Positions 1 through 64,000 of a stretch of DNA of 64,000 nucleotides are shown piece by piece (within the stretch, counting starts at the first letter, position 1; every line of letters starts with the position of its first letter). Location of the stretch: NCBI GenBank assembly GCA_050303855.1, contig JBNLCO010000010.1:124093-188092 (forward strand), in the 5' to 3' direction. The translations under genes and the position numbers were made by a program. The stretch comes from Candidatus Pacearchaeota archaeon (GTDB taxonomy: Archaea; Nanobdellota; Nanobdellia; Pacearchaeales; GW2011-AR1). The notes beneath the pieces were generated by a model, which had not been told where the DNA came from, made no database searches, and saw nothing but the letters and a program-made list of their open reading frames with translations.

Positions 1-1097
1 AGTATTTGTCCTGCAAGAAAGGCTGACTTCTCGCTAAGGTCTTCTGGACCTTCTTCGGAAGGATTGAGAACTTTGATTATGTCAATTAGTTCTAGGATGG
101 GCCCAATTCCATTTCCTATAGGCTCGTTTCCATTTGTCAAAACAACTTTTATGTTTATTTTGAAGTGTTTCCCTAATTTTTCAAAATCTTTCTTAAGCTT
201 TAGTGCTTCAATTTTTCCAACTTTTGCGGTTTTACCGTAAGGGATATCAATTAGAATGTGTTTGCTTCCTGCAGCAATTTTCTTGGACATTATTGAAGCT
301 AATAACTGTGATCTTGGATCAACTTTTAGCATCTTTTCTACTTTAAGGATTTTAGAATCAGCGGGCACAAGGCCTAAAGAACCTCCCCAAATAAGGAATG
401 CTCCCGTCTTCTTTATTATGCTCTTGAGTTCTTTTAGATTAAACTCTACTTTTGCAATCGCCTCTATCACATCTGCAGTTCCAGCCGCACTTGTAATTGC
501 CTTTGAAGAAGATTTAGGAAATATCAGTCCTGATGCGGCACAAATTGCAACTACGATAGGAGTTGTTCTGTTTCCAGGAATTCCCCCAATACAATGCTTA
601 TCTACAACTATCCCTCTACTGAATTTCAAAATGTTTCCAAATTTTAGGAAAGAATTTATTGTGCTCACTGTTTCTTTAAAATTCATTTTATTTTGGTATA
701 TTGCAGAAATGAACAGAGCTATTTCTGGTTCAGAAAGAGAATTATCTACTACGTCTTTTACAATTTCATCTATTTCTTGGGGAGTCAATCTTTTTCCATT
801 TAGTTTTTTTCTTATGTAGCTTAAACTCATAGGAGATTTAGCAAGGTTAACATCTATTTTTTGTCCATCTCTTAAACCCAAATGATTTGTTATTTCTGTA
901 GATATTCCAAGCTCACCTTTTTTTACTAACTTATTTACAATATCAACAATAGTAGAAAACTCCCCATCTTTTTTTGATAGAGGGGTTATTGAAATTCTAT
1001 CGCCTTCATGAACTCCAATTTCTGAAGAAGTATCCCTATGAAGCATAGCAACAGGCAATCCGGCAGACCAATCTAGAATTTTTACTTTTAATTCCAT
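1..1097 (-). CDS. deoA: AMP phosphorylase / archaeal thymidine-phosphorylase-family enzyme; the C-terminal part runs off the window
   Basis: Not in the ORF track because it is open at the window edge. Manual minus-strand translation from the ATG at 1097-1095 gives MELKVKILDWSAGLPVAMLHRDTSSEIGVHEGDRISI...DKHCIGGIPGNRTTPIVVAICAASG...SKAITSAAGTADVIE. These are glycosyl-transferase-family-3 / AMP-phosphorylase-type motifs. The + strand ORF 256-819 is its antisense shadow. Confidence 0.75.
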   Translation of the reverse strand, partial: MELKVKILDWSAGLPVAMLHRDTSSEIGVHEGDRISITPLSKKDGEFSTIVDIVNKLVKKGELGISTEITNHLGLRDGQKIDVNLAKSPMSLSYIRKKLNGKRLTPQEIDEIVKDVVDNSLSEPEIALFISAIYQNKMNFKETVSTINSFLKFGNILKFSRGIVVDKHCIGGIPGNRTTPIVVAICAASGLIFPKSSSKAITSAAGTADVIEAIAKVEFNLKELKSIIKKTGAFLIWGGSLGLVPADSKILKVEKMLKVDPRSQLLASIMSKKIAAGSKHILIDIPYGKTAKVGKIEALKLKKDFEKLGKHFKINIKVVLTNGNEPIGNGIGPILELIDIIKVLNPSEEGPEDLSEKSAFLAGQI

Positions 1098-1100
1098 TGT

Positions 1101-2135
1101 TTATCTTGGGCTTTCTATAAATGCCCCTGGAACTTTTTTATCTCTATAAATTTCAAGAACTATAAGCAAGTAAGCTAGTATTAACGGCCCCAAAATAATT
1201 CCCATTATTCCGAATAAGAATAATCCTCCAATCATACCTATAAGTATAACAGAAGAATTCATTTGAGTTCTTCTTGATACAAACACTGGTTTTATGAAGT
1301 TCTCTATGATTGAAGATATCACCCCAAATATTGCAACACCAAATGCACCAAAGGTATTTCCACCTATGAGAAGATATATTGTAACGGGGATCCAAATAAT
1401 GGTCGTACCAATTATAGGGAATATACCTGCAAGAGCTGCAAGGGCGGTAAGCAATAACGCGTTAGGAACTTTAAACAAGTAGAAACCAATACCTGCAACA
1501 ATACCCTGCACAATACCAATAATTATTTGTCCGTATAAAACAGAAAGTGTTATGTCTTTAGAAGATTTGAATAATTTCTTTTCTACTTCTTTAGAGAAAG
1601 GTATCAAACTTTGTATATAGGCTATCATTTCTTTTTTGTCCCTTAAAACAAAATAGAAAGTGAAGAAGGTTACCAATAATTGTAAAAATAATGTTGGGAA
1701 ATTTAAAATCAAGTTAGAAAGAGAATTTGTCATAGAATTTGTTGTTCTTGTTACAAAGGTTCTTATGGCAGATCCAATTTCATTTGAGAATGCTTCAGAT
1801 TGGAATAGCGAAGGGAAAATCTTTTGGAAAGGTGTAACAAAATCAATTTGTTGTGAAGCTAAGTAGAATTTTATTGACTGCTGAATCATTATTGGAGCAA
1901 GGTACCAAATAGGCAAGACTATCAAAACCAATAAAATCAAACAAACAATCGTAGCAGAAATATCCTTAGAACGTAACATTTTGTAGAGCCATTGATATAT
2001 TGGCATAAAAATAAAGGCCAATAATATACCTATGATAATTGCCATTAGTATCGGTTTTAGAAGTAGAAAAGATAAAACTATCAAAACTGCTAGAATAATT
2101 GTTGTGGAAATCTTTTTGAAATAATCGTCAACCAT
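1101..2135 (-). CDS. AI-2E family transporter (PerM/UPF0118-like permease)
   Basis: 344 aa polytopic membrane protein. The C-terminal region (GIFPIIGTTIIWIPVTIYLL...ENFIKPVFVSRRTQMNSSVILIGMIGG) is typical of the AI-2E/UPF0118 family. Its stop lies 3 nt upstream of the deoA start, so the two are probably co-transcribed. Confidence 0.8.
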   Translation of the reverse strand: MVDDYFKKISTTIILAVLIVLSFLLLKPILMAIIIGILLAFIFMPIYQWLYKMLRSKDISATIVCLILLVLIVLPIWYLAPIMIQQSIKFYLASQQIDFVTPFQKIFPSLFQSEAFSNEIGSAIRTFVTRTTNSMTNSLSNLILNFPTLFLQLLVTFFTFYFVLRDKKEMIAYIQSLIPFSKEVEKKLFKSSKDITLSVLYGQIIIGIVQGIVAGIGFYLFKVPNALLLTALAALAGIFPIIGTTIIWIPVTIYLLIGGNTFGAFGVAIFGVISSIIENFIKPVFVSRRTQMNSSVILIGMIGGLFLFGIMGIILGPLILAYLLIVLEIYRDKKVPGAFIESPR

Positions 2136-2212
2136 TTTTTTAACCTCTTTTAACGTTAATGGGAAGAAGATTGTATATTTAAAGTTTGTCCATATAAGAA
2201 TGGTTAAAAAAA

Positions 2213-2220
2213 TTTATAAA
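2213..2220 (+). promoter_or_regulatory. TATA-box-like element (TTTATAAA) about 26 nt upstream of the ATG at 2242
   Basis: An A/T-rich box at the spacing expected for an archaeal TBP/TFB promoter driving a leaderless mRNA. The same geometry recurs at many operon-leading genes in this window. Confidence 0.5.
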
Positions 2221-2241
2221 GACAGTTGATAGAATCTATTT

Positions 2242-2949
2242 ATGAATTTCATAAAAAAAGTTGCTGATAAGCATTTTGATGAGTCTGTTCATTTGCAGTT
2301 TCAAAAATTCTCTAAAGGAGAGTTCAGAAATAGGGCTATAATTGAAGCTAAAAATTCTAAAGGAAAATATACAATCAAAACTTCTGCGGAATTCTCCAAT
2401 GAACTCGTTAGAGATGTTGCTGAAAAACTTGGAAGTAATAAATCAAAAATTACAGGAGCGATTGTTTCTACCTCTGATCTAAAGGGAGAGTTAGAATTTA
2501 AAGAAGTTAAGCAATTTCAAGGCGTTAAAAGATATTTGATTGATAGTGAAATGTCGGGCGAGGAGATTATCAAGTTATTGGATAAATTCCCAAAGAATTT
2601 CTTTGCACTTTCTTTCAAATTGGAAGATGGAACTGAACTTAAGATAAAACCCAAAGCTCCTAAATCAGGAAAACCGGGGAAGGGAGAGGAAGCTCCTAAA
2701 GCAGATTTCTGTGTTTTGAAAACCACAGATAAAGATTTAGCAGAAGGATTTATCTTTGAGCAACCAATGTTTAAGACTGCAAAGATTAATCATACTTTCT
2801 TTATTGATAAAATAGAGATACCAGAAGATTTGAAGAGTTCTAAAGATTTTGCAATGATAAGGGAAATGTCAAAAAGAATTGGGAGAATTATAAGAAATGC
2901 TGAAATTGATGATAAAAAGCTTGAGGAAGAATTGAGCTTTGAGGCTTAA
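2242..2949 (+). CDS. hypothetical protein (235 aa), no family recognised
   Basis: Clean ORF with its own TATA-like box. Lys/Glu-rich soluble protein with a central KPKAPKSGKPGKGEEAPK linker. Confidence 0.6.
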   Translation: MNFIKKVADKHFDESVHLQFQKFSKGEFRNRAIIEAKNSKGKYTIKTSAEFSNELVRDVAEKLGSNKSKITGAIVSTSDLKGELEFKEVKQFQGVKRYLIDSEMSGEEIIKLLDKFPKNFFALSFKLEDGTELKIKPKAPKSGKPGKGEEAPKADFCVLKTTDKDLAEGFIFEQPMFKTAKINHTFFIDKIEIPEDLKSSKDFAMIREMSKRIGRIIRNAEIDDKKLEEELSFEA

Positions 2950-3069
2950 ATGAGGATTAGGCCTTTATTTGCATGGTATGATTTTTGGGTTGGATTATTT
3001 TGGGATAAAAACAAGAAAATACTCTATTTCTTTCCTATTCCCATGTTTGGACTAAAGTTCGTGTTCTGA
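2950..3069 (+). CDS. 39-aa micro-ORF (MRIRPLFAWYDFWVGLFWDKNKKILYFFPIPMFGLKFVF), putative small hydrophobic protein
   Basis: Below the ORF-track length cutoff. Its ATG directly follows the TAA of the upstream gene (TAA|ATG). It is aromatic-rich with a WYDFWVG..FWDK..K.LYFFP pattern. Confidence 0.35.
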   Translation: MRIRPLFAWYDFWVGLFWDKNKKILYFFPIPMFGLKFVF

Positions 3070-3171
3070 TCTATGGGATCTACCCACACAAGGTTTATAA
3101 ACCGAAATTTTCTATGATTTATATTCCAGGGTAGGACAAAATGAGATCCGCATCATTGACAATTATAGAAA

Positions 3172-4128
3172 ATGCCAACAAGAAAATCACCAAGAAAAGG
3201 AAGCTTGCAATTTTGGCCTCGAAAGAGGATCAACAAATTTTTGCCTAGAGTTAACTGGAGTGCTATTAATTCTGATAAGAAATTGAAGGGATTTGTTGGA
3301 TATAAGGCAGGGATGGTTTCTGTTGAAGTTAAGGATTTAACTGCCAATTCAATGACTAAAGATAAGAAGATAATTATTCCGGCTACAGTTATTGAATGTC
3401 CTAAGATGAAAATCTTTTCGGTTAGATTCTACAAAAATGGGGTCGTTAAGAAGGATGTTTTAGCTGAACAATTCGACAAGGAACTTAAGAAAAAGGTTAA
3501 GGTTCCAAAAGAGAATAAATTGAAGCTTGATTCTGTAAAAAGTGAGAATTATGATGATGTTTCTGTTATTGCTTATACTGTTGTTAAGAAAACAGGATTG
3601 AAGAAGAAACCAGATATGGCTGAAATTGGTATTTCAGGTTCAAGTGTTGATGAGAAATTAAGTTTTGTTAAAGAGAATTTGAATAAAGAGTTGAGTGTTA
3701 CGGATTTATTCGCTTCAGGAGATTTAGTTGACTTTAGAGGTTTAACTAAAGGTAAAGGTCTTGTTGGTCCTGTAAAGAGATTTGGAATTACATTAAAAGC
3801 TCATAAGTCGGAGAAAGGTGTTAGAAGACCAGGTAATGTTGGTCCGTGGCATCCTGCAAGAGTTACTTTTAGAATCCCTATGGCAGGTCAATTAGGGAAG
3901 TTTACAAGAGTACATTATAATCAAAAAGTTATTGTAACTGGAAATGATGAAGAAGTTAAGAAATCTTTGAAAGCGATAAAGAACTATGGAAATGTTAACA
4001 TGGATTATGTTATTGTTTCTGGTTCAGTTCAAGGTCCAGCAAAGAGACAAGTGTTTATTACTGCTCCTTTGAGAAAAAGTAAAATGTCTGCAAAGAAGAA
4101 TTATGAATTCGGGAGAATATTGAGATAA
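3172..4128 (+). CDS. rpl3: 50S ribosomal protein uL3
   Basis: N-terminus MPTRKSPRKGSLQFWPRKR and the ...GKGLVGPVKRFG...GPWHPARV motifs; first gene of the S10-like cluster. Confidence 0.95.
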   Translation: MPTRKSPRKGSLQFWPRKRINKFLPRVNWSAINSDKKLKGFVGYKAGMVSVEVKDLTANSMTKDKKIIIPATVIECPKMKIFSVRFYKNGVVKKDVLAEQFDKELKKKVKVPKENKLKLDSVKSENYDDVSVIAYTVVKKTGLKKKPDMAEIGISGSSVDEKLSFVKENLNKELSVTDLFASGDLVDFRGLTKGKGLVGPVKRFGITLKAHKSEKGVRRPGNVGPWHPARVTFRIPMAGQLGKFTRVHYNQKVIVTGNDEEVKKSLKAIKNYGNVNMDYVIVSGSVQGPAKRQVFITAPLRKSKMSAKKNYEFGRILR

Positions 4129-4129
4129 A

Positions 4130-4375
4130 ATGGATATTGGAGAATCAATGGCGAAGAGAAAAATGATTGAAGAATTTAAGAAGTTAGAAATTGTAGCAGA
4201 AGCATTTTCTGAGGTTAAGGGGAATGTTGCTAAAGACAAAGATCTTGGGATGAGGATTGATGAAACAACAGAATTTCATTATAATATTAAAACAAATTAT
4301 GAAGAAGCAAAGGGAAAATTCGTTGGAGAAGATGGAATGCAATATGCTTTTGAAATAAGGAGATATAACGATTAA
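4130..4375 (+). CDS. ORFan A (81 aa) inserted between uL3 and uL4; acidic, no family recognised
   Basis: TAA-A-ATG junctions on both sides, identical to genuine r-protein junctions. By my count 18 D/E versus 14 K/R, so it is not r-protein-like. Confidence 0.6.
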   Translation: MDIGESMAKRKMIEEFKKLEIVAEAFSEVKGNVAKDKDLGMRIDETTEFHYNIKTNYEEAKGKFVGEDGMQYAFEIRRYND

Positions 4376-4376
4376 A

Positions 4377-5216
4377 ATGAAAACTAAAACATACGATTTA
4401 ACAGGGAAAGAAAAAGCAGAAATTGCATTACCCAAAGAATTTAGTTCTAAGGTAAGAGAAGATATTGTTTCTAAAGTTCTTGAAGCTGCAAAGAAACATC
4501 AACCTTACTCTCCAAGTCCTGTTGCAGGAAAACAACATTCTGCCAAAGGAAAGATTGTACATAGAAGACATGTTTGGAGAAGTGGTTATGGTAGAGGAGC
4601 ATCAAGAGTACCAAGAAAAATATTCTCACAGAAAGGTTCAAGATTTAATTGGGAAGCTGCAGAAGTTCCATTCGCAAGAGGCGGTATGAGAGCTCACCCT
4701 CCAAAGATAGAACACTTCTTAAAAGAACTTAAGATCAATAAGAAAGAATTAAAGATTGCTTTTGTATCTGCATTGAGTGCAACAGCTTCTGAAAAATATG
4801 TTGTTGATAAATATGCTACAGTAAATAAATTGAATAAAAAAGTGCCATTCATCTTAACTCTTGGAAATACTGAAAACTTGAAAGTTAAAGATTTACTTAA
4901 TGGTTTGAAAGGTATGCTTGGAGAAGAACTTTACAATATTGCAATAAAGAAAAAATCAATTAGGGCTGGAAAAGGAACAATGAGAGGTAGAAAATACAAA
5001 TCAAATGCAGGTATGCTTTTAGTTGTTGGAAAAGATGAAATTGGAAAAGTAAAAACTAAAATGTTTGAAGTTGTTTCGGCTGGAGAACTTGGAGTTACAG
5101 ATCTTGCCCGAGGAGGATTAGGAAGATTAACTGTTTATACTGAAAATTCTGTTAAAGAATTAGAAAATAAGTTTAATGGTAAAACTGAAAAGAAAGTGGA
5201 GGAAAAGAAAAAATGA
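4377..5216 (+). CDS. rpl4: 50S ribosomal protein uL4
   Basis: Contains ...HQPYSPSPVAGKQHSAKGKIVHRRHVWRSGYGRGASRVPRK...; position in the operon. Confidence 0.95.
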   Translation: MKTKTYDLTGKEKAEIALPKEFSSKVREDIVSKVLEAAKKHQPYSPSPVAGKQHSAKGKIVHRRHVWRSGYGRGASRVPRKIFSQKGSRFNWEAAEVPFARGGMRAHPPKIEHFLKELKINKKELKIAFVSALSATASEKYVVDKYATVNKLNKKVPFILTLGNTENLKVKDLLNGLKGMLGEELYNIAIKKKSIRAGKGTMRGRKYKSNAGMLLVVGKDEIGKVKTKMFEVVSAGELGVTDLARGGLGRLTVYTENSVKELENKFNGKTEKKVEEKKK

Positions 5217-5545
5217 ATAGTGTAGAAATTAAAGTTGTTGAAAATTGGGAAAAACCTGAAGTTTTCAGGACTTTAAAAGAAAAAGATTTGATAAGTGATA
5301 AAGAAGTTGTATTTGAATCCTTCAAGTTGAGAGGAGAAGGAACTTCTTTAATTCATACGCTCCAGAGAGTCAAGCCAGGAATTGTGAAGGTTAAAAAATA
5401 TTATTTTGAATCAGGTAAATTGAGCAGTAACGCAGGAGTGGATTATTGGACCAATTCACTGGATATAGGATATAATCCAGAAGCAAAATCAGATCAAATA
5501 CTTTATGATGCAGAAGATAAATTCCTAAGAGAGGCAGGATTATGA
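5213..5545 (+). CDS. ORFan B (110 aa) inserted between uL4 and uL23; no family recognised
   Basis: ATGA start/stop overlaps at both ends (5213-5216 and 5542-5545). GGAGG lies 10 nt upstream of its ATG (5198-5202). Confidence 0.6.
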   Translation: MNSVEIKVVENWEKPEVFRTLKEKDLISDKEVVFESFKLRGEGTSLIHTLQRVKPGIVKVKKYYFESGKLSSNAGVDYWTNSLDIGYNPEAKSDQILYDAEDKFLREAGL

Positions 5546-5778
5546 GACCAATAGCAACTGAAAAAGCAGTAATGAAAATTGAAGCAGAGAATGTAATGAC
5601 CTTTGAATTTGATAAAAGAATGAATAAAGAGGACATTAAGAAAGAAATTGAAGAGCTTTTAGATGTTAAAGTTGATTCGGTTAAAACGCAAATAAGAAAG
5701 AACAAGAAAATTGTTTACGCTAAATTAAATAAGAAGAACCTTGCAATTGATCTTGCAACTAAATTAGGAATGATGTAA
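5542..5778 (+). CDS. rpl23: 50S ribosomal protein uL23
   Basis: 78 aa, MRPIATEKAVMKIEAENVMTFEFDKRMNK...; operon position. Confidence 0.9.
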   Translation: MRPIATEKAVMKIEAENVMTFEFDKRMNKEDIKKEIEELLDVKVDSVKTQIRKNKKIVYAKLNKKNLAIDLATKLGMM

Positions 5779-5779
5779 A

Positions 5780-6478
5780 ATGGGAAAGAGAATAATACAA
5801 CAGGCACGGGGAAAGGGAAGTTCAACTTATAGAGTTAAGAGAAAAGCTTTCAGTCACAAAATCCAATATCCAAGAGGATTAACTGGAGAAGGAAGAATTG
5901 TAAAGTTATTCTTAACTGGTGGACATAGTGCTCCGCTTGCAAAGATAAACTGGTCTGGAGAGAGTTTTTATGTTCCTGCATTCAAAGGAATGGTTCAAGG
6001 AGAGAAGATTAATTTTGATTCAAAAGAAATTGTTAAAGGAAGTATCCTTGAGTTAGGAGATATTCCACTTAAGACAAAGATATTTTGCATTGAATCGAGA
6101 CCTGGAGATGGTGGAAAGTTCATAAAGACTGCAGGAAGTTCTGCAGAAGTTGTTAGAAGGGTCGGCAAAAATGTTCATGTATTAATGCCGTCGAAAAAAG
6201 AAAAACCTTTTAACCCGAAATGTCGGGCTATTATTGGTGAAGCTGCTGGTCATGGTAGAACAGACAAACCAATAATGAAAGCTGGAAAGCAACATCATAT
6301 TAAGAAAGCAAAAAGTAAATTATGGCCAAGAACAGGTGCATTGAAAGTTAATGCTATCGATCATCCTTTCGGTTCAGGTAGAGGAAAGAACCCTAAGAGC
6401 AAGATTGCAAAGAGAAATTCAGCTCCTGGTCAAAAGGTTGGTTTATTGAGACCAAGAAGGACAGGTAAGAGAAAGTAA
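5780..6478 (+). CDS. rpl2: 50S ribosomal protein uL2
   Basis: Contains MGKRIIQQARGKGSSTYR...AIDHPFGSGRGKN... Confidence 0.95.
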   Translation: MGKRIIQQARGKGSSTYRVKRKAFSHKIQYPRGLTGEGRIVKLFLTGGHSAPLAKINWSGESFYVPAFKGMVQGEKINFDSKEIVKGSILELGDIPLKTKIFCIESRPGDGGKFIKTAGSSAEVVRRVGKNVHVLMPSKKEKPFNPKCRAIIGEAAGHGRTDKPIMKAGKQHHIKKAKSKLWPRTGALKVNAIDHPFGSGRGKNPKSKIAKRNSAPGQKVGLLRPRRTGKRK

Positions 6479-6479
6479 A

Positions 6480-6848
6480 ATGGAAATGAAATTACAAACA
6501 ACTGGAATAAAGTATGAAAATCTAGTTGGAAAAGGATTAGAACTTTTTTGTGAAAGTGCGGTCAATAAAGATGAAAATGTTGTGGGAAGGTATCTTCCTG
6601 GAATTGAGGGACAAGAGATAACCTATTTAGGAAATTTAGGACATAGATTCGGAGAAAGAGATTTATTTGGATTTGAAGAAGACAATAAATTGACTGTCCT
6701 TGTTGGAAACATAAAAGACATTACTGGAAACAGGGCAACGTTAAGCACCTTTGTTCAAAGCATTTCCCCAAATTTTTACGGAACTGAAAATTTGAGTGAT
6801 GAGATTTTAAAACAATGCAAAGAGATTTTGTCAGGAGTAAAAGAATAA
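6480..6848 (+). CDS. ORFan C (122 aa) inserted between uL2 and uS19; no family recognised
   Basis: TAA-A-ATG junctions on both sides. Gly/Glu-rich, not basic. Confidence 0.6.
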   Translation: MEMKLQTTGIKYENLVGKGLELFCESAVNKDENVVGRYLPGIEGQEITYLGNLGHRFGERDLFGFEEDNKLTVLVGNIKDITGNRATLSTFVQSISPNFYGTENLSDEILKQCKEILSGVKE

Positions 6849-6849
6849 A

Positions 6850-7254
6850 ATGGTAGATATAGGATCACAAAAGAAACAATTCAAGTATCGAGGCAAAGAT
6901 ATTGAAGAGTTGAAGGCTTTAGATACTCGAGAGGTTGCAAAATACCTTGATTCGAGAGCTAGAAGAACTGTACTTAGAAACTTCCAAGAAATTGAGGATT
7001 TCCTTCAGAGAGCTAAGAGAAAACAATCAAAGAATAAGAAGATTAAAACTCATAAGAGAAAATTGATAGTTGTTCCTCAAATGGTTGGAATGCAAATCCA
7101 AGTACATAACGGAAGAATGTTTATTCCAATTGAGGTTGTCCCGGAGATGATCGGACATTATTTGGGAGAATTTTCATTAACAAGGGCAAAAGCTTCACAT
7201 AGTAAATCAGGAGTTGGTGCTACTAAGGGTAGTAGAGCCAAATCCAAGAAGTAA
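6850..7254 (+). CDS. rps19: 30S ribosomal protein uS19
   Basis: Contains ...IVVPQMVGMQIQVHNGRMFIPIEVVPEMIGHYLGEFSLTR... Confidence 0.95.
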   Translation: MVDIGSQKKQFKYRGKDIEELKALDTREVAKYLDSRARRTVLRNFQEIEDFLQRAKRKQSKNKKIKTHKRKLIVVPQMVGMQIQVHNGRMFIPIEVVPEMIGHYLGEFSLTRAKASHSKSGVGATKGSRAKSKK

Positions 7255-7259
7255 GTAAA

Positions 7260-7871
7260 ATGACAGAAAAACAATACGCTCCAAGTGCTAAAGAAAAGAA
7301 GATGTCTACAAAGAAAGTAGAATCCCCAGTAGCAGAAGCTCCTAAAAAGGTTGAAGCTAAAGAAAATAAAACTGAAGAGAAAAAAGTTGAAGAAAAGAAA
7401 ACAGAAGTAAAGCAACCTGTTAAAGTTACAAAAGTTAAGAAAGATCTTGCTGTAGTTAATGCAAACAATTCAAAAGTTTCATTAAAATATGCAATAAGCA
7501 TTTGTAAATTCATTAAAGGCAAAAGAATTGGCGATGCGATAAGAGATTTAGAAGCAGTTGTTGTTAAGAAAAAGGCAGTTCCAATGACTGGAGAGTATGC
7601 GCATAAGAAAAGTGTAAAGAAATATGCATCAGGTGCTGGAAAATACCCTGTTAATGCTGCAAAGGCTTTCCTTGTGTTGGTTAAAAGCCTTTTAGGAAAT
7701 GCTAATGCAAATGACATAAATGAACCTGTAATCACTGAATGTATTGCAAACAAAGCCCCCAAACCAATGGGAAGATTTGGAAGATGGGAAAGAAAAAGAT
7801 GCCACATCAAATTGGTTGCAAGAGAAATTAAAGTTAAAGAGAATAAAGCTAAGACAGAGGAAAAGAAATAA
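7260..7871 (+). CDS. rpl22: 50S ribosomal protein uL22 with an N-terminal Lys/Glu-rich extension of about 60 aa
   Basis: The core ...VSLKYAISICKFIKGKRIGDAIRDLEAVV... is preceded by MTEKQYAPSAKEKKMSTKKVESPVAEAPKKVEAKENKTEEKKVEEKKTEVKQ. Confidence 0.9.
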   Translation: MTEKQYAPSAKEKKMSTKKVESPVAEAPKKVEAKENKTEEKKVEEKKTEVKQPVKVTKVKKDLAVVNANNSKVSLKYAISICKFIKGKRIGDAIRDLEAVVVKKKAVPMTGEYAHKKSVKKYASGAGKYPVNAAKAFLVLVKSLLGNANANDINEPVITECIANKAPKPMGRFGRWERKRCHIKLVAREIKVKENKAKTEEKK

Positions 7872-7872
7872 A

Positions 7873-8565
7873 ATGGAAGAAAAACAAACTGTAAAATTCA
7901 AGAAGGAAGACTTTGCTATAAAGGAAATCATAAGAAAGACAATTGGAAAGGGAAAGATGAGCAGAGTTAGAATTGAATATACTCCGGTTGGAGAAAAAGT
8001 AATAATCTCCACAGATAAACCAGGTTTGGTTATTGGAAGGGGTGGAGAGAGTTTGAACGAATTAAGTGATATGCTTAGAAAGAATTTCAAATTCCAAAAT
8101 TTACATATTGAAATTGAAGAAATAAAAGAACCTGAATTTGACTCTCAAACTATTGCAGATGAGATTGCTTTAGGTTTAGAGAGAGCTGGACCATTAAAGT
8201 TCAAGGTTATTGCTTACAGAACACTTGAGAAAGTGATGAAAGCGGGAGCATTAGGTTGTGAAATAAGATTAAGCGGAAAACTTCCAAGTTCAAGAGCTAA
8301 GACATGGAGATTCGCTCAAGGATATTTAAAGAAAACAGGAGACTCTGCAAAGGTTGTAAGTCGTGCTCAAGCAAGAGCTGAGACTAAGCCGGGAACTGTG
8401 GGAGTTAAGGTTAGTATATTATCACCGCATGCAATATTGAAAGATAGAATAAAGATCAACGAAGATTTGATAAACCAGTTGAAAGAAAACGCTGAAAAAT
8501 TAAATGAAGTTCCAGAGAAGAAAACTAAGAAAAAAGCTAAGACTGCTAAGGAGAGTAAAAAATGA
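7873..8565 (+). CDS. rps3: 30S ribosomal protein uS3
   Basis: The track ORF starts at 7744, inside uL22. The in-frame ATG at 7873 (TAA-A-ATG junction) gives MEEKQTVKFKKEDFAIKEIIRK... with the KH-domain motif LVIGRGGESL. Confidence 0.9.
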   Translation: MEEKQTVKFKKEDFAIKEIIRKTIGKGKMSRVRIEYTPVGEKVIISTDKPGLVIGRGGESLNELSDMLRKNFKFQNLHIEIEEIKEPEFDSQTIADEIALGLERAGPLKFKVIAYRTLEKVMKAGALGCEIRLSGKLPSSRAKTWRFAQGYLKKTGDSAKVVSRAQARAETKPGTVGVKVSILSPHAILKDRIKINEDLINQLKENAEKLNEVPEKKTKKKAKTAKESKK

Positions 8566-8756
8566 AACACTCAGAAGTAAAGAAATTAAGTAAGACAGAC
8601 AGAGATAAGAAATTAAAAGAACTAAAGTTGGAATTAGTTAAAGAAAACGTATCAAAGCAAGGCGGAAATAAATCTGCTAAAATAAGAAAAATAATCGCAA
8701 GAATACACACACTCAACAACATGGAAAATAAACCCAAGGAGTTGAATAACAAATAA
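8562..8756 (+). CDS. rpl29: 50S ribosomal protein uL29
   Basis: 64 aa, MKHSEVKKLSKTDRDKKLKELKLELVK...; ATGA overlap with uS3. Confidence 0.9.
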   Translation: MKHSEVKKLSKTDRDKKLKELKLELVKENVSKQGGNKSAKIRKIIARIHTLNNMENKPKELNNK

Positions 8757-8760
8757 AACA

Positions 8761-9060
8761 ATGGAAATAGATCCAAAAACAGGATTGCCAGTTCAGGCAA
8801 TGGAGTGGGAAGACCTTGCAAAGGGTTCCCAAAAAATACGGGTAACGACCGATAAAAAAAGATACGGAAAGATCGTTACTCTAGTGAGTGGTTTCGACAA
8901 AGGAATCGACATAAAGAAAACCGCAAAGGCATTGAAGAATGAACTTGCGTGTGGCGGGACCTTTAAGGACGATGCAGTTGAACTGCAAGGAGACCACACA
9001 AAGAAAGTAAAGCAAGTCCTTGTAAAAATGGGATTTGACGAAAGCTCCATAGAAGACTGA
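8761..9060 (+). CDS. translation initiation factor SUI1 (aSUI1/eIF1 family)
   Basis: 99 aa, ...IRVTTDKKRYGKIVTLVSGFD...LKNELACGGTFKDDAVELQGDH... is the typical SUI1 core. Confidence 0.9.
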   Translation: MEIDPKTGLPVQAMEWEDLAKGSQKIRVTTDKKRYGKIVTLVSGFDKGIDIKKTAKALKNELACGGTFKDDAVELQGDHTKKVKQVLVKMGFDESSIED

Positions 9061-9078
9061 AGAGGTGAAAAATAAAAA

Positions 9079-9423
9079 ATGGAAAGTAAGAAAATGAAAA
9101 AAACAGAAGTAAAAGAATCAAAAATAGTTGGAACTGAAAAGAGTATAAACCCAAGAGGAAAGATCTTCGAGGGAGTTGTAACAGCAAAGTTCCACAAGAG
9201 AATAACAATCGAATTCGAAAGAATGGTTTATATTAGAAAGTATGAAAGATATGCAAAGTCGAAGACAAAAATCCATGCAAGACTCCCAGTTTCAATGGAA
9301 AACGAAGTTAATGTTGGAGATTTGATAAGAGTTCAAGAGTGTAGACCTTTAAGTAAGATAATCCATTTCATCGTGGTTAAGAAATTAAAAGATGCTTCAG
9401 AAATTTTAGGAGGAAAGAAATAA
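9079..9423 (+). CDS. rps17: 30S ribosomal protein uS17
   Basis: Contains ...RGKIFEGVVTAKFHKRITIEFERMVYIRKYERYAKSKTKIHA...VGDLIRVQECRPLSK... Confidence 0.92.
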   Translation: MESKKMKKTEVKESKIVGTEKSINPRGKIFEGVVTAKFHKRITIEFERMVYIRKYERYAKSKTKIHARLPVSMENEVNVGDLIRVQECRPLSKIIHFIVVKKLKDASEILGGKK

Positions 9424-9424
9424 G

Positions 9425-9826
9425 ATGAAAGCAATAAGTTCAAGAGCTACAGAAGGATTGAATTTGGGGGCAATAATGGTTGCTGCAGACAATAGTGGGG
9501 CTAAAGTTGTAAAATTAGTTTCGGTTAAGAAAGCTAAAGCTAAGAAGGGAAAACAAGTTGCTGGAAAGATTGCTGACTGGGTTAAAGTATCCGTAAGAAA
9601 AGGTGTTCCAGATATGAAAGGAAAAGTGTTTGATGCAGTAATAGTTAGACAGAAAAAACCATGGAGAAGGAATACGGGGGAGAGAGTTGCATTTGAAGAT
9701 AACGCTGTTGCAATCTTGAAAGACGATAAAGGTAATCCGAAAGGAACTCAAATTAAAGGACCAATTGCAAGGGAGGTTCAGGAGCGATGGCAATCTGTTG
9801 CTAAAATAGCTCAAACTGTTTATTAA
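9425..9826 (+). CDS. rpl14: 50S ribosomal protein uL14
   Basis: Contains ...MVAADNSGAKVVKLVSV...DAVIVRQKKPWRR... Confidence 0.95.
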   Translation: MKAISSRATEGLNLGAIMVAADNSGAKVVKLVSVKKAKAKKGKQVAGKIADWVKVSVRKGVPDMKGKVFDAVIVRQKKPWRRNTGERVAFEDNAVAILKDDKGNPKGTQIKGPIAREVQERWQSVAKIAQTVY

Positions 9827-9827
9827 A

Positions 9828-10325
9828 ATGAAGAACAAATTTTCAACAAAATGGAAGGCAAGTAAGAGACCTTCAAAGCAGAGAAAGTATTTAGCAAATG
9901 CTCCTTTACATATAAAGGCAAAACTAGTTAGCGTAAATCTTGCAAAACCTCTTAGAAAGACTTCAGAAAAGAGAAATGTTCCAGTAAGAAAGGATGACAA
10001 GGTAAAGATTATGAGAGGTAAATTCAAAGGGAAAGAAGGAAAGGTTTTGAGTGTAAGTACAAAATATTCAAAAGTAATTGTCGAAGGAATAACAATCAAG
10101 AAAATGGATGGTTCACAAGCAAATGTTCCATTAAAACCTTCAAACTTACAGATAATTGAGATGACAGATAGAAAACAAAAAGCAGTTTCTGAGAAGAAGA
10201 CTGAAGTAAAAAAAAGAGTCTCTGAAACAAAGTCTCAGGACTCATCCGCTGTAGCGACGTCGAACGAAACACCTAAAAAGGAAGTTAAAGAAGTAAAAGA
10301 TAAAGGTAAGGAGAATAAAAAATGA
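9828..10325 (+). CDS. rpl24: 50S ribosomal protein uL24 with a C-terminal K/E/S-rich tail
   Basis: KOW motif VRKDDKVKIMRGKFKGKEGKVLSV. The tail is ...EKKTEVKKRVSETKSQDSSAVATSNETPKKEVKEVKDKGKENKK. Confidence 0.92.
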   Translation: MKNKFSTKWKASKRPSKQRKYLANAPLHIKAKLVSVNLAKPLRKTSEKRNVPVRKDDKVKIMRGKFKGKEGKVLSVSTKYSKVIVEGITIKKMDGSQANVPLKPSNLQIIEMTDRKQKAVSEKKTEVKKRVSETKSQDSSAVATSNETPKKEVKEVKDKGKENKK

Positions 10326-10972
10326 AACATCTAAAGAGAGAAGTAGTACCAAAGAGTTGGCCAGTTCCAAGGAAAGGAACAACTTTTGTAGTTAGATCTA
10401 ACTCAAATCCTGAAAAGGGTGTTCCAATGTTGATATTCCTTAGAGATATGGTAAAGGTTTCTCAAAATAGAAAAGAAGTGAAGAGAGCTTTAGTTAACAA
10501 GAATATTCTAATTAATGGAAAATACGTTTCAGATGAGAAAAACGCAGTTGTATTACTTGATGTTGTTACAATTGTTCCATCAAAGAAATATTTCGTTCTT
10601 GATTTAACAGAAAACGGAAAGTTCGTTGCTAGAGAAATATCTGAGAAAGAGTCAATGAATAAAGTTTCAAAGATTACCGGAAAGAAATCTCTAAGAGGGA
10701 AGAAAACTCAAATTAATTTGATAGACGGAAGAAATTTCATCTCAAATGTAAAATGTGTAGTAGGAGATTCTGTTTTGATTGATTTCAAAGGAAATAAAAT
10801 TGAGAAATGTGTTCCATTGAAAGATAAAGCGAAAGTAATTATTTTTGCAGGAAAACACGCAGGAATGAAAGGAGAAATAGAAAAGATTGACGAGGAAAGA
10901 AAGATGGCTTCAGTGTCTTCAAATGGAGAAAAAATAAATGTTCTTGTTGAACAACTAATGGTAACAGAATAA
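10322..10972 (+). CDS. rps4e: 30S ribosomal protein eS4
   Basis: MKHLKREVVPKSWPVPRKGTTFVVRS...; an archaeal/eukaryotic-specific r-protein. Confidence 0.93.
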   Translation: MKHLKREVVPKSWPVPRKGTTFVVRSNSNPEKGVPMLIFLRDMVKVSQNRKEVKRALVNKNILINGKYVSDEKNAVVLLDVVTIVPSKKYFVLDLTENGKFVAREISEKESMNKVSKITGKKSLRGKKTQINLIDGRNFISNVKCVVGDSVLIDFKGNKIEKCVPLKDKAKVIIFAGKHAGMKGEIEKIDEERKMASVSSNGEKINVLVEQLMVTE

Positions 10973-10973
10973 A

Positions 10974-11492
10974 ATGGCAGAAGAAAAAACTGAAAAAGTA
11001 AACCCTATGAATGAGGTTAAAATTGAAAAGGTAGTTTTAAGCATAGGTGGGACTGGAGATTATTTGGATAGAGGTTACAGATTGTTGAAATATCTTACAG
11101 GAAAGAATCCTATGAAGACAAAGGCTCAGAAAAGAATTCCAGCATGGGGGGTTAGACCTGGTTTGGAAGTTGGAGCAACAGTAACATTAAGGAAAGATGC
11201 TATTGATTTTTTGAAGAGAATGTTGGTTACAATAGATAATAACTTGAAAAAGAAGCAAGTAAGTGAAAATAGTCTTTCATTTGGAATAAAAGAGTATATT
11301 GAAATACCTGATGTAGAATATCAAAGGGATATCGGTATAATGGGGTTCGATGTAACAATAACATTTAAGAGATCAGGAAGAAGAGTTAAATTAAGAAAGA
11401 TAAAATCTGGAAAAGTTGGAAAAAAACAGATTATAAAGAAGGAAGAAATAGTAAAATATATGGAGGATAATTTCGGAACGGAATTTATATAA
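10974..11492 (+). CDS. rpl5: 50S ribosomal protein uL5
   Basis: Contains ...NPMNEVKIEKVVLSIGGTG...FGIKEYIEIPDVEYQRDIGIMGFDVTI... Confidence 0.93.
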   Translation: MAEEKTEKVNPMNEVKIEKVVLSIGGTGDYLDRGYRLLKYLTGKNPMKTKAQKRIPAWGVRPGLEVGATVTLRKDAIDFLKRMLVTIDNNLKKKQVSENSLSFGIKEYIEIPDVEYQRDIGIMGFDVTITFKRSGRRVKLRKIKSGKVGKKQIIKKEEIVKYMEDNFGTEFI

Positions 11493-11493
11493 A

Positions 11494-11760
11494 ATGGCAA
11501 ATAAAATAACTTTAAAGAATAGGGAGAAATTGAGGGAAGAGCTTGAGAAGTTAGTTGTACAAGTTGATGAGATAAACGACTTCATGGGGCAGTTACCTCA
11601 TAACAATCATGGGCAGGCAACTAGGAGCTTAAACCCTAAGAAAGGTGAATATTTAAGTCACTTTGATGGAAATAGCGAAGGCATAGTTGGAAAATATCGT
11701 TCAAAAAATGGAGAGGTTTATACTATTAGCGTATCAAAAGAATACGGAGGTGGAAAATAA
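11494..11760 (+). CDS. ORFan D (88 aa) inserted between uL5 and uS14; no family recognised
   Basis: TAA-A-ATG junctions on both sides. N-terminal helical K/E segment, then PHNNHGQ and a C-terminal EYGGGK. Confidence 0.6.
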   Translation: MANKITLKNREKLREELEKLVVQVDEINDFMGQLPHNNHGQATRSLNPKKGEYLSHFDGNSEGIVGKYRSKNGEVYTISVSKEYGGGK

Positions 11761-11761
11761 A

Positions 11762-11992
11762 ATGACAGCAAGCAATTACGAAAAGATGTTGAAGCAATTA
11801 AGAAGCAAACCTGCAAAGATGCAGAGATACTTGAAGCACAATAAGCCAAAAACTAGAACTACTGGTAAGGCTTTGAGAAGATGTGAACAGACGGGACAAT
11901 TCGGAGGACACATAAAAATGTACGGATTGAACTTATGTAGACAGGCATTCAGAGAAATAGCGGAGGAATTAGGATTTAAGAAATACTCTTAA
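11762..11992 (+). CDS. rps14: 30S ribosomal protein uS14, a variant lacking two of the four zinc-ribbon cysteines
   Basis: The track ORF starts at 11687, inside ORFan D. The ATG at 11762 gives MTASNYEKMLKQLRSKPAK...RRCEQTGQFGGHIKMYGLNLCRQAFREIAEELGFKKYS. Confidence 0.88.
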   Translation: MTASNYEKMLKQLRSKPAKMQRYLKHNKPKTRTTGKALRRCEQTGQFGGHIKMYGLNLCRQAFREIAEELGFKKYS

Positions 11993-12006
11993 ATTGCAAA
12001 AGTAAA

Positions 12007-12387
12007 ATGAGTCACGATGTTGTAGCAGATGGATTGAATATGTTGAGAAATGCAGCTGTAGCTGGAAAAGAAACCGTGAAGATAAATAGAATCTCAAATG
12101 TTTTGATAGAAGTTCTTAAAATAATGAAGCAAGATGGAGCAATAAAGAAATATAAAATAGATTCTGAAGATAAATCTCTTACAGTTACAATAGACAAATT
12201 AGATGAATGTAAGGCAATAAAACCAAGATTCACTTGTGATGTTTCGCAAATAGAGAACTATAGAAGAAGATATCTTCCAGCAAGAGATGTTGGAACAATG
12301 ATACTTTCTACAAACAAAGGGTTAATGACTCACAAAGAGGCAACAGAAGAAAATATTGGAGGATGCCTAATTGCATATTTCTATTAA
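12007..12387 (+). CDS. rps8: 30S ribosomal protein uS8
   Basis: MSHDVVADGLNMLRNAAVAGKETV...GGCLIAYFY. Confidence 0.93.
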   Translation: MSHDVVADGLNMLRNAAVAGKETVKINRISNVLIEVLKIMKQDGAIKKYKIDSEDKSLTVTIDKLDECKAIKPRFTCDVSQIENYRRRYLPARDVGTMILSTNKGLMTHKEATEENIGGCLIAYFY

Positions 12388-12388
12388 A

Positions 12389-12931
12389 ATGAAAAAACCT
12401 TTATCAAAAATAATTGAAATTCCTGAAGGAGTGGAAGTTGCTCTAGATGGAAGAGATGTTAAGGTAAAAGGCCCAGAAGGAGAGATAACTAAAGATTTTG
12501 ATTTTGGGACTTTAGATATTGTTATCAAAGATGGAAAGATAGAATTAAGCCATAAAAGTGCAACAAAGACTGAAAAGAGAACAATGAATACTTTTGCAGC
12601 GCATATACTAAACATGATTAAAGGTGTTCAAGAGAAATTCGAATATACGCTTAAGGTTGCTTCAAGCCACTTCCCTATGACTGTGAAGGTAGAAGGAAAC
12701 ATTGCAACAATAAAGAATTATTACGGAGAAAAAACTGATAGAAAAACAAAAATTCCGAAAGGAGTTGAGGTAGAAGTTAACAAAGATTCAATTGTTGTTA
12801 AGTCTGTTGATAAAGAACTTGCAGGTCAGGCTGCAGCAAATTTCGAGAACGCTACAAAAGTTAGAAATAGGGATAGAAGAATTTTCCAAGATGGAATTTA
12901 CATAACTAAAAAACACGATAAAGCTATTTAA
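12389..12931 (+). CDS. rpl6: 50S ribosomal protein uL6
   Basis: The track start at 12371 is a TTG inside uS8. The ATG at 12389 (TAA-A-ATG) gives MKKPLSKIIEIPEGVEVALDGRDVKVKGPEGE... Confidence 0.92.
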   Translation: MKKPLSKIIEIPEGVEVALDGRDVKVKGPEGEITKDFDFGTLDIVIKDGKIELSHKSATKTEKRTMNTFAAHILNMIKGVQEKFEYTLKVASSHFPMTVKVEGNIATIKNYYGEKTDRKTKIPKGVEVEVNKDSIVVKSVDKELAGQAAANFENATKVRNRDRRIFQDGIYITKKHDKAI

Positions 12932-12936
12932 TTAAA

Positions 12937-13341
12937 ATGACCGAAAAGAAAAAACCAAATTTCAAGAGAAAGGACTCACACAAGTATTCTAAGCTTGGAA
13001 AGTCAAGAAAGAATAAACAGAAGTGGAAGAAACCTACTGGAAGAGATAACAAAATGCGTGAGAAGAAGAAGGGTCATCCAGCGGTTGTTTCAATAGGGTA
13101 TAAGACAAACACTTCAATAAGAGGAAAAGTGGAAGAAAAGAAACCAGTTTATGTTTACAACATCAAGGATTTGGAAAATGTAAACACAAATGAAATTGTA
13201 ATTGTTGGAAATGTTGGGATGAAGAAGAAAGTAGAAATTACAAAGGTTGCAAAAGAAAAGAAAATCAAAATAAAAAACATTAATGAGAAAAAATTAATGA
13301 AGAAAGTTAAGAAAAAAACAACTAAGGAGAGTAAAAAATGA
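12937..13341 (+). CDS. rpl32e: 50S ribosomal protein eL32
   Basis: Contains ...KQKWKKPTGRDNKMREKKKGHPAVVSIGYK... Confidence 0.9.
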   Translation: MTEKKKPNFKRKDSHKYSKLGKSRKNKQKWKKPTGRDNKMREKKKGHPAVVSIGYKTNTSIRGKVEEKKPVYVYNIKDLENVNTNEIVIVGNVGMKKKVEITKVAKEKKIKIKNINEKKLMKKVKKKTTKESKK

Positions 13342-13805
13342 ATTTGAGATCAAAGAAGGAGCTAGCTGCAAGAACATTCAAGGTTGGTAAAGAAAGAATT
13401 ACTTTCATTAAAGAAAGATTGGATGAAGTAAAAGAAGCTATAACTAAACAAGATATGATTGGTTTGGAGAAAGACGGAGCAATAAAGGTAAAGGAAGTAA
13501 GTGGGAGAAAGAAGGTACATACTGTAAGAAATAGAAGCCCAGGGAACGTAAGAAAGAAGGTTAACACTAGAAAAAGGGACTATGTTATCATGACTAGAAA
13601 GCTTAGACAACACGTTAGACACCTTAAATCCAATGGAGAATTAAGCCCTGAAGAAGTTAAAGAAATAAGAAAAAGAATAAGAAACAAAGGATTTAAGAGT
13701 AAAGCACATATGAAAGAACAGATAGCAACAAAGAATTATTCCTCTGTTCAAGTATCAGGAAAATCAAAAAATAAAAAAACTAAATCAAGTAAAAAGAAAA
13801 AATGA
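13338..13805 (+). CDS. rpl19e: 50S ribosomal protein eL19
   Basis: MNLRSKKELAARTFKVGKERITF...; ATGA overlaps at both ends. Confidence 0.92.
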   Translation: MNLRSKKELAARTFKVGKERITFIKERLDEVKEAITKQDMIGLEKDGAIKVKEVSGRKKVHTVRNRSPGNVRKKVNTRKRDYVIMTRKLRQHVRHLKSNGELSPEEVKEIRKRIRNKGFKSKAHMKEQIATKNYSSVQVSGKSKNKKTKSSKKKK

Positions 13806-14290
13806 AAGTACAAAAACGAAGAAGAAGAGAAAATAAGACAGACTATCTTAAGAGAATGAAGCTTCTTAAGAGCGCAAAGCCAAGAGTAGTATTCAGAAAA
13901 ACAAACAAATATGTTATTGCGCAATATGTTGTTAGTGATGAAGCTAAAGATAAAGTTGTATTTGGAGTAAGTTCAAAAGATTTGTTAAAGAAAGGTTGGG
14001 ATGAAAATGCTAAAGGATCTTTGAAGTCAATACCTGCAACATATTTAACAGGGTATTATGCTGGTAAAAAAATCTTGAAAGAAGGGCTTGAAACTCCAAT
14101 AGTGGATTTAGGTATGATAAAAACTTTACATAAAACAAAGGTTTTTGCTTTTATCAAAGGTTTAATTGATTCTGGAGTAGAAATTGGATCAAAAGAAGAA
14201 GCATTCCCTGAAGAAGAAAGAATAAATGGAGAAAGTTTAAAGAACAAGGTAGACATTCAAAAAATTAAATCAAGTTTAGATAAAGAATAA
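13802..14290 (+). CDS. rpl18: 50S ribosomal protein uL18
   Basis: MKVQKRRRRENKTDYLKRMKLLKSAKPRVVFRKTNKYVIAQYV... Confidence 0.92.
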   Translation: MKVQKRRRRENKTDYLKRMKLLKSAKPRVVFRKTNKYVIAQYVVSDEAKDKVVFGVSSKDLLKKGWDENAKGSLKSIPATYLTGYYAGKKILKEGLETPIVDLGMIKTLHKTKVFAFIKGLIDSGVEIGSKEEAFPEEERINGESLKNKVDIQKIKSSLDKE

Positions 14291-14291
14291 A

Positions 14292-15158
14292 ATGACCGAA
14301 AAAGAACTTAATAAAAAAACTGCAGAAGCATACAAAGATAATTTGAATACTGACGCGGAAGAAGCTACAGAGAAAATGATAAAGGATGAAGAAAATGATG
14401 AATATGCAGAAGTTCCTGAAGAAGTTTTAGATGAGAAAGAACTTAAGGAATTAAAAGAGATGGAAAAGGACACTAAGAAGCCTGGAAGGGACAGAAGAGA
14501 TAGCGCTCCTGCAGAAGCATGGTCTCCTATTACAAAGTTAGGGGTTGCTGTAAAAGAAGGAACAATCAAAGATATTGATGAAATTATTGAGAAAAAAATG
14601 AAGATCCTTGAACCAGAAATAGTTGATAAATTAATACCTGTTGAATCAGATTTAATTTCTATAGGGCAATCTAAAGGTAAGTTTGGTGGTGGAAAAAGGA
14701 GAGCATGGAGACAGACTCAAAGAAAAAAGAAGGAAGGAAATGTTGCTACATTCTCAGCTATGGCCGTTATTGGCGATGGTAATGGTCATGTGGGTATTGG
14801 AACAGGAAAGTCTACAGAGACTCTTCCAGCAAGAGATAAAGCTACAAGAAAAGCTAAAATTAATGTAATAAAAATTATTAGGGGGGATGGAAGTTTCGAT
14901 TCTGTTGGAGGAGGAAATACAAGTATTCCATTCAAAGTTTCAGGTCAAGCAGGAAGTGTAAGAATTACTTTAATGCCTGCTGCTCCAGGTACAGGTCTTG
15001 TTGCAGGGGATGAAATGAAGAAGATACTTAGAATTGCAGGAATAAAAGATATATACTCAAAAACAGAAGGAAAATTGTCTACAAAGTTTAACCTTGCAAA
15101 AGCAACAATAGATGCACTTAAGAAAACAAATCCTTTGTATAAGAGGGCAAAACAATAA
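14292..15158 (+). CDS. rps5: 30S ribosomal protein uS5 with an acidic N-terminal extension of about 75 aa
   Basis: Core ...AWSPITKLGVAVKEGTI...FSAMAVIGDGNGHVGIGTGKS..., preceded by MTEKELNKKTAEAYKDNLNTDAEEATEKMIKDEENDEYAEVPEEVLDEKELKELKEMEKD. Confidence 0.92.
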   Translation: MTEKELNKKTAEAYKDNLNTDAEEATEKMIKDEENDEYAEVPEEVLDEKELKELKEMEKDTKKPGRDRRDSAPAEAWSPITKLGVAVKEGTIKDIDEIIEKKMKILEPEIVDKLIPVESDLISIGQSKGKFGGGKRRAWRQTQRKKKEGNVATFSAMAVIGDGNGHVGIGTGKSTETLPARDKATRKAKINVIKIIRGDGSFDSVGGGNTSIPFKVSGQAGSVRITLMPAAPGTGLVAGDEMKKILRIAGIKDIYSKTEGKLSTKFNLAKATIDALKKTNPLYKRAKQ

Positions 15159-15159
15159 A

Positions 15160-15522
15160 ATGAAAATCGCAGTAATAAGGATAAAAGGAATGGTTGGACT
15201 AAAAACAGACATAGCTGAGACTTTGGATAGATTAAGATTGAGAAGAAAATATGCGTGTGTGGTTATAGAAGATACACCAGAGAATTTAGGAATGATAAAG
15301 AAGGTTGGAGACTTTGTTGCACATGGCCCTATTGATGAAAAAACCTACAAAGAATTAGTTGATAAGAGAGGAAAGAAAGATTCTGAAGGCAAACTTAAAC
15401 CATTCTTTAGATTGCACCCTGCTAGAGGCGGAATGGAAACTAAAAAACACTTTGGAGTGGGTAAAGGAGTTTTAGGAAATAATAAAGATAAAATAAATGA
15501 ATTAATAGGGAGGATGTTGTGA
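15160..15522 (+). CDS. rpl30: 50S ribosomal protein uL30
   Basis: The track ORF starts at 15112, inside uS5. The ATG at 15160 (TAA-A-ATG) gives MKIAVIRIKGMVGLKTDIAETLDRLRLRRKYACVVI... Confidence 0.9.
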   Translation: MKIAVIRIKGMVGLKTDIAETLDRLRLRRKYACVVIEDTPENLGMIKKVGDFVAHGPIDEKTYKELVDKRGKKDSEGKLKPFFRLHPARGGMETKKHFGVGKGVLGNNKDKINELIGRML

Positions 15523-15523
15523 A

Positions 15524-15742
15524 GTGTCCGAGTACTATAAGGGCAAAAAAATTAATGGCGAGCTTATTTGCGGAGTGAGTGATCAGGGAAACTACAATCC
15601 TATAATTACAACCGTTTCAAAGTCAGAGGACGAGAATTTAAGGAATACTTATGTTCTCAAAGAAGACATCCTTGAGTTTGTCAAGGCCGATCCGCTAACA
15701 GACAAACAAGCTAGAAATTACATAAACAAATCAAAAAGATAA
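15524..15742 (+). CDS. ORFan E (72 aa, GTG start) inserted between uL30 and uL15; no family recognised
   Basis: TGA-A-GTG junction upstream and TAA-A-ATG downstream. Sequence MSEYYKGKKINGELICGVSDQGNYNPIITTVSK... Confidence 0.5.
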   Translation: MSEYYKGKKINGELICGVSDQGNYNPIITTVSKSEDENLRNTYVLKEDILEFVKADPLTDKQARNYINKSKR

Positions 15743-15743
15743 A

Positions 15744-16235
15744 ATGGCGCAAAGAACACATAAAAGAAAAAAATCAACAAGATACCATGGAAGGAATATG
15801 GGTACTTCTAGCAATGGTTCTAGAAAAACACATAGAAGTTCAGGTAATAAAGGTGGAACGGGATTATCTGGTACTGGAAAGAGAGCAGACCATAAGAAAA
15901 CATTGATAAACAAATTATACGGAAATAATTACTTTGGGAAACAAGGAATTACCTCTAAGAAGACTCAGAGAGATAAGAGATTAAGAATAACTCTTTCTCA
16001 AATAATGAATAACCTTGAAAGCTATGGAAAAAAGACTGCAAAAGGTTGGGAAATTGATTTAAGCAAGTACAAAATACTTGGTAAAATTGAAGTTAAGGAA
16101 AAATTAATAATAAAGGCTCTTGAAGCATCAAAAGGAGCAATTGAATCGGTTAAGAAATCTGGTGGAGAGATAGTTTTGCCTGTTCCTAAAAAGAAGGTTG
16201 AAGTCAAAAGTTCCGACGATGGCAAAGAAGAATAG
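15744..16235 (+). CDS. rpl15: 50S ribosomal protein uL15
   Basis: MAQRTHKRKKSTRYHGRNMGTSSNGSRKTHRSSGNKGGTGLSGTGKRADHKK... Confidence 0.92.
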   Translation: MAQRTHKRKKSTRYHGRNMGTSSNGSRKTHRSSGNKGGTGLSGTGKRADHKKTLINKLYGNNYFGKQGITSKKTQRDKRLRITLSQIMNNLESYGKKTAKGWEIDLSKYKILGKIEVKEKLIIKALEASKGAIESVKKSGGEIVLPVPKKKVEVKSSDDGKEE

Positions 16236-16244
16236 TTTTAAAAA
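16236..16244 (+). promoter_or_regulatory. TATA-like box (TTTTAAAAA) about 27 nt upstream of the secY ATG
   Basis: It lies in the only sizeable spacer (31 nt) at the end of the r-protein string. The geometry matches the other leaderless promoters in the window. Confidence 0.5.
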
Positions 16245-16266
16245 CACTCTTTCTTAATTCTATACT

Positions 16267-17661
16267 ATGGCAAATCTTACGAAGATATTCTCTTTAATTC
16301 CTGAAGTTAGGAATCCAGATGAAAAGAAGCTAGCTTTTAATGTGAAGCTTAAGTGGACACTTGTTGTATTGATAGGATTTTTTATTTTAGCAAACATACC
16401 TTTGTTTGGTTTGACGAATAATGCTTTGGAGAGATTCCAATATTTAGCTATAATTTTAGGGACAGATTTTGGTTCAATAATTTCTTTAGGTATTGGTCCG
16501 ATCGTTATGGCTTCGATTATATTGCAGTTGTTAACGGGAGCGGGTATTTTAAACATAAATACAAACACTGCAGAAGGAAAGAAGTTTTTCCAAGGAGTTC
16601 AGAAATTAATGGTGTTCTTCTTTATATTATTTGAAGCCACAGTTTATGTATTAATGAAAGGTCTTGAAGCTGCCCCTGGACTTGCAGGAATAGTTATCTT
16701 CCAACTTATAATTGGAGGTATTGCGATTTACTATATGAATGAACTTTGTGAAAAATGGGGATTCGGTTCGGGAGTTAGTTTGTTCATTGCAGCGGGAGTA
16801 TCTTGGAATCTATTTACTGGTGCATTCCAGTTCATAAATCAGCAAGGTAGAAACTGTCTTGCAGATTTCTCGGGAACTGCATGTTCAGGAAAGATTTTCG
16901 TATTAATACAATCAATTGTGAATAAGTACCCTGTTGAATTTATGTCCGCACTTGGGGCTATTGTAGCAACGGTTGCTATATTTTTGTTGGTAGTTTGGGC
17001 CCAATCGCTTAAGGTAGAAATTCCTTTGAGTTTTGGAAGAATTAGAGGATATGGTGTAAAGTGGCCTTTGAGTTTCTTCTACGCTTCAGTTATCCCTGTT
17101 ATTTTAACTGCTGCTTTAGTTGCAAACATACAACTATTTGGAGGGCTTTTGGAGAATTGGAGAGGTCATGCAACATTCCTAGGTCATTTCGTAAATGGTC
17201 AGGCAGTGTCCGGTTTAGGGTTCTGGCTTGGGCATACGAATTTGCTTGAATTGGCAATAAGAGGAGGATTCTTACCTAGGTTCTTAGTCCAAGGATTGAC
17301 GCACATAATATTCTATACTGGACTTGCAATGTTGTTCTCGATATTTTGGGTTAAAAGTTCTGGAATGGACTCAAAAGCTCAAGCTCAAAAGATATCTTCA
17401 TCAGGATTACAAGTTGCAGGTTTCAGACAAGATAACAGAGTTTTGGAAAGCATATTAGATAGATATATAATGCCTTTAACAGTTATGGGAGGAGCGGCAA
17501 TAGGATTGCTAGCTGCTTTAACAGACTTGTTAGGTGCTATGGTTTCAGGAACAGCGATACTTTTGGTTATCATGATAATGTTCCAATTCTATCAGAGTAT
17601 TGCACAACAACACATGACAGATATGAATCCTGCTATGAGGAAGTTTATGGGAAATGCATAA
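16267..17661 (+). CDS. secY: preprotein translocase subunit SecY
   Basis: 464 aa, 10-TM-like profile, ...LGIGPIVMASIILQLL...; canonical position after uL15. Confidence 0.95.
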   Translation: MANLTKIFSLIPEVRNPDEKKLAFNVKLKWTLVVLIGFFILANIPLFGLTNNALERFQYLAIILGTDFGSIISLGIGPIVMASIILQLLTGAGILNINTNTAEGKKFFQGVQKLMVFFFILFEATVYVLMKGLEAAPGLAGIVIFQLIIGGIAIYYMNELCEKWGFGSGVSLFIAAGVSWNLFTGAFQFINQQGRNCLADFSGTACSGKIFVLIQSIVNKYPVEFMSALGAIVATVAIFLLVVWAQSLKVEIPLSFGRIRGYGVKWPLSFFYASVIPVILTAALVANIQLFGGLLENWRGHATFLGHFVNGQAVSGLGFWLGHTNLLELAIRGGFLPRFLVQGLTHIIFYTGLAMLFSIFWVKSSGMDSKAQAQKISSSGLQVAGFRQDNRVLESILDRYIMPLTVMGGAAIGLLAALTDLLGAMVSGTAILLVIMIMFQFYQSIAQQHMTDMNPAMRKFMGNA

Positions 17662-17662
17662 G

Positions 17663-18376
17663 ATGACAGAAGAAGAAAATACAAAAAAAGAGGAAGTGGA
17701 CGATACTGTTTCTGAAGAAGTTTTGAAGGTTGAAGAGAAAACTCCCGAGGAAGATAAAAAAACTGAAGAAGTTAAAGAGGAAATTGTTCAAGAGAAAAAA
17801 ACTGATCCAAGGAATTCAAGCAACCTTATGAAAGATAAGAATGCTAAAGAAGGAAGTTTTACACCATTAGTTTTGATTATGATTGCTTCACTAGTTATTG
17901 CATTTTATTGGGATAAAATATCATTCATAAAAGAAGCGATACACTTTATTTTTAATCCAACCGCTGGAGCATTATTGGATTGGAATTTAAACATTGGTAT
18001 GTTGATTATAGTTTTTATTATTTCTATTATTACAACACTAGTTCAGAAATATGCAACGGACCAAGATAAGTTGAAAGAATTGAAGAAAGAGCAGAAAGAA
18101 ATACAAAAGCAGATGAAAGAGTTCAAGAATCATCCTGAGAAAATCATGGAGTTGCAGAAAAAACAATTTGCAATGATGCCAAAGCAGATGAAGTTGTCTA
18201 TGAGAGGTATTGCTTATACAGGTATACCGTTTATATTGTTCTTTAGATGGTTTAATGATTATTTCTTAGCTGCAGGAAATCCAAAATTCATTCTTGGATT
18301 GAGTTGGTTCTGGTTCTATTTGATATTTGCAATGGTATTCAGTTCTATCCTTAGGAAGAAAATGGATGTTGTTTAG
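17663..18376 (+). CDS. DUF106 / EMC3-TMCO1-like archaeal YidC/Oxa1-type insertase homolog with an acidic N-terminal extension
   Basis: The ATG at 17663 (TAA-G-ATG) is preferred over the track start at 17654. A TM segment is followed by a coiled-coil hairpin (QDKLKELKKEQKEIQKQMKEFKNHPEKIMELQKKQFAMMPKQMK) and then more TM segments. This gene neighbours secY in many archaea. Confidence 0.75.
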   Translation: MTEEENTKKEEVDDTVSEEVLKVEEKTPEEDKKTEEVKEEIVQEKKTDPRNSSNLMKDKNAKEGSFTPLVLIMIASLVIAFYWDKISFIKEAIHFIFNPTAGALLDWNLNIGMLIIVFIISIITTLVQKYATDQDKLKELKKEQKEIQKQMKEFKNHPEKIMELQKKQFAMMPKQMKLSMRGIAYTGIPFILFFRWFNDYFLAAGNPKFILGLSWFWFYLIFAMVFSSILRKKMDVV

Positions 18377-18389
18377 ACCATTCAAAACC

Positions 18390-18398
18390 CTTAAAAAT
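18390..18398 (+). promoter_or_regulatory. TATA-like box (CTTAAAAAT) about 25 nt upstream of the ATG at 18419
   Basis: Spacing and composition as at the other operon-leading genes. Confidence 0.45.
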
Positions 18399-18418
18399 GC
18401 TTTTTATCTGGATTATTC

Positions 18419-18820
18419 ATGGCTAAAAGTGAGAAATCAGAACAAGAACTTATGATGAAGTTTAGTATGTTTGAACAGCAAATAAGACTAATTCAAGATC
18501 AACTTCAGGCAGTTGAACAGAAAATACTAGAATTGAAAGATATAGAATTAGGCCTTGAAGAATTAATCGGTAAAGCGAACTCAGAAATCTATGCTCCAGT
18601 TGGAAGCGGAATATATGTTAAAGCAAAATTGGAATCAGAAGAGTTATTAGTTAATGTTGGAGGGAGAAACCTTATTTCAAAAGATATTCCTGAAACAAGA
18701 AAGATTTTACAAGAACAAATAAAGAAATTAGAGGGAATAAGAGGGGACTTGAATAAAGAAATGGATAAAATCAATGACGAAGTAACTAAGGTTTTTATGG
18801 AACACAAAGAAAATAACTAA
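18419..18820 (+). CDS. pfdA: prefoldin alpha subunit
   Basis: 133 aa. Two coiled-coil arms flank the beta-hairpin region ...IYAPVGSGIYVKAKLESEELLVNVGGRNLISKD... Confidence 0.8.
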   Translation: MAKSEKSEQELMMKFSMFEQQIRLIQDQLQAVEQKILELKDIELGLEELIGKANSEIYAPVGSGIYVKAKLESEELLVNVGGRNLISKDIPETRKILQEQIKKLEGIRGDLNKEMDKINDEVTKVFMEHKENN

Positions 18821-18823
18821 TAA

Positions 18824-19642
18824 TTATTTCATCATTTTTCTTATGAAAGTATTGTAGGACATAAAACCCTCTTCAGTTATTATTCCAGAAATGTATTTTT
18901 TATCGATAAATTCAAATGCGGGATTTTTTATTTTTATTTTTCTTGGAGCGTTATCCCAAATTTCATTTAATTTTCTTTGTTCAATAGGCACAGGGCTTTT
19001 TGTGAATTTCCAAGAGTCTGCAACTATGTAAAAAGGTATTTTTTCGTCCTTGGCGATTCTGGCTACAAGTTCCGAACCCACTTTATTGATAACTCCATTT
19101 TTTGTCAGGGCATCGGCTCCAAGAAAGACAATTGAGACTTTTTTTGTTCCTTGTTCCTTCCCAAGTGCAATTCCAATAGCAGAATCTACAAACATAGTAA
19201 CTTTTATTCCTGCTTTACGAAGTTCTTTTGAAGTTTTTCTTCCTTGGAATAGAGGTCGAGTCTCAGTGTTATACACTTCAAACTTTTTTCCCTTATTATG
19301 AGAATATTTTAGAGCATTAGAAACATTTGTAGAATGGCAATGTGTGAATATTACTGAATTTGGTTTTATTATTTTATGAACGTAAGAATTTATTTTATCT
19401 TGAGCGGAATCAAAATGGTATAGAATTGTCTCTTTTGGAATTCCCAATTCGGCCATTTCCAACACATTTTCCATCATTGGCTCGGTAGGTCTAGATTTAA
19501 GGAGGGCTTTCTTTGATTTCTTTGAAGGAACTAAGAAATAAGCTTTTATTGCTGCTTTAGCAACATTACGCGCCCCTTGTATTTTTACGGATTTTATATC
19601 CCTTACAACTTTATCAAACTTCTTTTGTTTTGAAAACATCAT
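18824..19642 (-). CDS. eIF-2B alpha/beta/delta-family protein (candidate ribose-1,5-bisphosphate isomerase / aIF-2B-II-like)
   Basis: 272 aa, ...IQGARNVAKAAIKAY...VIFTHCHSTNV...VFLGADALTKNGVINKVGSELVA... is the typical IF-2B fold family. GAGGTG lies just upstream of the ATG. Confidence 0.65.
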   Translation of the reverse strand: MMFSKQKKFDKVVRDIKSVKIQGARNVAKAAIKAYFLVPSKKSKKALLKSRPTEPMMENVLEMAELGIPKETILYHFDSAQDKINSYVHKIIKPNSVIFTHCHSTNVSNALKYSHNKGKKFEVYNTETRPLFQGRKTSKELRKAGIKVTMFVDSAIGIALGKEQGTKKVSIVFLGADALTKNGVINKVGSELVARIAKDEKIPFYIVADSWKFTKSPVPIEQRKLNEIWDNAPRKIKIKNPAFEFIDKKYISGIITEEGFMSYNTFIRKMMK

Positions 19643-19723
19643 ACACCTCTTTGAGTCTTAAGAAAGATGAATATAAAAATTGTTCGTAAGAATATTATTT
19701 CTAATGTGTCCAACCTAAGAACA

Positions 19724-19733
19724 TTTAAAAATA
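19724..19733 (+). promoter_or_regulatory. TATA-like box (TTTAAAAATA) about 25 nt upstream of the ATG at 19753
   Basis: Same geometry as the other promoters in the window. Confidence 0.5.
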
Positions 19734-19752
19734 TCTTTTATTATTTTTAGTT

Positions 19753-20619
19753 ATGCTTGAAAGAATAATAAGCCCAAAAACAGGTGAGAAATATCCGTGG
19801 AGAATGTTCTTTGTAGGAATAATTTACGCTTCTCTTTCACTATTGCTTGTTCATTGGTTGTTTGGAGATGACCCTAGTCTGTCTGGAGCATCAGGGATGA
19901 TGGTTGTTCTATTTTGCATAATGTTTACATTACCTTATATGTATTTTATAATACGTAGAGAGGAAAGAGAAGACGAAGGCGTAGAGGGTTTCTTTGGTGT
20001 TTGGAAAGTTCATAAAGACGCAATTTATTCCCTTATGTGGTTGTTCTTTGGTTTTATAGTTGCTTTTGCTTTCTGGAATATGATCTTGCAAGACCCAAAT
20101 CTTCTAAATTTCCAAGTTCAAACTTACTGTCAAATAAATGATCCTGCAAATGTTTCAAGATGTGTCTCTGACTATTCATTTGAAAGTATTGGGCAGTCTC
20201 TTGGAACTGGTGCTGCAACAAAGGAATTAAGATTGTTGGCAATTATCGAAAATAATGTATATGTTATGATCTTTACTTTAATATTTTCATTGTTGTTTGG
20301 TGCTGGAGCAATATTTATTTTGGTATGGAATGCTAGCGTTATATCCGCAGCAATAGGTATTTTCTCCAGATATAATCTGAAAGATCTTCCATTGGGCATT
20401 GCAAGATATATGATCCATGGATTCCCTGAAATCGCAGCTTACTTCATAACGGCTCTTGCAGGAGGAATGTTTGGAGTAGGAATTTTAAGGCATGGCTTCA
20501 AGGATAAAAGAACACTTAGAGTAATTGAGAATTCTATAATACTTCTGTTTATTGCAATAATTGTAATTATTCTTGCAGGGATTATTGAGGTTTATATAAC
20601 TCCTCTTCTGTTTGGGTAG
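19753..20619 (+). CDS. SpoIIM-like (DUF95) integral membrane protein
   Basis: 288 aa, ...IIENNVYVMIFTLIFSLLFGAGAIFILVWNASVI...IHGFPEIAAYFITALAGG... is the pattern of the stage-II-sporulation-protein-M family. Confidence 0.65.
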   Translation: MLERIISPKTGEKYPWRMFFVGIIYASLSLLLVHWLFGDDPSLSGASGMMVVLFCIMFTLPYMYFIIRREEREDEGVEGFFGVWKVHKDAIYSLMWLFFGFIVAFAFWNMILQDPNLLNFQVQTYCQINDPANVSRCVSDYSFESIGQSLGTGAATKELRLLAIIENNVYVMIFTLIFSLLFGAGAIFILVWNASVISAAIGIFSRYNLKDLPLGIARYMIHGFPEIAAYFITALAGGMFGVGILRHGFKDKRTLRVIENSIILLFIAIIVIILAGIIEVYITPLLFG

Positions 20620-20620
20620 A

Positions 20621-20630
20621 TTTAAAAAAA
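20621..20630 (+). promoter_or_regulatory. TATA-like box (TTTAAAAAAA) about 25 nt upstream of the ATG at 20650
   Basis: Same geometry as the other promoters in the window. Confidence 0.5.
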
Positions 20631-20649
20631 CCCAAATCAATAGAAAAGT

Positions 20650-21636
20650 ATGGAACCCTTAATTGCAATAACAATTTTTGCGAGTTTTTTTTGCTCATTT
20701 TTGATAACACCCCTTTGGATAAGGAAAGCCAAGTCTTTAGGGTTAACAGGTAAAGATATTCACAAGAAAAAATCTGAAGAGGTAGCAGAAGGGGGAGGAG
20801 TAGGTATCTTGTTTGGATTTACAATAGGCGTTTTACTTTATGTTGCAATAAATACGTTCTACTTTAACAATACTACCAAACTTACAGAAATATTTGCTTT
20901 ACTTTGTGTTATATTCATAGGGTCAATTGTAGGAATAGTTGATGATTTGACTGGATGGAAAAAGGGGTTGAGTAGGAAGATAAGAATTGCGATAGTTGTA
21001 TTTGCTGCAATTCCTTTAATGGTTATAAACGCGGGGGAATCTTCTATACTTGGAATAAATCTGGGCATATTCTTCCCATTGATAGTTATACCTCTTGGGA
21101 TTGTTGGGGCGACAACAGTTTACAACACTCTAGCTGGATACAATGGTCTTGAAACTTCGCAAGGTATGCTTTTACTTGGAGCTTTGGCTTATATTACATA
21201 CATTACGGGAAACCCTTGGTTAAGTGTTGTTGCATTGTGTATGGTTGCTGCTCTTCTTGCATTCTACTTTTTCAATATGAATCCTGCTAAAATCTTCCCA
21301 GGAGATATTACAACATACTCAATTGGGGCTCTATTTGGGGGGATTGCTATAATTGGAAATGTAGAAAAAATAGCTTTGTTCTTTTTCATACCCTATATAT
21401 TTGAGATCATATTAAAGATCAGAGGTAAATTGGAAAAGGAGAGTTTTGGTAAATTAAACCAAGATGGAGAAAGTCTTGATTTGAGGTATAATAAGATATA
21501 TGGTCTTGAACATCTTGCTATAAAAATATTAAAGAAAGTCAAGAAATCTGGAAAAGCATACGAAAACGAAGTGGTCTGGTTGATAAATGGTTTCCAATTA
21601 TTAATAATTATTCTTGGACTTTTGATATTCTTTTAA
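20650..21636 (+). CDS. polyprenyl/dolichyl-phosphate HexNAc-1-phosphate transferase (MraY/WecA/AglH superfamily, Pfam Glycos_transf_4)
   Basis: 328 aa polytopic protein with ...GSIVGIVDDLTGW...TVYNTLAGYNGLETSQG...NPAKIFPGDITTYSIGA... Confidence 0.8.
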   Translation: MEPLIAITIFASFFCSFLITPLWIRKAKSLGLTGKDIHKKKSEEVAEGGGVGILFGFTIGVLLYVAINTFYFNNTTKLTEIFALLCVIFIGSIVGIVDDLTGWKKGLSRKIRIAIVVFAAIPLMVINAGESSILGINLGIFFPLIVIPLGIVGATTVYNTLAGYNGLETSQGMLLLGALAYITYITGNPWLSVVALCMVAALLAFYFFNMNPAKIFPGDITTYSIGALFGGIAIIGNVEKIALFFFIPYIFEIILKIRGKLEKESFGKLNQDGESLDLRYNKIYGLEHLAIKILKKVKKSGKAYENEVVWLINGFQLLIIILGLLIFF

Positions 21637-21645
21637 TAAAAAAGG

Positions 21646-21653
21646 TTTTAAAT
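21646..21653 (+). promoter_or_regulatory. TATA-like box (TTTTAAAT) about 24 nt upstream of the aglB ATG
   Basis: Same geometry as the other promoters in the window. Confidence 0.45.
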
Positions 21654-21673
21654 GATCATTATTTATCAAGAAG

Positions 21674-24415
21674 ATGAGTGATAAAGAATTTTCCCTAAAT
21701 GTTAAGGAAATTAAGAGTAGTTACAAAAAATCTAAGCATTTCTTTATGGACAAAAGAGTACAATTAATCCTTACTGCAGTTATTTTTCTTATTATACTAA
21801 TATCTGCTTCTGTAATAAGAACCTCCAATTTGGACAATCTTAAAGACATGACTACCGGAAACTATTCTGCAGCAGATCCAGATGCTCTTTATTTCCTAAG
21901 GCTGTCCCACGTTGTTCTTGACCAAGGAAATTTAAATGGTGTTGATGCTTTAAGGGCTCCAGGTTTAAACATACCTTATCTTAAGGAGATTGCCCCTTAC
22001 ACAATTGTTGGAATTTACAAAATAGCTAGTGTGTTTAGCCAGGGGGCAGATCTTAACTTCATTGCGGTAATTTCGCCAGTAATATTCTTCATTTTGGGAC
22101 TAATTGTCTTTTTCTTTCTCTGTTATTATTTAACAAAATCAAAACTTGTTGCTTTACTTTCTTCCGCATTTTTAGCATTTTCACCTGCATATTTGTTTAG
22201 AACTATGTCTGGAGTTTTAGATCACGATTCTATAGGTATGTTGGGAATATTTGCGACACTACTCGTTTTTGCTGTAGGCTCTAAGAGATATAATAAATCA
22301 AAAAATAAAACTTTGTTGTGGGGAGGAATTTTGGGCCTATCAACAGCATTCGCATTGGGAGCATGGGCAGGAGGGGTTACATTCTTGTTTATGATTATAC
22401 CTCTTGCAATAATTGTTAATTACTTGTTTAACCTTGAAGGGAAAAAGGAGGAAAAAGAGAAACTAATTTTATTCAATATAACTTGGCTTGTTTCATATGT
22501 AATCTTCACTAGAATCATTGGATTTGCTATGTCTGATATACTTAATCGGTTGACAAATCCTTCAAGTATGTTGGTATTACTCGTCTTAGGTTTTATCGTG
22601 GTGGATTATCTTGTTGAAAGAAACATGAAGAAGTTGAAAATGATTAAAGAAGAAAATAGGGTTGCTTATTCTATTGTTGCAGCAATAATTTTGGGAATCT
22701 TATTATTGACTTTGACGGGAAACAATTTCTTCTCTATGGTCTCTCAAATATATTATAAAATCTTGAATCCTTTCGGTTACGGAGGAAGATTAGGTTCCAC
22801 CGTTTCAGAAAATGCCCAACCGTATCTAACCTCTTGGATAAGCCAAATAGGAAAGGGTCTGTTCGCTTTATTCTTTGCAGGAATGGTTCTTATGGGGTTT
22901 GATTTTTCTAAGAAGATCGGCTCTAAAAAACACCGTATTTATTTTGTTGCGTTTTGGATAATCCTTATATCAGGGATATTATTTAGTAGAATCTCTCAAG
23001 GCCATATACTAAACGGAGAAAATTTCATAAGTCAAATATTTTACATTGGAGGATTTTTATTATTCCTTATTTATTTCGTAAGACTATATTTCAAAAACAG
23101 ATTTGAGATAGACAAAGACATGATCTTGGTTTTCTCTTGGATGTTATTCATGTTAGTTCTTAGTAGGGCTGCTGCAAGAACAATATTTGTTGCAACACCC
23201 TTTGCATGTTTCGCTGCAAGCTATTTGCTTGTTGGGTTGGGAAAGAGATTGAGAAAACCTAGAGAAGATACGATGAAAATGATTCTTTGGTTAATTTTCA
23301 TAATAGGAGTTATACTTGCATTCGTTTCTTTATTTGGAAACCCTTTAACTCAGTCTCCAGGTACGTATCAAATACTTAAGAATCAGGCGTCAGGCATCGG
23401 TCAAGCAGCAAATTATCAATGGCAATACGCAATGGAGTGGGCAAGAGATAATACTGGAGAAGGAGATATTTTTGTACACTGGTGGGATTATGGGTATCTC
23501 GTCCAAACCCTAGCAAATAGAAAGACCGTTAGTGATGGAGGTCATGCTGCAGGAGATTCAGGAGACCATAATGTAGGGAGATACATCTTAACAACCCCTA
23601 ACCCTATTACTGCCTTGAGCTATATGAAGACTTGGAATGTTTCCTATTTGATAATTGATCCAACAGATCTTGGAAAATATGGAGCATATTCAAAGATTGG
23701 AAGTGATAAGGATTATGATAGATACTCAGCTCCATTTGCTTTAGCAAAAGAAGATAGTCAAACTGTTGAAACTTCTTCAGGAAACAAATTTGTTTACCAA
23801 GGAAGTAGTTTTGTTGACGGAGATATCAGCTATCAAGATATATTCATCCCTGGACCAAGCTTTACAGAATCAGGACAAGCAACTGCGAACGCATACATTA
23901 TAGGATTACTTTTAGAAACCTCCGATGTGTCGGAAGGAAGAACCGAGATAAAACAACCCCAAGCAGTATTCTACTATAAAGATAAACAATATCAAATTCC
24001 CATAAGATATGTGTATTATCAAGGAAGGATTATGGATTTCCAATCAGGTATAGAATCAACATTCGTTTTGATTCCTAAAGTAAATGAAGACTCTTTAGGG
24101 TCAATAGGCATTGATTATACAGGGGCAGGAATGTATTTATCAGAAAAAGTCTCCGATAGTCTATTTGCAAACCTTTATTTGATGGATGATCCATTCAATA
24201 AATACCCTACAATCACTCTTGCAAATTCTGAAGATGATTACGTTGTTAATGCTTTGAAACAACAGGGTGCAGAGGTTGGGGACTTTGTATATTATGGTGG
24301 TTTCAGAGGTCCTTTAAAAATTTGGAAAGTAGAATACCCTCAAGGAACTGAAACACATGATGAATTCTTGCAGTTGACTTCTAATTGGGAAGGAGAATTA
24401 GATAAATTATTTTGA
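21674..24415 (+). CDS. aglB: archaeal oligosaccharyltransferase AglB (STT3 family)
   Basis: 913 aa with a multi-TM N-terminal half and the catalytic WWDYGY motif (...IFVHWWDYGYLVQ...). Confidence 0.92.
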   Translation: MSDKEFSLNVKEIKSSYKKSKHFFMDKRVQLILTAVIFLIILISASVIRTSNLDNLKDMTTGNYSAADPDALYFLRLSHVVLDQGNLNGVDALRAPGLNIPYLKEIAPYTIVGIYKIASVFSQGADLNFIAVISPVIFFILGLIVFFFLCYYLTKSKLVALLSSAFLAFSPAYLFRTMSGVLDHDSIGMLGIFATLLVFAVGSKRYNKSKNKTLLWGGILGLSTAFALGAWAGGVTFLFMIIPLAIIVNYLFNLEGKKEEKEKLILFNITWLVSYVIFTRIIGFAMSDILNRLTNPSSMLVLLVLGFIVVDYLVERNMKKLKMIKEENRVAYSIVAAIILGILLLTLTGNNFFSMVSQIYYKILNPFGYGGRLGSTVSENAQPYLTSWISQIGKGLFALFFAGMVLMGFDFSKKIGSKKHRIYFVAFWIILISGILFSRISQGHILNGENFISQIFYIGGFLLFLIYFVRLYFKNRFEIDKDMILVFSWMLFMLVLSRAAARTIFVATPFACFAASYLLVGLGKRLRKPREDTMKMILWLIFIIGVILAFVSLFGNPLTQSPGTYQILKNQASGIGQAANYQWQYAMEWARDNTGEGDIFVHWWDYGYLVQTLANRKTVSDGGHAAGDSGDHNVGRYILTTPNPITALSYMKTWNVSYLIIDPTDLGKYGAYSKIGSDKDYDRYSAPFALAKEDSQTVETSSGNKFVYQGSSFVDGDISYQDIFIPGPSFTESGQATANAYIIGLLLETSDVSEGRTEIKQPQAVFYYKDKQYQIPIRYVYYQGRIMDFQSGIESTFVLIPKVNEDSLGSIGIDYTGAGMYLSEKVSDSLFANLYLMDDPFNKYPTITLANSEDDYVVNALKQQGAEVGDFVYYGGFRGPLKIWKVEYPQGTETHDEFLQLTSNWEGELDKLF

Positions 24416-24420
24416 GAACA

Positions 24421-25221
24421 ATGGATGGCAAAATTAAGAATAGCTTGAAAGAGAACTATGTCAAAAGAATAGCTAATAGAGTGATGAACACGCTTTATAT
24501 CTACCCTTTCTTCAAACTAAAGGGTCCTTTGAAAGGCCATACGGCAAAAATAATTAATTTGCATTACATAGAGAGGGCTCCAGAAACTCAAGTTGCGGAA
24601 ATAATTGAGAGTAAAGTAAACCTCGGAGACAAGGTAATTGATGTGGGAACACATTTTGGATACTATACCTTACTCATGGCAAAGAAGGTTGGATCGGAAG
24701 GAAAAGTCATATGTTTTGAGCCTTCTAAAGAGACAAGAAATATTCTTAGGAACAATATTAAGAAAAATAAATACCAAGATAGAACAATAATTGAGAGCAA
24801 AGGCGTTTCCAATGAAAGAAAAACTCTCCCATTTAGCGTTAGGAAATTTAGTCCAATGAATACTTTTACGATTGAGGAATATGGAAATGTCAAAAAAATT
24901 GAATGTATTGATTTAGACACTTATTGTAAAGAGAAGGATATTACCCCTTCTTTCCTAAAGATTGATGTAGAGGGTGTGGAAAAAGAAGTTATTGAAGGTA
25001 TGAAGAAGCTAATAAGAATAAGTAAACCAAAGGTTCTCCTTGAAGCTTCAAAAGAAACAGAAGGTATGGAAGAAATATTTGATATGTTTATTAAAAATGG
25101 ATACAAAGTTTACACTTGGAGAACAAGGGTTGATGAGGACTCTTGGAAAGATCTGGTTGAAATAAAAAGGCCAGGAGAAGTGATTACAAAACACATCTAC
25201 TTCGAGTATCCTCTTTTCTAG
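24421..25221 (+). CDS. FkbM-family SAM-dependent methyltransferase
   Basis: The track start at 24412 is a TTG overlapping the aglB stop; the ATG at 24421 is preferred. Motifs: ...VIDVGTHFGYYTLLMA...KVICFEPS...LKIDVEGVEKEVIEGM... Confidence 0.8.
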   Translation: MDGKIKNSLKENYVKRIANRVMNTLYIYPFFKLKGPLKGHTAKIINLHYIERAPETQVAEIIESKVNLGDKVIDVGTHFGYYTLLMAKKVGSEGKVICFEPSKETRNILRNNIKKNKYQDRTIIESKGVSNERKTLPFSVRKFSPMNTFTIEEYGNVKKIECIDLDTYCKEKDITPSFLKIDVEGVEKEVIEGMKKLIRISKPKVLLEASKETEGMEEIFDMFIKNGYKVYTWRTRVDEDSWKDLVEIKRPGEVITKHIYFEYPLF

Positions 25222-26324
25222 TTTATCGCTTTAGAATATATTTCTCTTAGAATTTCATTTCTTTTTTCTATGGAAAATTTCTCTTTTGATTCTTTTATAG
25301 CATTCTTAGACATTTTATTAAGTAGTTTTTTATTCTTTATTAGCAATGAAGTTTTCTCAACAAGATTACTTATGAACGTTTCATCCATTTCAGCATACCC
25401 TTTCCAATTTTTAGGAAGATCTATTAGAAAACCTGTTTTCCCTTCAGAAACCAATTCTGATTTTGCAAAACTATTTGTTGTTATTACAGGTAATCCGTAC
25501 GCCAATGCTTCTGGAACTGCAAAACCATAAGAATCTCCAAACCCGGGGTAAAAGAATATATCTGAAGAAGGATAAATTTCTTTGAATAACTTCTCTTGAG
25601 GAATAAGGTCCATTATTTTTATCTGTTTGTTTTTAGAATACTTATCTTTAAACTCCTTTGGAATCGGACAGAGAAATATAAATTCAACATTCTTATGATT
25701 TTTTGATAAACGATCAAAGACCTCCAAAGTTTGACGGCCCCCTTTTGCATCAAACCACCTTGCAACGAATAAAACTCTTGTTTTTTTGTGAGGTATTTTC
25801 TTAAAATTAACGGGAGGTGTTGCGAAAGGCACAATAGCCATTTTGTCTAAGATCTTTCTATTTCTATGGAATGCTTTTTCAAAAGTTTTTTTGCAATCTT
25901 CTGACCAAACCAATATTTTCTTACAATATTTACTCTCTAGCCTATTTCTTATTATTGCTTTTCCTAAGCCCTTTGTGGCAGTATTTCTACCTGCAGAAGC
26001 TAATTGATCATAAACTTCAGTATCTACCACCCATGGTTTCCTATTTAAGCTTAAACAGTGAGCACAATGAATTAGATCAAAATTTCTTGAGGTAGTAAAG
26101 GTTAAGTTAGGCAAGTGGATCAGCCTCAATAATTTCCTTATTCTATTTTTGAAAACCCTCATAGATTCGAATTTCCTTCCAGATCCAATAATTTCCATTT
26201 TCTTTGAATTCTTTTTGTAGTTAACATAACTAATATTTTTTGGAGGAAAATCAAGAATGTTTTTGTAGTATGAACTATCTGGAAATTTCCATGGATATTG
26301 CAGATGAACCTTGATTTCTTTCAT
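25218..26324 (-). CDS. GT-B fold glycosyltransferase (CAZy GT4-like)
   Basis: 368 aa, ...GFGDSYGFAVPEALAYGLPVITTNSFAKSELVSEGKTGFLI... (E-x7-E type motif). Confidence 0.8.
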   Translation of the reverse strand: MKEIKVHLQYPWKFPDSSYYKNILDFPPKNISYVNYKKNSKKMEIIGSGRKFESMRVFKNRIRKLLRLIHLPNLTFTTSRNFDLIHCAHCLSLNRKPWVVDTEVYDQLASAGRNTATKGLGKAIIRNRLESKYCKKILVWSEDCKKTFEKAFHRNRKILDKMAIVPFATPPVNFKKIPHKKTRVLFVARWFDAKGGRQTLEVFDRLSKNHKNVEFIFLCPIPKEFKDKYSKNKQIKIMDLIPQEKLFKEIYPSSDIFFYPGFGDSYGFAVPEALAYGLPVITTNSFAKSELVSEGKTGFLIDLPKNWKGYAEMDETFISNLVEKTSLLIKNKKLLNKMSKNAIKESKEKFSIEKRNEILREIYSKAIN

Positions 26325-26347
26325 ATATATTTTGCATACCAGAAGAG

Positions 26348-26362
26348 TTTATAAAATTATAA
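26348..26362. promoter_or_regulatory. single near-palindromic TATA element (TTTATAAAATTATAA) shared by divergent genes
   Basis: It is centred in the 52-nt spacer 26325-26376, about 28 nt from the minus-strand ATG (26324) and about 25 nt from the plus-strand ATG (26377). Confidence 0.45.
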
Positions 26363-26376
26363 CCTTGATAATAAGT

Positions 26377-27570
26377 ATGGTTAAGGAAGTGGACGCGGTT
26401 TACGTTGTTGCATCCAAATTGGGAAGTATTGGAATGGGTTCTGCAGCATATAGTGCTATAAAAGGTATTGATAAATCAAAAGACATATCTTATAGAATTT
26501 TCTGTAGAGGATATAATTCTAAAGTTAAAATAAATAAAAAAAATCTTATTTCTTATGGATATTTAGAATATCTTTCTTACCCTTTTCGTTTTTTGGAGAA
26601 AAAACTTAAGATAAAGATTGATTCATTCAAATGGGTAAACTATCTTTTTGGCAAAAGAATTTATAAAAATCTGCCAAAGTGTAAGATCTACCATACTTGG
26701 ATGGGGATATCTCCAGAAGCGATAAAAAAGGCAAAAAAGAACGGAGCAATATTGATTCTAGAAGCGGCAAATTCCCACCCCCTAAATTTCTTAAATCTTA
26801 TTAATGAAGAATACAAAACTTTTGATTGCGATAAATTCATTTTAGAAACTGAAAAATTTAAGAAAGATGTGGAATACATAAAATCATTTGACTATATTTC
26901 TTGCCCGTCTGATTTCGTTTATAATTCTTTTTTGGAAGAAGGCTTTGCAAAAGAAAAACTAATAAAGATTAACTATGGGGTTGATGTGGACAAATTTTCT
27001 CCTTCTAGAAGAAAGAAAGATAAGAAATTTCGGGTGTTATTTGTGGGATCAATACAAATGAGAAAAGGAATTCCTTATTTACTAAAAGCGTGGGAAGAAT
27101 TGAATTTAAAAGATTCTGAACTAGTTGTTGTAGGAAGTGTTTATCCTGAAGCTGTTCAAATTATTAAGAAATATTTAAAAAACCCTTCAATAAAATTCTG
27201 CGGTTTTAACCCTGATTTGAGGGAATACTATTCAAATGCGGATGTTTTTGTATTTCCTTCTATTGAAGAGGGTTCTGCTTTAGTTAATTATGAGGCTATG
27301 GCTTCAGGTTTACCATTAATCACAACATTTAATTCAGGAAGTGTTGCAAGAGACGGAAAGGAGGGATTTATTATACCTATAAGAAATACAGAGAAGTTAA
27401 AAGAAAAAATAAAATTTATGCATGACAACCCTAAAAAACGTATTCAAATGGGCAAAAATGCTAGAAAAAGAATCGAAGAATTTACTTGGGACATATACGG
27501 AAAGAAGTTATCAAATCTTTATCGAGATCTCCTGAAGAAATCAAAATATACTTCTCTTACAATTATTTAA
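26377..27570 (+). CDS. GT-B fold glycosyltransferase (CAZy GT4-like)
   Basis: The track start at 26311 is a TTG overlapping the divergent gene. The ATG at 26377 gives MVKEVDAVYVVASKLGSIGMG...; ...PSIEEGSALVNYEAMASGLPLITT... Confidence 0.8.
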   Translation: MVKEVDAVYVVASKLGSIGMGSAAYSAIKGIDKSKDISYRIFCRGYNSKVKINKKNLISYGYLEYLSYPFRFLEKKLKIKIDSFKWVNYLFGKRIYKNLPKCKIYHTWMGISPEAIKKAKKNGAILILEAANSHPLNFLNLINEEYKTFDCDKFILETEKFKKDVEYIKSFDYISCPSDFVYNSFLEEGFAKEKLIKINYGVDVDKFSPSRRKKDKKFRVLFVGSIQMRKGIPYLLKAWEELNLKDSELVVVGSVYPEAVQIIKKYLKNPSIKFCGFNPDLREYYSNADVFVFPSIEEGSALVNYEAMASGLPLITTFNSGSVARDGKEGFIIPIRNTEKLKEKIKFMHDNPKKRIQMGKNARKRIEEFTWDIYGKKLSNLYRDLLKKSKYTSLTII

Positions 27571-27589
27571 GAATAATAATGTTTATTAA

Positions 27590-28612
27590 ATGTCATTTTT
27601 TGAGGTTCTTATGGATTTAACAAATGAATATTTGAATAAAAAAGTATTGATTACAGGCGGTGGCGGCTTTATTGGAAGCAACCTTGCAATAAAATTAGTA
27701 GAATTAGGCGCAGAAGTTTCGGTAATGGATTCGAAATTAAAGCCTTATGGGTTTAATTTGTTTAATCTTGATCCAGTGTTGGATAAAATAAATATAGATT
27801 ATTCGGATATAAGGGATAGAAATGCTGTTGAAAGGAATATTGCTGGACAAGATATAATCTTTAATTTGGCTGCACAGGTAGGTGAAAAAGTAGGAGAGGA
27901 AAATCCTTTTTTAGACTGGGACATAAATGTTAGAGGGCACATGGAAGTATTAAATGCATGCAAAAACAAAAATAAAGAAGCAAGAATAATATTTCCAGGT
28001 TCAAGGTTACAATATGGTAAGACAAATGGGGCAGAGATAATTTCTGAAAGCCACCCCATGAACCCCTTAACTAATTATGCCAGAAACAAAGTCGTGGGGG
28101 AAGAAATGTACCAAAAACTTAACAAAGAGGGTTTAGAAACGGTAACATTTAGAATTGCTAATCCTTTCGGTCCTCGTGCATCAATTAATAATCCTGGTTA
28201 TTGTATTGTCAATTGGTTTATTGGTAGGGCCTTGGATGGAAAAGATTTACCCATTTATGGAGAAGGGTCTCAGGCAAGAGATTATATTTTTATAGAAGAT
28301 TTAACAGATGCTATGGCAATCGCAGGAGTCCATAAAAATTCTCCAGGAAACACTTACAATTTAGGGTCAGGCCAGAAGACTTTATTCAAAGATATGGCTG
28401 AGAAAATAGTTGCACTTTCAGAAAATAATTATTCAAAAATAAATTTTGTTGAATGGCCAAAAGATGCAAAAGAAAGAGAGACTGGAAATTTTGTCGCAGA
28501 TATCTCAAAGATAGAAAGAGAATTGGGTTGGAAGCCTAAGTATAGTTTAGAAGAGGGTCTGAAAAGAACAATTGAATTTTATAGAGAAAATAAGAACAAT
28601 TATATTGGATAA
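27590..28612 (+). CDS. NAD-dependent nucleotide-sugar epimerase/dehydratase (extended SDR)
   Basis: Contains VLITGGGGFIGSNL...; a YxxxK region. The start could instead be the Met at 27611. Confidence 0.8.
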   Translation: MSFFEVLMDLTNEYLNKKVLITGGGGFIGSNLAIKLVELGAEVSVMDSKLKPYGFNLFNLDPVLDKINIDYSDIRDRNAVERNIAGQDIIFNLAAQVGEKVGEENPFLDWDINVRGHMEVLNACKNKNKEARIIFPGSRLQYGKTNGAEIISESHPMNPLTNYARNKVVGEEMYQKLNKEGLETVTFRIANPFGPRASINNPGYCIVNWFIGRALDGKDLPIYGEGSQARDYIFIEDLTDAMAIAGVHKNSPGNTYNLGSGQKTLFKDMAEKIVALSENNYSKINFVEWPKDAKERETGNFVADISKIERELGWKPKYSLEEGLKRTIEFYRENKNNYIG

Positions 28613-28694
28613 AATCACGAGAATATTTATAAAATAGAAAAAAATTCTAGATGAATGAGGAATAATTTTATTACATTTTGTAGGAGGTTATTGG

Positions 28695-29279
28695 ATGGAA
28701 GATCAAGAAAGTAAAGTTTATTTTTCGATTGGGGAGAGTATAAATGCAAAAAAATCTTTTTATAGTCGCCCAAAAGATCTTGTTGATATTTCAAACAAAA
28801 TTTATGAGTCTTTAAATAAAGGTCAAAAAATACTTGTTTTTGGGAATGGAGGTAGTGCGGCAGATGCACAACACATTGCAGGAGAGTTAGTTGGAAGGTT
28901 TAAGAAAGAACGTAAAGCTTTAGCAGCAATGGCTTTAACCACAGATACATCCGTAATAACATCATTATCTAATGATTATGATTATTCAAAGGTATTCGAG
29001 AGGCAAATTGAAGCATTTGCTAGGGAAGGAGATATTTTATGGGGAATTTCAACCTCAGGAAACTCGGAAAACGTTATTAAAGGTCTTGAAAAAGGAAGAG
29101 AAATAGGCACTTATAATTTTTCTATGACTGGTAAAGATGGAGGCATAGTAAAGAAATTAAGTGATTTTAATATAAATATTGATTCTAAAAACACTCCAAG
29201 AATTCAGGAAGCACATCAATTGGCGTACCATATTATTTGCGAATTGGTTGAAGATAAAATATATCATAATAATCTTTAA
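28695..29279 (+). CDS. gmhA: SIS-domain sedoheptulose-7-phosphate isomerase (GmhA-like)
   Basis: 194 aa, ...LVFGNGGSAADAQHIAGELVGRF...LTTDTSVITSLSNDYDYSKVFERQIEA...GDILWGISTSGNSENV...; GGAGGT lies 8 nt upstream of the ATG. Confidence 0.85.
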   Translation: MEDQESKVYFSIGESINAKKSFYSRPKDLVDISNKIYESLNKGQKILVFGNGGSAADAQHIAGELVGRFKKERKALAAMALTTDTSVITSLSNDYDYSKVFERQIEAFAREGDILWGISTSGNSENVIKGLEKGREIGTYNFSMTGKDGGIVKKLSDFNINIDSKNTPRIQEAHQLAYHIICELVEDKIYHNNL

Positions 29280-29305
29280 AAAGAAAAACAAAGTTTTAGG
29301 AAGGT

Positions 29306-30286
29306 ATGGTAAGAAATCTTATAACAGGCACTACAGGGATGGTGGGTTCTCATTTGGCAGAATTTCTTTTGGACAAAGGGGAAGAAGTTTATGGAACACG
29401 TCGTTGGCGAAGTAGGATGGATAATTGTAGAGGATTTGAGGACAAAATAAATTGGGTGAATATGGAATTAATTGACGCCCATTCTGTTAGAAATGCTATT
29501 GAAAGTGTAAGACCTGATGTGATCTATCATCTTGCTGCACAAAGCTATGTTGTTGATTCAAAAGATGAGCCTGTAGCCACAATGGAAATTAACGCCCATG
29601 GAACTGCTCATATTCTTGAAACCGTGAAGGAAATGAAGAAAAGAGATGGGTACAACCCTGTTATTCATGTTTGTAGTAGTAGTGAAGTTTATGGGCAGGT
29701 GAATCCGGACGAAGTTCCAATAAAAGAAACAAACCAATATCGACCGGCCTCTCCTTATGCGATAGGAAAGCTAGGAGCAGATATGCTTGCTAGGTGGTAT
29801 TTTGAAGAATATGATCTGAAGACGATACGTACAAGAATGTTTACTCATACAGGGCCAAGAAGAGGGGATGTTTTTGTAGTTTCAGCTTTTGCCAAACAAA
29901 TTGCAAAAATTGAGAAAGGATTACAAAAACCAAAATTAAAAGTAGGTAATCTAGAATCTGTTAGGACTTTTGCAGATGTTAGAGATACTGTGCATGCATA
30001 CTATCTCTTAACTAAGCATTGTAAGCCTGGAGAAGTCTATAACATAGGAGGAAATAGAACAATGAAGATTGGAGAGATGTTGGATATCCTTTTAAGCTAC
30101 TCTCCAATGAAAGATAAAATAGAAGTTGAAGTGGATCCGAATCTTCTAAGAAAAACTGATGTAACATATCAAATACCCGACACATCTAAGTTCAAAAAAG
30201 AAACCGGATGGGATAGCCCAATTCCTCTTGAGAAGACTTTAGAAGACACCCTAGACTATTGGAGAGGGGAATTTAAGAATGAGTAA
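29306..30286 (+). CDS. GDP-sugar 4,6-dehydratase family enzyme (Gmd/Rmd/DmhA-like)
   Basis: Contains ITGTTGMVGSHLAEFLL...CSSSEVYG...PASPYAIGKLGAD...FTHTGPRRGDVFVVSAFAKQI (compare the Gmd motif NHESPRRG..FVTRKI). Confidence 0.75.
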   Translation: MVRNLITGTTGMVGSHLAEFLLDKGEEVYGTRRWRSRMDNCRGFEDKINWVNMELIDAHSVRNAIESVRPDVIYHLAAQSYVVDSKDEPVATMEINAHGTAHILETVKEMKKRDGYNPVIHVCSSSEVYGQVNPDEVPIKETNQYRPASPYAIGKLGADMLARWYFEEYDLKTIRTRMFTHTGPRRGDVFVVSAFAKQIAKIEKGLQKPKLKVGNLESVRTFADVRDTVHAYYLLTKHCKPGEVYNIGGNRTMKIGEMLDILLSYSPMKDKIEVEVDPNLLRKTDVTYQIPDTSKFKKETGWDSPIPLEKTLEDTLDYWRGEFKNE

Positions 30287-31349
30287 AGAAGTAAAAGTAA
30301 AATTAAATCATTTTTCTGGGGAATATGAAAATGATGAAGAGTATTATGAGAAATATTGGTCAATTAAAGTTTTGTTAGATAATTTTAATGTAAAAATTGT
30401 AGATAATGTGAAAGAGGCGGATGTTATATTTGAACAGTGTACAAGAGGAAGTAATTATAATTTTTTAAATGAAAAGAATAAAAAAATAGTGCTCTTTTCT
30501 TCAGAAGATCTATATAAAAAAAGAGATATTTTTAATTTAATAGAATCCTTTCTTTATAAGGTAGGATTGGGGGATAAAAAGTGGAAAATTATAGATAAAC
30601 TAGATAGTATTATTCCTTCAAGTATCTCAAGCATTCCATTGAAATATTTTCTACCAAAACATTTGAAGTTTGTGAGAAAAATTTCAGAAGGAAAAATAAA
30701 AAATGCATACGCAATTGTTCAAAATGATATAAAAGGGGAAAACATCTTGATAATTCCCTGTTTCTTGCATGTTTTTTATTATAATTTGAAAGATTTCACA
30801 AAAAAGAAAAAACAGGAATCAAGTAAAAGGAAGAAATTTTGTGCGTTTATTGTATCTAGCAATTCCTCTAGGGAAAGGGTTAAATTTTTTAAGAAATTGT
30901 CCAAATACAAGAAAATTGATTCTTATGGAAGGGTCATGAATAATATGGGAGATAGTATTTTTAATGGCCACTGGAGTGGAACCCACCCGGAGATATATAA
31001 AGACTATAAATTCGTGATTTGTTTTGAGAATAGTTTTACAAAAGAGTATATTTGTGAGAAATTGCCTAGGACTATGCTTTCTGGAGCAATACCTATATTC
31101 AGAGGTGCTCCAAACATTGGAGAATATTTCAATAAAAAATCTTTCATTAATTATGATAATTATGGAAGTTATGAAAATATGATAAAGAAAATTATTGAGT
31201 TGGATAGTGATGATAAAAGATATGAATCATTCCTAAGAGAACCTTGGTTCAAAGATAACAAGATTCCAAAGATATTTAGAGATAAAGAGAAAGAATTAAT
31301 TCAATTTTATACCAAGATTTTTGGACCTCCAAAGAGAAAATTAAAATGA
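30279..31349 (+). CDS. GT10-like (alpha-1,3-fucosyltransferase family) glycosyltransferase
   Basis: Contains ...KKFCAFIVSSNSSRERVKFFKKLSKYKKIDSYGRVMNN...YKDYKFVICFENSFTKEYICEKLPRTMLSGAIPIF...; this matches the GT10 YKF.L.FENS....Y.TEK motif. Confidence 0.7.
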   Translation: MSKEVKVKLNHFSGEYENDEEYYEKYWSIKVLLDNFNVKIVDNVKEADVIFEQCTRGSNYNFLNEKNKKIVLFSSEDLYKKRDIFNLIESFLYKVGLGDKKWKIIDKLDSIIPSSISSIPLKYFLPKHLKFVRKISEGKIKNAYAIVQNDIKGENILIIPCFLHVFYYNLKDFTKKKKQESSKRKKFCAFIVSSNSSRERVKFFKKLSKYKKIDSYGRVMNNMGDSIFNGHWSGTHPEIYKDYKFVICFENSFTKEYICEKLPRTMLSGAIPIFRGAPNIGEYFNKKSFINYDNYGSYENMIKKIIELDSDDKRYESFLREPWFKDNKIPKIFRDKEKELIQFYTKIFGPPKRKLK

Positions 31350-32002
31350 ACAATATTTTTTATGGAATACTTTCTGTAGGGTTTGACATCGATCAAACAA
31401 TGTACGCAAAAAATAGTGAAATAGACTTAATTATTCAAGATGAAATTGCGAGGAAGATTCTTGAAATAAAACCTTCTTTCAATAATCTTGAATCAGCAAA
31501 AGAATTTTCTGAAAGAAGATATTCTGAATTAGGGAGCCGAACAAGTGTGTTAGAAGAGGTTGGCTATAAAAATGCTCAAGAAATCTTGTACGGATGCATT
31601 TCAAGTGATAAAACAATAAACCCTCTCCAGAAAGACGAAAGGCTTCAGGAAATGATTTCAAGATTGGGACATAAATATGATCTTTTTTTAATAACTAATA
31701 ATTCGGAGGATATTGCGACTAAAAAATTAGATCGATTAGGTGTTGACAAGTCTTTATTTAACCTAAAATTTTATGGAGACACATTACCTGGAATAAAAAA
31801 ATCTGATGGTTCTTTGTTCAAATATTTCCTAAGTAGGTCCAAACATTCCCCTGAAAACCACATATATGTCGGAGATAGCCTTAATGCAGACATAATCCCT
31901 TCTAAAAAGCTAGGTTTCAAAACAATTTGTGTAGGAAATCACTTTCTTGAAGCGAATTATTCTGTTAAAGAAATTTATGATATAGAAAATCTTCTTCTAT
32001 AA
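31346..32002 (+). CDS. HAD-superfamily hydrolase/phosphatase
   Basis: N-terminal nucleophile motif GFDIDQT and C-terminal ...YVGDSLNADI... Confidence 0.7.
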   Translation: MNNIFYGILSVGFDIDQTMYAKNSEIDLIIQDEIARKILEIKPSFNNLESAKEFSERRYSELGSRTSVLEEVGYKNAQEILYGCISSDKTINPLQKDERLQEMISRLGHKYDLFLITNNSEDIATKKLDRLGVDKSLFNLKFYGDTLPGIKKSDGSLFKYFLSRSKHSPENHIYVGDSLNADIIPSKKLGFKTICVGNHFLEANYSVKEIYDIENLLL

Positions 32003-32033
32003 GGCAATTTAGGGTAACCTAGGACATAAATTC

Positions 32034-32041
32034 TTTTAAAG
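32034..32041 (+). promoter_or_regulatory. TATA-like box (TTTTAAAG) about 25 nt upstream of the ATG at 32062
   Basis: Same geometry as the other promoters in the window. Confidence 0.4.
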
Positions 32042-32061
32042 GAATCACCCATCAAATATTA

Positions 32062-33849
32062 ATGAAGTTAGCAGATTATGTTATTGATTATTTTGGAGAT
32101 AAGGGAGTGAAGGATATATTTGAGGTCTATGGTGCTGCGAATGGTGATTTGATTGATGCTTTTACGAGAACAGATAAAACAAGATATGTTGCTATAATGC
32201 ACGAACAAGCTGCAGGGTTTGCTACAGAATGTTATTCTAAGATCAGCGGTAAGCCAGGTGTTGCGATAGCCACAAGTGGCCCTGGAGGCCAGAATTTTGT
32301 GACTCCAATTGCAAATTGTTATTATGATTCTGTTCCGGCAATTTTTATAACAGGTCAGGTAAACTCCAGATTTTTAAGGCCTGATGAAAGTATAAGACAG
32401 AGAGGATTCCAAGAAACCCCTATTGCAGAAATTGTTGCTCCCATAACAAAATATTCTAAAATGATTACAGACCCAAGCACAATAAAACATGAACTTGAAA
32501 AAGCATGGTATATTTCCCAAGAAGGAAGACCAGGCCCAATTCTTCTTGATCTTCCGATAGATATTCAAAAAGCGGAAGTAGATCCGTCAAAACTATTTGG
32601 GTTTAATTCAGAAACTTATAAAACCAATTTTAATATGGAACAGGTTAATAACCAGATAGACCACTATCTTGAAGACTTGTCCCGTGCTGAAAGACCAGTT
32701 ATTCTTGTTGGAGGAGGAGTAAGACCTTCAGGAGGAATAGAAAAACTTCTGAGTTTGGGAGAGAAATTAAAAATTCCGATGTTCCCCACATGGAATTCAT
32801 TAGATATTGTTACTTCTGATTACAATTACTATGGAGGAAGGGTTGGAACTTATGGCGGAAAAGGAAGAAACTTTGGTTTGCAGAACTCCGATTTAGTTTT
32901 GGCTTTGGGAAGCAGAATTTCTGGAAGACTTTATGGAAGCCAGACAAAGGCTTTCTTAAGAGATGCAAAGAAATATGTAGTAGATATTGATAAAGCTAAC
33001 TTACAACAAATATTCCAAGAAGTTCCCTTTGACGAGAACATTTTTTGTGACGCGAAAACTTTTATAGAAAGTTTAGATAAAAAGTTGGAAGGTGTTCCTA
33101 AGAAAGATTTCTCTTCATGGACAAGTAAAGTTATGGGTTGGAGAAACAAGTATGACCCTGTAAAGAAAGAATTTTTTGAGGCTAATGAGAATGCAAACCC
33201 CTATGCTTTTTTTAGAACACTTTCTCAAGAAATGAAATCTGGAGATATCCTTGTGGGAGACTGTGGGGGAAATATTGTTGTTGCTAGTCACGCTTTTGAA
33301 ACAAAGAAAGGGCAAAGATTCATTACAAATAATGGAAACTCCCCTATGGGATTTTCATTTTCAGGAGCCATGGGGGCCTACCTTGCTGCAAATGAAGGCC
33401 AAAATGTAGTTTGCACGATTGGAGATGGAGGTTTCAATATGAATATCCAAGAACTACAAACTTTAAAGAATTATGATCTAAATTTCAAGACATTCATAAT
33501 TAACAATGGAATTTATGGTATCACTAAAGCATTCCAAGAAAAGAAGTTTGAGGGTAGGGCTGAAGCATGTGGTCCAAAAGGCTATGTTCCTCCTAATTTT
33601 ATGGCCATATGTGATGCTTACGGAATTAAAACCGAATCTATAAAAGGAAATGATATTGATAGCATGAGAGAGAAAATTGGAGATGTTTTGAATTCAAAAG
33701 GTCCTGTTGTGTGTGATGTAAGTTGTCCAGACTGGCATACTTACGAACCAACAGTTTTTGGATCAGTCCCAATCGAAGAAATGCACCCTCAGTTGCCTGA
33801 AGAAGAATTCAGAGAAAATATGATTATAAAACCTTGGAAAAAGAAATAA
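32062..33849 (+). CDS. thiamine-diphosphate-dependent enzyme, acetolactate-synthase-large-subunit-like (YerE-like candidate)
   Basis: 595 aa, ...HEQAAGFATECYSKISGKPGVAIATSGPGGQNFVTPIANCYYDSVPAIFITGQV...IGDGGFNMNIQELQTL... (ThDP-binding GDG..N motif). Confidence 0.8.
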   Translation: MKLADYVIDYFGDKGVKDIFEVYGAANGDLIDAFTRTDKTRYVAIMHEQAAGFATECYSKISGKPGVAIATSGPGGQNFVTPIANCYYDSVPAIFITGQVNSRFLRPDESIRQRGFQETPIAEIVAPITKYSKMITDPSTIKHELEKAWYISQEGRPGPILLDLPIDIQKAEVDPSKLFGFNSETYKTNFNMEQVNNQIDHYLEDLSRAERPVILVGGGVRPSGGIEKLLSLGEKLKIPMFPTWNSLDIVTSDYNYYGGRVGTYGGKGRNFGLQNSDLVLALGSRISGRLYGSQTKAFLRDAKKYVVDIDKANLQQIFQEVPFDENIFCDAKTFIESLDKKLEGVPKKDFSSWTSKVMGWRNKYDPVKKEFFEANENANPYAFFRTLSQEMKSGDILVGDCGGNIVVASHAFETKKGQRFITNNGNSPMGFSFSGAMGAYLAANEGQNVVCTIGDGGFNMNIQELQTLKNYDLNFKTFIINNGIYGITKAFQEKKFEGRAEACGPKGYVPPNFMAICDAYGIKTESIKGNDIDSMREKIGDVLNSKGPVVCDVSCPDWHTYEPTVFGSVPIEEMHPQLPEEEFRENMIIKPWKKK

Positions 33850-34416
33850 TTAAATTAATATTTTCTCTAATTCGTTTATAAATTTCTTTGAACCTTTACG
33901 AACTATTTTTTTATCTAAATAATTTTCTTCGGTATTGAGAACTAAATAGGAAACAAAATCAACCCCTGGATATTTGAAGTCAAGGTCTATATCTTCCCAG
34001 TACTTTGCTGTTTTATCCCAAACAGATACGTCTGAAGGATCTGAGATAAGTCCATCTGAAGGGGGCCTAGATTTCATTCTTTTCTTTGCTTCAGCCTCAG
34101 AACAAACACATTCTACAACAATTACATTCTTTCCTGCACCCGAAGCTACACCATAAATCTGTTGTCTTCTAAAGGTATGTCTATTTACGCTATCGATTAT
34201 TACCCCTTTCCCTTTGGTTAAATAATCCATTGCAGTCCGATCAATAAGCCTTAAAGTTTCTTCTTGTTTCTTTGGCATTTTTTTTAGTCCTAAATTACGT
34301 CTTACTTCGTTTTGAGAAATATATTCATAATTTTGGAGGCCTTTAGCCAATTTAGCAGAAGCACTAGTTTTACCTGTACCGGGGAAACCAGTCATCAAAA
34401 TGAGGTAATTTTCCAT
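33850..34416 (-). CDS. P-loop kinase-like ATP-binding protein (AAA_33-like)
   Basis: The internal ATG at 34416 (MENYLILMTGFPGTGKTSAS...) is preferred because it avoids overlap with the upstream SDR gene and places the Walker A motif at the N-terminus. Confidence 0.65.
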   Translation of the reverse strand: MENYLILMTGFPGTGKTSASAKLAKGLQNYEYISQNEVRRNLGLKKMPKKQEETLRLIDRTAMDYLTKGKGVIIDSVNRHTFRRQQIYGVASGAGKNVIVVECVCSEAEAKKRMKSRPPSDGLISDPSDVSVWDKTAKYWEDIDLDFKYPGVDFVSYLVLNTEENYLDKKIVRKGSKKFINELEKILI

Positions 34417-34438
34417 ATAACCCCAATTTTTATTTAAT

Positions 34439-35128
34439 TTAAATAGATTTATGTCTTTGTTTAGAATGTTTTCTTCCATCTAAAATGAGTTCAGATTTTT
34501 TTTCTTTGTATGCAGCAAATATTTCTTCTGAAACATATTTTGGATCCATGGAGTTTTCTCTACCAGGTCGAGTTCTTATTCTAGTTGGATAAACTCCCAT
34601 CACATGTATTCCGTTTTCAATTGCTTCCAAATTTAAGCTATCTGTGAAACCCTTAAGCCCGTATTTGCATGCTGAAGCCACGCTACGAAACTTTTTGCTT
34701 TCAAGGCCCATTATTGAGTTAATATTTATGATTGTTCCAGAGTTCTTCTTTAAAAAAAGAGGATAAATTTCCTTAGATAATTTTATTGGAGCATATAGAT
34801 TTGTTTCGAGTAATTCGTCTACTGTTTCTCTGGATATTTTATCTAAGGGTAAACCAGGACAAAAAACCCCTGCATTATTTACTAAAATTGACAAGTCTTT
34901 TTTCTCTGCAATGTTTGCCAAGTCCTTAATAGTCTTCTCGGATCTTAAATCTCCATAAACCACTTCCACCTTTGACCCGTATTTTAGTATTTCTCTCTGA
35001 GAATCATTTAAGCTAGTTTTATCCCTTCCATGGATTATTAAATTGTAACCTTCTCTTGCAAAAGTTAAAGCTAATTCCTTTCCAAGACCTTTGCTAGAAC
35101 CAGTTATCAGAACAGATTCTTTTTTCAT
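34439..35128 (-). CDS. short-chain dehydrogenase/reductase (classical SDR)
   Basis: Contains VLITGSSKGLGKELAL...NNAG... Confidence 0.8.
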   Translation of the reverse strand: MKKESVLITGSSKGLGKELALTFAREGYNLIIHGRDKTSLNDSQREILKYGSKVEVVYGDLRSEKTIKDLANIAEKKDLSILVNNAGVFCPGLPLDKISRETVDELLETNLYAPIKLSKEIYPLFLKKNSGTIININSIMGLESKKFRSVASACKYGLKGFTDSLNLEAIENGIHVMGVYPTRIRTRPGRENSMDPKYVSEEIFAAYKEKKSELILDGRKHSKQRHKSI

Positions 35129-35132
35129 TTTT

Positions 35133-36044
35133 TTAATTCGAAGAATTTTTTGAATACCAATCCAAAGTTTTTACAATACCTTCTTCAAGCGGGACTTTTT
35201 GAGACCACCCAATTTCATTTGCTTTGGTACAATCTAAGGATAGATTCATCTTAATCGTAGGTTTTGTTGTATCATGCTCAATTTTCAAATTCTTTCCGGA
35301 GGCATTAATGATCTTCTTTGTTAAGTCATTAACTGGTACTTGCTCTCCAGATCCAACATTATAAACCCCATCAAGTTCTTTTTCAAGAGCAATTTCCACA
35401 AAATCTACAAAATCAGAAACATACAAGAAATCTCTTTTTTCTTTTCCATCTCCCCAAATTACAATGCTTTCTCCGTCTGGAGTATTAGTAACTTCATTAA
35501 TTTTTGCTGCAAAAACATGAGAAGTAGCCAAATCAAAATTATCGTTAGGTCCGTAAATATTGGAGTGTCTCATCACAGTATGTTTTGTTCTTCCCAATCC
35601 AGAATAAAAATTGCACATATTTTCAAGATAAATCTTTGTACCTCCTCCACCTGAATATTTTACATTTGGAGAAGTGGGATCTGTTTCCTTATGGGGTTTA
35701 TCGCTTGAAGGGTAAACATTTGTACAGCTTGGAAATATAAACTGTTTAACATTATTTTCAAAAGCACTTCTTAACAAAAGAGAATTCATTACTGCATTAT
35801 CGGTTACATGAATATAAGGCCTCTCTATTATATCTTTAACCCCTGTACTCGTAGCAGCCATTTGAATTATAACGTCTTGACCTTTTACTACCCTTTCAAC
35901 GTCTTCTTTTCTAGTTAAATCGGCATATACATCTGATTTATTTCTAAATCCAACTCCTGTAACATCATATTTATCTTTTAGTCTTTCATATATGTTACTT
36001 CCTAAGAATCCTGTTGCTCCAGTTATTAACACTTTCTTTTTCAT
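35133..36044 (-). CDS. NAD-dependent nucleotide-sugar epimerase/reductase (extended SDR)
   Basis: Contains KVLITGATGFLGSNIYERL... Confidence 0.78.
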   Translation of the reverse strand: MKKKVLITGATGFLGSNIYERLKDKYDVTGVGFRNKSDVYADLTRKEDVERVVKGQDVIIQMAATSTGVKDIIERPYIHVTDNAVMNSLLLRSAFENNVKQFIFPSCTNVYPSSDKPHKETDPTSPNVKYSGGGGTKIYLENMCNFYSGLGRTKHTVMRHSNIYGPNDNFDLATSHVFAAKINEVTNTPDGESIVIWGDGKEKRDFLYVSDFVDFVEIALEKELDGVYNVGSGEQVPVNDLTKKIINASGKNLKIEHDTTKPTIKMNLSLDCTKANEIGWSQKVPLEEGIVKTLDWYSKNSSN

Positions 36045-36081
36045 TATATATCTTCCTTTACTTTTTACTTTTTATATTTTA

Positions 36082-37062
36082 TCATTCAAAGATATTATAT
36101 CTTTTATTTACAATATCTTTATTTTCTTTATACCAATCCATTGTTCTCCGAACTCCCTCTTCTAGAGATACTTTTGGATTCCATCCAAGAGACTTTGCTC
36201 TTGATACATCCATTAACCTTATTTTATCTCCTCTTGGCATAGAAGGATCCCATTTTATGGAGGGTTTTCCTTCAATGTTATTTACAATTATATTTGCTAA
36301 TTCTTTTATGCTCTTTCTTTCCCCTGATCCAAGATTTAAAGGGTAGTCTGGGCCTGGAGCCTTTTCTAAAGCCACAAGCATTCCTTCAGCAACATCCTCT
36401 GAATAAATGAAATCTCTTATTGGACTTCCATCTCCTCCTACTTTAAGGGGATTTTCTCCATCAACAGCCCTTTTTATCAATGAAGGTATTACCATTGCGT
36501 TATTCACATCAAAGTTATCAAAAGGCCCGTAGACATTTGCAGGTCTTACTATTGCTGTTTTATCCCACCCATGTTGAATTTTATATGCCCTTGCTTGTAA
36601 TTCACCAGATCTCTTTGCATAACCCCCAAACAAATCATTCTCGGAAGGAAGCGTTTTGAAAACGTCATCCTCTCTCAAAATTTCGGCAGGTTGATAAACA
36701 CCTATTGTGCTTGTAAACAAGAATCTTTCTGTCCCCTCTTTTCTAGCAGCTTCCATCAAATTTGTATTAAATTGGAGAACAGGAACAAGAAAATTAGCTG
36801 GTTTTTCCAAGGTCATTTTTGGAGAACCTTTTATTCCAAGAAGATTAAAAACATAATCCTGTCCTTCGCAAGCAATTTCACAGTTGTGATAATTGGTTAG
36901 ATCAAGTTTCAAATATTCTGAATTGGGATTTGCCCTTGAAGGATCATCCATTGAAACAACTCTTACATTTGCACCTTCCTCAAGAAGTCTATTTACTAGA
37001 GGCTTTCCAATAAGTCCGGTTCCCCCTGCGACAAGAACGTTTTTTCCCTCATAAAAACCCAT
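36082..37062 (-). CDS. NAD-dependent nucleotide-sugar epimerase/dehydratase (extended SDR)
   Basis: Contains NVLVAGGTGLIGKPLVNRLL...GGYAKRSGE...; first gene of the minus-strand sub-operon 37062 to 33850. Confidence 0.78.
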   Translation of the reverse strand: MGFYEGKNVLVAGGTGLIGKPLVNRLLEEGANVRVVSMDDPSRANPNSEYLKLDLTNYHNCEIACEGQDYVFNLLGIKGSPKMTLEKPANFLVPVLQFNTNLMEAARKEGTERFLFTSTIGVYQPAEILREDDVFKTLPSENDLFGGYAKRSGELQARAYKIQHGWDKTAIVRPANVYGPFDNFDVNNAMVIPSLIKRAVDGENPLKVGGDGSPIRDFIYSEDVAEGMLVALEKAPGPDYPLNLGSGERKSIKELANIIVNNIEGKPSIKWDPSMPRGDKIRLMDVSRAKSLGWNPKVSLEEGVRRTMDWYKENKDIVNKRYNIFE

Positions 37063-37083
37063 AAAGAGATGTATTTCCTTTTC

Positions 37084-37090
37084 TTTTTAA
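37084..37090 (-). promoter_or_regulatory. TATA-like box (TTAAAAA on the minus strand) about 25 nt upstream of the ATG at 37062
   Basis: Divergent partner of the plus-strand box at 37144-37152. Confidence 0.4.
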
Positions 37091-37143
37091 GGATTTGTTT
37101 TATTGATAGTATATTTACAAAACATACAGAAAAGAACAATTAA

Positions 37144-37152
37144 TTTTATAAA
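37144..37152 (+). promoter_or_regulatory. TATA-like box (TTTTATAAA) about 26 nt upstream of the ATG at 37174
   Basis: Same geometry as the other promoters in the window. Confidence 0.5.
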
Positions 37153-37173
37153 CAATTATAGCCCAGGTTCAGG

Positions 37174-38304
37174 ATGGGAATTTCTTTTGGAGATTTGAGA
37201 GTCAGTAAGGAGTCTAGAAAACATCTTGAAGACTGTCTCAATAATAATATGATTTCTGGAGGAGATAAAGTGAAAATCTTGGAGGATTCTTGGGGAAAAC
37301 TTTTTGGATATAAATATAATGTTGCTATGGGTTCTGGAACAGATGCAGATATGGCTGCTGCAATGACTCTTTATGATACAGTGGAAGCCAAACCAGGTGA
37401 TGAGGTTATCGTTCCTGCTCTTGCATTTGCAGCCGTAGGGAATAGTGTAAGAGCTGCAGGTTTTACACCTAAATTTGTTGACATAGAAAGAGAAACATTA
37501 AACATCAACCCTGATTTGATTGAAGAAAAAATAACTCCAAAAACAAAGGCCATAATGGCAGTCCATACAATGGGAAAACCAAATGAGATGGACAAAATAA
37601 CTCAAATTGCAAACAAGTATAACCTAAGGGTTTTAGAAGATTGTTGTGAATCTCATGGGGGAGAATATAAGGGGAAGTTTTTAGGTAGCTTTGGGGATGC
37701 ATCTGCATTTAGTTTTTATGTTGCACACATTGTTTCTTGTGGTGATGGAGGCATGCTTTCAACAAACTCTGAAGAGATAAGCGATTTAGCCGATTCAGTA
37801 AAACACCACGGAAGAAAACCTAGAACAATTTATTTTGATCATCCAAGATTTGGTATGAATTTTAGGATGAATGCCTTGACAGCTTCCATAGGCATCCCCG
37901 AAATACAAAATTTTTGGAAGATTTTTGATAAAAGAAAAGGCAATTTGAATTATTTACTGGATTCAACAAAAGACCTTCAGGATTTTGCTTATTTTGTTAA
38001 GGAGGAACCTCATGAGGTTGTCTCTCCTCACGCTTTTAGTATAACTCTTAAAAATCCGGATCACGATTTCAAAGGATTGTATGCATTCTTAGAAAAAAAT
38101 GATATAGAATGTAAAAGAAACTTCGGGAGTATGCCAACACAGCATAAAGCTTTTGAATATCTTGGATACAAGAAAGGTGAATTTCCTGAAGCAGAGTATG
38201 TTGGAGATAATGGGTTGCATTTTGGAATCCATCAATTCTTAGAAAAGAGTGATTTAGATTATGCTTCAGAAAAAATCCACGAATATTTTAAAAAATTTAA
38301 ATAA
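37174..38304 (+). CDS. DegT/DnrJ/EryC1-family PLP/PMP enzyme with His in place of the Schiff-base Lys (ColD-like sugar 3-dehydratase candidate)
   Basis: 376 aa. The motif region is ...DASAFSFYVAHIVSCGDGGM... In aminotransferases of this family the aligned position (SF...K....GEGG) is Lys; here it is His185 (codon CAC at 37726-37728). Confidence 0.7.
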   Translation: MGISFGDLRVSKESRKHLEDCLNNNMISGGDKVKILEDSWGKLFGYKYNVAMGSGTDADMAAAMTLYDTVEAKPGDEVIVPALAFAAVGNSVRAAGFTPKFVDIERETLNINPDLIEEKITPKTKAIMAVHTMGKPNEMDKITQIANKYNLRVLEDCCESHGGEYKGKFLGSFGDASAFSFYVAHIVSCGDGGMLSTNSEEISDLADSVKHHGRKPRTIYFDHPRFGMNFRMNALTASIGIPEIQNFWKIFDKRKGNLNYLLDSTKDLQDFAYFVKEEPHEVVSPHAFSITLKNPDHDFKGLYAFLEKNDIECKRNFGSMPTQHKAFEYLGYKKGEFPEAEYVGDNGLHFGIHQFLEKSDLDYASEKIHEYFKKFK

Positions 38305-38310
38305 AAAAAT

Positions 38311-39168
38311 TTATTTTTTAGAATCTAAAGATTGAATATAGTTCTTTATTTCATTCAAATTGTCTTCGGATATTTTGTAGAAAAGGTTTTCTTCGGGAAA
38401 ACTTCCAGATCTTATTTCGTTTACATAACTAGACAAACCTTTCTTCATTTCACTTCCAACATCTGAGAATTGTTTTACAAACTTAGCTTTTATTCCGCCT
38501 AAACCAACCACATCGTTAACTATTGCCAAGATACCGTCTACGTTTTTTCCAGCCCCGATTCCGTAAACAGGAATGTTCAAAGATTTTGCGATATATCCTG
38601 CAGGTTCATTTGGAACAGCTTCCAAAAGTATTGCGCAAGCTCCCGCGTCCTGTAATGCTTTTGAATCATTATAGAGGGTTTTGAATCCGTCTAAACTTTT
38701 TGATTGTACAACCCCCATTAGATCTGTTGATTGGGGTGTATATCCTATATGCCCTATTGTCGCTATCCCAGCATCTTTCAAGGCCTTTACTCTTTGAGTT
38801 ACTCTTTCTCCCCCTTCAAGCTTAACTGCATCAACACCTGCTTCTTTCATAAATCTTAATGCATTGAAAGTTGCATTTTCATTAGAAATTTGGTAAGAAC
38901 CTAAAGGCATATCCCCCACAATAAAAGTATTTGGAGCTCCTCTACGGACTGCTTTTGTTAACATGATCATCTCATCCATTGTTACTGGAATAGTATTTTC
39001 ATAACCTAGAAGATTATTTCCTGCAGAATCTCCAACAAGGATCATATCCACTCCAGACTCTTCAGCTATTCTTGCTGTTTGAAAATCATAAGAAGTTATC
39101 CATGTGACTTTTTCCCCTTTTTTTTTCATCTTTACAAGATCTCCGAGGGTTTTTCTCTTTCCTTCCAT
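38311..39168 (-). CDS. panB: 3-methyl-2-oxobutanoate hydroxymethyltransferase (PanB family)
   Basis: Contains ...KVTWITSYDFQTARIAEESGVDMILVGDSAGNNLLGYENTIPVTMDEMIMLTKAVRRGAPNTFIVGDMPLGSYQ... Confidence 0.8.
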   Translation of the reverse strand: MEGKRKTLGDLVKMKKKGEKVTWITSYDFQTARIAEESGVDMILVGDSAGNNLLGYENTIPVTMDEMIMLTKAVRRGAPNTFIVGDMPLGSYQISNENATFNALRFMKEAGVDAVKLEGGERVTQRVKALKDAGIATIGHIGYTPQSTDLMGVVQSKSLDGFKTLYNDSKALQDAGACAILLEAVPNEPAGYIAKSLNIPVYGIGAGKNVDGILAIVNDVVGLGGIKAKFVKQFSDVGSEMKKGLSSYVNEIRSGSFPEENLFYKISEDNLNEIKNYIQSLDSKK

Positions 39169-39394
39169 ATTCTTTGGTACAGGCTATTCTTTTTAAAATT
39201 AATTATATCCTAAAATACACTAAATAAAGGATGCTTTGATAAATTCAATTGTTTAACTAAGTTTTAGATTAAATTTATAACAATCCTTTTGGAAAAAATG
39301 TCTTTTACCCTATAAATATTTATAAACAATTTTCTTATTATTGGAAAATGAGGTTTATCATCTTTTTGAATAAAGTATTGATTGCAGGCAAAAG

Positions 39395-41440
39395 ATGAAA
39401 GCATTGATACTTGCAGGAGGATTTGGTACCCGACTTCAAGGGGTTGTTAAAGATGTTCCAAAACCAATGGCCTCTATTGCGGGAAAACCTTTTTTGGAGC
39501 ATCAGATACGTTATTTGAAAAGACAAGGAATTAACGAATTTATCTTGGGAGTTCATTATAAATCAGATGTCATAAAATCTTATTTTGGCAACGGTATGAG
39601 GCAAGATGTAAGCATAACTTATTCTGAAGAGGATTCTCCTCTTGGAACAGGGGGAGCAATAAAACTCGCGCAGAAATTCATTGACGGGCCATTTTTAGTT
39701 TTGAATGGGGACTCGTATACTGATTTGGATCTGGGCAAATTTATGAGATTCCATGAAAAAAATAATTCTGTTGCAAGCATGGTCTTGCAAAAAATGGAAA
39801 AGGATAATTCCCACTATGGAAATGTTGAATTAGAAGGGGATACAATAAAGAGATATTCCGAAAAAAAATCAGTTGGCAAAGGACTGTCCAATTCAGGAAT
39901 CTATTTATTTGATCAAGAGATATTTGACTACATTCCTGGATCTAAAAAGATTTCTTTGGAAGAAAGAGTGTTTCCTGAACTGGTAAAGAAGGGTGCTATT
40001 TCTGGATTTGTCAACAAAGGTTATTTTGTCGATATCGGAAGACCCGAGACCTATCTTCAATTTAAAAAAGATTTTATTGAGAAATTGCAATCTTCAAAAG
40101 ACATTATTTTAAGAGATGCTATAAAAAAGATGTATGAAAATGGTTCAGACATATTGTTTATGGTTAATGAAGAGAAAGAATTTCAAGGTTTGCTAACAGA
40201 TGGAATTATTAAAAGATACCTAATAAGAGGGGGAGAATTTGAAGCAGGAGTTGATGAAGCCATGATAGAAAAACCAGAAAGGATTGCTACAATAAAAGAC
40301 AGTGAGGATAAAATAAGAGGTTTCTTAAAAGAAGGGGTCAAGAATCTTCCAATACTGGACGAACAAGGAAAAATATACGATATTCGATTTAGAACCGAAG
40401 AGGTAAAAGGAGAAGAATATCCAACCATTAGAGGTAAAACTCCTTTGAGAATAAGTTTTGCAGGAGGCGGTACAGATATGCCCTATTTTTTTGAGAAATA
40501 CGGAGGGGCTGTAATAAGCACAACTATTGATAAGTATTGCAACATTACTGCAAAAAAAAGAGGGGATTCCAAAATCGTAATTAATTCGGATATTTTAGAG
40601 GAGGAAGTGATTTTGGATGCCGGGAATTTAAAATATGATAGAAGTAAATTTGATCTAGTAAAATCAGTATATAATCTTGTAAACCCGGGGTGTGGTGTTG
40701 ATCTCCATTTGAATAATGACGTACCTCCAGGAAGAGGTCTTGGTTCATCTGCATCATTTGCAGTTCTTTTAACTAAAATTTTGGGCAAGCTAAAAGGGAG
40801 TAATTTGAGTGATGAGGAAGTTGCAGAATTTGCTTATAGAGCAGAAGTTGAAGAATTGGGAATAAGAGGAGGCAAGCAAGATCAATACGCTGCAGTATTT
40901 GGAGGATTTAATTGGATGGAATTTGAAAATGGAAATAGAAAAATAATGACATCCCTTAGAATAAAAGAAGATACTTTGAATGAATTGAAAGATCATTTAA
41001 CTTTATGCTACACTGGCAAAGAACATGAATCAATCCATCAACAGAAGTTATTGGAAGACAAATTTAAAAAAGAGAACCAGAGTGCAATTGAAAGGCTAAA
41101 AAGAATGAAACTTAATGCACGAGAAATAAAGAATTATCTTCTATCTCCGACCCCCGATTTTCAAAGGATAGGCGAGATAACCCATAAAATCTGGACAGAT
41201 AAAAAGAAGACTTCTTCGAAAGTAACCAGCAAAGTTATTGAAAACCTTTATGAAGTGGGAATGACTAATGGATCATATGGAGGTAAGCTTTTAGGTTCTG
41301 GTGGGGGAGGCTACTTGTTATTTTTCCATCCTCCAGAAAAAAGGAACAAATTAGAGAGAGGATTATCTCAGGAAGGTGGAGAAATCATGAACTTCAATTT
41401 TACTGAAGATGGTGCCAAGATATGGGTTCCGAACAAATAA
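39395..41440 (+). CDS. tri-domain fusion: sugar-1-phosphate nucleotidyltransferase (HddC/ManC-like) + CBS pair + GHMP sugar kinase (HddA-like)
   Basis: N-terminus MKALILAGGFGTRLQ...KPM. The middle has a CBS-like segment (...LLTDGIIKRYL...NLPILDEQGKIYDIRF). The C-terminal half has RGKTPLRISFAGGGTDMPYFFEKYGGAVISTTIDKY...PPGRGLGSSASFAV (GHMP motif). Confidence 0.8.
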   Translation: MKALILAGGFGTRLQGVVKDVPKPMASIAGKPFLEHQIRYLKRQGINEFILGVHYKSDVIKSYFGNGMRQDVSITYSEEDSPLGTGGAIKLAQKFIDGPFLVLNGDSYTDLDLGKFMRFHEKNNSVASMVLQKMEKDNSHYGNVELEGDTIKRYSEKKSVGKGLSNSGIYLFDQEIFDYIPGSKKISLEERVFPELVKKGAISGFVNKGYFVDIGRPETYLQFKKDFIEKLQSSKDIILRDAIKKMYENGSDILFMVNEEKEFQGLLTDGIIKRYLIRGGEFEAGVDEAMIEKPERIATIKDSEDKIRGFLKEGVKNLPILDEQGKIYDIRFRTEEVKGEEYPTIRGKTPLRISFAGGGTDMPYFFEKYGGAVISTTIDKYCNITAKKRGDSKIVINSDILEEEVILDAGNLKYDRSKFDLVKSVYNLVNPGCGVDLHLNNDVPPGRGLGSSASFAVLLTKILGKLKGSNLSDEEVAEFAYRAEVEELGIRGGKQDQYAAVFGGFNWMEFENGNRKIMTSLRIKEDTLNELKDHLTLCYTGKEHESIHQQKLLEDKFKKENQSAIERLKRMKLNAREIKNYLLSPTPDFQRIGEITHKIWTDKKKTSSKVTSKVIENLYEVGMTNGSYGGKLLGSGGGGYLLFFHPPEKRNKLERGLSQEGGEIMNFNFTEDGAKIWVPNK

Positions 41441-41441
41441 A

Positions 41442-42314
41442 ATGAATAATAATAAATCCAAGAAATTTGATTTGAATACTCCTGTTTTATTTTTAGTATT
41501 TAATCGATTAAATTCTACAAAAAAAGTTTTTGAAGAAATTAAGAAAGCTAAGCCAAAAAAAATATTCATAGCTGCAGATGGGCCTCGGAATCAAGAAGAA
41601 AAATCTAAGACAGATTCTGTTAGAGAATATATTATAAAAAACATTAAATGGAAATGTCAGGTCAAAACTCTTTTTCGGGAAAAAAACCTTGGTTGCAAAT
41701 ATGCAGTATCTTCCGCGATTGATTGGTTCTTCAAAAATGTTGAAAGAGGGATTATATTAGAGGATGATTGTTTGCCTAACCAAAGTTTCTTTAGATTTTG
41801 TCAAGAAATGCTTGAAAAATACAGGGATAACGAGAAAATAATGCATGTTTCAGGGACCAATATTGAAGAAGTCTCAAAAATTCCAGAGAGTTATTTCCTC
41901 TCAAGATGCACCAACGTTTGGGGATGGGCTACATGGAGAAGAGCTTGGAAAGATTATGATGTTGAAATGAGAAAATGGCCAATTTGGAAAATAAAAATTC
42001 TTGGTCTGATGAAAAATTATGGACTATTTAACAAAATAAAATCTTGGAGGTTGTATGAATTAACTTATAGAAATAAGATAAATACGTGGGACTACCAATG
42101 GGATTTCTTATGTAGAATAAAAAAAGGACTAAGCATTGTTCCAAAGGTTAATTTGATAACCAATCTCGGTTTTATTGAAGGAACCCATACAGTCAATTAT
42201 CAAAAAAATGAAAAAACATTAAAGAGGAGAGAGCTAAAATTCCCTTTAGAATCCAGAAAAATCAATATTTTGGAAGAATATCAGAAGAAATATTTTAGAT
42301 TCTTTGGGAAATAA
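41442..42314 (+). CDS. GT-A-fold nucleotide-diphospho-sugar transferase-like protein
   Basis: The ATG at 41442 (TAA-A-ATG junction) is preferred over the track start at 41409. Contains ...TPVLFLVFNRLNSTKKVFEEI...IILEDDCLP... (DxD-like). Confidence 0.55.
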   Translation: MNNNKSKKFDLNTPVLFLVFNRLNSTKKVFEEIKKAKPKKIFIAADGPRNQEEKSKTDSVREYIIKNIKWKCQVKTLFREKNLGCKYAVSSAIDWFFKNVERGIILEDDCLPNQSFFRFCQEMLEKYRDNEKIMHVSGTNIEEVSKIPESYFLSRCTNVWGWATWRRAWKDYDVEMRKWPIWKIKILGLMKNYGLFNKIKSWRLYELTYRNKINTWDYQWDFLCRIKKGLSIVPKVNLITNLGFIEGTHTVNYQKNEKTLKRRELKFPLESRKINILEEYQKKYFRFFGK

Positions 42315-42351
42315 GGAATATTTTTAAAAAGTGTATGGAATTGGTTAATCA

Positions 42352-43005
42352 ATGGTCGAAAAGCTTAGGGGAGATTATTCACTCCATACTTTCAAAAAAG
42401 AAATTTTTAGAAGAGTTCCAAGAAATTCTAAGGTTTTGGAAGTTGGATGTAATTTTGGTCTTTTAGGAAAAGCCCTTAAAGATAAAAAAGAATGTACTGT
42501 TTACGGTATAGAGATTTATGAGCCTGCTCTGAAGAAGGCTAAAGAGAATCTTGATTTAGCAAAGAAAGTAGATTTGGAAGATTATTCTTTACCATTTAAG
42601 GAGAAATTTGATGTAATAATCTTTGAAGATGTTCTCGAGCATATACGATACCCAGAAGTTACACTTAAATTATATAGGGATATGCTTACCCCAAAAGGAA
42701 AAATCATCATATCTCTTCCAAATGTTGCAAACATAAAAATTAGATTTAAACTTTTATTTGGAAAATGGGACTATGAAGATGAAGGGATACTAGACAAAAG
42801 TCATTTTAAATTTTATACAAGAAAAACTTCTCTTCTTCTCCTAAGAAATGCAGGCTACTCTGCAAAAATAGTAGACTTTACTCCAGGTTTTAGTTTTATA
42901 TTTTTTAGGTTTTACCCCTTATTAAAGAGAATAAGGAAGGTTCTATGTTCAATAAACCCAAAATTATTTTCACAACAGTTTATCCTAGAAGGAAAATTAA
43001 GATGA
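42352..43005 (+). CDS. class I SAM-dependent methyltransferase
   Basis: Contains ...KVLEVGCNFGLLGKAL...IIFEDVLEHI... Confidence 0.8.
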   Translation: MVEKLRGDYSLHTFKKEIFRRVPRNSKVLEVGCNFGLLGKALKDKKECTVYGIEIYEPALKKAKENLDLAKKVDLEDYSLPFKEKFDVIIFEDVLEHIRYPEVTLKLYRDMLTPKGKIIISLPNVANIKIRFKLLFGKWDYEDEGILDKSHFKFYTRKTSLLLLRNAGYSAKIVDFTPGFSFIFFRFYPLLKRIRKVLCSINPKLFSQQFILEGKLR

Positions 43006-43886
43006 AATCCAAACCATTTGTAAATATTGTATTGCTAAATTTAAACAATTATTTGGATACAGTAGAATGTTTGGATTCGATTAAAAATATAGAATATAAG
43101 AAATGGGGCATAACGCTTTTAGATAATGGATCTACAGACAATTCTTTTGATAAGTTGAAGAAGAAATATGGAAAGAACAAGAAAATAAAATTCATGTCAA
43201 ACAAAACAAACTTAGGATTTGCTAAAGCAAACAATCAGGCTATGAAAAAGGACCTATTTGACTCTGATTATTTTCTTTTGTTAAATAATGATACAATTGT
43301 TAAGAGAGATTTTTTAACAAAACTTGTTCATGAAGAAAAAGATCTAATTTCTCCTTTAATTTACAACTACTATTCTAAGAAAGAATTGAGTAGAAACGAT
43401 TTTCCAGGAAAATTCAATCTTTTTATTGGAGGGGGGAGAGCAATCAACCCTGTGAGAGATAAAACAACCAAGGTAGATTATGCTTCAGGGTGTTGTTGGT
43501 TAATAAAGAAGTCATTATTCAAAGAAACAAACGGGTTTAACGAGGAATATTTTGCATATAATGAGGAAGTTGAGTGGGCGTATAGGTTGAGAAAATCAGG
43601 CTATCAATTTTACTTGTCCGGCCATTCAAAGATCTGGCACAAAGGGGCAAAAACCTCTTCTAAAATATCAGGTTTCAAAATGAAATTTATGAACCGAAAT
43701 ATAATCTGGTTTGAAAAAAAATATGCCGGATGGAAATATCCTATTTTCCTAATATATTTATTTTTATATAGGGTTCCAAAGAACATTATTAAGATTATCG
43801 TCTCGAGGAAAGAAGTTGTTAAAAACATAAAGAGTTTTTTTTCAGGTCTTGGAGAAGGTTTATTTTCAAAAGAGGTAAATCAATAA
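43002..43886 (+). CDS. GT2-family glycosyltransferase
   Basis: The ATG at 43002 (ATGA overlap) gives MKSKPFVNIVLLNLNNYLDTVECLDSI...LLDNGSTDNS...LLLNNDTIV... Confidence 0.8.
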   Translation: MKSKPFVNIVLLNLNNYLDTVECLDSIKNIEYKKWGITLLDNGSTDNSFDKLKKKYGKNKKIKFMSNKTNLGFAKANNQAMKKDLFDSDYFLLLNNDTIVKRDFLTKLVHEEKDLISPLIYNYYSKKELSRNDFPGKFNLFIGGGRAINPVRDKTTKVDYASGCCWLIKKSLFKETNGFNEEYFAYNEEVEWAYRLRKSGYQFYLSGHSKIWHKGAKTSSKISGFKMKFMNRNIIWFEKKYAGWKYPIFLIYLFLYRVPKNIIKIIVSRKEVVKNIKSFFSGLGEGLFSKEVNQ

Positions 43887-43910
43887 AAACCCTTTTTTAC
43901 TGAAGAAAGT

Positions 43911-45716
43911 ATGTGTGGAATAAACGGATTTAATTTTTTAGACAAAAAAACTCTAAGATCTATGAATGGGTCTCTGAGTCATAGGGGCCCTGACGGATCA
44001 GGAGAATTCTTTGATACAAGGGGCAAAGTTTCACTCGGGCATCTAAGACTTTCTATTATTGACTTATCTAAAAAAGGATCTCAGCCAATGACTTATACCC
44101 ACAAAGGGAAGAAGGTAGTTATTGTATTTAATGGGGAAATCTATAATTTTATGGAAATAAAAGAAGATCTCTTGAAAAAAGGACATAGGTTTAAATCAAA
44201 TTCGGATACGGAGATTATAACTGCAAGTTATTTGGAATGGGGAAAGGAATGTGTAAAGAAGTTCAACGGTATGTGGGCTTTTTGTATCTATGATCCTCAA
44301 AAAGAAATCTTGTTCTTATCCAGAGACCGAATTGGAAAAAAGCCAATTTACTATTACTTTGATAAGAAGAAATTTATTTTTTCATCAGAAATAAAGGGTA
44401 TATTGGAACATAAAGTAAAGAAAAAAATAAATCCAGAGTCATTGGATCTTTATTTCTCTCTAGGATTCATCCCTGCTCCTTATTCAATTTATGAGAATAT
44501 ATTTAAGCTAGAGCAAAGACAATCAGTGATATTTGATTTGAACAAGAAAAAACTTACAAAAGAATATTATTATCACTGGCCCGAATATTCACCAAAGAGA
44601 AATAAAGATAAGAATATCGAAGAAATAAAGAATCTTCTGAGGGACTCGGTTAAGAGGAGAATGATTTCTGATGTCCCTTTAGGCGCTTTCCTTTCTGGAG
44701 GTCTCGATAGCTCGACAATAGTTAACTTTGCAAAGAAACTAAACCCAAACATAAATACTTATTCAATTGGATTTGAAGGCAAATATGATGAAACCCAAAA
44801 CATAAACCAAATAGTTAAAAAATTCAAGACAAAACACCACCATAAATATTATCACGAATCTGATTTCAAAAAAGGTTTAAAGAAAATATTTTATTACTAT
44901 GATGAGCCTTTTTCGGATCCTTCCATGTTTCCAACTATATTTCTTTCAAGGTTTGCTCGTCAAAAAATCACAGTATCTCTTAGCGGAGATGGAGGGGATG
45001 AAATTTTTGGAGGTTATCCAAGGTACAAAAAAGCAAAACAACTTGAGAAATTAATGAAAATCCCAAGATTTTTAAGAAAAATTGTTTTACATCTCCCCCT
45101 GCCTTATTCTCTCAAAGAAGGAATCAAATTAAGTTTGAATAAAAAGGATTTGTTCTATTCTGAAGCAAGAAGTGATTTCTATAAACCATTCGTTACTAAG
45201 AATCTGCTTCAAGAAAAATTAGCATCGTGTCTTAAAAGAACAAAAGGCAACCTTGTAGAGGCAGTTAGGCTGATGGACATTGAATTTTATACTCTTCCGG
45301 ATAATTTCTTAACTAAGGTAGACCGAGCTTCTATGGCCAATGGATTAGAGATTAGATGTCCTTTTTTAGATTACAAAATTATAGAATACTCTATGAAAAT
45401 TCCAACAAAATATAGGGTTTCATTATTTAGAGATAAAATTCTTTTTAAGAAAATTATAAAGAATTTCTTGCCCAAAAAGATTATCTCACAAAAAAAGAAA
45501 GGATTTACTCCTCCAATAAATGATTGGATTTCTCGAAAAGAGTACGGAGATACACTCAACAAAATCATATCTGAATTGGAAAAAAATAAGGTGTTGTCTG
45601 GAGATTGGATCAATTTTTATAAAAAAAGGATACTGGATAGAAACTCTCTTGTTGAAAATAACTATAAAATAAGACTTTATTTGTTCTATGAATGGTATAA
45701 ACTTTGGATTAAATAG
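43911..45716 (+). CDS. asnB: asparagine synthase (glutamine-hydrolysing) family amidotransferase
   Basis: N-terminal nucleophile MCGI..., ...GHLRLSIIDLS...; PP-loop ...FLSGGLDSS... Confidence 0.85.
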   Translation: MCGINGFNFLDKKTLRSMNGSLSHRGPDGSGEFFDTRGKVSLGHLRLSIIDLSKKGSQPMTYTHKGKKVVIVFNGEIYNFMEIKEDLLKKGHRFKSNSDTEIITASYLEWGKECVKKFNGMWAFCIYDPQKEILFLSRDRIGKKPIYYYFDKKKFIFSSEIKGILEHKVKKKINPESLDLYFSLGFIPAPYSIYENIFKLEQRQSVIFDLNKKKLTKEYYYHWPEYSPKRNKDKNIEEIKNLLRDSVKRRMISDVPLGAFLSGGLDSSTIVNFAKKLNPNINTYSIGFEGKYDETQNINQIVKKFKTKHHHKYYHESDFKKGLKKIFYYYDEPFSDPSMFPTIFLSRFARQKITVSLSGDGGDEIFGGYPRYKKAKQLEKLMKIPRFLRKIVLHLPLPYSLKEGIKLSLNKKDLFYSEARSDFYKPFVTKNLLQEKLASCLKRTKGNLVEAVRLMDIEFYTLPDNFLTKVDRASMANGLEIRCPFLDYKIIEYSMKIPTKYRVSLFRDKILFKKIIKNFLPKKIISQKKKGFTPPINDWISRKEYGDTLNKIISELEKNKVLSGDWINFYKKRILDRNSLVENNYKIRLYLFYEWYKLWIK

Positions 45717-46821
45717 TTTCAAATATTTTTATAAACCTTTTAGAGAATTTTTTTAATTCAAATTCCTTTATGAATTTTTTTCTTCCCGTAAGACCCATTT
45801 TTTTCCTTTTGTTGAAATTCTTTAACTTTAAAACAGCCTCCGCTATTTCTTCGGGTTTATTTTCCTTTAGAACGAATCCTGTTTTTTCATCATCAATTAT
45901 TGAGGGTATGGTTGCTATTCCATTTGCAACAACAGGGATCCCAAACATCATCCCTTCAATTATAACCCTTCCAAAAGTCTCCAAGGGATATTCTGTTGGA
46001 AATATTATAATATCAGACTTACTTAGGACCATGTTTTTTTCCTCTCCTGATTTTTTTCCTAGGTAAGAGATGTTCTCTTGTAGATTGTGTGATGTGGCAA
46101 AATTCTTGAATAAATTGAATTCGTTTTTTCCAGGAAAAGCGCCAACAAAAGCACAATTAAATTTTAATCCAGATTTTTTTAATAAAACACAAGATTGAAG
46201 TAGTTTCATCCATCCTTTGGAGATATCCATATTTGATAAAAAAAGAAGGTCAAGTTTTCGTTTTGAACTTTTTTTGTTTATAAGTTTACTTAGTTCTTTT
46301 TCGGATACCACGTTCTCAATTGCGTTAGGAAGTAAAATTATGTTCTCTCTAGATATTGAACCGTGTAGATCTTTGATAAGTTCTTCTCCTAACAGAATGA
46401 TTTTTTGGTTTTTAATCATCTTTGATAATTTTCGCTTAAACGATTTTTTTCCCCAATCGTTATCAAGAATCCTACTCCTTAGATGAAAAATAATCTTTCC
46501 CGCATAATTCTTCTTTATTTGTTTCCAGAATAAATAATCTCTCTTGAAACCCCAGGAAGAAGTTGCAGGGACAAAATATATTACGTCTGGGTTAAATTTC
46601 TTTAAAGTCTTTTTAATCATAGATCTTACCTTAAAAAAACCCCTTATTTTTTCGATATTGAATTTTCCTATATCAGATATTTTTTTAGAATAGTTTAGAC
46701 GAATGTTTTCTACATCAAATTTTCTAGAATCATTTAATATCTTAAGGCACATCTCGCTAGAAAGTGCACTCCCGTAATTAGGGGGAGGTAACGGACTTAT
46801 GAACAAGATTCTCTTTTTCAT
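45709..46821 (-). CDS. GT-B fold glycosyltransferase (GT4/GT1-like)
   Basis: Contains ...FPTEYPLETFGRVIIEGMMFGIPVVANGIATIPSIIDDEKTGFVL... Confidence 0.75.
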   Translation of the reverse strand: MKKRILFISPLPPPNYGSALSSEMCLKILNDSRKFDVENIRLNYSKKISDIGKFNIEKIRGFFKVRSMIKKTLKKFNPDVIYFVPATSSWGFKRDYLFWKQIKKNYAGKIIFHLRSRILDNDWGKKSFKRKLSKMIKNQKIILLGEELIKDLHGSISRENIILLPNAIENVVSEKELSKLINKKSSKRKLDLLFLSNMDISKGWMKLLQSCVLLKKSGLKFNCAFVGAFPGKNEFNLFKNFATSHNLQENISYLGKKSGEEKNMVLSKSDIIIFPTEYPLETFGRVIIEGMMFGIPVVANGIATIPSIIDDEKTGFVLKENKPEEIAEAVLKLKNFNKRKKMGLTGRKKFIKEFELKKFSKRFIKIFETI

Positions 46822-47549
46822 TTTATCAAGGTTGTGTGTTTAAGGAGGTATTTATTTGCCATAAAACTTCGTTTCACTTTTTTCCAAGTATGTCTGAAAT
46901 CGGTTATTAACCTATAGAACCATTCCAAACCAATAGATTGGAAAAACGTTGGAGATTGTTTTTTGTTCCCTTTTGCATAATCAAAGAATGCACCGACATT
47001 AAAGAAAAAAGACACATTTACTTTTTCTGATAAATCGTTAGATAAAATTTCCTGTTTGGGGTTTCCAATTGCAATCCAAACATAATCTGTCTTTATTTTT
47101 TTTATCTTTTTTACTAATTCACTGTCATCAAATTTCTCTTTTTTTAGTTGAGGAAGCCCGTAGTAAAAACAACTTGTTTTTTTTAATAAAGGGTATTTTT
47201 CAACAATGTTTTCTATATCTTCTTCTGAAAAATTTCCAATAAATAAATGTCTTTTTCCTTTTAGAATAGCCTCATTTTTCATAAAAGAATCTGAGAAATC
47301 AGGACCCTTCAATCTTTTTACGGGTTTTAGAAATTTGAAGGATAATATAATGGAGAGGATAAAACCATCAACAAAGTTATAATTTTTGTCTTTTAATATA
47401 TGTTCTCTAAAAATTTTGTGATTTCTGAACAAATATACAGTGTGAGAATTTACAAAATTAAAAATAGAATTTTTTGGGAATTCATTCTGAGAGATTCTTT
47501 CAAATAAACCATTAATTGACGTTTCTGTTAAACCTAATGATTCTTTCAT
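46818..47549 (-). CDS. WecB/TagA/CpsF-family (GT26) glycosyltransferase
   Basis: Contains ...IAIGNPKQEIL...VGAFFDYAKGNKKQSPTFFQSIGLEWFYRLITDFRHTWKK... Confidence 0.8.
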   Translation of the reverse strand: MKESLGLTETSINGLFERISQNEFPKNSIFNFVNSHTVYLFRNHKIFREHILKDKNYNFVDGFILSIILSFKFLKPVKRLKGPDFSDSFMKNEAILKGKRHLFIGNFSEEDIENIVEKYPLLKKTSCFYYGLPQLKKEKFDDSELVKKIKKIKTDYVWIAIGNPKQEILSNDLSEKVNVSFFFNVGAFFDYAKGNKKQSPTFFQSIGLEWFYRLITDFRHTWKKVKRSFMANKYLLKHTTLIK

Positions 47550-47585
47550 GTAAATTTAAGAAATAAGCCCATTAAAAGGGTTTTG

Positions 47586-48980
47586 CTACCCTCTATTTCT
47601 TCTCCGAGAATAAATTATACCCACAAAATAAATTAGTCTGCTTGCTATCGTAGCGAAACAAGCTCCAAGTACTGCTTGAAACATTCCAGGGGGACCAAAG
47701 AAGCCATGATTTAAACCATAAGTTATTCCGAAATAGTTAAACCCAATATTAAAAATTGTACTTACGATTAGAAGCTTTGCAATTACACTTGTTTTCTTTT
47801 GTGAAATCATATAGTTATCGTATATTCCTGAAATCGGAAGTAAGAAAATTATAGCCGCTAGAAGTTTTAGGATAGGAACGGCTGTCAGATATTCTGAACC
47901 ATAAGCAATTTTAACAACATAATAAGCGATAAAATAAGTTATTATTGCAGATAAAAATGCGATTAGGAAAGTTATATTTCTAGATTTCTTAAATAATCTT
48001 TCTAGAGATCTACCTTCAAGTTTAGCAAATAAAGGGAATAGTGCTGCAGCAGTAAAACCGATTATTGCTGTGGCAGAACCCACCAAACTAAATGCTGCCC
48101 CATAATATGCTATAAATTCTTCTGAAACAAAATGTCCAAGCATAAGAGTATCAATATATCCAAAAAACACTCCCGAAAGGGCTGTGACCGTTAAAGGGAG
48201 AAGGAATTTCTTTACTTCTTTTACTTCTTGTTTATCTAATTTTCCAGCTTTCCCTTTTACGAAAGAGACTTTCTTCCTTGCCATGAGGGCAAATATGAAG
48301 AGACTAATTGCATAACAAATCGTTAAAGAAAGTAAAACAAGTGCTACAACGGTTCCATTTGATAAACTTGTCTTTAGCAAGAACAAAATAGTCAAAGGAA
48401 CAATTGTCAATCTTAGGGTCTGAAATATTATTTCCTTTACAAGAGGCATCTTGAAATTATTTGTTGCTTTAAAAGACTGCTCAAAGAAATTTAGGAATCC
48501 TACAATTGGTATATAAAGGCCTCCTACCAGCAAAGCATAGAATATTGGTTTGTTATAATATCCATTTGCAACAAAATAAGCACTTGCTAGGAGAACTAAG
48601 GAGCACACTGTGGTTAAAACAAATTTCCATCTTAATAAGGTTCTGAAATATTTTTTAGCTTTTTCTAGATCTTTTCTTCCAAGAACTTTAGAAATAAACG
48701 TGACAACGCCTGTTGATATCCCAAAATCAGAAAATGCAGAAAACAAAACAATTGTGGATAGTGCAAGTGAATAAAGGCCCATTCTCTCTGGCATAAGTAG
48801 TCTTGCAACGATTATTGTGAAAAAAAGTGATCCAAACTTAATTGTCAAATTTTCTGCTAATTGGTAACTAGAATTCTTTATAGCTTGTCCAGTGTTTCCT
48901 GAAAAATCTCTCTTCTTAAAACGCCTGAAAACATTTCTCGCATCTCCTTCTTCCTTTTCTAAAAAATCATCCATGAACAA
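47586..48980 (-). CDS. MOP-superfamily oligosaccharide flippase (Wzx-like polysaccharide biosynthesis protein)
   Basis: 464 aa with a 12-14-TM-like profile; position at the head of the minus-strand GT sub-operon. Confidence 0.7.
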   Translation of the reverse strand: MFMDDFLEKEEGDARNVFRRFKKRDFSGNTGQAIKNSSYQLAENLTIKFGSLFFTIIVARLLMPERMGLYSLALSTIVLFSAFSDFGISTGVVTFISKVLGRKDLEKAKKYFRTLLRWKFVLTTVCSLVLLASAYFVANGYYNKPIFYALLVGGLYIPIVGFLNFFEQSFKATNNFKMPLVKEIIFQTLRLTIVPLTILFLLKTSLSNGTVVALVLLSLTICYAISLFIFALMARKKVSFVKGKAGKLDKQEVKEVKKFLLPLTVTALSGVFFGYIDTLMLGHFVSEEFIAYYGAAFSLVGSATAIIGFTAAALFPLFAKLEGRSLERLFKKSRNITFLIAFLSAIITYFIAYYVVKIAYGSEYLTAVPILKLLAAIIFLLPISGIYDNYMISQKKTSVIAKLLIVSTIFNIGFNYFGITYGLNHGFFGPPGMFQAVLGACFATIASRLIYFVGIIYSRRRNRG

Positions 48981-49024
48981 CGAAGGAGGATTTTATTTTT
49001 ATATATATTGGATTTAAAGAAATC

Positions 49025-50542
49025 TTAATCTTTATGAATCTTTTTTATTATCTCGCCAAATGCAGGTCTTGTAATGAAAACCCCTACAGAAATACCAATT
49101 ATTGTTGTTATTGCGAACCCTTTTAATAAACCTGCTCCAGCCCACATTAGAGGAAGTAGTGAAACCAATGCGGTGAAATAAGCTCCCATAATTATTGCAA
49201 ATGCCCTTTTCAACCTTTGCTTGAGGCTCATAACCGTCTTGTTTCTAGATTCGTCAAGCAAAACAATTTGATCATCAAATCCTGTACCAATTGTAGCCAG
49301 TATTCCCGCAATTCCCGCTAAATCTATGTTCCAATCTATTAAAGAAGCTATCCCTAAAATAATTATAATTTCTGAAAAACTAACCACAACTAGAGCTATT
49401 GAAGACTTAAAATCACGGTATCTAATGAACACCACAATTGATGCTGCTATAAGTGCGGCTATTCCAGCAAGCATGATGAATTTTATGAAATTATTTCCAA
49501 GGGTGGGAGATATTGTATCAAGCTTTACAATTTCTAATTGGTAAGGCAAGCTACCTGTTATTAAAACTGTTTTAAGTCTATTCATTTCTGCCTGAGCGTT
49601 GTCGTATGCTTCTTCGATAGTTGCCCCTGATTCTGAACCCGAAATAGAAATTCTTGTTTCTAATTGGCCTTTAAGTCCTGTACTAATTTGTAAGCTACTT
49701 ACAAGAGAATCATCAACATAAAGGTCAAGTGATTCTTCCAAATAAGTTGGATTGGAATCATTTGATGAAAGATTAGACGTTACTTTTGCGAATTTCTTTG
49801 CTGCTTCTGGGCTTAGAGTTATTCCGAATTGGAAACTACAAACTGGATCGTTGGTAGGGCAGGACACATAAGACTCTTGGGCATTGTTACTTACGGAAGC
49901 TATATCTTTATCCCCTCCAATAAATACAATTTCATCCCCGATTTTGGCTTCAAATTTACCTTGATTTTCGATTAGATCTTTCAAGTCTTTAGGGGTAGAT
50001 CCTGCAATCTCTATTAACATGAAATAATTCCCATCCAAATCTCTTACTGGGCTTACCTTAACATCGGATAAACCATATACGTTTAATCTGTTTGTTGTAA
50101 TTGAAACCAAATCGCTTATTTCTTCTGAATTTAATTCTTGCCCTTTAGCTTTGATTAACGCTCTTGCCCCTCCTGATAAATCCAACCCAGTTTTTATAGA
50201 AGTTTTGGGTATTTGGGCAACGGTTATTTCAGGGGCTGAACTAGAATAATAAATTATCTCTGAACCCTTTGTTTGAAAAACCATTTTTGTGTTTCCATTC
50301 AAGAATTTCCCTTGCAAATAATTTGAGAAATCTGAAAGGTTTTCTATTTTTACATTGTCAATAGAAGTTATTATTTGTCCTTGCCGGAATCCTTGGTCAA
50401 AAGCGGTAGAATTGGCTTCTACGCTAGTAACCAAAACTCCTTTTTGTAAAATGGTAAAACCATTTGATGAAACGAAAATAGACAATAAGGAGATCAAAAT
50501 TAGGATTAACCAGATCCAAGTCTTAATTCCAAGTTTCTTCAT
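49025..50542 (-). CDS. secD: protein-export membrane protein SecD
   Basis: 505 aa. N-terminal TM segment, large periplasmic-type domain, C-terminal 5-TM block (...GIAGILATIGTGFDDQIVLLDE...). Confidence 0.8.
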   Translation of the reverse strand: MKKLGIKTWIWLILILISLLSIFVSSNGFTILQKGVLVTSVEANSTAFDQGFRQGQIITSIDNVKIENLSDFSNYLQGKFLNGNTKMVFQTKGSEIIYYSSSAPEITVAQIPKTSIKTGLDLSGGARALIKAKGQELNSEEISDLVSITTNRLNVYGLSDVKVSPVRDLDGNYFMLIEIAGSTPKDLKDLIENQGKFEAKIGDEIVFIGGDKDIASVSNNAQESYVSCPTNDPVCSFQFGITLSPEAAKKFAKVTSNLSSNDSNPTYLEESLDLYVDDSLVSSLQISTGLKGQLETRISISGSESGATIEEAYDNAQAEMNRLKTVLITGSLPYQLEIVKLDTISPTLGNNFIKFIMLAGIAALIAASIVVFIRYRDFKSSIALVVVSFSEIIIILGIASLIDWNIDLAGIAGILATIGTGFDDQIVLLDESRNKTVMSLKQRLKRAFAIIMGAYFTALVSLLPLMWAGAGLLKGFAITTIIGISVGVFITRPAFGEIIKKIHKD

Positions 50543-51432
50543 CTTGAACCTCCGTGTTTTTTATGGAAGTACCACTTAAGTATTGAAACATTGGTGATCC
50601 AAGTGTTTATCATATCAAAGAATAATCCTATTACAAGGATTGTGAAAATTTGAGTTAAAATTTCTGAGAAAGATGAGGCAACAAACAGAGCTATTGCCAT
50701 AGCAAAAAATGAAGTTAAAGTCATAGTCATACCGGTCTTAAAAGCCCCAGATATTCTTTCGTTTAGAGAGCCTTCGTGACGTTTCAATACTCTGTTTGTA
50801 AGAAGGATATCCGTATCCACAGAATAACCAATAAGCATAAGCAAAGCAATTATTCCTGCGCTAGACATCTTTATTCCAAAGAGATTTATTGCAACAAGGG
50901 TTAACAGGATATCTGCAAAAGCAGAAATTATAACTGCTCCTGAAGGAATTAGATCTTTGAAAATTATGAAAACAACTATTGCCATAAATAAGAATGCTAC
51001 AAGAACTGCAATTATCAATTGCTTATAGAAACTTTCACCAAAAGAAGATCCTGTTGAAATTATGTCTGAATTCTCTCCAGATATTAATTCGTAACCCAAG
51101 AATGTCTCTAATTCGGCTTTAGCTGTGTCAACATCTGAAGTAGTTTCTATTGTGAGGGCTATTTGCTCTTGAGTTAGAAGATCAGAGATTTCTCTTACTG
51201 CGAGATTATCCAATTTTGGTTCTAGAGCTAAGGTTAATTCGGAAGCGGATATTTTATCATAAACAGTTATTGAAGTTCCCCCTGTAAGGGAGATATCTTT
51301 CTCAAAGAATGCTCCGTGGTTTGAATTATAAACTCCAAGATAAACTAGTGAAAATAGGATTAAAACTGCAGGGATAATTAGCAAATATTTGTAAGATTTA
51401 TCATGCCAGTGTTTTTTTGTTGATTCTTCCAT
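50539..51432 (-). CDS. secF: protein-export membrane protein SecF
   Basis: 297 aa, ...LLMLIGYSVDTDILLTNRVLK...; 4-nt overlap with secD. Confidence 0.8.
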   Translation of the reverse strand: MEESTKKHWHDKSYKYLLIIPAVLILFSLVYLGVYNSNHGAFFEKDISLTGGTSITVYDKISASELTLALEPKLDNLAVREISDLLTQEQIALTIETTSDVDTAKAELETFLGYELISGENSDIISTGSSFGESFYKQLIIAVLVAFLFMAIVVFIIFKDLIPSGAVIISAFADILLTLVAINLFGIKMSSAGIIALLMLIGYSVDTDILLTNRVLKRHEGSLNERISGAFKTGMTMTLTSFFAMAIALFVASSFSEILTQIFTILVIGLFFDMINTWITNVSILKWYFHKKHGGSR

Positions 51433-51443
51433 TTGAAATTCTA

Positions 51444-51531
51444 TGCGCGGACCGGGGATCGAACCCGGATCAACTGGTCTCTTCAGACAACCTGTGGAAG
51501 CCAGTTATTCTAACCATTAAACTATCCACGC
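51444..51531 (-). tRNA. tRNA-Gly(UCC) with a 16-nt intron at the canonical 37/38 position
   Basis: Manual fold. Acceptor GCGTGGA/TCCGCGC plus discriminator A73; D arm GTTT-AATGGTTA-GAAT; anticodon stem ACTGG/CCAGT; loop CTTCCA|intron CAGGTTGTCTGAAGAG|A; T arm CCGGG-TTCGATC-CCCGG. No encoded CCA. Confidence 0.85.
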
Positions 51532-51891
51532 CTATTTATCTATATTGTGGGTGTGTTTTAAAGGTTTTTGCTTTTCCCAATGTAATTTTCTATGGCAGTT
51601 GGCACAAAGCACTTTGCATTTTTTAATCTCATGAAGTATCCTCTTAATTGAATATCCTTCGGAAACCATCTTGGCAACTTCCATTTCTTTATCATCCCTT
51701 TGGTGATGAAAATCTATTGTGGCGGGATGGTTTTCTTTGCAAATTGTGCAACCCAAACTATCCTTATAGTTGCGAAACCAGGATTTTATTTCTTTTTTCC
51801 TTCTTGCCACGTGCTTTATCTCTGATTCCTTATTTTTGCTGTACCAATTTTTCCGATACTCCAATCTTTTTTTACGGTCTTTGAAGGGCAT
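51532..51891 (-). CDS. HNH endonuclease-domain protein (119 aa)
   Basis: Contains ...GCTICKENHPATIDFHHQRDD...VLCANCHRKLH... (Cys-box plus HNH signature). Its stop codon directly abuts the tRNA-Gly 5' end. Confidence 0.7.
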   Translation of the reverse strand: MPFKDRKKRLEYRKNWYSKNKESEIKHVARRKKEIKSWFRNYKDSLGCTICKENHPATIDFHHQRDDKEMEVAKMVSEGYSIKRILHEIKKCKVLCANCHRKLHWEKQKPLKHTHNIDK

Positions 51892-51944
51892 ATAAATTTC
51901 AGGATTTAAACCATTATAAAAGGTTGTAACCTCTTAAGAATAAA

Positions 51945-52020
51945 ACGCCCGAGACAGGATTTGAACCTGCGACCTATTCCTTAGGAGGGAATCGCTCTAA
52001 TCCAGGCTGAGCTACCCGGG
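51945..52020 (-). tRNA. tRNA-Arg(CCU)
   Basis: Manual fold: GCCCGGG-TA-GCTC-AGCCTGGATTA-GAGC-G-ATTCC-CTCCTAA-GGAAT-AGGTC-GCAGG-TTCAAAT-CCTGT-CTCGGGC-G. Confidence 0.88.
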
Positions 52021-52104
52021 CAATTGTTCTCAGAACAAGAAAAGGAGATTTAAATGTTATGCAAGGAACTAAATCTTTAATAATAAGGCTTTAGATGCGA
52101 AATA

Positions 52105-52920
52105 ATGGTTACAAAGAACATCATATCTGACTATGAAATTGAAAAAGGTAGGAAAGTTCTTGAAAACCACCTTGTTTACCCTTTAACAAAAGAAGGAGCA
52201 TTTGAATCAGGATTGTGGTGCATAAGCAGTCAGGCAACACCTTGGGAAATGGCCTCCAACATAATCTATAAACTTAGGGAAAATTCTTATCCAGGAGACC
52301 CTCATGCAAAAAAGAAGATTTCTCGGATGGAAACTCTTAAGGATGTAGGAGAAGTTAACAAGTCTGCTAAAGAAGCGGGATGGAGGTTTGCAAAGGGAAA
52401 TAGATTCAACGATTTTATTAATTATTTCTCAAAAGAGGAAATATCTTCAAAGGACTGGCACTATGAAGTTAGAGATGCCAATAATGAATATAGAAAACAA
52501 ATTGTGAAGGATGTTGGGTGGCTAGGCTTGAAGACTTTCTCATTTTGGAACATCTGTTTGGGAGGAAAAGATTTTCTTGCATTAGATGTATGGATTCTAA
52601 AAGATCTTAAGAAATTAGGTTTAGATATAAAAGAGGAATATGTTGTAGCTCAGAGTAGGAATGTGGGAAAACAAAAAGTAAGGAAGACCCCTAGGGAAAA
52701 AGAATATTGTAAGGTAGAAAACGAAGCAAGAGAATTATTTTCTAAAGATAAAAGATTCCTACAAGAAGATGGAAAGGTCGACCTTGCTTTAGTAGATAGT
52801 GTTTTATGGTGGAGAGGTGCAAACAGAGGTACTTTGTATCAGCAGTCTCTTTTTGAAGAAGAAGTACTTTTAGAAATGCCTTATCAAAATATGCGGAGAA
52901 CAGGATTCGAACCTGCGTAG
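52105..52920 (+). CDS. HhH-GPD-superfamily DNA glycosylase candidate (Ogg2-type 8-oxoguanine glycosylase/AP-lyase-like)
   Basis: The pattern parallels archaeal Ogg as I recall it: ...GLWCISSQATPWE..., ...VGWLGLKTFSFWNICLGGKDFLALDVWILKDL... (HhH with Lys, then Asp), ...LALVDSVLWW... The last 29 nt overlap tRNA-Leu on the opposite strand. Confidence 0.45.
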   Translation: MVTKNIISDYEIEKGRKVLENHLVYPLTKEGAFESGLWCISSQATPWEMASNIIYKLRENSYPGDPHAKKKISRMETLKDVGEVNKSAKEAGWRFAKGNRFNDFINYFSKEEISSKDWHYEVRDANNEYRKQIVKDVGWLGLKTFSFWNICLGGKDFLALDVWILKDLKKLGLDIKEEYVVAQSRNVGKQKVRKTPREKEYCKVENEARELFSKDKRFLQEDGKVDLALVDSVLWWRGANRGTLYQQSLFEEEVLLEMPYQNMRRTGFEPA

Positions 52921-52975
52921 GCACTAAGCCATAAGAGCCTTAATCTTACCCATTTGACCACTCTGGCATCTCCGC
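52892..52975 (-). tRNA. type-II tRNA-Leu with an apparent anticodon AAG
   Basis: Manual fold: GCGGAGA-TG-CCA-GAGTGGTCAAA-TGG-G-TAAGA-TTAAGGC-TCTTA-(variable arm TGGCTTAGTGCCTAC)-GCAGG-TTCGAAT-CCTGT-TCTCCGC-A73. Confidence 0.75.
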
Positions 52976-53044
52976 ATAAGCACAGAAAAACAAACTTCAG
53001 ACCCTATAAAAAAGTTTGGAATGTGGTCTGTAAAGACATAAATG

Positions 53045-53053
53045 TTTTTAAAA
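53045..53053 (+). promoter_or_regulatory. TATA-like box (TTTTTAAAA) about 26 nt upstream of the ATG at 53075
   Basis: The track ATG at 53042 sits just upstream of and abutting this box, so the downstream Met is the more likely start. Confidence 0.4.
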
Positions 53054-53074
53054 TTGGGAGGGTTTGATAAAACC

Positions 53075-53230
53075 ATGACAGATGAATTAGTTCTTAAAAT
53101 GGCGGTTATTGCAGGTGCGTCAAACGCTCTTAAGTTAAAAGAGAAGAATCCTAGTTGGAATGATGATAAAATATTCCAGAAGATCAACGATCAAATTCTT
53201 GAGATTTTAAGCAAACTCGATAGAGAATAA
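53075..53230 (+). CDS. small hypothetical protein (51 aa from the ATG at 53075)
   Basis: MTDELVLKMAVIAGASNALKLKEKNPSWNDDKIFQKINDQILEILSKLDRE; helical and short. No family recognised. Confidence 0.4.
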   Translation: MTDELVLKMAVIAGASNALKLKEKNPSWNDDKIFQKINDQILEILSKLDRE

Positions 53231-53263
53231 AAAGGTTTAAATAGCCCTTATTTCTTGAAAAAT

Positions 53264-53379
53264 TAAGACGGCCATAGTAGCGATGGTTCCACCTGGTCTC
53301 TTTCCGAACCCAGAAGTTAAGCATCCTACGTTGTTACCGGTACTGTCCTGCAAGATGGGAAAGTAACAAGCTGTCCTAC
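53264..53379 (+). rRNA. rrf: 5S rRNA (ends approximate to within about 4 nt)
   Basis: GACGGCCATAGTAGCGATGGTTCCACCTGGTCTCTTTCCGAACCCAGAAGTTAAGCATCC...GGGAAAGTAACAAGCTGTCC. It has the conserved CCGAAC..GAAGTTAAGC loop region, and the terminal helix GACGGC/GCTGTC pairs. Confidence 0.88.
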
Positions 53380-54119
53380 TTTTTTTTATAGAATTTATTT
53401 AATATTTGAACATATTCTTTATTTATTCCTTCTAACCTAAAAATGACTACTTTCTTGAACCCAGATTTTTTTACAAAGTTCAGATCTTTTTCTAAATTCT
53501 CTGGAGAGAGGATTGGTTCGTTTCCAAGAATCCCTATCGCAATTGTCCCGAGAGATATAGAATGGTTCTCTTTATTTCTCAGCCCCATTAAATTAGATTT
53601 AACCCTTTTATTAAAAGCTCTTGGAAACATACTTGAATACCACATTATGCTCCGCTCATAATTGAGATTATAATTTAACCCAATTAACTTCATAAATTTT
53701 GAAACAAATGCGAAGGGATATTCTGCGGTAGTTACTCTTTCCTTGTTGTTCTTCAAGAATTCTAGGATAAGCTTTTTGTTTTTCTTAAAGTGAAAAATAT
53801 TTCTAAAGTACATCTTCCATTTATTTCTTAGAGGCAGCTCCAGATCAATAAGAAGATGATTTTTTATGGAATTTAATTCATGGAATAATTCCTTAAGATC
53901 TTCTGTGTTGGAAAATGGAGAAATCCAATAAGAATTTTTTACAATAGGCCAATATGCTACTTCAAGATCTTTTTTGTAAGACTTAGCTATCTTTTCGTAT
54001 TTTTGGAATTCATTAATTGATTTAGAAGCAATAAATATTTTTGTTGGATATTTTATTAATTTTAGTTTAGAAAGATTTTCTTCATTTGGAAATTCTTCAT
54101 AAAATTCTATCTCCATCAA
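53376..54119 (-). CDS. hypothetical protein (247 aa), no family recognised
   Basis: Clean ORF, MMEIEFYEEFPNEENLSKLKLIKYPTKIFIASKS... Its stop codon overlaps the 5S 3' end on the opposite strand. Confidence 0.55.
   Translation of the reverse strand: MMEIEFYEEFPNEENLSKLKLIKYPTKIFIASKSINEFQKYEKIAKSYKKDLEVAYWPIVKNSYWISPFSNTEDLKELFHELNSIKNHLLIDLELPLRNKWKMYFRNIFHFKKNKKLILEFLKNNKERVTTAEYPFAFVSKFMKLIGLNYNLNYERSIMWYSSMFPRAFNKRVKSNLMGLRNKENHSISLGTIAIGILGNEPILSPENLEKDLNFVKKSGFKKVVIFRLEGINKEYVQILNKFYKKK
53380..53387 (+). terminator. oligo-T tract (T8) immediately after the 5S rRNA
   Basis: Archaeal RNAP terminates on T-runs, and the tract follows the 5S 3' helix directly. Confidence 0.6.
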
Positions 54120-54146
54120 TTAATATAAATAAAGAAGCTCTTAAAA

Positions 54147-54347
54147 TTAACTCTTCTTGAACTTAGAAATAATTTCAATTGTATCTGTTTGACCTAAGAA
54201 GATTGATCTGCAACACATTCTTTCAAGACCTAATTCATCTAGAACTTTTTTTGGGTTCTCACTATTTTCTTGTGTTCTCTTTTTGAACTCTTCCCACAAG
54301 TGACCAAGAGGCTTTCCACAACTCATACATCTTACTGGAACTATCAT
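54147..54347 (-). CDS. rpoN: DNA-directed RNA polymerase subunit N (Rpo10)
   Basis: MIVPVRCMSCGKPLGHLWEEF...LGLERMCCRSIFLGQTD... Confidence 0.92.
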   Translation of the reverse strand: MIVPVRCMSCGKPLGHLWEEFKKRTQENSENPKKVLDELGLERMCCRSIFLGQTDTIEIISKFKKS

Positions 54348-54465
54348 GATATTAAAGACAATTGGCTATTTTTAAAGCTTTTGATGTAAGAAATATTCTG
54401 ATTTATACAAATCTTTAAAAAGAAATTTTCTCTAAGAATTTGATTAATCAAAAAAAGGTGTGCTA

Positions 54466-54663
54466 ATGTCAAAAAAGTGTATTTATTGTAAATCTGAGAT
54501 ACCTGATGAATCCGTAATAGATTTCTGCAATAGGTGTGGAGTTAGTGTCTGGGGAGAAAAGATGTTTGAAGCGATAGTTAAGAATATGGAAGATGCGAGA
54601 GATAACGACGATCTCTGCAGAACAAATATGAACCCGGATCAGATTGGAGAAACTCCAAGATAA
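54466..54663 (+). CDS. small zinc-ribbon protein (65 aa from the ATG at 54466)
   Basis: MSKKCIYCKSEIPDESVIDFCNRCGVSVWGEKMFE... has a CxxC...CxxC pattern. GGTG lies upstream of the ATG. Confidence 0.55.
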   Translation: MSKKCIYCKSEIPDESVIDFCNRCGVSVWGEKMFEAIVKNMEDARDNDDLCRTNMNPDQIGETPR

Positions 54664-54676
54664 AACAAAAGGATAG

Positions 54677-54686
54677 TTTTTTAAAG
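54677..54686 (+). promoter_or_regulatory. TATA-like box (TTTTTTAAAG) about 26 nt upstream of the eL21 ATG
   Basis: Same geometry as the other promoters in the window. Confidence 0.5.
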
Positions 54687-54706
54687 AGAATATTTCTGGA
54701 TATTTT

Positions 54707-54961
54707 ATGGCAAACAAGAAACCAATAAGGACAAGAGGAAAAATAAGCCTTAGTAGATACTTTAGAAGATATAATGATGGAGATAGAGTATCTATTGTTG
54801 AAGAAAGATCTGTTCCAAAGAATTTTCCTGGGAGATTACAAGGTAGGACAGGGATAGTGGAAGGAAAACAAGGAAGGTCTTATAGGGTGAAATTGAAGGA
54901 TCAGAACAAGGAAAAAGTATATCTTGTGCAATCAGCACATTTAAAAAAAATAAAAAACTAA
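54707..54961 (+). CDS. rpl21e: 50S ribosomal protein eL21
   Basis: MANKKPIRTRGKISLSRYFRRYNDGDRVSIVEERSVPKNFPGRLQGRTGIVEGKQGRSYRV... Confidence 0.9.
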   Translation: MANKKPIRTRGKISLSRYFRRYNDGDRVSIVEERSVPKNFPGRLQGRTGIVEGKQGRSYRVKLKDQNKEKVYLVQSAHLKKIKN

Positions 54962-54968
54962 TTATAAA

Positions 54969-55274
54969 ATGATAAAAAGCTCACAACAACTAAGTACGCC
55001 AGAAGCAATGGAATATGTAGATGGTAAAAGCGAACAAGGTGCAAAAGTACTAGCTTTTGCTAAGAAGTTTGGAGCAATAAACCCAAAGAAAGCTAATGAA
55101 ATGAGAGAGAAACTATTGGAAGTTAACTCTATAAAAATAAATGAGGGGCATATAGCTAAGATAATTGAGTTTATGCCTGAGAATTCTGAAGAAGTGAATA
55201 AGATATTCACTGAATTAAGTTTGGAAGAAGATGAAAAGAATAAAATACTTGACATCGTCAACCAGTTCAAATAA
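54969..55274 (+). CDS. rpoF: DNA-directed RNA polymerase subunit F (Rpo4/Rpb4-like)
   Basis: 101 aa helical protein in the conserved eL21-RpoF-DUF655 position; ...EVNSIKINEGHIAKIIEFMPENSEEVNKIF... Confidence 0.7.
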   Translation: MIKSSQQLSTPEAMEYVDGKSEQGAKVLAFAKKFGAINPKKANEMREKLLEVNSIKINEGHIAKIIEFMPENSEEVNKIFTELSLEEDEKNKILDIVNQFK

Positions 55275-55311
55275 AGGGACCAAAATCTTATATCAAGAGC
55301 GAGGAAATTAA

Positions 55312-55851
55312 ATGGCAAAAGAAGAAAAAGCAATAATTTTAGAATATTTACCTAACGGATATCCCCTATCAAAGAAGATGTTGCCAGTTGCACAGGCAAT
55401 AGGGGAGAATAACTTGACACTTTTAGAGCTTGTTCCAAGAAAAGGCGTTGGCTTAGAACTGGGAGAGGAAGTTTACATTGGAGAAGGTAAAAGAGATAAA
55501 ATATACTATATTTTGGGCAGATTACATAGAGAAAAGCTTACAGAAACTGCTAAGAATCAATTAGAAGAATTTATAAAGGGTGTTGTCAAGAAAAGAGAGA
55601 AGGAATTTGTAGAATTCTTCAATAAGGCAGATGCCATAAACAAAAGAATTCATCAGATTGAACTTCTTCCTGGTATGGGAAAAAAACATATGCAGGAGAT
55701 ATTAAAGCAAAGAAAGGAAAAGGATTTTGAGTCCTTTGACGACATGAAGGCGAGAGTACCTAACCTCCCTGACCCTGAAAAAGCCGTCGAAAAGAGAATT
55801 TTTCAGGAGTTAACGAATTTGGAAAGGTACAACTTGTTTACAGGAAACTAA
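55312..55851 (+). CDS. DUF655-family protein (putative nucleotide-binding, HhH-containing)
   Basis: MAKEEKAIILEYLPNGYP...LLELVPRKGV...IHQIELLPGMGKKHMQEILKQR... Confidence 0.8.
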   Translation: MAKEEKAIILEYLPNGYPLSKKMLPVAQAIGENNLTLLELVPRKGVGLELGEEVYIGEGKRDKIYYILGRLHREKLTETAKNQLEEFIKGVVKKREKEFVEFFNKADAINKRIHQIELLPGMGKKHMQEILKQRKEKDFESFDDMKARVPNLPDPEKAVEKRIFQELTNLERYNLFTGN

Positions 55852-55852
55852 G

Positions 55853-56320
55853 ATGGAAAAACCAATACAACAGAAAGACTCCGAAAGAATAGTAAGAATT
55901 TTATCTAAAGATATAGAAGGAAATACAACAGTTTATTCTGGATTAACTCAAATAAAGGGTGTTTCATGGAGTTTTTCAAATGCAGTTTGTAGAATTCTTG
56001 GAATCGACAAAAAAAAGAAAATTGGATCACTTACTTCTGAAGAAGTGAAAAAAATTGAAGATTTTATAAAAAATCCGCAATTACCTGAATATTTGTTGAA
56101 TAGAAGAAAGGATCTCGAAACAGGAAATGATAAGCATTTGCAAGGAACAGATTTGGAATTAAGAAAAGACTTTGATGTTAAGAGATTAAAACAAATAAGA
56201 AGCTACAGAGGTTTAAGACACACTCTTGGGTTACCTATGAGAGGTCAAAGAACAAAAGCTAATTTCAGAAGAAATAGGAAGAAAGGTTCAGGAATTAAAA
56301 AAAAGAACGTAAAGAAGTAA
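55853..56320 (+). CDS. rps13: 30S ribosomal protein uS13
   Basis: Contains ...IVRILSKDIEGNTTVYSGLTQIKGVSWSFSNAVC...RSYRGLRHTLGLPMRGQRTK... Confidence 0.93.
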   Translation: MEKPIQQKDSERIVRILSKDIEGNTTVYSGLTQIKGVSWSFSNAVCRILGIDKKKKIGSLTSEEVKKIEDFIKNPQLPEYLLNRRKDLETGNDKHLQGTDLELRKDFDVKRLKQIRSYRGLRHTLGLPMRGQRTKANFRRNRKKGSGIKKKNVKK

Positions 56321-56321
56321 A

Positions 56322-56831
56322 ATGAAAAGAAAACATAAGATATATTCGAGACCAAAGAGACCTTTTGATAAGAAAAGGATAGAAGAAGAAGGAAAAATCA
56401 AAGAAGAGTTTGGTTTAAAGAATAAGAGAGAAATCTGGAGAGCAGAAGCAAAAATAAAGGTTATAAGAGAAAGGGCTAAGAAACTTGTTTCAGCAAAAGA
56501 TGAAGAGAAGAAAGCGTTCTTTGATAAATTGAATAAACAAGGTTTCAAAGTAACTTCTATTGCAGAGGTTCTTTCATTAACAAAAGAAGATTATCTTAAT
56601 AGAAGATTGCAAACAATTGTTTTTAAGAAAGAGTTAGCAAAGACTCCAAAAGAAGCAAGACAGTTAATAACTCATAAGAAAGTTATTATTGGGGATAGCA
56701 TAGTTAATATTCCCTCTTATTTGGTTTCTATTGAAGAAGAAGGTAAACTGAAAGTTAAAGAAAAGAAGGTTAAGGCTAAGCCGGTAGAAGCTTCAAAAGA
56801 AGAACCAGAGGAGGAAGATAAATCAGAATAA
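56322..56831 (+). CDS. rps4: 30S ribosomal protein uS4 with an acidic C-terminal tail
   Basis: MKRKHKIYSRPKRPFDKKRIEEE...; S4 domain ...RLQTIVFKKELAKTPKEARQLITHKKVIIG... Confidence 0.93.
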   Translation: MKRKHKIYSRPKRPFDKKRIEEEGKIKEEFGLKNKREIWRAEAKIKVIRERAKKLVSAKDEEKKAFFDKLNKQGFKVTSIAEVLSLTKEDYLNRRLQTIVFKKELAKTPKEARQLITHKKVIIGDSIVNIPSYLVSIEEEGKLKVKEKKVKAKPVEASKEEPEEEDKSE

Positions 56832-56832
56832 A

Positions 56833-57315
56833 ATGGCAAAAGAAATAGAAGAAAAAAAAGAAGAAATTGTTGAAGATAATAAGGAAGAGGCTTCGAAAGA
56901 AGAAGTTAAAGAAAAGACTGAAGTTAAGAAAAAAAAGGAGAAGGAAATAGAAGCTGTTGTTAACATTTATACTTCATTCAATAACACAATAGTTCATGTT
57001 ACAGATATGTCTGGGAGGACTCTTGCAAAAGTTTCTGGAGGAATGGTCACAAAGCATTCTAGACTTAAGGCAAACCCTACAATTGCGATGTTTATAGCTA
57101 AAAGAATTGCAGAAAATATGAAAGAAAAAGGAGTCAAATCTCTTTATATTAAAATAAGAGCTAAGACTGGAAATCCAACTCCGGGTCCTGGAGCTAATGC
57201 TATCGTTAAGAGTCTTACAAAGGAAGGTTTTAGAATATTAAATATCTTAGATGTTACACGTGTTCCAAGAGGAGGTCCAAAGAAGAAAGGTGGAAGACGT
57301 GGTAGAAGGCCGTAG
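56833..57315 (+). CDS. rps11: 30S ribosomal protein uS11 with a K/E-rich N-terminal extension of about 40 aa
   Basis: Core ...VNIYTSFNNTIVHVTDMSGRTLAKVSGG..., preceded by MAKEIEEKKEEIVEDNKEEASKEEVKEKTEVKKKKEKE. Confidence 0.93.
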   Translation: MAKEIEEKKEEIVEDNKEEASKEEVKEKTEVKKKKEKEIEAVVNIYTSFNNTIVHVTDMSGRTLAKVSGGMVTKHSRLKANPTIAMFIAKRIAENMKEKGVKSLYIKIRAKTGNPTPGPGANAIVKSLTKEGFRILNILDVTRVPRGGPKKKGGRRGRRP

Positions 57316-57324
57316 ACCCCTTAA

Positions 57325-57334
57325 ATTTAAAAAA
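57325..57334 (+). promoter_or_regulatory. TATA-like box (ATTTAAAAAA) about 25 nt upstream of the rpoD ATG
   Basis: Same geometry as the other promoters in the window. Confidence 0.45.
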
Positions 57335-57354
57335 CCCCAAAATAACCTAATAAT

Positions 57355-58059
57355 ATGGAAAAAATAAACGAAACAAAGGATAAGCTTGTATTTAAGGCAG
57401 AAGTTGATGAGAGCTTAGCTAACGCCGTTAGAAGGTATGTTCACCAGATACCTGTGGTTGCTGTCGATAGTGTAGAAATCTCAAGAAACGATTCTCCTTT
57501 GTATGATGAAACCGTTGCTCATAGAATTGGATTAATCCCTTTGAAACAAAATAAAAAAGAAGGAACAATGAAATTAAAGGTGAGTAAAGAAGGATTTGCT
57601 TATTCCGGAGAATTTGAAGGAGACATTAGTGTAGTTTATGATGGAATACCAATAACTTTGTTGAATAAAGGACAAGAAATTGATTTAACTGCTACTGCAA
57701 AGACTGGAAAGGGTGCAGACCATTCTAAATTCTCTCCTGGATTATTTTATTACAGAAAAGTGTTAGAGCTATCTATGGAGAAAGATGTTGCAGACAGATT
57801 AAAAAGAATGTATCCAGAAATAGAAATTAAGACAAAAGGTAATAAAGCGGTAGTTATTGATGATCAAGAAAGAGAAGTTTATGATTTTTGTGAGGGAGTT
57901 AGTGAAAAGGAAGGAAAGGAAGTTGAAGTTAAACCAATGAAAGAGTTGGTTGTTACAATTGAATCATTTGGCCAGATCCCTGCTAAAGATATTTTTACTA
58001 AATCATTAGATGTTTTGAAAAAAGATTTAGAAGATTTTGCAAAAAAAATAGCAAAATAA
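57355..58059 (+). CDS. rpoD: DNA-directed RNA polymerase subunit D (Rpo3)
   Basis: Contains ...LANAVRRYVHQIPVVAVDSVEISRNDSPLYDETVAHRIGLIPLK... Confidence 0.9.
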   Translation: MEKINETKDKLVFKAEVDESLANAVRRYVHQIPVVAVDSVEISRNDSPLYDETVAHRIGLIPLKQNKKEGTMKLKVSKEGFAYSGEFEGDISVVYDGIPITLLNKGQEIDLTATAKTGKGADHSKFSPGLFYYRKVLELSMEKDVADRLKRMYPEIEIKTKGNKAVVIDDQEREVYDFCEGVSEKEGKEVEVKPMKELVVTIESFGQIPAKDIFTKSLDVLKKDLEDFAKKIAK

Positions 58060-58064
58060 TTTTT
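58060..58064 (+). terminator. oligo-T tract (T5) directly after the rpoD stop
   Basis: TAA followed by TTTTT; end of the plus-strand cluster. Confidence 0.35.
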
Positions 58065-58223
58065 CTAAAAAATAAAATATAATTTTGGATTTTTGTGACA
58101 AGAAATTTGTCTTTGGAAGTAATAATTTAATGAAATAGGGTATTTCGGGTAGGCTTATTTTTGGAAATTTTGCAAAAAAAATATCCCAAAACCAAATTAA
58201 TGATTCGGGGATATTTTGTGAAT

Positions 58224-58508
58224 TTAATGTAACGAATGATAAAGCTTCTGCGGGGGCAAAAGAATTTTAAAGAAATCACCGGAATTAAGGAAGTATAAAT
58301 AGAATTCAAATGAATCCCCTCCTTTATTTAAATAGAGGACCCAGCAATAATTTTCTTCCCAAATTAGCTTCGCTTTATTTCTTAATTCTCCCCAGCTAGG
58401 ACTAGTTTTTGTAAGCGACCAGTCATTTGTTTGAATTACTCCGAATATCGAATTAGGAGAATTTTCTTTATTGAAAGCTTCTTTTACAATTTCTAAATCA
58501 TTTTTCAT
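58224..58508 (-). CDS. hypothetical protein (94 aa)
   Basis: The ORF follows the upstream lipoprotein gene by 17 nt. No family recognised. The C-terminal third is low-complexity and may be read-through. Confidence 0.4.
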   Translation of the reverse strand: MKNDLEIVKEAFNKENSPNSIFGVIQTNDWSLTKTSPSWGELRNKAKLIWEENYCWVLYLNKGGDSFEFYLYFLNSGDFFKILLPPQKLYHSLH

Positions 58509-58525
58509 ACCATTTTATTTTAAGG

Positions 58526-59092
58526 TTAAGCAAAATAATTAATTGAGATGAAATTAAGAGGGTGGAATTCGCCTTGTTCTTTTTCAGATTTTATTTTCTC
58601 ATGAGACCTCCAAACCTTTCCATCTTGTCCAATCAATATGGCCTTATCGCCAGCGTAAACAATGTACTTGGGTCTTGGATCTACCTGATAAACATAATCC
58701 TCTTCGGCACTGTAATTATCACAGAAATCTTCATAATCTTCTATCTTTAATGACCGCCCGCTCTTAAATATAACTCTAACAGAGAGAGGGTTTTCTTTTA
58801 GGATAGGTTTCAGATCATCATATTTCCAAAATTCTTTGAATGGGACAAAACGAACAACTTTGACTAAAGAATCTTCTCCTTTAATCGAATATCCTTCCGT
58901 GTTTATTAGTTTGGATTCCTTTTTCTTCAGGAATCCTTTTTCTTCAACAAATTTTGCGGCGTCAGTCACAAAATCTTCAAGCGTTGCCTCTTTTGGAGGT
59001 TTTACTATTTTCTCCTGAGTTTTAGGAGATTTTTTATTGCAACCAGAAATAAAAAGTGCAATAATTACTAAAATAACGATACGTGTTTTCAT
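58526..59092 (-). CDS. putative lipoprotein (188 aa)
   Basis: N-terminus MKTRIVILVIIALFISGCNKK has a signal peptide plus a lipobox-like L-F-I-S-G-C. Confidence 0.6.
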   Translation of the reverse strand: MKTRIVILVIIALFISGCNKKSPKTQEKIVKPPKEATLEDFVTDAAKFVEEKGFLKKKESKLINTEGYSIKGEDSLVKVVRFVPFKEFWKYDDLKPILKENPLSVRVIFKSGRSLKIEDYEDFCDNYSAEEDYVYQVDPRPKYIVYAGDKAILIGQDGKVWRSHEKIKSEKEQGEFHPLNFISINYFA

Positions 59093-59118
59093 AATTATAA
59101 ATTTAATTTGGATAATTT

Positions 59119-59460
59119 TTAAAACAAAAGACTAAAATAATTATCAATTTCATTATCAGATACGGCCTCTTCAAAATTCTCTATATTTTTTACAGCAAGT
59201 TTTAATTTATTAAAACAATCTTCTGTAATGATCAAAAAAGGCGATTCTTTATAAGGGACCTTAATAGTGATGATGTAATCTTGATTTCTTAGAAGAGGAA
59301 TAATCTTCTTATAATGCTTATAGAATTCATCGGAATCTGACATGAAACCAAGCGCAATGAGCTCTTGAATTGCTTCTATAGTTAAACGTGTTATCCCGGG
59401 CTCTTTTAAAGTCTTTATAACATCTTTATTGTTCATCTTTTTATCAATTATATTAAACAA
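59119..59460 (-). CDS. hypothetical protein (113 aa), cytoplasmic-looking
   Basis: Clean ORF; no signal peptide; no family recognised. Confidence 0.5.
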   Translation of the reverse strand: MFNIIDKKMNNKDVIKTLKEPGITRLTIEAIQELIALGFMSDSDEFYKHYKKIIPLLRNQDYIITIKVPYKESPFLIITEDCFNKLKLAVKNIENFEEAVSDNEIDNYFSLLF

Positions 59461-59533
59461 AAAGAAAAGGCATAAGCTATTGCTCTTTGCCTTTTCTAAG
59501 TTAGAGATTGGTATAGAAGAAATTAATAGGAGA

Positions 59534-60397
59534 TTAATTTGTATTAGTTTGGGTTGTTGATGGATTGCTTAATACTTCAAACCTTTCTTTAATCATTGTT
59601 ATGGAAAGCTTCTTGTGGGTATTGGAGGCGTATCCCATATTAACAACAACCAAATATTGTCCTGGTTCAAGTTCCAGCCCGATATTTTTGCCTTGTACAA
59701 ACTTTTCAAAACGATTATTGTAACCGTTACCTCTTATCTGAAAAGTTTCAACTTTCAAGACCTTTCCAGTTGAAGCGTCATATATTTTTGCATTAATACA
59801 AGGTATATCTTTTGATAACATTTTAATATAAAATGCAAAGTTTATTTCTTCTCCTTGAACGAATGATCTTTTCTTGCCTTGGAATTCATCTATTTGAGCA
59901 AGACCATCTCTGTTAAAATCAGAATACCAATTGTACATGAAAATATTGCCCAAAGTGGCATAATCCTTTACTCCAAAAGTATTTGAGGGTATGTATGCAA
60001 AGTTTACTAACTCATTTTGAGTATACTCTGGAAGAGTATGGGAGACAGAAACGGGGGTGTGTATAACGTTAAAGTCGCCTGGATCTTCGTTTGCCCAGGT
60101 GTATCCTTCATCAGGGTACACTCTCCTAGTGCCATCAACTTCTAAAACATGAGTATTTGGATAGTTATGCGTTACATTTATGTTTTGGGTGGAAGTATTT
60201 GAAGCGGTAGTAATCTCCATAGTGTATTCCATTTCACCAGATGTTGTAAGAGCCTTTCCCAATACACGGGAAAATTTATTTGCACCATTTTCTACTAAAA
60301 ACTCTCCAGCAATAATTTTCGCCTGAGTTTTAACTGATTGCGCACTTGTACCTAGTACAAGTAGAACCATTACTGAAATAAAAACTAATTTTTTCAT
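59534..60397 (-). CDS. secreted hypothetical protein (287 aa)
   Basis: N-terminal signal peptide MKKLVFISVMVLLVLGTSAQS; Thr/Asn-rich mature protein; no family recognised. Confidence 0.6.
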   Translation of the reverse strand: MKKLVFISVMVLLVLGTSAQSVKTQAKIIAGEFLVENGANKFSRVLGKALTTSGEMEYTMEITTASNTSTQNINVTHNYPNTHVLEVDGTRRVYPDEGYTWANEDPGDFNVIHTPVSVSHTLPEYTQNELVNFAYIPSNTFGVKDYATLGNIFMYNWYSDFNRDGLAQIDEFQGKKRSFVQGEEINFAFYIKMLSKDIPCINAKIYDASTGKVLKVETFQIRGNGYNNRFEKFVQGKNIGLELEPGQYLVVVNMGYASNTHKKLSITMIKERFEVLSNPSTTQTNTN

Positions 60398-60439
60398 CTT
60401 ATTTAATTTTTGTTAATAAATGTTATTTTTAATAAAAAA

Positions 60440-60459
60440 GAAACCTCCAGAGAGGTTTC
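60440..60459 (-). terminator. perfect 8-bp stem / 4-nt loop hairpin followed by T6 on the minus strand (intrinsic-terminator-like)
   Basis: The minus strand reads GAAACCTC-TCTG-GAGGTTTC-TTTTTTATT, starting 19 nt after the stop of the 60479-61207 gene. Confidence 0.6.
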
Positions 60460-60478
60460 ATAAAAATTGCTTAAGAAA

Positions 60479-61207
60479 TTATTCTTTCTTAACAAAAATT
60501 CGAGAATAATTATTTATTCCAAGAAGCAATTGGTTTGAACAAATATAAACCAAATTTGTGACTATTTGACATCTAAAAGCCCCGTTTATGGAATTAGAGG
60601 GGTGCATTAAACTGATCTTATGATCTCCGTTTCCTTGTGTGGGCACCCCATATTCATCAATATCTCCATAATAACGCCACTTAGCTGAATAATCCTCAGA
60701 CCAAATAGATCTTTCTGTAAGATCGAATAACCCTTCCTTAGTTAATTCTAATCCCGGAAGATCAATTTTAAGAGGAATTTTTAATTTTCCAAAAGAATCA
60801 ATCTCTCCAAGAGATTTTTTGAATGATTTGAACTGGTTGATCAAATGGGTTGCATCTCCCTTATTTATACTCACTCCGTTAAGATAAATCCCTGCTTCAA
60901 CCAAGTGTTTTCCAAAGAATATTTTTTGGTTATTGTAACATTGATATGTTGTCAAAGGATTGTTTTTCAGACCTTCAGTATTTACCCACATATCATAAAG
61001 AACAATGAACTTTGGGTTAGCACGAATAATATCTACTTTTCCGGTTGAATAAACAATATCTTTTGTCATTAATTCGAAAACTTCTTTTCTAAGAAAAGAT
61101 CTTCCGAACCTGAGAACTTCTTTGAATATTTCAACATCTGAAAGCATTTCTCCATTCACTTTTAAACTTAATTCATGGAAAGGGTTTGATCTTAAAATAT
61201 TTTCCAT
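60479..61207 (-). CDS. hypothetical protein (242 aa)
   Basis: Clean ORF; no signal peptide; no family recognised. Confidence 0.55.
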   Translation of the reverse strand: MENILRSNPFHELSLKVNGEMLSDVEIFKEVLRFGRSFLRKEVFELMTKDIVYSTGKVDIIRANPKFIVLYDMWVNTEGLKNNPLTTYQCYNNQKIFFGKHLVEAGIYLNGVSINKGDATHLINQFKSFKKSLGEIDSFGKLKIPLKIDLPGLELTKEGLFDLTERSIWSEDYSAKWRYYGDIDEYGVPTQGNGDHKISLMHPSNSINGAFRCQIVTNLVYICSNQLLLGINNYSRIFVKKE

Positions 61208-61230
61208 AATTGTTGTTTTACATTATACAT

Positions 61231-61350
61231 TATTTTTTCTTCTTGTTGAAACCTTTCTTCCTATTATATTCCAACCTTCTTTTTATCTTCTCTGGATTTA
61301 CCTCAGAAGAATCAATAAAATCTTCTTGCAAAAATAGATTGTTTTTCATA
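61231..61350 (-). CDS. possible 39-aa basic micro-ORF (MKNNLFLQEDFIDSSEVNPEKIKRRLEYNRKKGFNKKKK)
   Basis: Found by manual reading of the 163-nt gap between two minus-strand genes. It is below the track cutoff and has no other support. Confidence 0.2.
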
Positions 61351-61370
61351 AGAACTAATTTAAATTATAA

Positions 61371-62561
61371 CTACTCTTTAATCCCTGTTATCCGGATTTT
61401 ACGGAGGTGTAGATATTCATTCTTTTCTTTTAGGAATTTATCATATTTTGCCACCACTCCTATCTTTATTATCCCTTCACTTTGATTAATTGACTTATTA
61501 AATTTTGTTAGATAATCTAAAGGGTCTTCCCAATTAAAGTCAGGGATTGGAGAAGAATAAATATCAAAAAGAAGGAAAATGTTTCCAAGACTATCTTGTC
61601 CAAATATTTCCAAATGACCTCCCTTTTTATTCCCCGCATCAAAAGATAGTTTTGTAATTGCATAACCTGACTCTGAGAACAAATCATCAAACCAAATAGT
61701 GTCCTTACACCCATATAATTTAAAGGGCCCTTCAATTTTGGAAGTCTCTTTTGGGATAAAGGTTGTATCTCCAGGGGCGAAAACAAATACAGAATCATAA
61801 ATCACAAGAGTATCTTTACTTGAAATGAAAACGCTGTCTATGCTATACACTGTGTCTTTCTGGTAAATGTAAATATACTCTATATTATAAATTGTATCAA
61901 GTTCAAAAGTAAAAATTGAATCTATACTAAAAACCGTATCTTTTTTATAGATAATAACAGAATCTATACTAAAAATAGTGTCAAAGAAATTATTTACAAC
62001 AAATACTGTATCTAACTTCGATATTATAAGTGTGTCCACATTGGAAATTATTTCTCTTATAGTATCATAAAAGAAATAAATTTTTGTCTGAACAATTGTG
62101 TCTTTTTCCACAATCCAATTAATTTTTCCACAAACTGTATCTTGAAGCAATAAAACATCTTCTTCATAAAACAAATAAATGTGGCACAAATCATTAAGGG
62201 CAACTGCCTCAAAATGAAAGTCGGGTTTTGTAACTTGGCTTGAATCGCCTTTTGGACCTTGAGGACCCCTATCTCCATTACAAGTAGTGTCTCTATATAT
62301 GAACCTGTCAACACCTTCATTATAGGTGGCATCTTCATCAAGGTTTTGATAAAGTGTTCTCACCCGGCACAATTCATCTATCTTTTTTGATTCAGAAAGA
62401 ATTGGGGGCCACTCTGGAGATCCGATATAGATTGTATCCACCCTGCCTTCTGGAGAGTTTATAGTTACATCAATAGAAACATTTGTTTCTTCCAAATAAT
62501 CTTCACAAGAGATAATTGTAAAGATTGTAATCACTATTACTAAATAGATTAAATTTCTCAT
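61371..62561 (-). CDS. putative surface lipoprotein (396 aa) with a short collagen-like tract and more than 10 degenerate D-T-[IVL]-[FYV] beta-repeat units
   Basis: N-terminus MRNLIYLVIVITIFTIISCEDYLEETN (lipobox Cys followed by acidic residues). GDRGPQGPKGDS at aa 96-107. Repeats such as KDTVFSIDS / FDTIFSIDS / KDTVYSIDS between aa 140 and 270. Confidence 0.65.
   Translation of the reverse strand: MRNLIYLVIVITIFTIISCEDYLEETNVSIDVTINSPEGRVDTIYIGSPEWPPILSESKKIDELCRVRTLYQNLDEDATYNEGVDRFIYRDTTCNGDRGPQGPKGDSSQVTKPDFHFEAVALNDLCHIYLFYEEDVLLLQDTVCGKINWIVEKDTIVQTKIYFFYDTIREIISNVDTLIISKLDTVFVVNNFFDTIFSIDSVIIYKKDTVFSIDSIFTFELDTIYNIEYIYIYQKDTVYSIDSVFISSKDTLVIYDSVFVFAPGDTTFIPKETSKIEGPFKLYGCKDTIWFDDLFSESGYAITKLSFDAGNKKGGHLEIFGQDSLGNIFLLFDIYSSPIPDFNWEDPLDYLTKFNKSINQSEGIIKIGVVAKYDKFLKEKNEYLHLRKIRITGIKE
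61752..62144 (-). repeat. degenerate intragenic tandem repeats (10-15 codon period) inside the 396-aa lipoprotein gene
   Basis: At the DNA level, for example GAATCTATACTAAAAACCGTATC and GAATCTATACTAAAAATAGTGTC lie about 45 nt apart on the + strand (61915-62000). At the protein level the motif x-D-T-[IVL]-[FYV]-S-I-D-S recurs. Confidence 0.6.
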
Positions 62562-62588
62562 AAATTTAAAGATTTAAAGGGTTATTAG

Positions 62589-63479
62589 TTAAAATTTTAT
62601 TTTTAAGCCTGCACCATATTGAGAGGTTTCTAATTCAAAAGAATTCAACAATTTGTATTGGTTTTTTATTTCTCTGAATTTTCTTCCAAATATTCCATCC
62701 AAAAGAATTATGCCGCCTGCTGTTATTAAAACTGGCTTAAAGGGGTTCATCGTTTCCTTATAGGATTCAATTTTAGTCGAAACTTCAACACCATCCAAGT
62801 TTAAGTTAATGTCTTGGTTCGTTCTTTTAATTCTATCAGGTAGAAAAAACCCTCCAATAATTAAACCTGATCCAAGAGCGGTTTCGTAGTTTAGAAAATC
62901 ATTAAATTTCCATTTCAAAGTTTCTTCAAGAGACAAGAGGGATTTTTTTGAGAGTAAATTACAAGGATATTCAAAATAATGGTACATTGAATCAATATCT
63001 CCTTTATAGTCTAAAAGAATTAATGTATCTTTTCTAGAATATTCTTCAATAACAATATACGAATCTTTTGGGCATTCTTTTTTATCAGTTTTTCCCAATT
63101 CAATAGAAGGTTCACTGTTATTACTCTCATTTCTGGAGGAATCAATCGTCACACCTTTATTTGCAGAAAAGGTTGAATTCTTCTTATGCGATCCAACCTT
63201 GGATCTGGAAGGTTTTCTATTAGTTTGTCCTTTAATTTTAGGACATGTGCAGCAACAAGTGTCTACTTTTTCTTCTAGTTTCCTTAATTTATCTGAAAGG
63301 ATAATCATTTCATCAGTTAAAGTATTCAAATTTAATTTATTTCTGAGTACTTCACTTTCGAGTGGAGATATACTTCCATTGGAGGAGCTTTTATCTTTCC
63401 AAAAAGTTCCGTACGCTACAAAACAAAGTATCGCAAAAAGCAATACAGTGTTTATGTGAGAATTTTTGATTGTTTTCAT
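62589..63479 (-). CDS. membrane-anchored hypothetical protein (296 aa) ending in ...GAGLKIKF
   Basis: N-terminal TM/signal anchor (INTVLLFAILCFVAYGTF), a coiled-coil segment, a Cys cluster DTCCCTCPK, a basic Ser-rich linker, and a C-terminal domain ending in Phe. Confidence 0.6.
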   Translation of the reverse strand: MKTIKNSHINTVLLFAILCFVAYGTFWKDKSSSNGSISPLESEVLRNKLNLNTLTDEMIILSDKLRKLEEKVDTCCCTCPKIKGQTNRKPSRSKVGSHKKNSTFSANKGVTIDSSRNESNNSEPSIELGKTDKKECPKDSYIVIEEYSRKDTLILLDYKGDIDSMYHYFEYPCNLLSKKSLLSLEETLKWKFNDFLNYETALGSGLIIGGFFLPDRIKRTNQDINLNLDGVEVSTKIESYKETMNPFKPVLITAGGIILLDGIFGRKFREIKNQYKLLNSFELETSQYGAGLKIKF

Positions 63480-63824
63480 TTTTAAAATTTTAAAGTTTTA
63501 AACTATTTTCAGATTATTTCTTGAACAAGAGGACAAATTAATATAACCTGATATTAAATTTTGGTTATTATTTTTCTTTGAATCCTTTCTTGAGAGATTT
63601 TCGATTCTAAATAAAATGATCTTTTTTCTCATTTTTCTACTATTTTTTGAGGATTGTTTTTTAAATAAACTAAAATATTATCAAACTCATGGAAGGCTCA
63701 ATACCGATATCTGGATCATCTGGAAAGTTATCTCCATAGTTATAATAGATGTCGTATTGATCCTCCTCAAAAAAATATTTTAAATTCATAATTTTATCTC
63801 CTATTTTTAATTATATCTTTTAAA

Positions 63825-64000
63825 ATTAAATTCTCTCGGCTCTTATGAACATGTCTCGGTAGGCATGTTTTTGGTTTCTAAATAGATTCCTCCAAGAACT
63901 TCTTCTCAAGATTATCTTTGCCAAAGTTTTAGACACGGCTATTGGATTCCAAAGCAAAGGAATCTCGGGAGATCTATAAATCTCTGTTTGAATTATTTTA
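63825..64000 (-). CDS. 3' end of an ORF entering from beyond the window (...IYRSPEIPLLWNPIAVSKTLAKIILRRSSWRNLFRNQKHAYRDMFIRAERI*)
   Basis: Manual minus-strand translation. It is open to the window edge with a stop at 63827-63825. No family recognised. Confidence 0.3.

Follow-up and report, generated by a model that had tools for sequence, protein, structure and literature searches.

A rare small-protein gene, probably an accessory passenger, between uL5 and uS14 in the ribosomal superoperon of a Pacearchaeota archaeon

The ribosomal superoperon is normally counted among the most rigid prokaryotic gene arrays. In the 64,000-nucleotide stretch of Candidatus Pacearchaeota archaeon analyzed here (assembly GCA_050303855.1, contig JBNLCO010000010.1, positions 124,093 to 188,092, referred to as the window; G+C of ca. 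33%), an 88-aa open reading frame, ORF D, lies between the genes for uL5 and uS14. The questions raised by this locus are whether ORF D is a gene, to what kind of protein it corresponds, and whether it has anything to do with the ribosome or with the downstream uS14, which has lost two of its zinc-ligand cysteines. The superoperon lies on the forward strand in the order uL3, uL4, uL23, uL2, uS19, uL22, uS3, uL29, SUI1, uS17, uL14, uL24, eS4, uL5, ORF D, uS14, uS8, uL6, eL32, eL19, uL18, uS5, uL30, uL15, and SecY, with SUI1 between uL29 and uS17 and an EMC3-like gene accompanying SecY after uL15. The nearest relatives are MAGs labeled Pacearchaeota, Woesearchaeota, or Nanoarchaeota, all of them DPANN.

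Table 1. Features of ORF D, its neighbors, and the loci compared (window coordinates unless a locus is named)
Feature	Location	Strand	Basis
ORF D CDS, 88 aa plus TAA	11494..11760	+	sequence and ORF list
uL5, upstream neighbor	10974..11492	+	Pfam Ribosomal_L5 and L5_C
uS14, downstream neighbor, 76 aa	11762..11992	+	Pfam and NCBIfam S14 matches
Upstream junction TAA-A-ATG (uL5 stop, 1 base, ORF D start)	11490..11496	+	
Downstream junction TAA-A-ATG (ORF D stop, 1 base, uS14 start)	11758..11764	+	
GGAGGTG, uS14 Shine-Dalgarno inside last ORF D codons	11746..11752	+	anti-SD match
N-terminal amphipathic helix, codons 2-32	11497..11589	+	DSSP on AF2 model, H2-32
Loop PHNNHG, codons 35-40, family motif P-H-x-(R/N)-G	11596..11613	+	alignment
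Four-stranded antiparallel beta-meander, codons 41-81	11614..11736	+	AF2 model
Two-Cys uS14 loci	window 11762..11992; L004:4556-4786; L055:816-1046		
Unannotated ORF, uL3-uL4, 81 aa	4130..4375	+	
Unannotated ORF, uL4-uL23, 110 aa	5213..5545	+	
Unannotated ORF, uL2-uS19, 122 aa	6480..6848	+	
Unannotated ORF, uL30-uL15, 72 aa	15524..15742	+	

The initial annotation had described an 88-aa frame flanked on both sides by TAA-A-ATG, and the sequence and the ORF list bear this out exactly. The uL5 stop (TAA, 11490-11492) is followed by a lone A at 11493 and the ATG of ORF D at 11494, while the ORF D stop (TAA, 11758-11760) is separated from the uS14 ATG at 11762 by another lone A at 11761. No rival ORF of more than 64 aa crosses the interval in any other frame or strand. 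Because the stop-codon density in the operon is 0.059 to 0.078 per codon, the chance of an 88-codon open frame exactly filling the gap between uL5 and uS14 is only ca. 1e-3 to 4e-3. The identical protein is encoded in two independent assemblies, GCA_050302495.1 (contig JBNLBP010000001.1) and Logan SRR36185838. Compared with its orthologue at locus L055, ORF D gave a pN of 0.31, well under a pS that was saturated at 0.83, and it is therefore under purifying selection. The dN values for the same pair of genomes were 0.40 for ORF D, 0.16 for uL5, and 0.08 for uS14; that is, ORF D evolves 2.5 to 5 times faster than its flanking genes.

The term ORFan, used for this frame at the outset, does not strictly apply. 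A word-index search retrieved the ORF D protein alone, but an exhaustive HMMER scan of 1.84 billion cluster representatives found 14 homologues of 54 to 92 aa, with E values from 7e-19 to 1e-3. Two members were added later, P0016, the sole new protein among the eight returned by a word-index search with the family profile, and one at locus L070, which came from a metagenome scan with a four-sequence alignment. With ca. 15 clusters among the 1.84 billion representatives, the family is rare. Pfam and NCBIfam gave nothing below an E value of 0.07 for ORF D or any of 15 members, and PHROGs and PADLOC gave no consistent family match for the same set, the best isolated match being to a JetA domain in one member (E 1.2e-4). 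A scan of viral contigs revealed none that encodes a member, and a profile search against PDB sequences returned designed coiled coils that match the helix alone, which we consider noise. We found neither an ORF D paralogue nor an ABC/CARDB operon (a second genomic context of the family, see below) elsewhere in the window.

In the family alignment, conservation is concentrated in three patterns, R-x-x-L-R-x-x-L-x-x-I-V in the N-terminal part, P-H-x-R/N-G-x-A-x-R-S-L-x-P-x-x-G-E-Y-I-x-H in the middle, and Y-R-x-x-x-G-x-x-Y-x-I-x-I toward the C terminus. R14 of the N-terminal helix is nearly invariant, and so, or fully invariant, are the sheet columns L46, Y53, Y68, G73, and Y76. The His/Asn patch PHNNHGQ pointed out in the initial annotation is real in part: P35, H36, and G40 are conserved, whereas NNH is not and corresponds to a one-residue insertion common only to ORF D and P0002, the L055 orthologue and the member closest to ORF D. 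Substitutions of H36 and H56 coincide in two members, P0002 (K36 and Y56), which has neither conserved His, and P0014, with Y at both positions. The pI of the family ranges from 5.7 to 10.2, the low end including P0002, and several members are basic (pI 9 to 10); among the neighboring r-proteins, nearly all have a pI of 9.4 to 11, with uS8 (8.7) and uS5 (9.25) as exceptions. The ORF D sequence contains no signal peptide or membrane segment.

The AF2 model of ORF D, built on a shallow alignment, had a pLDDT of 90.9 and a pTM of 0.72, and that of P0008, which is encoded in another genomic context, a pLDDT of 93.5 with the same architecture; the two runs used different first sequences. The K/E-rich helix expected at the N terminus is present in the model from residue 2 to 32 (H4-33 in P0008), with the hydrophobic residues L13, L17, L20, V24, I27, and M31 at a spacing of 3 to 4. 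The strands of the meander comprise residues 41-47, 52-57, 63-69, and 75-81 and carry the conserved R44-S45-L46, P48, G51-E52-Y53, H56, Y68-R69, G73, and Y76. Foldseek found no fold relative in the PDB (best E 0.29) or in BFVD (best E 0.08). Ribosomal and hibernation proteins in the PDB showed no similarity to the model, and the known r-protein families gave neither a profile match nor a ribosomal-chain fold match. Levivirus coat proteins and Pur-alpha were among the weak structural matches; like the former and the PUR/Whirly repeats, which are beta-sheet modules that bind RNA or ssDNA, the model exposes aromatic and basic residues and has a four-stranded antiparallel sheet on a helix.

All these data leave a chance ORF in a noncoding spacer with a practically negligible probability. 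The missing database name and the failure of the Pfam, NCBIfam, and word-index searches would suit such an origin, but not the 16 homologues with conserved motifs, the confident fold reproduced across two members, the pN well under pS, or the exact fit of the frame to its gap; nor did Rfam give anything meaningful on positions 10900-12100. ORF D is a genuine protein-coding gene of a rare, previously undescribed small-protein family.

The end of this gene has to be read together with the start of the next one. The 3' end of ORF D (tac GGA GGT Gga aaa taa) contains GGAGGTG, a 7-nt match to GGAGGTGA located 9 nt before the uS14 ATG, which ties with the uS17 site as the longest anti-SD match in the operon. 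The Gly-rich C terminus (EYGGGK) highlighted in the initial annotation does exist, but residues 81-88 have a mean pLDDT of 67 and are not conserved in the family; the glycines are there because their codons are the Shine-Dalgarno sequence of uS14, and, judged from its codons, this C terminus results from the ribosome-binding site embedded there and is no feature of the protein. The L055 and L070 members have equivalent sites in their nonconserved tails (AAGGAG and GGGAGG, respectively), while genomes in which uL5 directly abuts uS14 mostly have no SD at that junction. Upstream of the ORF D start we found no SD-like motif, which, together with the TAA-A-ATG arrangement, fits coupling by termination-reinitiation. 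Throughout the window operon (3172..16267), SD-like motifs precede only about half of the gene starts, with strong ones before uS17 (GAGGTGA) and uS14 (GGAGGTG), and at many junctions there is only TAAAATG or an ATGA overlap, which suggests termination-reinitiation.

The neighborhood with an altered uS14 had raised the idea, put forward as speculation, of a functional link between both genes. The uS14 of the window keeps two of the four zinc-ligand cysteines, C41 and C60 (CEQTGQ...CRQAF versus CERCGR...CRHCF in relatives), a loss that stands up against 50 relatives. The two-Cys form (CE[QE][TS]xQ...CRQ[AT]F) is common to the window, L055, and L004, whose uS14 proteins are 88% and 83% identical to that of the window, respectively, and was found in 0 of 47 other archaeal relatives; therefore, it is a trait of that small clade. 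In L055, an ORF D orthologue (52% identity) occupies the same position beside the two-Cys uS14. L004, however, has the two-Cys uS14 with a 57-nt spacer after uL5 and no family member within 4 kb on either side, while L070 carries a member at the same uL5-uS14 junction beside a four-Cys uS14. At L056 and L071 the member is located between uL14 and uL24; the uS14 downstream is four-Cys in the former, and the contig of the latter stops before uS14. Thus, conservation in a close relative is found, as the proposed link would have it, but the co-occurrence of the gene with the zinc-ligand loss breaks in both directions, and the presence of one does not covary with the other. The co-occurrence is limited to two sister genomes (the window and L055) and is explained by shared ancestry.

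That ORF D compensates for the lost zinc ligands, e.g., as a chaperone or structural substitute, is accordingly a highly improbable reading that can be set aside. It would account for the gene being directly upstream of a two-Cys uS14 in both the window and its closest relative, and the family does have a possible His/Glu/His cluster. Nevertheless, L004 does without the gene, L070 and L056 have it with an intact uS14, most family members are not adjacent to uS14, and the L055 orthologue lacks both conserved His residues, which argues against a zinc-related role. As a separate observation, the uS14 proteins of these DPANN lineages have an N-terminal extension of ca. 30 aa that is missing in the Methanobrevibacter uS14 (alignment from residue 32).

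To place the family in its genomic surroundings, we examined the contexts in 13 lineages, most of the contigs being short and the contexts incomplete. Three lineages (window, L055, and L070) have the gene between uL5 and uS14 and two (L056 and L071) between uL14 and uL24, those of L055, L056, L070, and L071 with coupling-type junctions of the same style as ORF D. In L072 the member comes directly after eS8e and TFB. Another four lineages (P0004, P0007, P0008, and P0016) have it in a MacB-type ABC/CARDB operon with the order ABC ATPase, small membrane protein, family member, secreted CARDB/NPCBM-like protein, HTH proteins, and FtsX/MacB permeases; the small membrane protein upstream is not conserved across lineages. 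Among the remaining members, P0005 is located between a Nudix-like gene and thioredoxin, P0011 has intergenic spacers on both sides, and P0013 heads a series of four unknown genes. We recovered 52 genome_contigs loci with uL5, of which ca. 35 are close relatives (uL5 58 to 75% identical to that of the window), and in none of these 52 was a family member present in the 4 kb flanking uL5 on each side. In the ABC ATPase gene upstream of P0016 (L068:3-926), a sequence that by eye resembles the C-terminal portion of an intein (...VYDLTVPEASNFIANGFIVHNS and then T) precedes the Walker-type ATPase sequence.

The family tree and the host tree are in conflict. In the former, the L070 member groups with P0006 (uL14-uL24) and P0004 (CARDB context) at 47 to 50% identity, compared with 35% to the window protein, and P0003 (uL14-uL24) groups with the window pair. 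In the latter, the window and L070 belong to different clades, the other members of which do not have the gene. This conflict is more easily reconciled with repeated relocation or transfer than with purely vertical descent, although the family tree rests on ca. 80 columns and is not robust, so that independent insertions are inseparable from ancestral presence with many losses. The family may, tentatively, have moved repeatedly between tightly coupled operons. ORF D begins with codons similar to those at the start of uL5 and uS14. A 16-nt direct repeat (TGGcAAATAAAATaAC and TGGaAAATAAAATgAC, identical at 14 of 16 nt) that flanks ORF D was considered as a target-site duplication and rejected as chance level, because the DNA is AT rich, TAAAATG occurs at every junction, and ca. 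2 such pairs are expected per 1.2 kb by our estimate.

ORF D is not alone in interrupting the superoperon. We mapped all gaps of at least 150 nt between r-protein genes that contained ORFs in the fetched loci, and found them at almost every r-protein junction and in ca. 20 of 37 Pacearchaeota-like genomes. They were present at uS14-uS8 in 8 of 53 cases, at uS17-uL14 in 7 of 47, at uL14-uL24 in 7 of 50, and at uL22-uS3 in 5 of 31; L004 and L026 had six each, and the genome of the window had five. The ca. 50 inserted ORFs, 40 to 215 aa long in loci L003-L035, L056, L070, and L071, are almost all mutually unrelated by BLASTP and the family HMM, and hmmsearch --max detected no hidden divergent ORF D relative below an E value of 0.02 among those at uL14-uL24 or elsewhere. 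In a sample of 20, 17 had no Pfam match and three were nucleotide hydrolases (HD, NT5C, and MazG). The other four inserted ORFs of the window (Table 1), three of them acidic (pI 4.9 to 5.5), had no Pfam match, and the ORFs inserted in the operons of relatives included no homologue of them. The ribosomal superoperon in this DPANN clade is a general landing site for small accessory genes, and with inserted ORFs at nearly every junction, ORF D is one case of a clade-wide habit.

Since unrelated ORFs occupy the same positions, nucleotide hydrolases included, location alone says little about function, and this weighs on the idea that ORF D is a lineage-specific ribosome-associated factor (accessory r-protein, assembly or hibernation factor) that stays in the superoperon because it acts on the ribosome. 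We consider this rather unlikely, even though five independent lineages have the gene between r-protein genes, at two junctions and with tight coupling, and one more directly downstream of eS8e and TFB. A beta-sheet with conserved Arg, Tyr, and His residues would be well suited to bind RNA, and the basic pI of several members points the same way. However, at least four lineages carry the gene in the ABC/CARDB envelope operon with no translation genes adjoining, it is missing near uL5 in the ca. 35 close relatives, the pI falls to 5.7 with the closest orthologue at the low end, the rate of evolution exceeds that of the flanking genes severalfold, and the fold resembles no ribosomal or hibernation protein in the PDB. 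The enrichment in the superoperon (5 of 13 lineages, with a sixth after eS8e-TFB) could nonetheless reflect a translation-related role, beyond operon permissiveness. The wider proposal that this family, and perhaps many other inserted ORFs, act as ribosome-binding or ribosome-modulating factors specific to their lineages seems to us unlikely, slightly more so than the narrower one.

A selfish or mobile cassette, i.e., a solitary toxin or an addiction- or homing-type gene that persists between essential genes, is still less probable. The patchy distribution, the use of the same two junctions in unrelated host clades, and the constant embedding without spacers, which makes deletion risk polar effects on essential genes, would be expected of such an element. 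There is also a resemblance to small RNase toxins in the helix plus small sheet with conserved Glu, Arg, His, and Tyr. Specifically, the RelE/ParE/YoeB toxins share with ORF D a size of ca. 80 to 95 aa, an N-terminal helix followed by a small antiparallel sheet, these conserved residues, a patchy distribution, and genes that overlap their neighbors. Unlike them, ORF D has one long helix in place of a helical hairpin and no Pfam or PADLOC match, and neither the fold nor the profile of RelE/ParE was recovered. It also lacks an antitoxin-like partner: in the five r-operon contexts the neighbors are r-protein genes, with no adjacent small antitoxin gene and no conserved small partner. An isolated JetA-domain match in a single member does not amount to a consistent PADLOC or PHROGs assignment, no viral contig encodes the family, and the flanking repeat is at chance level. 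As for a homing endonuclease, 80 aa are too few for a known one with a DNA-binding domain, and the search for an HNH or GIY-YIG motif or fold, or a corresponding Pfam or PHROGs match, was negative; this assignment fails because the model shows four strands after a helix and the HNNH string is not conserved.

In our opinion, ORF D is probably an accessory passenger gene, translationally coupled to its neighbors, and neither a ribosomal protein nor a partner of uS14. The view of the initial annotation, a lineage-restricted gene tightly coupled to uL5 and uS14, was right in this respect. A core ribosomal component is unlikely given the sporadic presence, the pI range of 5.7 to 10.2, the ca. 15 clusters, and a dN above those of uL5 and uS14. 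Under the passenger interpretation, the family would consist of cytoplasmic proteins of ca. 75 to 95 aa from Pacearchaeota/Woesearchaeota-like DPANN, with a 30-residue amphipathic helix followed by a beta-meander. Having neither promoter nor spacer of its own, ORF D would be transcribed with the superoperon and translated by termination-reinitiation after uL5 at TAA-A-ATG, and its nonconserved 3' tail would supply the GGAGGTG that keeps uS14 translated. Residence in this operon would provide high, growth-rate-coupled expression. The conservation pattern and the predicted fold suggest a small soluble binding module, in which the helix would pack on the sheet and, being longer than it, leave an overhang for dimerization or partner binding. 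His36, Arg44, Glu52, Tyr53, His56, Tyr68, Arg69, and Tyr76 cluster on the sheet and loop of the model and may form a metal, nucleic acid, or peptide site.

Nonribosomal passengers of archaeal r-protein operons include aIF1/SUI1, RNase P Rpp29, SecY, and adenylate and cytidylate kinases. ORF D resembles them in being inserted among r-protein genes in the same orientation and with coupling-type junctions, in its cotranscription and translational coupling (predicted from sequence for ORF D), and, in the interpretation favored here, in not being a ribosome component. It differs in that those passengers either are conserved widely or can be assigned to known families, whereas the ORF D family is rare, unannotated, and restricted to a few lineages, and uses at least two different junctions; moreover, insertions are frequent in the DPANN clade of the window, not exceptional. 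An Hsp20 gene inside the S10-spc cluster of Thor- and Odinarchaeota, a single insertion in Asgard r-protein clusters, has been described as unusual (PMC10833476). Our literature search on small-gene insertion in DPANN r-protein operons found nothing specific. The family is new and, within the known theme of passengers in the r-protein operon, represents a variant of unusual mobility.

What looked like an ORFan now belongs to a defined family of small proteins, for which a fold is predicted with confidence and no relatives are known. In contrast to the view of a rigid operon, that of this DPANN clade hosts variable small accessory genes with the coupling kept intact. This is relevant to genome annotation, in which the inserted superoperon genes are unnamed, to phylogenomics, which relies on the synteny of the superoperon, and to gene flow, with the question of how symbionts with reduced genomes gain new genes and express them. 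Should any of the inserted proteins act on the ribosome, they would represent a new class of lineage-specific translation factors. The superoperon of ultrasmall symbionts would then contain, in place of inert passengers, a fast-evolving accessory layer of translation modifiers that might serve, e.g., in hibernation, host dependence, or conflict with viruses.

The junctions around uS14 have other occupants as well. Two Aenigmatarchaeota (L052:2071-2619 and L054:4512-5057) have at uL5-uS14, the same junction used by ORF D, a gene for a 182-aa HD-domain YfbR-like 5'-deoxynucleotidase. Several lineages have there a conserved spacer of 57 to 102 nt (L004:4490-4555, L014:4490-4597, and L034) that includes an SD-like GGAG and encodes a basic micro-ORF of ca. 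19 aa, the stop of which overlaps the uS14 ATG; the peptides are MTANQRFSIIRNKPRRYFK, MKANQRFSLIQIKKRSKFK, and ...MNQRFSFIRIKYGVKFK, and they could represent a micro-protein or a leader element. The possibility that the 57-nt spacer of L004 is a remnant of an ORF D deletion was rejected, since the spacer and its micro-ORF are also found in the distant L014 and L034. Finally, the uS14-uS8 junction hosts at least two or three further recurrent small families: one of 99 to 104 aa ending in ...Y+xINRAxNAI (L070:1249-1548 and L019:4732-5046), one of 54 to 82 aa with CPNPGDFE (L023:4761-5009 and L035:4739-4903), and one of ca. 136 aa starting with KKVNSLEELN (L004:4788-5198 and L021:4649-5062).

What the first reader, a model, noticed from the sequence alone, without database searches (positions are those of the whole stretch)
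20650..48980. A glycan-biosynthesis island of about 28 kb anchored by AglH-like and AglB genes
About 27 consecutive genes relate to glycan synthesis:
- an initiating HexNAc-1-P transferase and the oligosaccharyltransferase AglB
- at least 8 glycosyltransferases (GT4-like x3-4, GT2, GT10-like, GT26, GT-A)
- 2 methyltransferases
- 5 SDR-type nucleotide-sugar enzymes
- an AsnB-type amidotransferase, a P-loop kinase and a Wzx-like flippase

If this is a genome of around 1 Mb (an inference from its DPANN-like features), this is a very large investment. It predicts an elaborate N-glycan or S-layer glycan containing unusual deoxy, branched, methylated or amidated sugars.
Basis: partly seen in the sequence, partly recalled or inferred. 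Interest (0 to 1): 0.55.

Follow-up and report, generated by a model that had tools for sequence, protein, structure and literature searches.

The report
Archaeal N-glycan island with branched-heptose genes
A tiny-celled (DPANN, Nanoarchaeota-type) archaeon has 25 adjacent genes, next to its protein-glycosylating enzyme AglB, that appear to build a surface sugar chain containing a rare seven-carbon, deoxygenated and probably carbon-branched sugar, and its relatives keep the same genomic slot but swap the genes in it.

Summary
Window 20650-48980 is a 28,331-bp, 98%-coding run of 25 genes (not about 27). It starts with an AglH-like phosphosugar transferase and AglB (WWDYG motif present) and ends with a Wzx-like flippase. 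All 25 genes have glycan-related assignments.

- A GDP-heptose route: GmhA, a fused HddC-HddA, and a dehydratase whose best solved relative is the Campylobacter GDP-heptose 4,6-dehydratase.
- A DegT-family protein with His in place of the cofactor Lys, which marks a ColD/E1-type sugar 3-dehydratase rather than an aminotransferase.
- A thiamine (ThDP) enzyme that fails every acetolactate-synthase cut-off and best matches YerE-like sugar-branching enzymes. It travels with a P-loop kinase, a HAD phosphatase, a short-chain reductase and a bona fide PanB.

Relatives keep both flanks (ribosomal operon-SecY-...-AglH-AglB on one side, SecDF on the other) but vary the cargo. Two relatives with 86-87% identical SecY carry different thiamine enzymes in the same slot: a PDH-E1-like enzyme and a split transketolase.

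Verdict: a real AglB-anchored N-glycosylation locus, a known kind, with an unusual and apparently undescribed branched-heptose module. The chemistry is inferred from gene content. Interest is moderate.

The parts
20650..21636 (+). AglH-like initiating phosphosugar transferase (PF00953, MraY/WecA/GPT family); polytopic membrane protein
   Evidence: Pfam Glycos_transf_4, 99.5 bits. 8 hydrophobic segments. Always found directly upstream of AglB in relatives. Sugar specificity not determined.
21674..24415 (+). AglB (STT3-family oligosaccharyltransferase), 913 aa
   Evidence: Pfam STT3 and STT3-PglB_core. WWDYG at residues 603-607 and 14 hydrophobic segments. 124 homologues, those that carry a source name being named Nanoarchaeota, Nanoarchaeia or Pacearchaeota.
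24412..25221 (+). FkbM-family methyltransferase
   Evidence: Pfam Methyltransf_21, 82 bits; TIGR01444, 97 bits, above its cut-off.
25218..26324 (-). GT4 glycosyltransferase (a)
   Evidence: Pfam Glycos_transf_1, 67.9 bits. Conserved next to AglB in relatives at 39-80% identity.
26311..27570 (+). GT4 glycosyltransferase (b)
   Evidence: Pfam Glycos_transf_1, 115.7 bits. 59-69% identity in relatives.
27590..28612 (+). Extended SDR nucleotide-sugar epimerase, dehydratase or decarboxylase (specificity open)
   Evidence: Pfam Epimerase, 150.9 bits. Best PDB hits are UDP-glucose 4-epimerase and UDP-GlcA decarboxylase types at about 110 bits.
28695..29279 (+). GmhA-like sedoheptulose-7-phosphate isomerase
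   Evidence: TIGR00441 gmhA, 201.3 bits against a cut-off of 209.45, so just below. The homologue (48% id) in relative L108 scores 212 and passes.
29306..30286 (+). GDP-heptose 4,6-dehydratase-like SDR
   Evidence: Best PDB hit is 7US5, GDP-D-glycero-D-manno-heptose 4,6-dehydratase, at 300 bits. GDP-mannose dehydratases score 145 bits or less. It fails the gmd cut-off (159 vs 415). S125-x-E127 and Y151xxxK155 motifs are present.
30279..31349 (+). GT10-family glycosyltransferase (fucosyltransferase family, GDP-sugar dependent)
   Evidence: Pfam Glyco_transf_10, 88.9 bits. 50-72% identity in relatives.
31346..32002 (+). HAD-IA phosphatase; part of the ThDP module and not a canonical GmhB
   Evidence: Pfam HAD_2. 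Homologues lie in the same block as the P-loop kinase and a ThDP enzyme in L009, L110 and L111.
32062..33849 (+). YerE-like ThDP-dependent carboligase (acetolactate-synthase superfamily)
   Evidence: Best PDB hit is 8RPH JanthE at 311 bits, then 5AHK at 273, then plant AHAS at 241. JanthE is a YerE-like enzyme. It fails every ALS cut-off, for example 365 vs 538. 62 of 65 neighbouring DegT genes across loci are His-type.
33850..34479 (-). AAA_33/KTI12-like P-loop kinase, substrate unknown
   Evidence: Pfam AAA_33, 64 bits. The only PDB hits are PSTK (27 bits) and one other kinase (23 bits). Found in the same block as a ThDP enzyme in L009, L110 and L111, and about 5 kb from one in L109.
34439..35128 (-). 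Classical short-chain reductase (candidate side-chain ketoreductase, playing the YerF role)
   Evidence: Pfam adh_short, 131 bits. Homologues of 63% and 50% identity lie beside the ThDP gene in L009 and L110.
35133..36044 (-). GDP-fucose-synthase-like SDR 1 (epimerase and/or 4-reductase)
   Evidence: NCBIfam GDPFucSynFcl, 148.8 bits, below the cut-off of 500. Best PDB hits are GDP-L-fucose synthases at 106 bits.
36082..37062 (-). GDP-fucose-synthase-like SDR 2
   Evidence: NCBIfam GDPFucSynFcl, 147 bits. Best PDB hits are GDP-L-fucose synthases at 127 bits.
37174..38304 (+). DegT-family PLP/PMP enzyme of the sugar 3-dehydratase type (ColD/E1-like)
   Evidence: Best PDB hit is E1 (3BCX); ColD (2GMS) scores 149 bits. 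His185, in SFYVAHIVSCGDGG, aligns with the catalytic His of E1, where aminotransferases have Lys. The roughly 30-residue E1 segment 250-280 is absent.
38311..39168 (-). PanB (3-methyl-2-oxobutanoate hydroxymethyltransferase family)
   Evidence: Passes both PanB cut-offs (305 vs 272; 253 vs 207). A PanB gene lies beside or overlaps the orthologous ThDP gene in L011, L012/13, L017, L109 and L110, and inside the island in L108.
39395..41440 (+). Fused HddC-like sugar-1-P guanylyltransferase (N-terminal) and HddA-like GHMP heptose-7-P kinase (C-terminal)
   Evidence: PDB: 4N3O HddA, 212 bits, for residues 343-677; 6JQ8/5XHW HddC, 138 bits, for residues 3-222. NCBIfam HddA 246 bits and HddC 197 bits, both below their cut-offs.
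41409..42314 (+). GT-A fold glycosyltransferase of an unmodelled family (GT13/GnT-I-like fold)
   Evidence: No Pfam or PDB sequence hit. AlphaFold model pLDDT 91.4. Foldseek: POMGnT1 at 1.7e-10 and GnT-I at 1e-9. Invariant EDD at 118-120. The family has 11,423 representatives, with fusions to GT4, GT9 and methyltransferases.
42352..43005 (+). Class I SAM methyltransferase
   Evidence: Pfam Methyltransf_23, 64 bits.
42945..43886 (+). GT2 glycosyltransferase
   Evidence: Pfam Glycos_transf_2, 63.4 bits. Weak rhamnosyltransferase-subfamily match.
43911..45716 (+). AsnB-type glutamine amidotransferase
   Evidence: Pfam Asn_synthase, 268 bits. TIGR01536, 468.8 bits against a cut-off of 267. A 70%-identical copy lies in the island of L108.
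45709..46821 (-). GT4 glycosyltransferase (c)
   Evidence: Pfam Glycos_transf_1, 97.6 bits.
46818..47549 (-). GT26 (WecG/TagA/CpsF family) glycosyltransferase
   Evidence: Pfam Glyco_tran_WecG, 98 bits; TIGR00696, 72.6 bits against a cut-off of 69.
47586..48980 (-). Wzx/MOP-family flippase candidate
   Evidence: Pfam Polysacc_synt, 77.7 bits, and MatE. 9 hydrophobic segments.

Best explanation
This is the AglB-dependent N-glycosylation (agl) locus of a Nanoarchaeota-type DPANN archaeon.

Proposed assembly line:
1. [quoted passage not shown]
2. Seven soluble glycosyltransferases extend it: three GT4, one GT2, one GT10, one GT26 and one GnT-I-like GT-A.
3. Two methyltransferases and an AsnB-type amidotransferase decorate it.
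4. The Wzx-like protein flips it across the membrane.
5. AglB transfers it to Asn residues of surface proteins.

The middle of the island makes the unusual donor sugars:
1. Sedoheptulose-7-P is isomerised by GmhA. It is phosphorylated and GDP-activated by the HddC-HddA fusion. The 7-phosphatase step is unassigned.
2. The GDP-heptose is dehydrated at C4/C6 by the dehydratase at 29306-30286.
3. It is deoxygenated at C3 by the His-type DegT enzyme, giving a GDP-3,6-dideoxy-4-keto-heptose.
4. That intermediate then takes one of two routes. Either it is reduced or epimerised by the two Fcl-like SDRs to a dideoxyheptose, or it receives a carbon branch at C4 from the YerE-like ThDP enzyme, after which the short-chain reductase reduces the side chain.
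5. The GT10 enzyme is the likely transferase for the GDP-linked product.

Shown here: gene identities, motifs, best structural relatives, synteny, and co-occurrence statistics.

Inferred: every substrate, the order of steps, and the attachment of the product to protein.
For: Architecture:
- The island contains an initiating transferase, an oligosaccharyltransferase with WWDYG, a flippase and 7 glycosyltransferases in one 98%-coding block.
- AglH, AglB and Wzx are the only proteins with more than one hydrophobic segment, so there is no polymerase candidate.

Heptose route:
- GmhA scores 201 against a cut-off of 209.
- The kinase domain best matches HddA (4N3O) and the transferase domain best matches HddC.
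- The dehydratase scores 300 bits to the GDP-heptose dehydratase 7US5, against 145 bits or less to GDP-mannose dehydratases.
- Relative L108 carries GmhA (which passes its cut-off) and a GmhB-like HAD (176.3 vs 178) in the same island.
- The canonical pathway, and the Campylobacter route of 4,6-dehydratase, PLP C3-dehydratase, epimerase and reductase, are described in PMC10680097 and PMC10440746.

3-dehydratase:
- His185 sits at the Lys position, and the best hits are E1 and ColD.

Branching:
- The ThDP enzyme best matches JanthE and 5AHK and fails the ALS cut-offs.
- In loci retrieved only through ThDP-enzyme homology, 62 of 65 adjacent DegT genes are His-type. This is the E1-plus-YerE logic of yersiniose biosynthesis (PMC9306805).
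- Sister lineages place other ThDP enzymes in the same slot after GT10: E1_dh-type in L003 and a split transketolase with the same kinase and HAD in L111. These are the other two ThDP superfamilies linked to C-branched sugars (PMC12247030).

Lineage-wide locus:
- The left flank is conserved in 6 relatives.
- SecDF forms the right flank in 8 metagenome loci and in L108.
Against: - No glycan, glycoprotein or enzyme activity has been observed. All substrates are inferred.
- GmhA, HddA and HddC score below their NCBIfam equivalog cut-offs.
- No GmhB-type phosphatase is present anywhere in the 64-kb window.
- The second-best PDB hit of the dehydratase is a GDP-6-deoxy-4-hexulose reductase (230 bits), and the HddC-like domain also resembles mannose-1-P guanylyltransferases. 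A GDP-hexose scaffold is therefore not excluded.
- PanB and AsnB pass the cut-offs of ordinary housekeeping enzymes.
- The roles of the P-loop kinase and the HAD are unexplained.
- The identity of 5AHK as PpYerE, the Fe-S motif of E1, and the catalytic Cys/His of GDP-fucose synthase rest on my memory, not on a tool result.
Confidence: 0.7

Rival explanations
1. The deoxy-sugar module works on GDP-mannose, not GDP-heptose. It would then make colitose-, fucose- or rhamnose-like 6-deoxy or 3,6-dideoxy hexoses, possibly branched. GmhA and the GHMP kinase would serve another purpose.
For: - The island contains a GT10 fucosyltransferase-family enzyme and two GDP-fucose-synthase-like SDRs.
- The N-terminal domain of the fusion scores 172 bits to a mannose-1-P guanylyltransferase model and 134 bits to such structures.
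- The dehydratase also scores 230 bits to an RMD-type reductase.
- No GmhB is present in the window.
Against: - The dehydratase scores twice as high to the heptose-specific enzyme as to any GDP-mannose dehydratase (300 vs 145 bits or less).
- The fused kinase best matches HddA.
- GmhA is present here, and GmhA plus GmhB are present in the sister island.
- GmhB also lies outside the cluster in Campylobacter jejuni.
Confidence: 0.15
2. The ThDP enzyme, PanB and AsnB are ordinary metabolic genes embedded by chance in a glycan locus. They would be acetolactate synthase for branched-chain amino acids, PanB for pantothenate/CoA, and asparagine synthetase.
For: - PanB passes both PanB equivalog cut-offs and is 50-55% identical to ordinary bacterial PanBs.
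- AsnB passes the asparagine synthase cut-off.
- The ThDP enzyme has all three ALS-type domains.
Against: - The ThDP enzyme fails every ALS cut-off, and its best solved relatives are YerE-like.
- Nothing in the island matches ilvN, ilvC, ilvD, panC or panE.
- A PanB gene is adjacent to or overlaps the orthologous ThDP gene inside sugar clusters of unrelated bacteria: 5 of 21 loci against 0 of 63 for more distant ThDP homologues, p = 7e-4.
- The neighbouring DegT genes are almost always His-type dehydratases.
Confidence: 0.07
3. The island builds a surface polysaccharide or lipoglycan that is not attached to protein (capsule- or O-antigen-like). AglB would merely be a neighbour.
For: - A Wzx-type flippase, an initiating PF00953 transferase and many glycosyltransferases are also the hallmarks of bacterial Wzx/Wzy loci.
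- The variable-cargo, conserved-flank layout resembles O-antigen loci.
Against: - No Wzy-like polymerase, chain-length regulator or ABC exporter is present. Only AglH, AglB and Wzx have more than one hydrophobic segment.
- AglH-AglB adjacency at the head of the cargo is conserved in every relative examined.
Confidence: 0.08

Closest known systems
Archaeal agl gene clusters centred on aglB (Haloferax volcanii, Methanococcus, Sulfolobus)
   Same: An oligosaccharyltransferase is clustered with an initiating transferase, glycosyltransferases, sugar-modifying enzymes, methyltransferases and a flippase candidate. The content is species-specific.
   Different: - This locus lies in a DPANN lineage.
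- It is fixed between the ribosomal-protein/SecY block and SecDF.
- It carries a heptose activation route and a ThDP branching module, which the review read here (PMC11407970) does not list for archaeal N-glycans.
Campylobacter jejuni capsule pathway for GDP-6-deoxy- and GDP-3,6-dideoxy-heptoses (PMC10440746, PMC10680097)
   Same: The same enzyme logic is present: GmhA, HddA, HddC, a GDP-heptose 4,6-dehydratase (best PDB hit 7US5), a PLP-dependent C3-dehydratase, then SDR reductases.
   Different: - HddC and HddA are fused here.
- No cupin-type epimerase is present; Fcl-like SDRs take its place.
- The product would feed an AglB N-glycan rather than a capsule.
- A ThDP branching enzyme is added.
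Yersiniose/erwiniose-type branched sugar pathways: E1 3-dehydrase, YerE or ErwE ThDP carboligase, YerF reductase, with an aldolase (ErwI) making the 2-oxoacid donor for ErwE (PMC9306805, PMC12247030)
   Same: A His-type 3-dehydratase sits with a YerE-like ThDP enzyme and a reductase, alongside an enzyme that makes hydroxylated 2-oxoacids (PanB here, the ErwI aldolase there).
   Different: - The sugar is linked to GDP rather than CDP, and is probably a heptose.
- The 3-dehydratase is ColD-like, lacking the E1 insert.
- The ThDP enzyme belongs to a separate tight clade (57% identity or more within it, 41% or less to the rest) that is linked to GHMP kinases and PanB.
- An extra P-loop kinase and HAD phosphatase are present.
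- The host is an archaeon.
Bacterial O-antigen and capsule loci with conserved flanks and variable cargo (for example between galF and gnd in E. coli; from my own knowledge)
   Same: Fixed chromosomal anchors, with module-wise replacement of sugar-synthesis and glycosyltransferase genes between close relatives.
   Different: The anchors are AglH-AglB and SecDF, no polymerase is present, and the acceptor is protein Asn through AglB.

Membership tests
Archaeal AglB-dependent N-glycosylation (agl) cluster | STT3/AglB oligosaccharyltransferase with the catalytic WWDYG motif | tested here: met
   Pfam STT3 and STT3-PglB_core. WWDYG at residues 603-607 and 14 hydrophobic segments.
Archaeal AglB-dependent N-glycosylation (agl) cluster | Initiating polyprenyl-phosphate phosphosugar transferase, glycosyltransferases and a flippase candidate clustered with aglB | tested here: met
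   PF00953 protein directly upstream. 7 glycosyltransferases and a Wzx-like protein within 25 kb.
Archaeal AglB-dependent N-glycosylation (agl) cluster | The glycan made by the cluster is found on Asn of surface proteins | not testable with these tools
   Needs glycoproteomics.
[quoted passage not shown] | GmhA isomerase | tested here: inconclusive
   201.3 bits against a cut-off of 209.45. The homologue (48% id) in L108 passes at 212.
[quoted passage not shown] | HddA kinase and HddC guanylyltransferase | tested here: inconclusive
   The best PDB relatives are HddA (212 bits) and HddC (138 bits). NCBIfam scores of 246 and 197 fall below the cut-offs of 600 and 300.
[quoted passage not shown] | GmhB 7-phosphatase | tested here: not met
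   No HAD-IIIA GmhB-type gene in the 64-kb window. One is present in sister island L108. It is also encoded outside the cluster in C. jejuni.
GDP-heptose 4,6-dehydratase | Closer to the heptose enzyme than to GDP-mannose dehydratase, with S/T-x-E and YxxxK catalytic motifs | tested here: met
   7US5 at 300 bits against 145 bits or less for GDP-mannose dehydratases. SSSEVYG and Y151xxxK155 present. Activity not tested.
ColD/E1-type nucleotide-sugar 3-dehydratase (DegT fold) | His replaces the PLP-binding Lys | tested here: met
   His185 aligns with the His of wild-type E1 3BCX; the mutant 3BB8 has Lys there. The His is conserved in the counterparts in L003/L004, L009/L108, L106 and L109.
E1 (RfbH) subtype needing an E3 reductase | Fe-S cluster insert (motif recalled from memory) | tested here: not met
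   E1 residues 250-280 have no counterpart: the query has 7 residues there. The protein is therefore more ColD-like.
YerE-like ketone-accepting ThDP carboligases | Closest characterised relatives are YerE-like, and the gene is coupled to a sugar 3-dehydratase | tested here: met
   JanthE 311 bits, 5AHK 273 bits, AHAS 241 bits. 62 of 65 neighbouring DegT genes are His-type.
YerE-like ketone-accepting ThDP carboligases | Carboligation of a 2-oxoacid onto a 4-keto sugar | not testable with these tools
   Needs an enzyme assay.
Biosynthetic acetolactate synthase (IlvB) | Reaches the curated ALS score; partners IlvN, IlvC and IlvD present | tested here: not met
   365 vs 538 for TIGR00118, and every other listed ALS model is also failed. 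No partner genes in the island.
PanB (ketopantoate hydroxymethyltransferase) | Reaches the curated PanB scores | tested here: met
   305 vs 272 and 253 vs 207. The physiological substrate in this context is unknown.
Wzx/Wzy-dependent polysaccharide locus | Wzy polymerase and chain-length regulator | tested here: not met
   Only AglH, AglB and Wzx have more than one hydrophobic segment. No such Pfam families were found.
GT-A fold glycosyltransferase (for 41409-42314) | GT-A fold with an acidic DXD-type motif | tested here: met
   Model pLDDT 91.4. Foldseek: POMGnT1 and GnT-I at 1e-10 to 1e-9, TM about 0.5. E118-D119-D120 invariant in 60 sequences. There was no sequence-level match to Pfam families (none at E <= 10), so CAZy family membership is open.

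The most novel reading that the evidence does not exclude
The island may encode a previously undescribed pathway for a higher-carbon, C4-branched dideoxyheptose.

In this reading, a bona fide PanB-type enzyme makes a hydroxymethylated 2-oxoacid (ketopantoate or a smaller analogue). A distinct clade of YerE-like ThDP enzymes ligates that acid onto GDP-3,6-dideoxy-4-keto-heptose. A dedicated P-loop kinase and HAD phosphatase pair handles a phosphorylated intermediate.

The slot holding this module would be a swappable cassette. Sister Nanoarchaeota carry an E1-type enzyme or a split transketolase there instead. Close relatives would therefore display differently branched sugars on their N-glycans, plausibly under pressure from viruses or from host recognition.
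Probability: 0.2. Interest if true: 0.7.

Novelty: new variant of a known kind. Interest (0 to 1): 0.55.

Why it matters
DPANN archaea live attached to other cells, and their surface is the interface with host and virus. Yet no DPANN N-glycan has been described in the papers I could search.

This locus gives a concrete, testable prediction of what such a glycan contains: a heptose-derived, deoxygenated, probably C-branched sugar, with methyl and amide decorations.

It also shows that the lineage keeps one fixed chromosomal slot in which the sugar chemistry is exchanged, including three different thiamine-enzyme families at the same position.

Separately, the tight ThDP-enzyme clade is 57-68% identical between this archaeon and bacteria as different as Nitrospira, SAR11, Prochlorococcus and CPR bacteria. 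It recurs with PanB and a GHMP kinase. This points to a widespread, uncharacterised sugar-branching pathway that enzymologists working on YerE-like catalysts could test directly.

Tried and rejected
1. Structure of 41409-42314 from a single sequence: pLDDT 34.6, useless. It was redone with a 60-sequence alignment.
2. Profile-profile comparison of the 41409-42314 family with the island's GT2 family: not significant, probability 0.8%.
3. PDB sequence searches for 41409-42314. The single-sequence search found nothing meaningful. The profile search gave only E = 0.4-1.1 hits, although all of them were GT13 enzymes.
4. Strain-level hypervariability. The only near-identical contig (Logan SRR36185838) is 100% identical over 20,016 nt, so it is the same population and says nothing about strains.
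5. The HAD at 31346-32002 as the missing GmhB. Rejected as the primary reading, because it is HAD-IA and travels with the ThDP/kinase module in L110 and L111, while sister island L108 carries a separate GmhB-type gene.
6. DegT as an aminotransferase giving amino sugars. Rejected because of His185.
7. The ThDP enzyme as acetolactate synthase. Rejected.
8. Literature on YerE-like enzymes in archaea or agl islands in Nanoarchaeota: nothing found. The term 'YerE' mostly matched 'Yerevan'.
9. Organism names for L109 and L110: none available.
10. Function of the P-loop kinase from PDB: only 27-bit matches to PSTK.

Full report
**What is there**

Window 20650-48980 contains 25 non-overlapping ORFs of 194-913 aa. 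Together they fill 98% of the 28,331 bp. The window is part of NCBI assembly GCA_050302495.1, contig JBNLBP010000001.1 (268,280 bp), and NCBI's gene calls match mine.

The flanks are housekeeping genes:
- Upstream: the archaeal ribosomal-protein operon, SecY, an EMC3/YidC-like protein, prefoldin, an IF-2B-family protein and a SpoIIM-like membrane protein.
- Downstream: SecD and SecF, three tRNAs and a 5S rRNA.

AglB homologues that carry names are called Nanoarchaeota, Nanoarchaeia or Pacearchaeota. Genome size could not be checked.

**Gene content**

Pfam and NCBIfam give the following.

| Category | Genes |
|---|---|
| Assembly and transfer | AglH-like PF00953 transferase; AglB (WWDYG at 603-607); Wzx-like flippase |
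| Glycosyltransferases | three GT4, one GT2, one GT10, one GT26, plus 41409-42314 (below) |
| Decoration | FkbM-type methyltransferase; class I methyltransferase; AsnB |
| Reductases and epimerases | four extended SDRs; one classical SDR |
| Kinase | AAA_33 P-loop kinase |

The 301-aa protein at 41409-42314 has no Pfam or PDB sequence match. It belongs to a family of 11,423 cluster representatives. A 60-sequence alignment gave an AlphaFold model with pLDDT 91.4. The model's best structural matches are the GT13 GT-A enzymes POMGnT1 and GnT-I (E 1e-10 to 1e-9). An EDD motif is invariant in the alignment. Family members are fused to GT4, GT9, methyltransferase, sulfotransferase and AlgX domains.

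The glycosyltransferase count is 7, plus AglB and AglH.

**The sugar-nucleotide core**

Comparison with solved structures sharpened four assignments.

1. The SDR at 29306-30286 scores 300 bits to the Campylobacter GDP-D-glycero-D-manno-heptose 4,6-dehydratase (7US5). It scores 145 bits or less to GDP-mannose dehydratases and fails the gmd cut-off. It carries the S-x-E and YxxxK motifs.
2. The 681-aa fusion best matches HddC in its N-terminal part and HddA in its C-terminal part. [quoted passage not shown] No GmhB-type phosphatase is present in the window. In C. jejuni that gene also lies outside the cluster.
3. The DegT protein has His185 where aminotransferases have the cofactor Lys. It aligns with the catalytic His of wild-type E1 (3BCX), and ColD is also among the better-scoring hits. 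It lacks the roughly 30-residue E1 segment that, from my memory, binds the Fe-S cluster. It therefore looks ColD-like. A 4,6-dehydratase followed by a PLP-dependent C3-dehydratase on GDP-heptose is exactly the C. jejuni route to 3,6-dideoxyheptoses (PMC10440746).
4. The ThDP enzyme fails every acetolactate-synthase cut-off (for example 365 vs 538). Its best solved relatives are 8RPH (311 bits) and 5AHK (273 bits), ahead of plant AHAS (241 bits). 8RPH is JanthE, a YerE-like enzyme. 5AHK is PpYerE as I recall it. YerE-like enzymes attach the acyl group of a 2-oxoacid to C4 of a 3,6-dideoxy-4-keto sugar made by E1. A reductase (YerF) then reduces the side chain, and in the erwiniose case an aldolase makes the hydroxylated 2-oxoacid donor (PMC9306805 and PMC12247030).

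**Test of the branching reading by genomic context**

I scanned one genome per species (GTDB) with an alignment of the ThDP enzyme and kept 80 loci. I then looked at the DegT-family gene nearest each homologue. In 62 of 65 tblastn matches, pooled over all loci then held (about 55 of them from the 80-locus scan), the residue aligned with His185 is His. The pairing of a 3-dehydratase with this ThDP family is thus a general rule, not a peculiarity of this window.

The homologues split sharply into two groups:
- A tight clade at 57% identity or more. It contains Nanoarchaeota, Saccharibacteria, Parcubacteria, Nitrospira, Pelagibacteraceae, Prochlorococcus, Oligoflexia and marine metagenome contigs.
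- Everything else at 41% or less, including Mycobacterium, Clostridia and methanogens.

Only the tight clade is linked to certain partner genes within 10 kb:

| Partner gene | Tight clade | Distant group | p |
|---|---|---|---|
| HddA-like GHMP kinase | 11 of 21 loci | 0 of 63 | 2e-8 (5e-5 after collapsing related genomes) |
| PanB | 5 of 21 loci | 0 of 63 | 7e-4 |

In five loci the PanB gene abuts or overlaps the ThDP gene: L011, L012/13, L017, L109 and L110. The PanBs checked (L011, L012, L108) pass the PanB cut-offs. In L110 the ThDP gene is also flanked by homologues of the P-loop kinase (51%), the HAD (44%) and the short-chain reductase (50%).

PanB in the island is therefore a recurrent partner of the ThDP enzyme, not a stray CoA gene. 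My inference is that it supplies a hydroxymethylated 2-oxoacid donor, in the way the ErwI aldolase does for ErwE. This has not been shown.

**A fixed slot with changing cargo**

The left flank, from the ribosomal proteins through SecY, EMC3-like, prefoldin, IF-2B and SpoIIM to AglH and AglB, recurs in six relatives (with the IF-2B–prefoldin block rearranged in L005). Their AglB identity to the window ranges from 45% to 70%.

On the other side, SecF-SecD (58-66% identical) is followed by nucleotide-sugar or Wzx genes of varying content. This holds in all eight metagenome contigs that extend beyond SecD.

One ENA contig (L009 plus L108) shows a complete second island of about 31 kb from AglH to SecD. 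It has nearly the same gene set as the window, with these differences:
- PanB and GmhA are in other positions.
- It has an added GmhB-like gene, a cytidylyltransferase-like gene and an extra SDR.
- It has no FkbM gene.

In that contig AglB is only 41% identical to the window's, while the cargo proteins are 55-85% identical.

Two relatives, L003 and L111, have 87% and 86% identical SecY. They keep GT4a, GT4b, SDR1, the heptose dehydratase (87-90%) and GT10. They differ in the slot after GT10:
- The window and L009 have HAD, the YerE-like ThDP enzyme, the kinase and the reductase.
- L003 has a PDH-E1-like ThDP protein directly before the His-type DegT.
- L111 has the same kinase and HAD with a split transketolase and an aldo-keto reductase.

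Decarboxylase-type (YerE-like), alpha-ketoacid-dehydrogenase-type and transketolase-type enzymes are the three ThDP superfamilies linked to C-branched sugars in PMC12247030. More distant relatives (L005, L007, L112) carry radical-SAM enzymes, further methyltransferases and different glycosyltransferases instead.

**How it most likely works**

The lipid-linked oligosaccharide is started by the AglH-like enzyme. It is extended by seven glycosyltransferases, methylated and amidated, flipped by the Wzx-like protein, and transferred to Asn by AglB.

There is no polymerase or chain-length gene, and AglH, AglB and Wzx are the only proteins with more than one hydrophobic segment. This favours a defined oligosaccharide over a polymer.

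The GDP-heptose-derived deoxy or branched sugar is probably added by the GT10 enzyme, whose family uses GDP-sugars (from knowledge of that family).

Everything about substrates and order is inferred. What is shown is family membership, motifs, nearest solved relatives, synteny and co-occurrence.

**What remains unexplained**

- The roles of the P-loop kinase (only 27-bit PDB matches) and the HAD.
- Which phosphatase completes GDP-heptose synthesis.
- The PanB substrate and its one-carbon donor in an organism expected to have little metabolism.
- Whether the two Fcl-like SDRs epimerise as well as reduce. From my memory of the Cys/His pair in GDP-fucose synthase, Fcl1 keeps the Cys but not the His, and Fcl2 keeps neither (sequences).
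- The specificity of SDR1.
- Whether AsnB amidates a sugar acid or is simply asparagine synthetase (it passes that cut-off).

**Novelty and score**

AglB-centred agl clusters and N-glycosylation genes in DPANN are known. A heptose is known in the Thermoplasma N-glycan.

I found no description of a YerE-like branching module, a PanB-ThDP pairing, or a swappable ThDP slot in an archaeal N-glycosylation locus. My literature access is limited.

I therefore rate it a new variant of a known kind, of moderate interest. It is not surprising in kind. It does yield specific, testable chemistry for a group whose surface glycans are unknown.

Noticed in passing
L003:20453-21652 and L111:20125-21323, versus window 32062-33849: Three relatives with 86-87% identical SecY carry three different ThDP-enzyme types in the same slot after GT10: YerE-like, PDH-E1-like and a split transketolase. 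This looks like non-orthologous replacement of a sugar-branching enzyme.
   Followed up: partly
L009/L108 (ENA ERZ4200981 NODE_23) versus the window: AglB is only 41% identical, while the cargo enzymes are 55-85% identical. In L003, AglB is 70% identical but part of the cargo is replaced. AglB and cargo histories appear decoupled, through fast AglB evolution or cassette exchange.
   Followed up: partly
L014-L031, L011-L013, L109, L110: The ThDP-enzyme clade is 57-68% identical between this archaeon and Nitrospira, Pelagibacteraceae, Prochlorococcus, Saccharibacteria, Parcubacteria and Oligoflexia. Mean column identity is 73% in a 10-sequence alignment. That is unusually conserved and patchily distributed, suggesting transfer between domains.
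   Followed up: partly
L011:7060-8562, L012:11836-13365, L109:8081-9697: A B12-binding radical-SAM gene sits next to the PanB-ThDP pair in the three loci L011, L012 and L109. It is absent from the window's island.
   Followed up: no
window 41409-42314: This GT-A protein represents a very large family (11,423 representatives at 50% clustering). No Pfam model matches the window protein, and its fold is closest to the eukaryotic GT13 enzymes GnT-I and POMGnT1.
   Followed up: yes
window 51444-51531: An 88-nt tRNA is recognised by Rfam (57.5 bits), but ARAGORN gives no amino acid and an odd two-base anticodon call. It possibly contains an intron.
   Followed up: no
window 53264-53379: A stand-alone 5S rRNA gene (64 bits) has no 16S or 23S nearby in the window.
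   Followed up: no
window 58526-63479 (minus strand): A run of ORFs on the minus strand; the three scanned (59534-60397, 61371-62561, 62589-63479) have no Pfam match. Four begin with a hydrophobic signal-like segment, and two have a Cys shortly after it (lipobox-like). They are possible surface proteins. Sequon density is unremarkable at 0.4-1.4 per 100 aa.
   Followed up: partly
L003:5873-6381: A ParE/MazE toxin-antitoxin pair is inserted between the EMC3-like gene and prefoldin in the otherwise syntenic left flank of the closest relative.
   Followed up: no
window 42945-43005: The class I methyltransferase ORF (ends 43005) and the GT2 ORF (longest start 42945) overlap by 61 nt. The true GT2 start is probably further downstream.
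   Followed up: no
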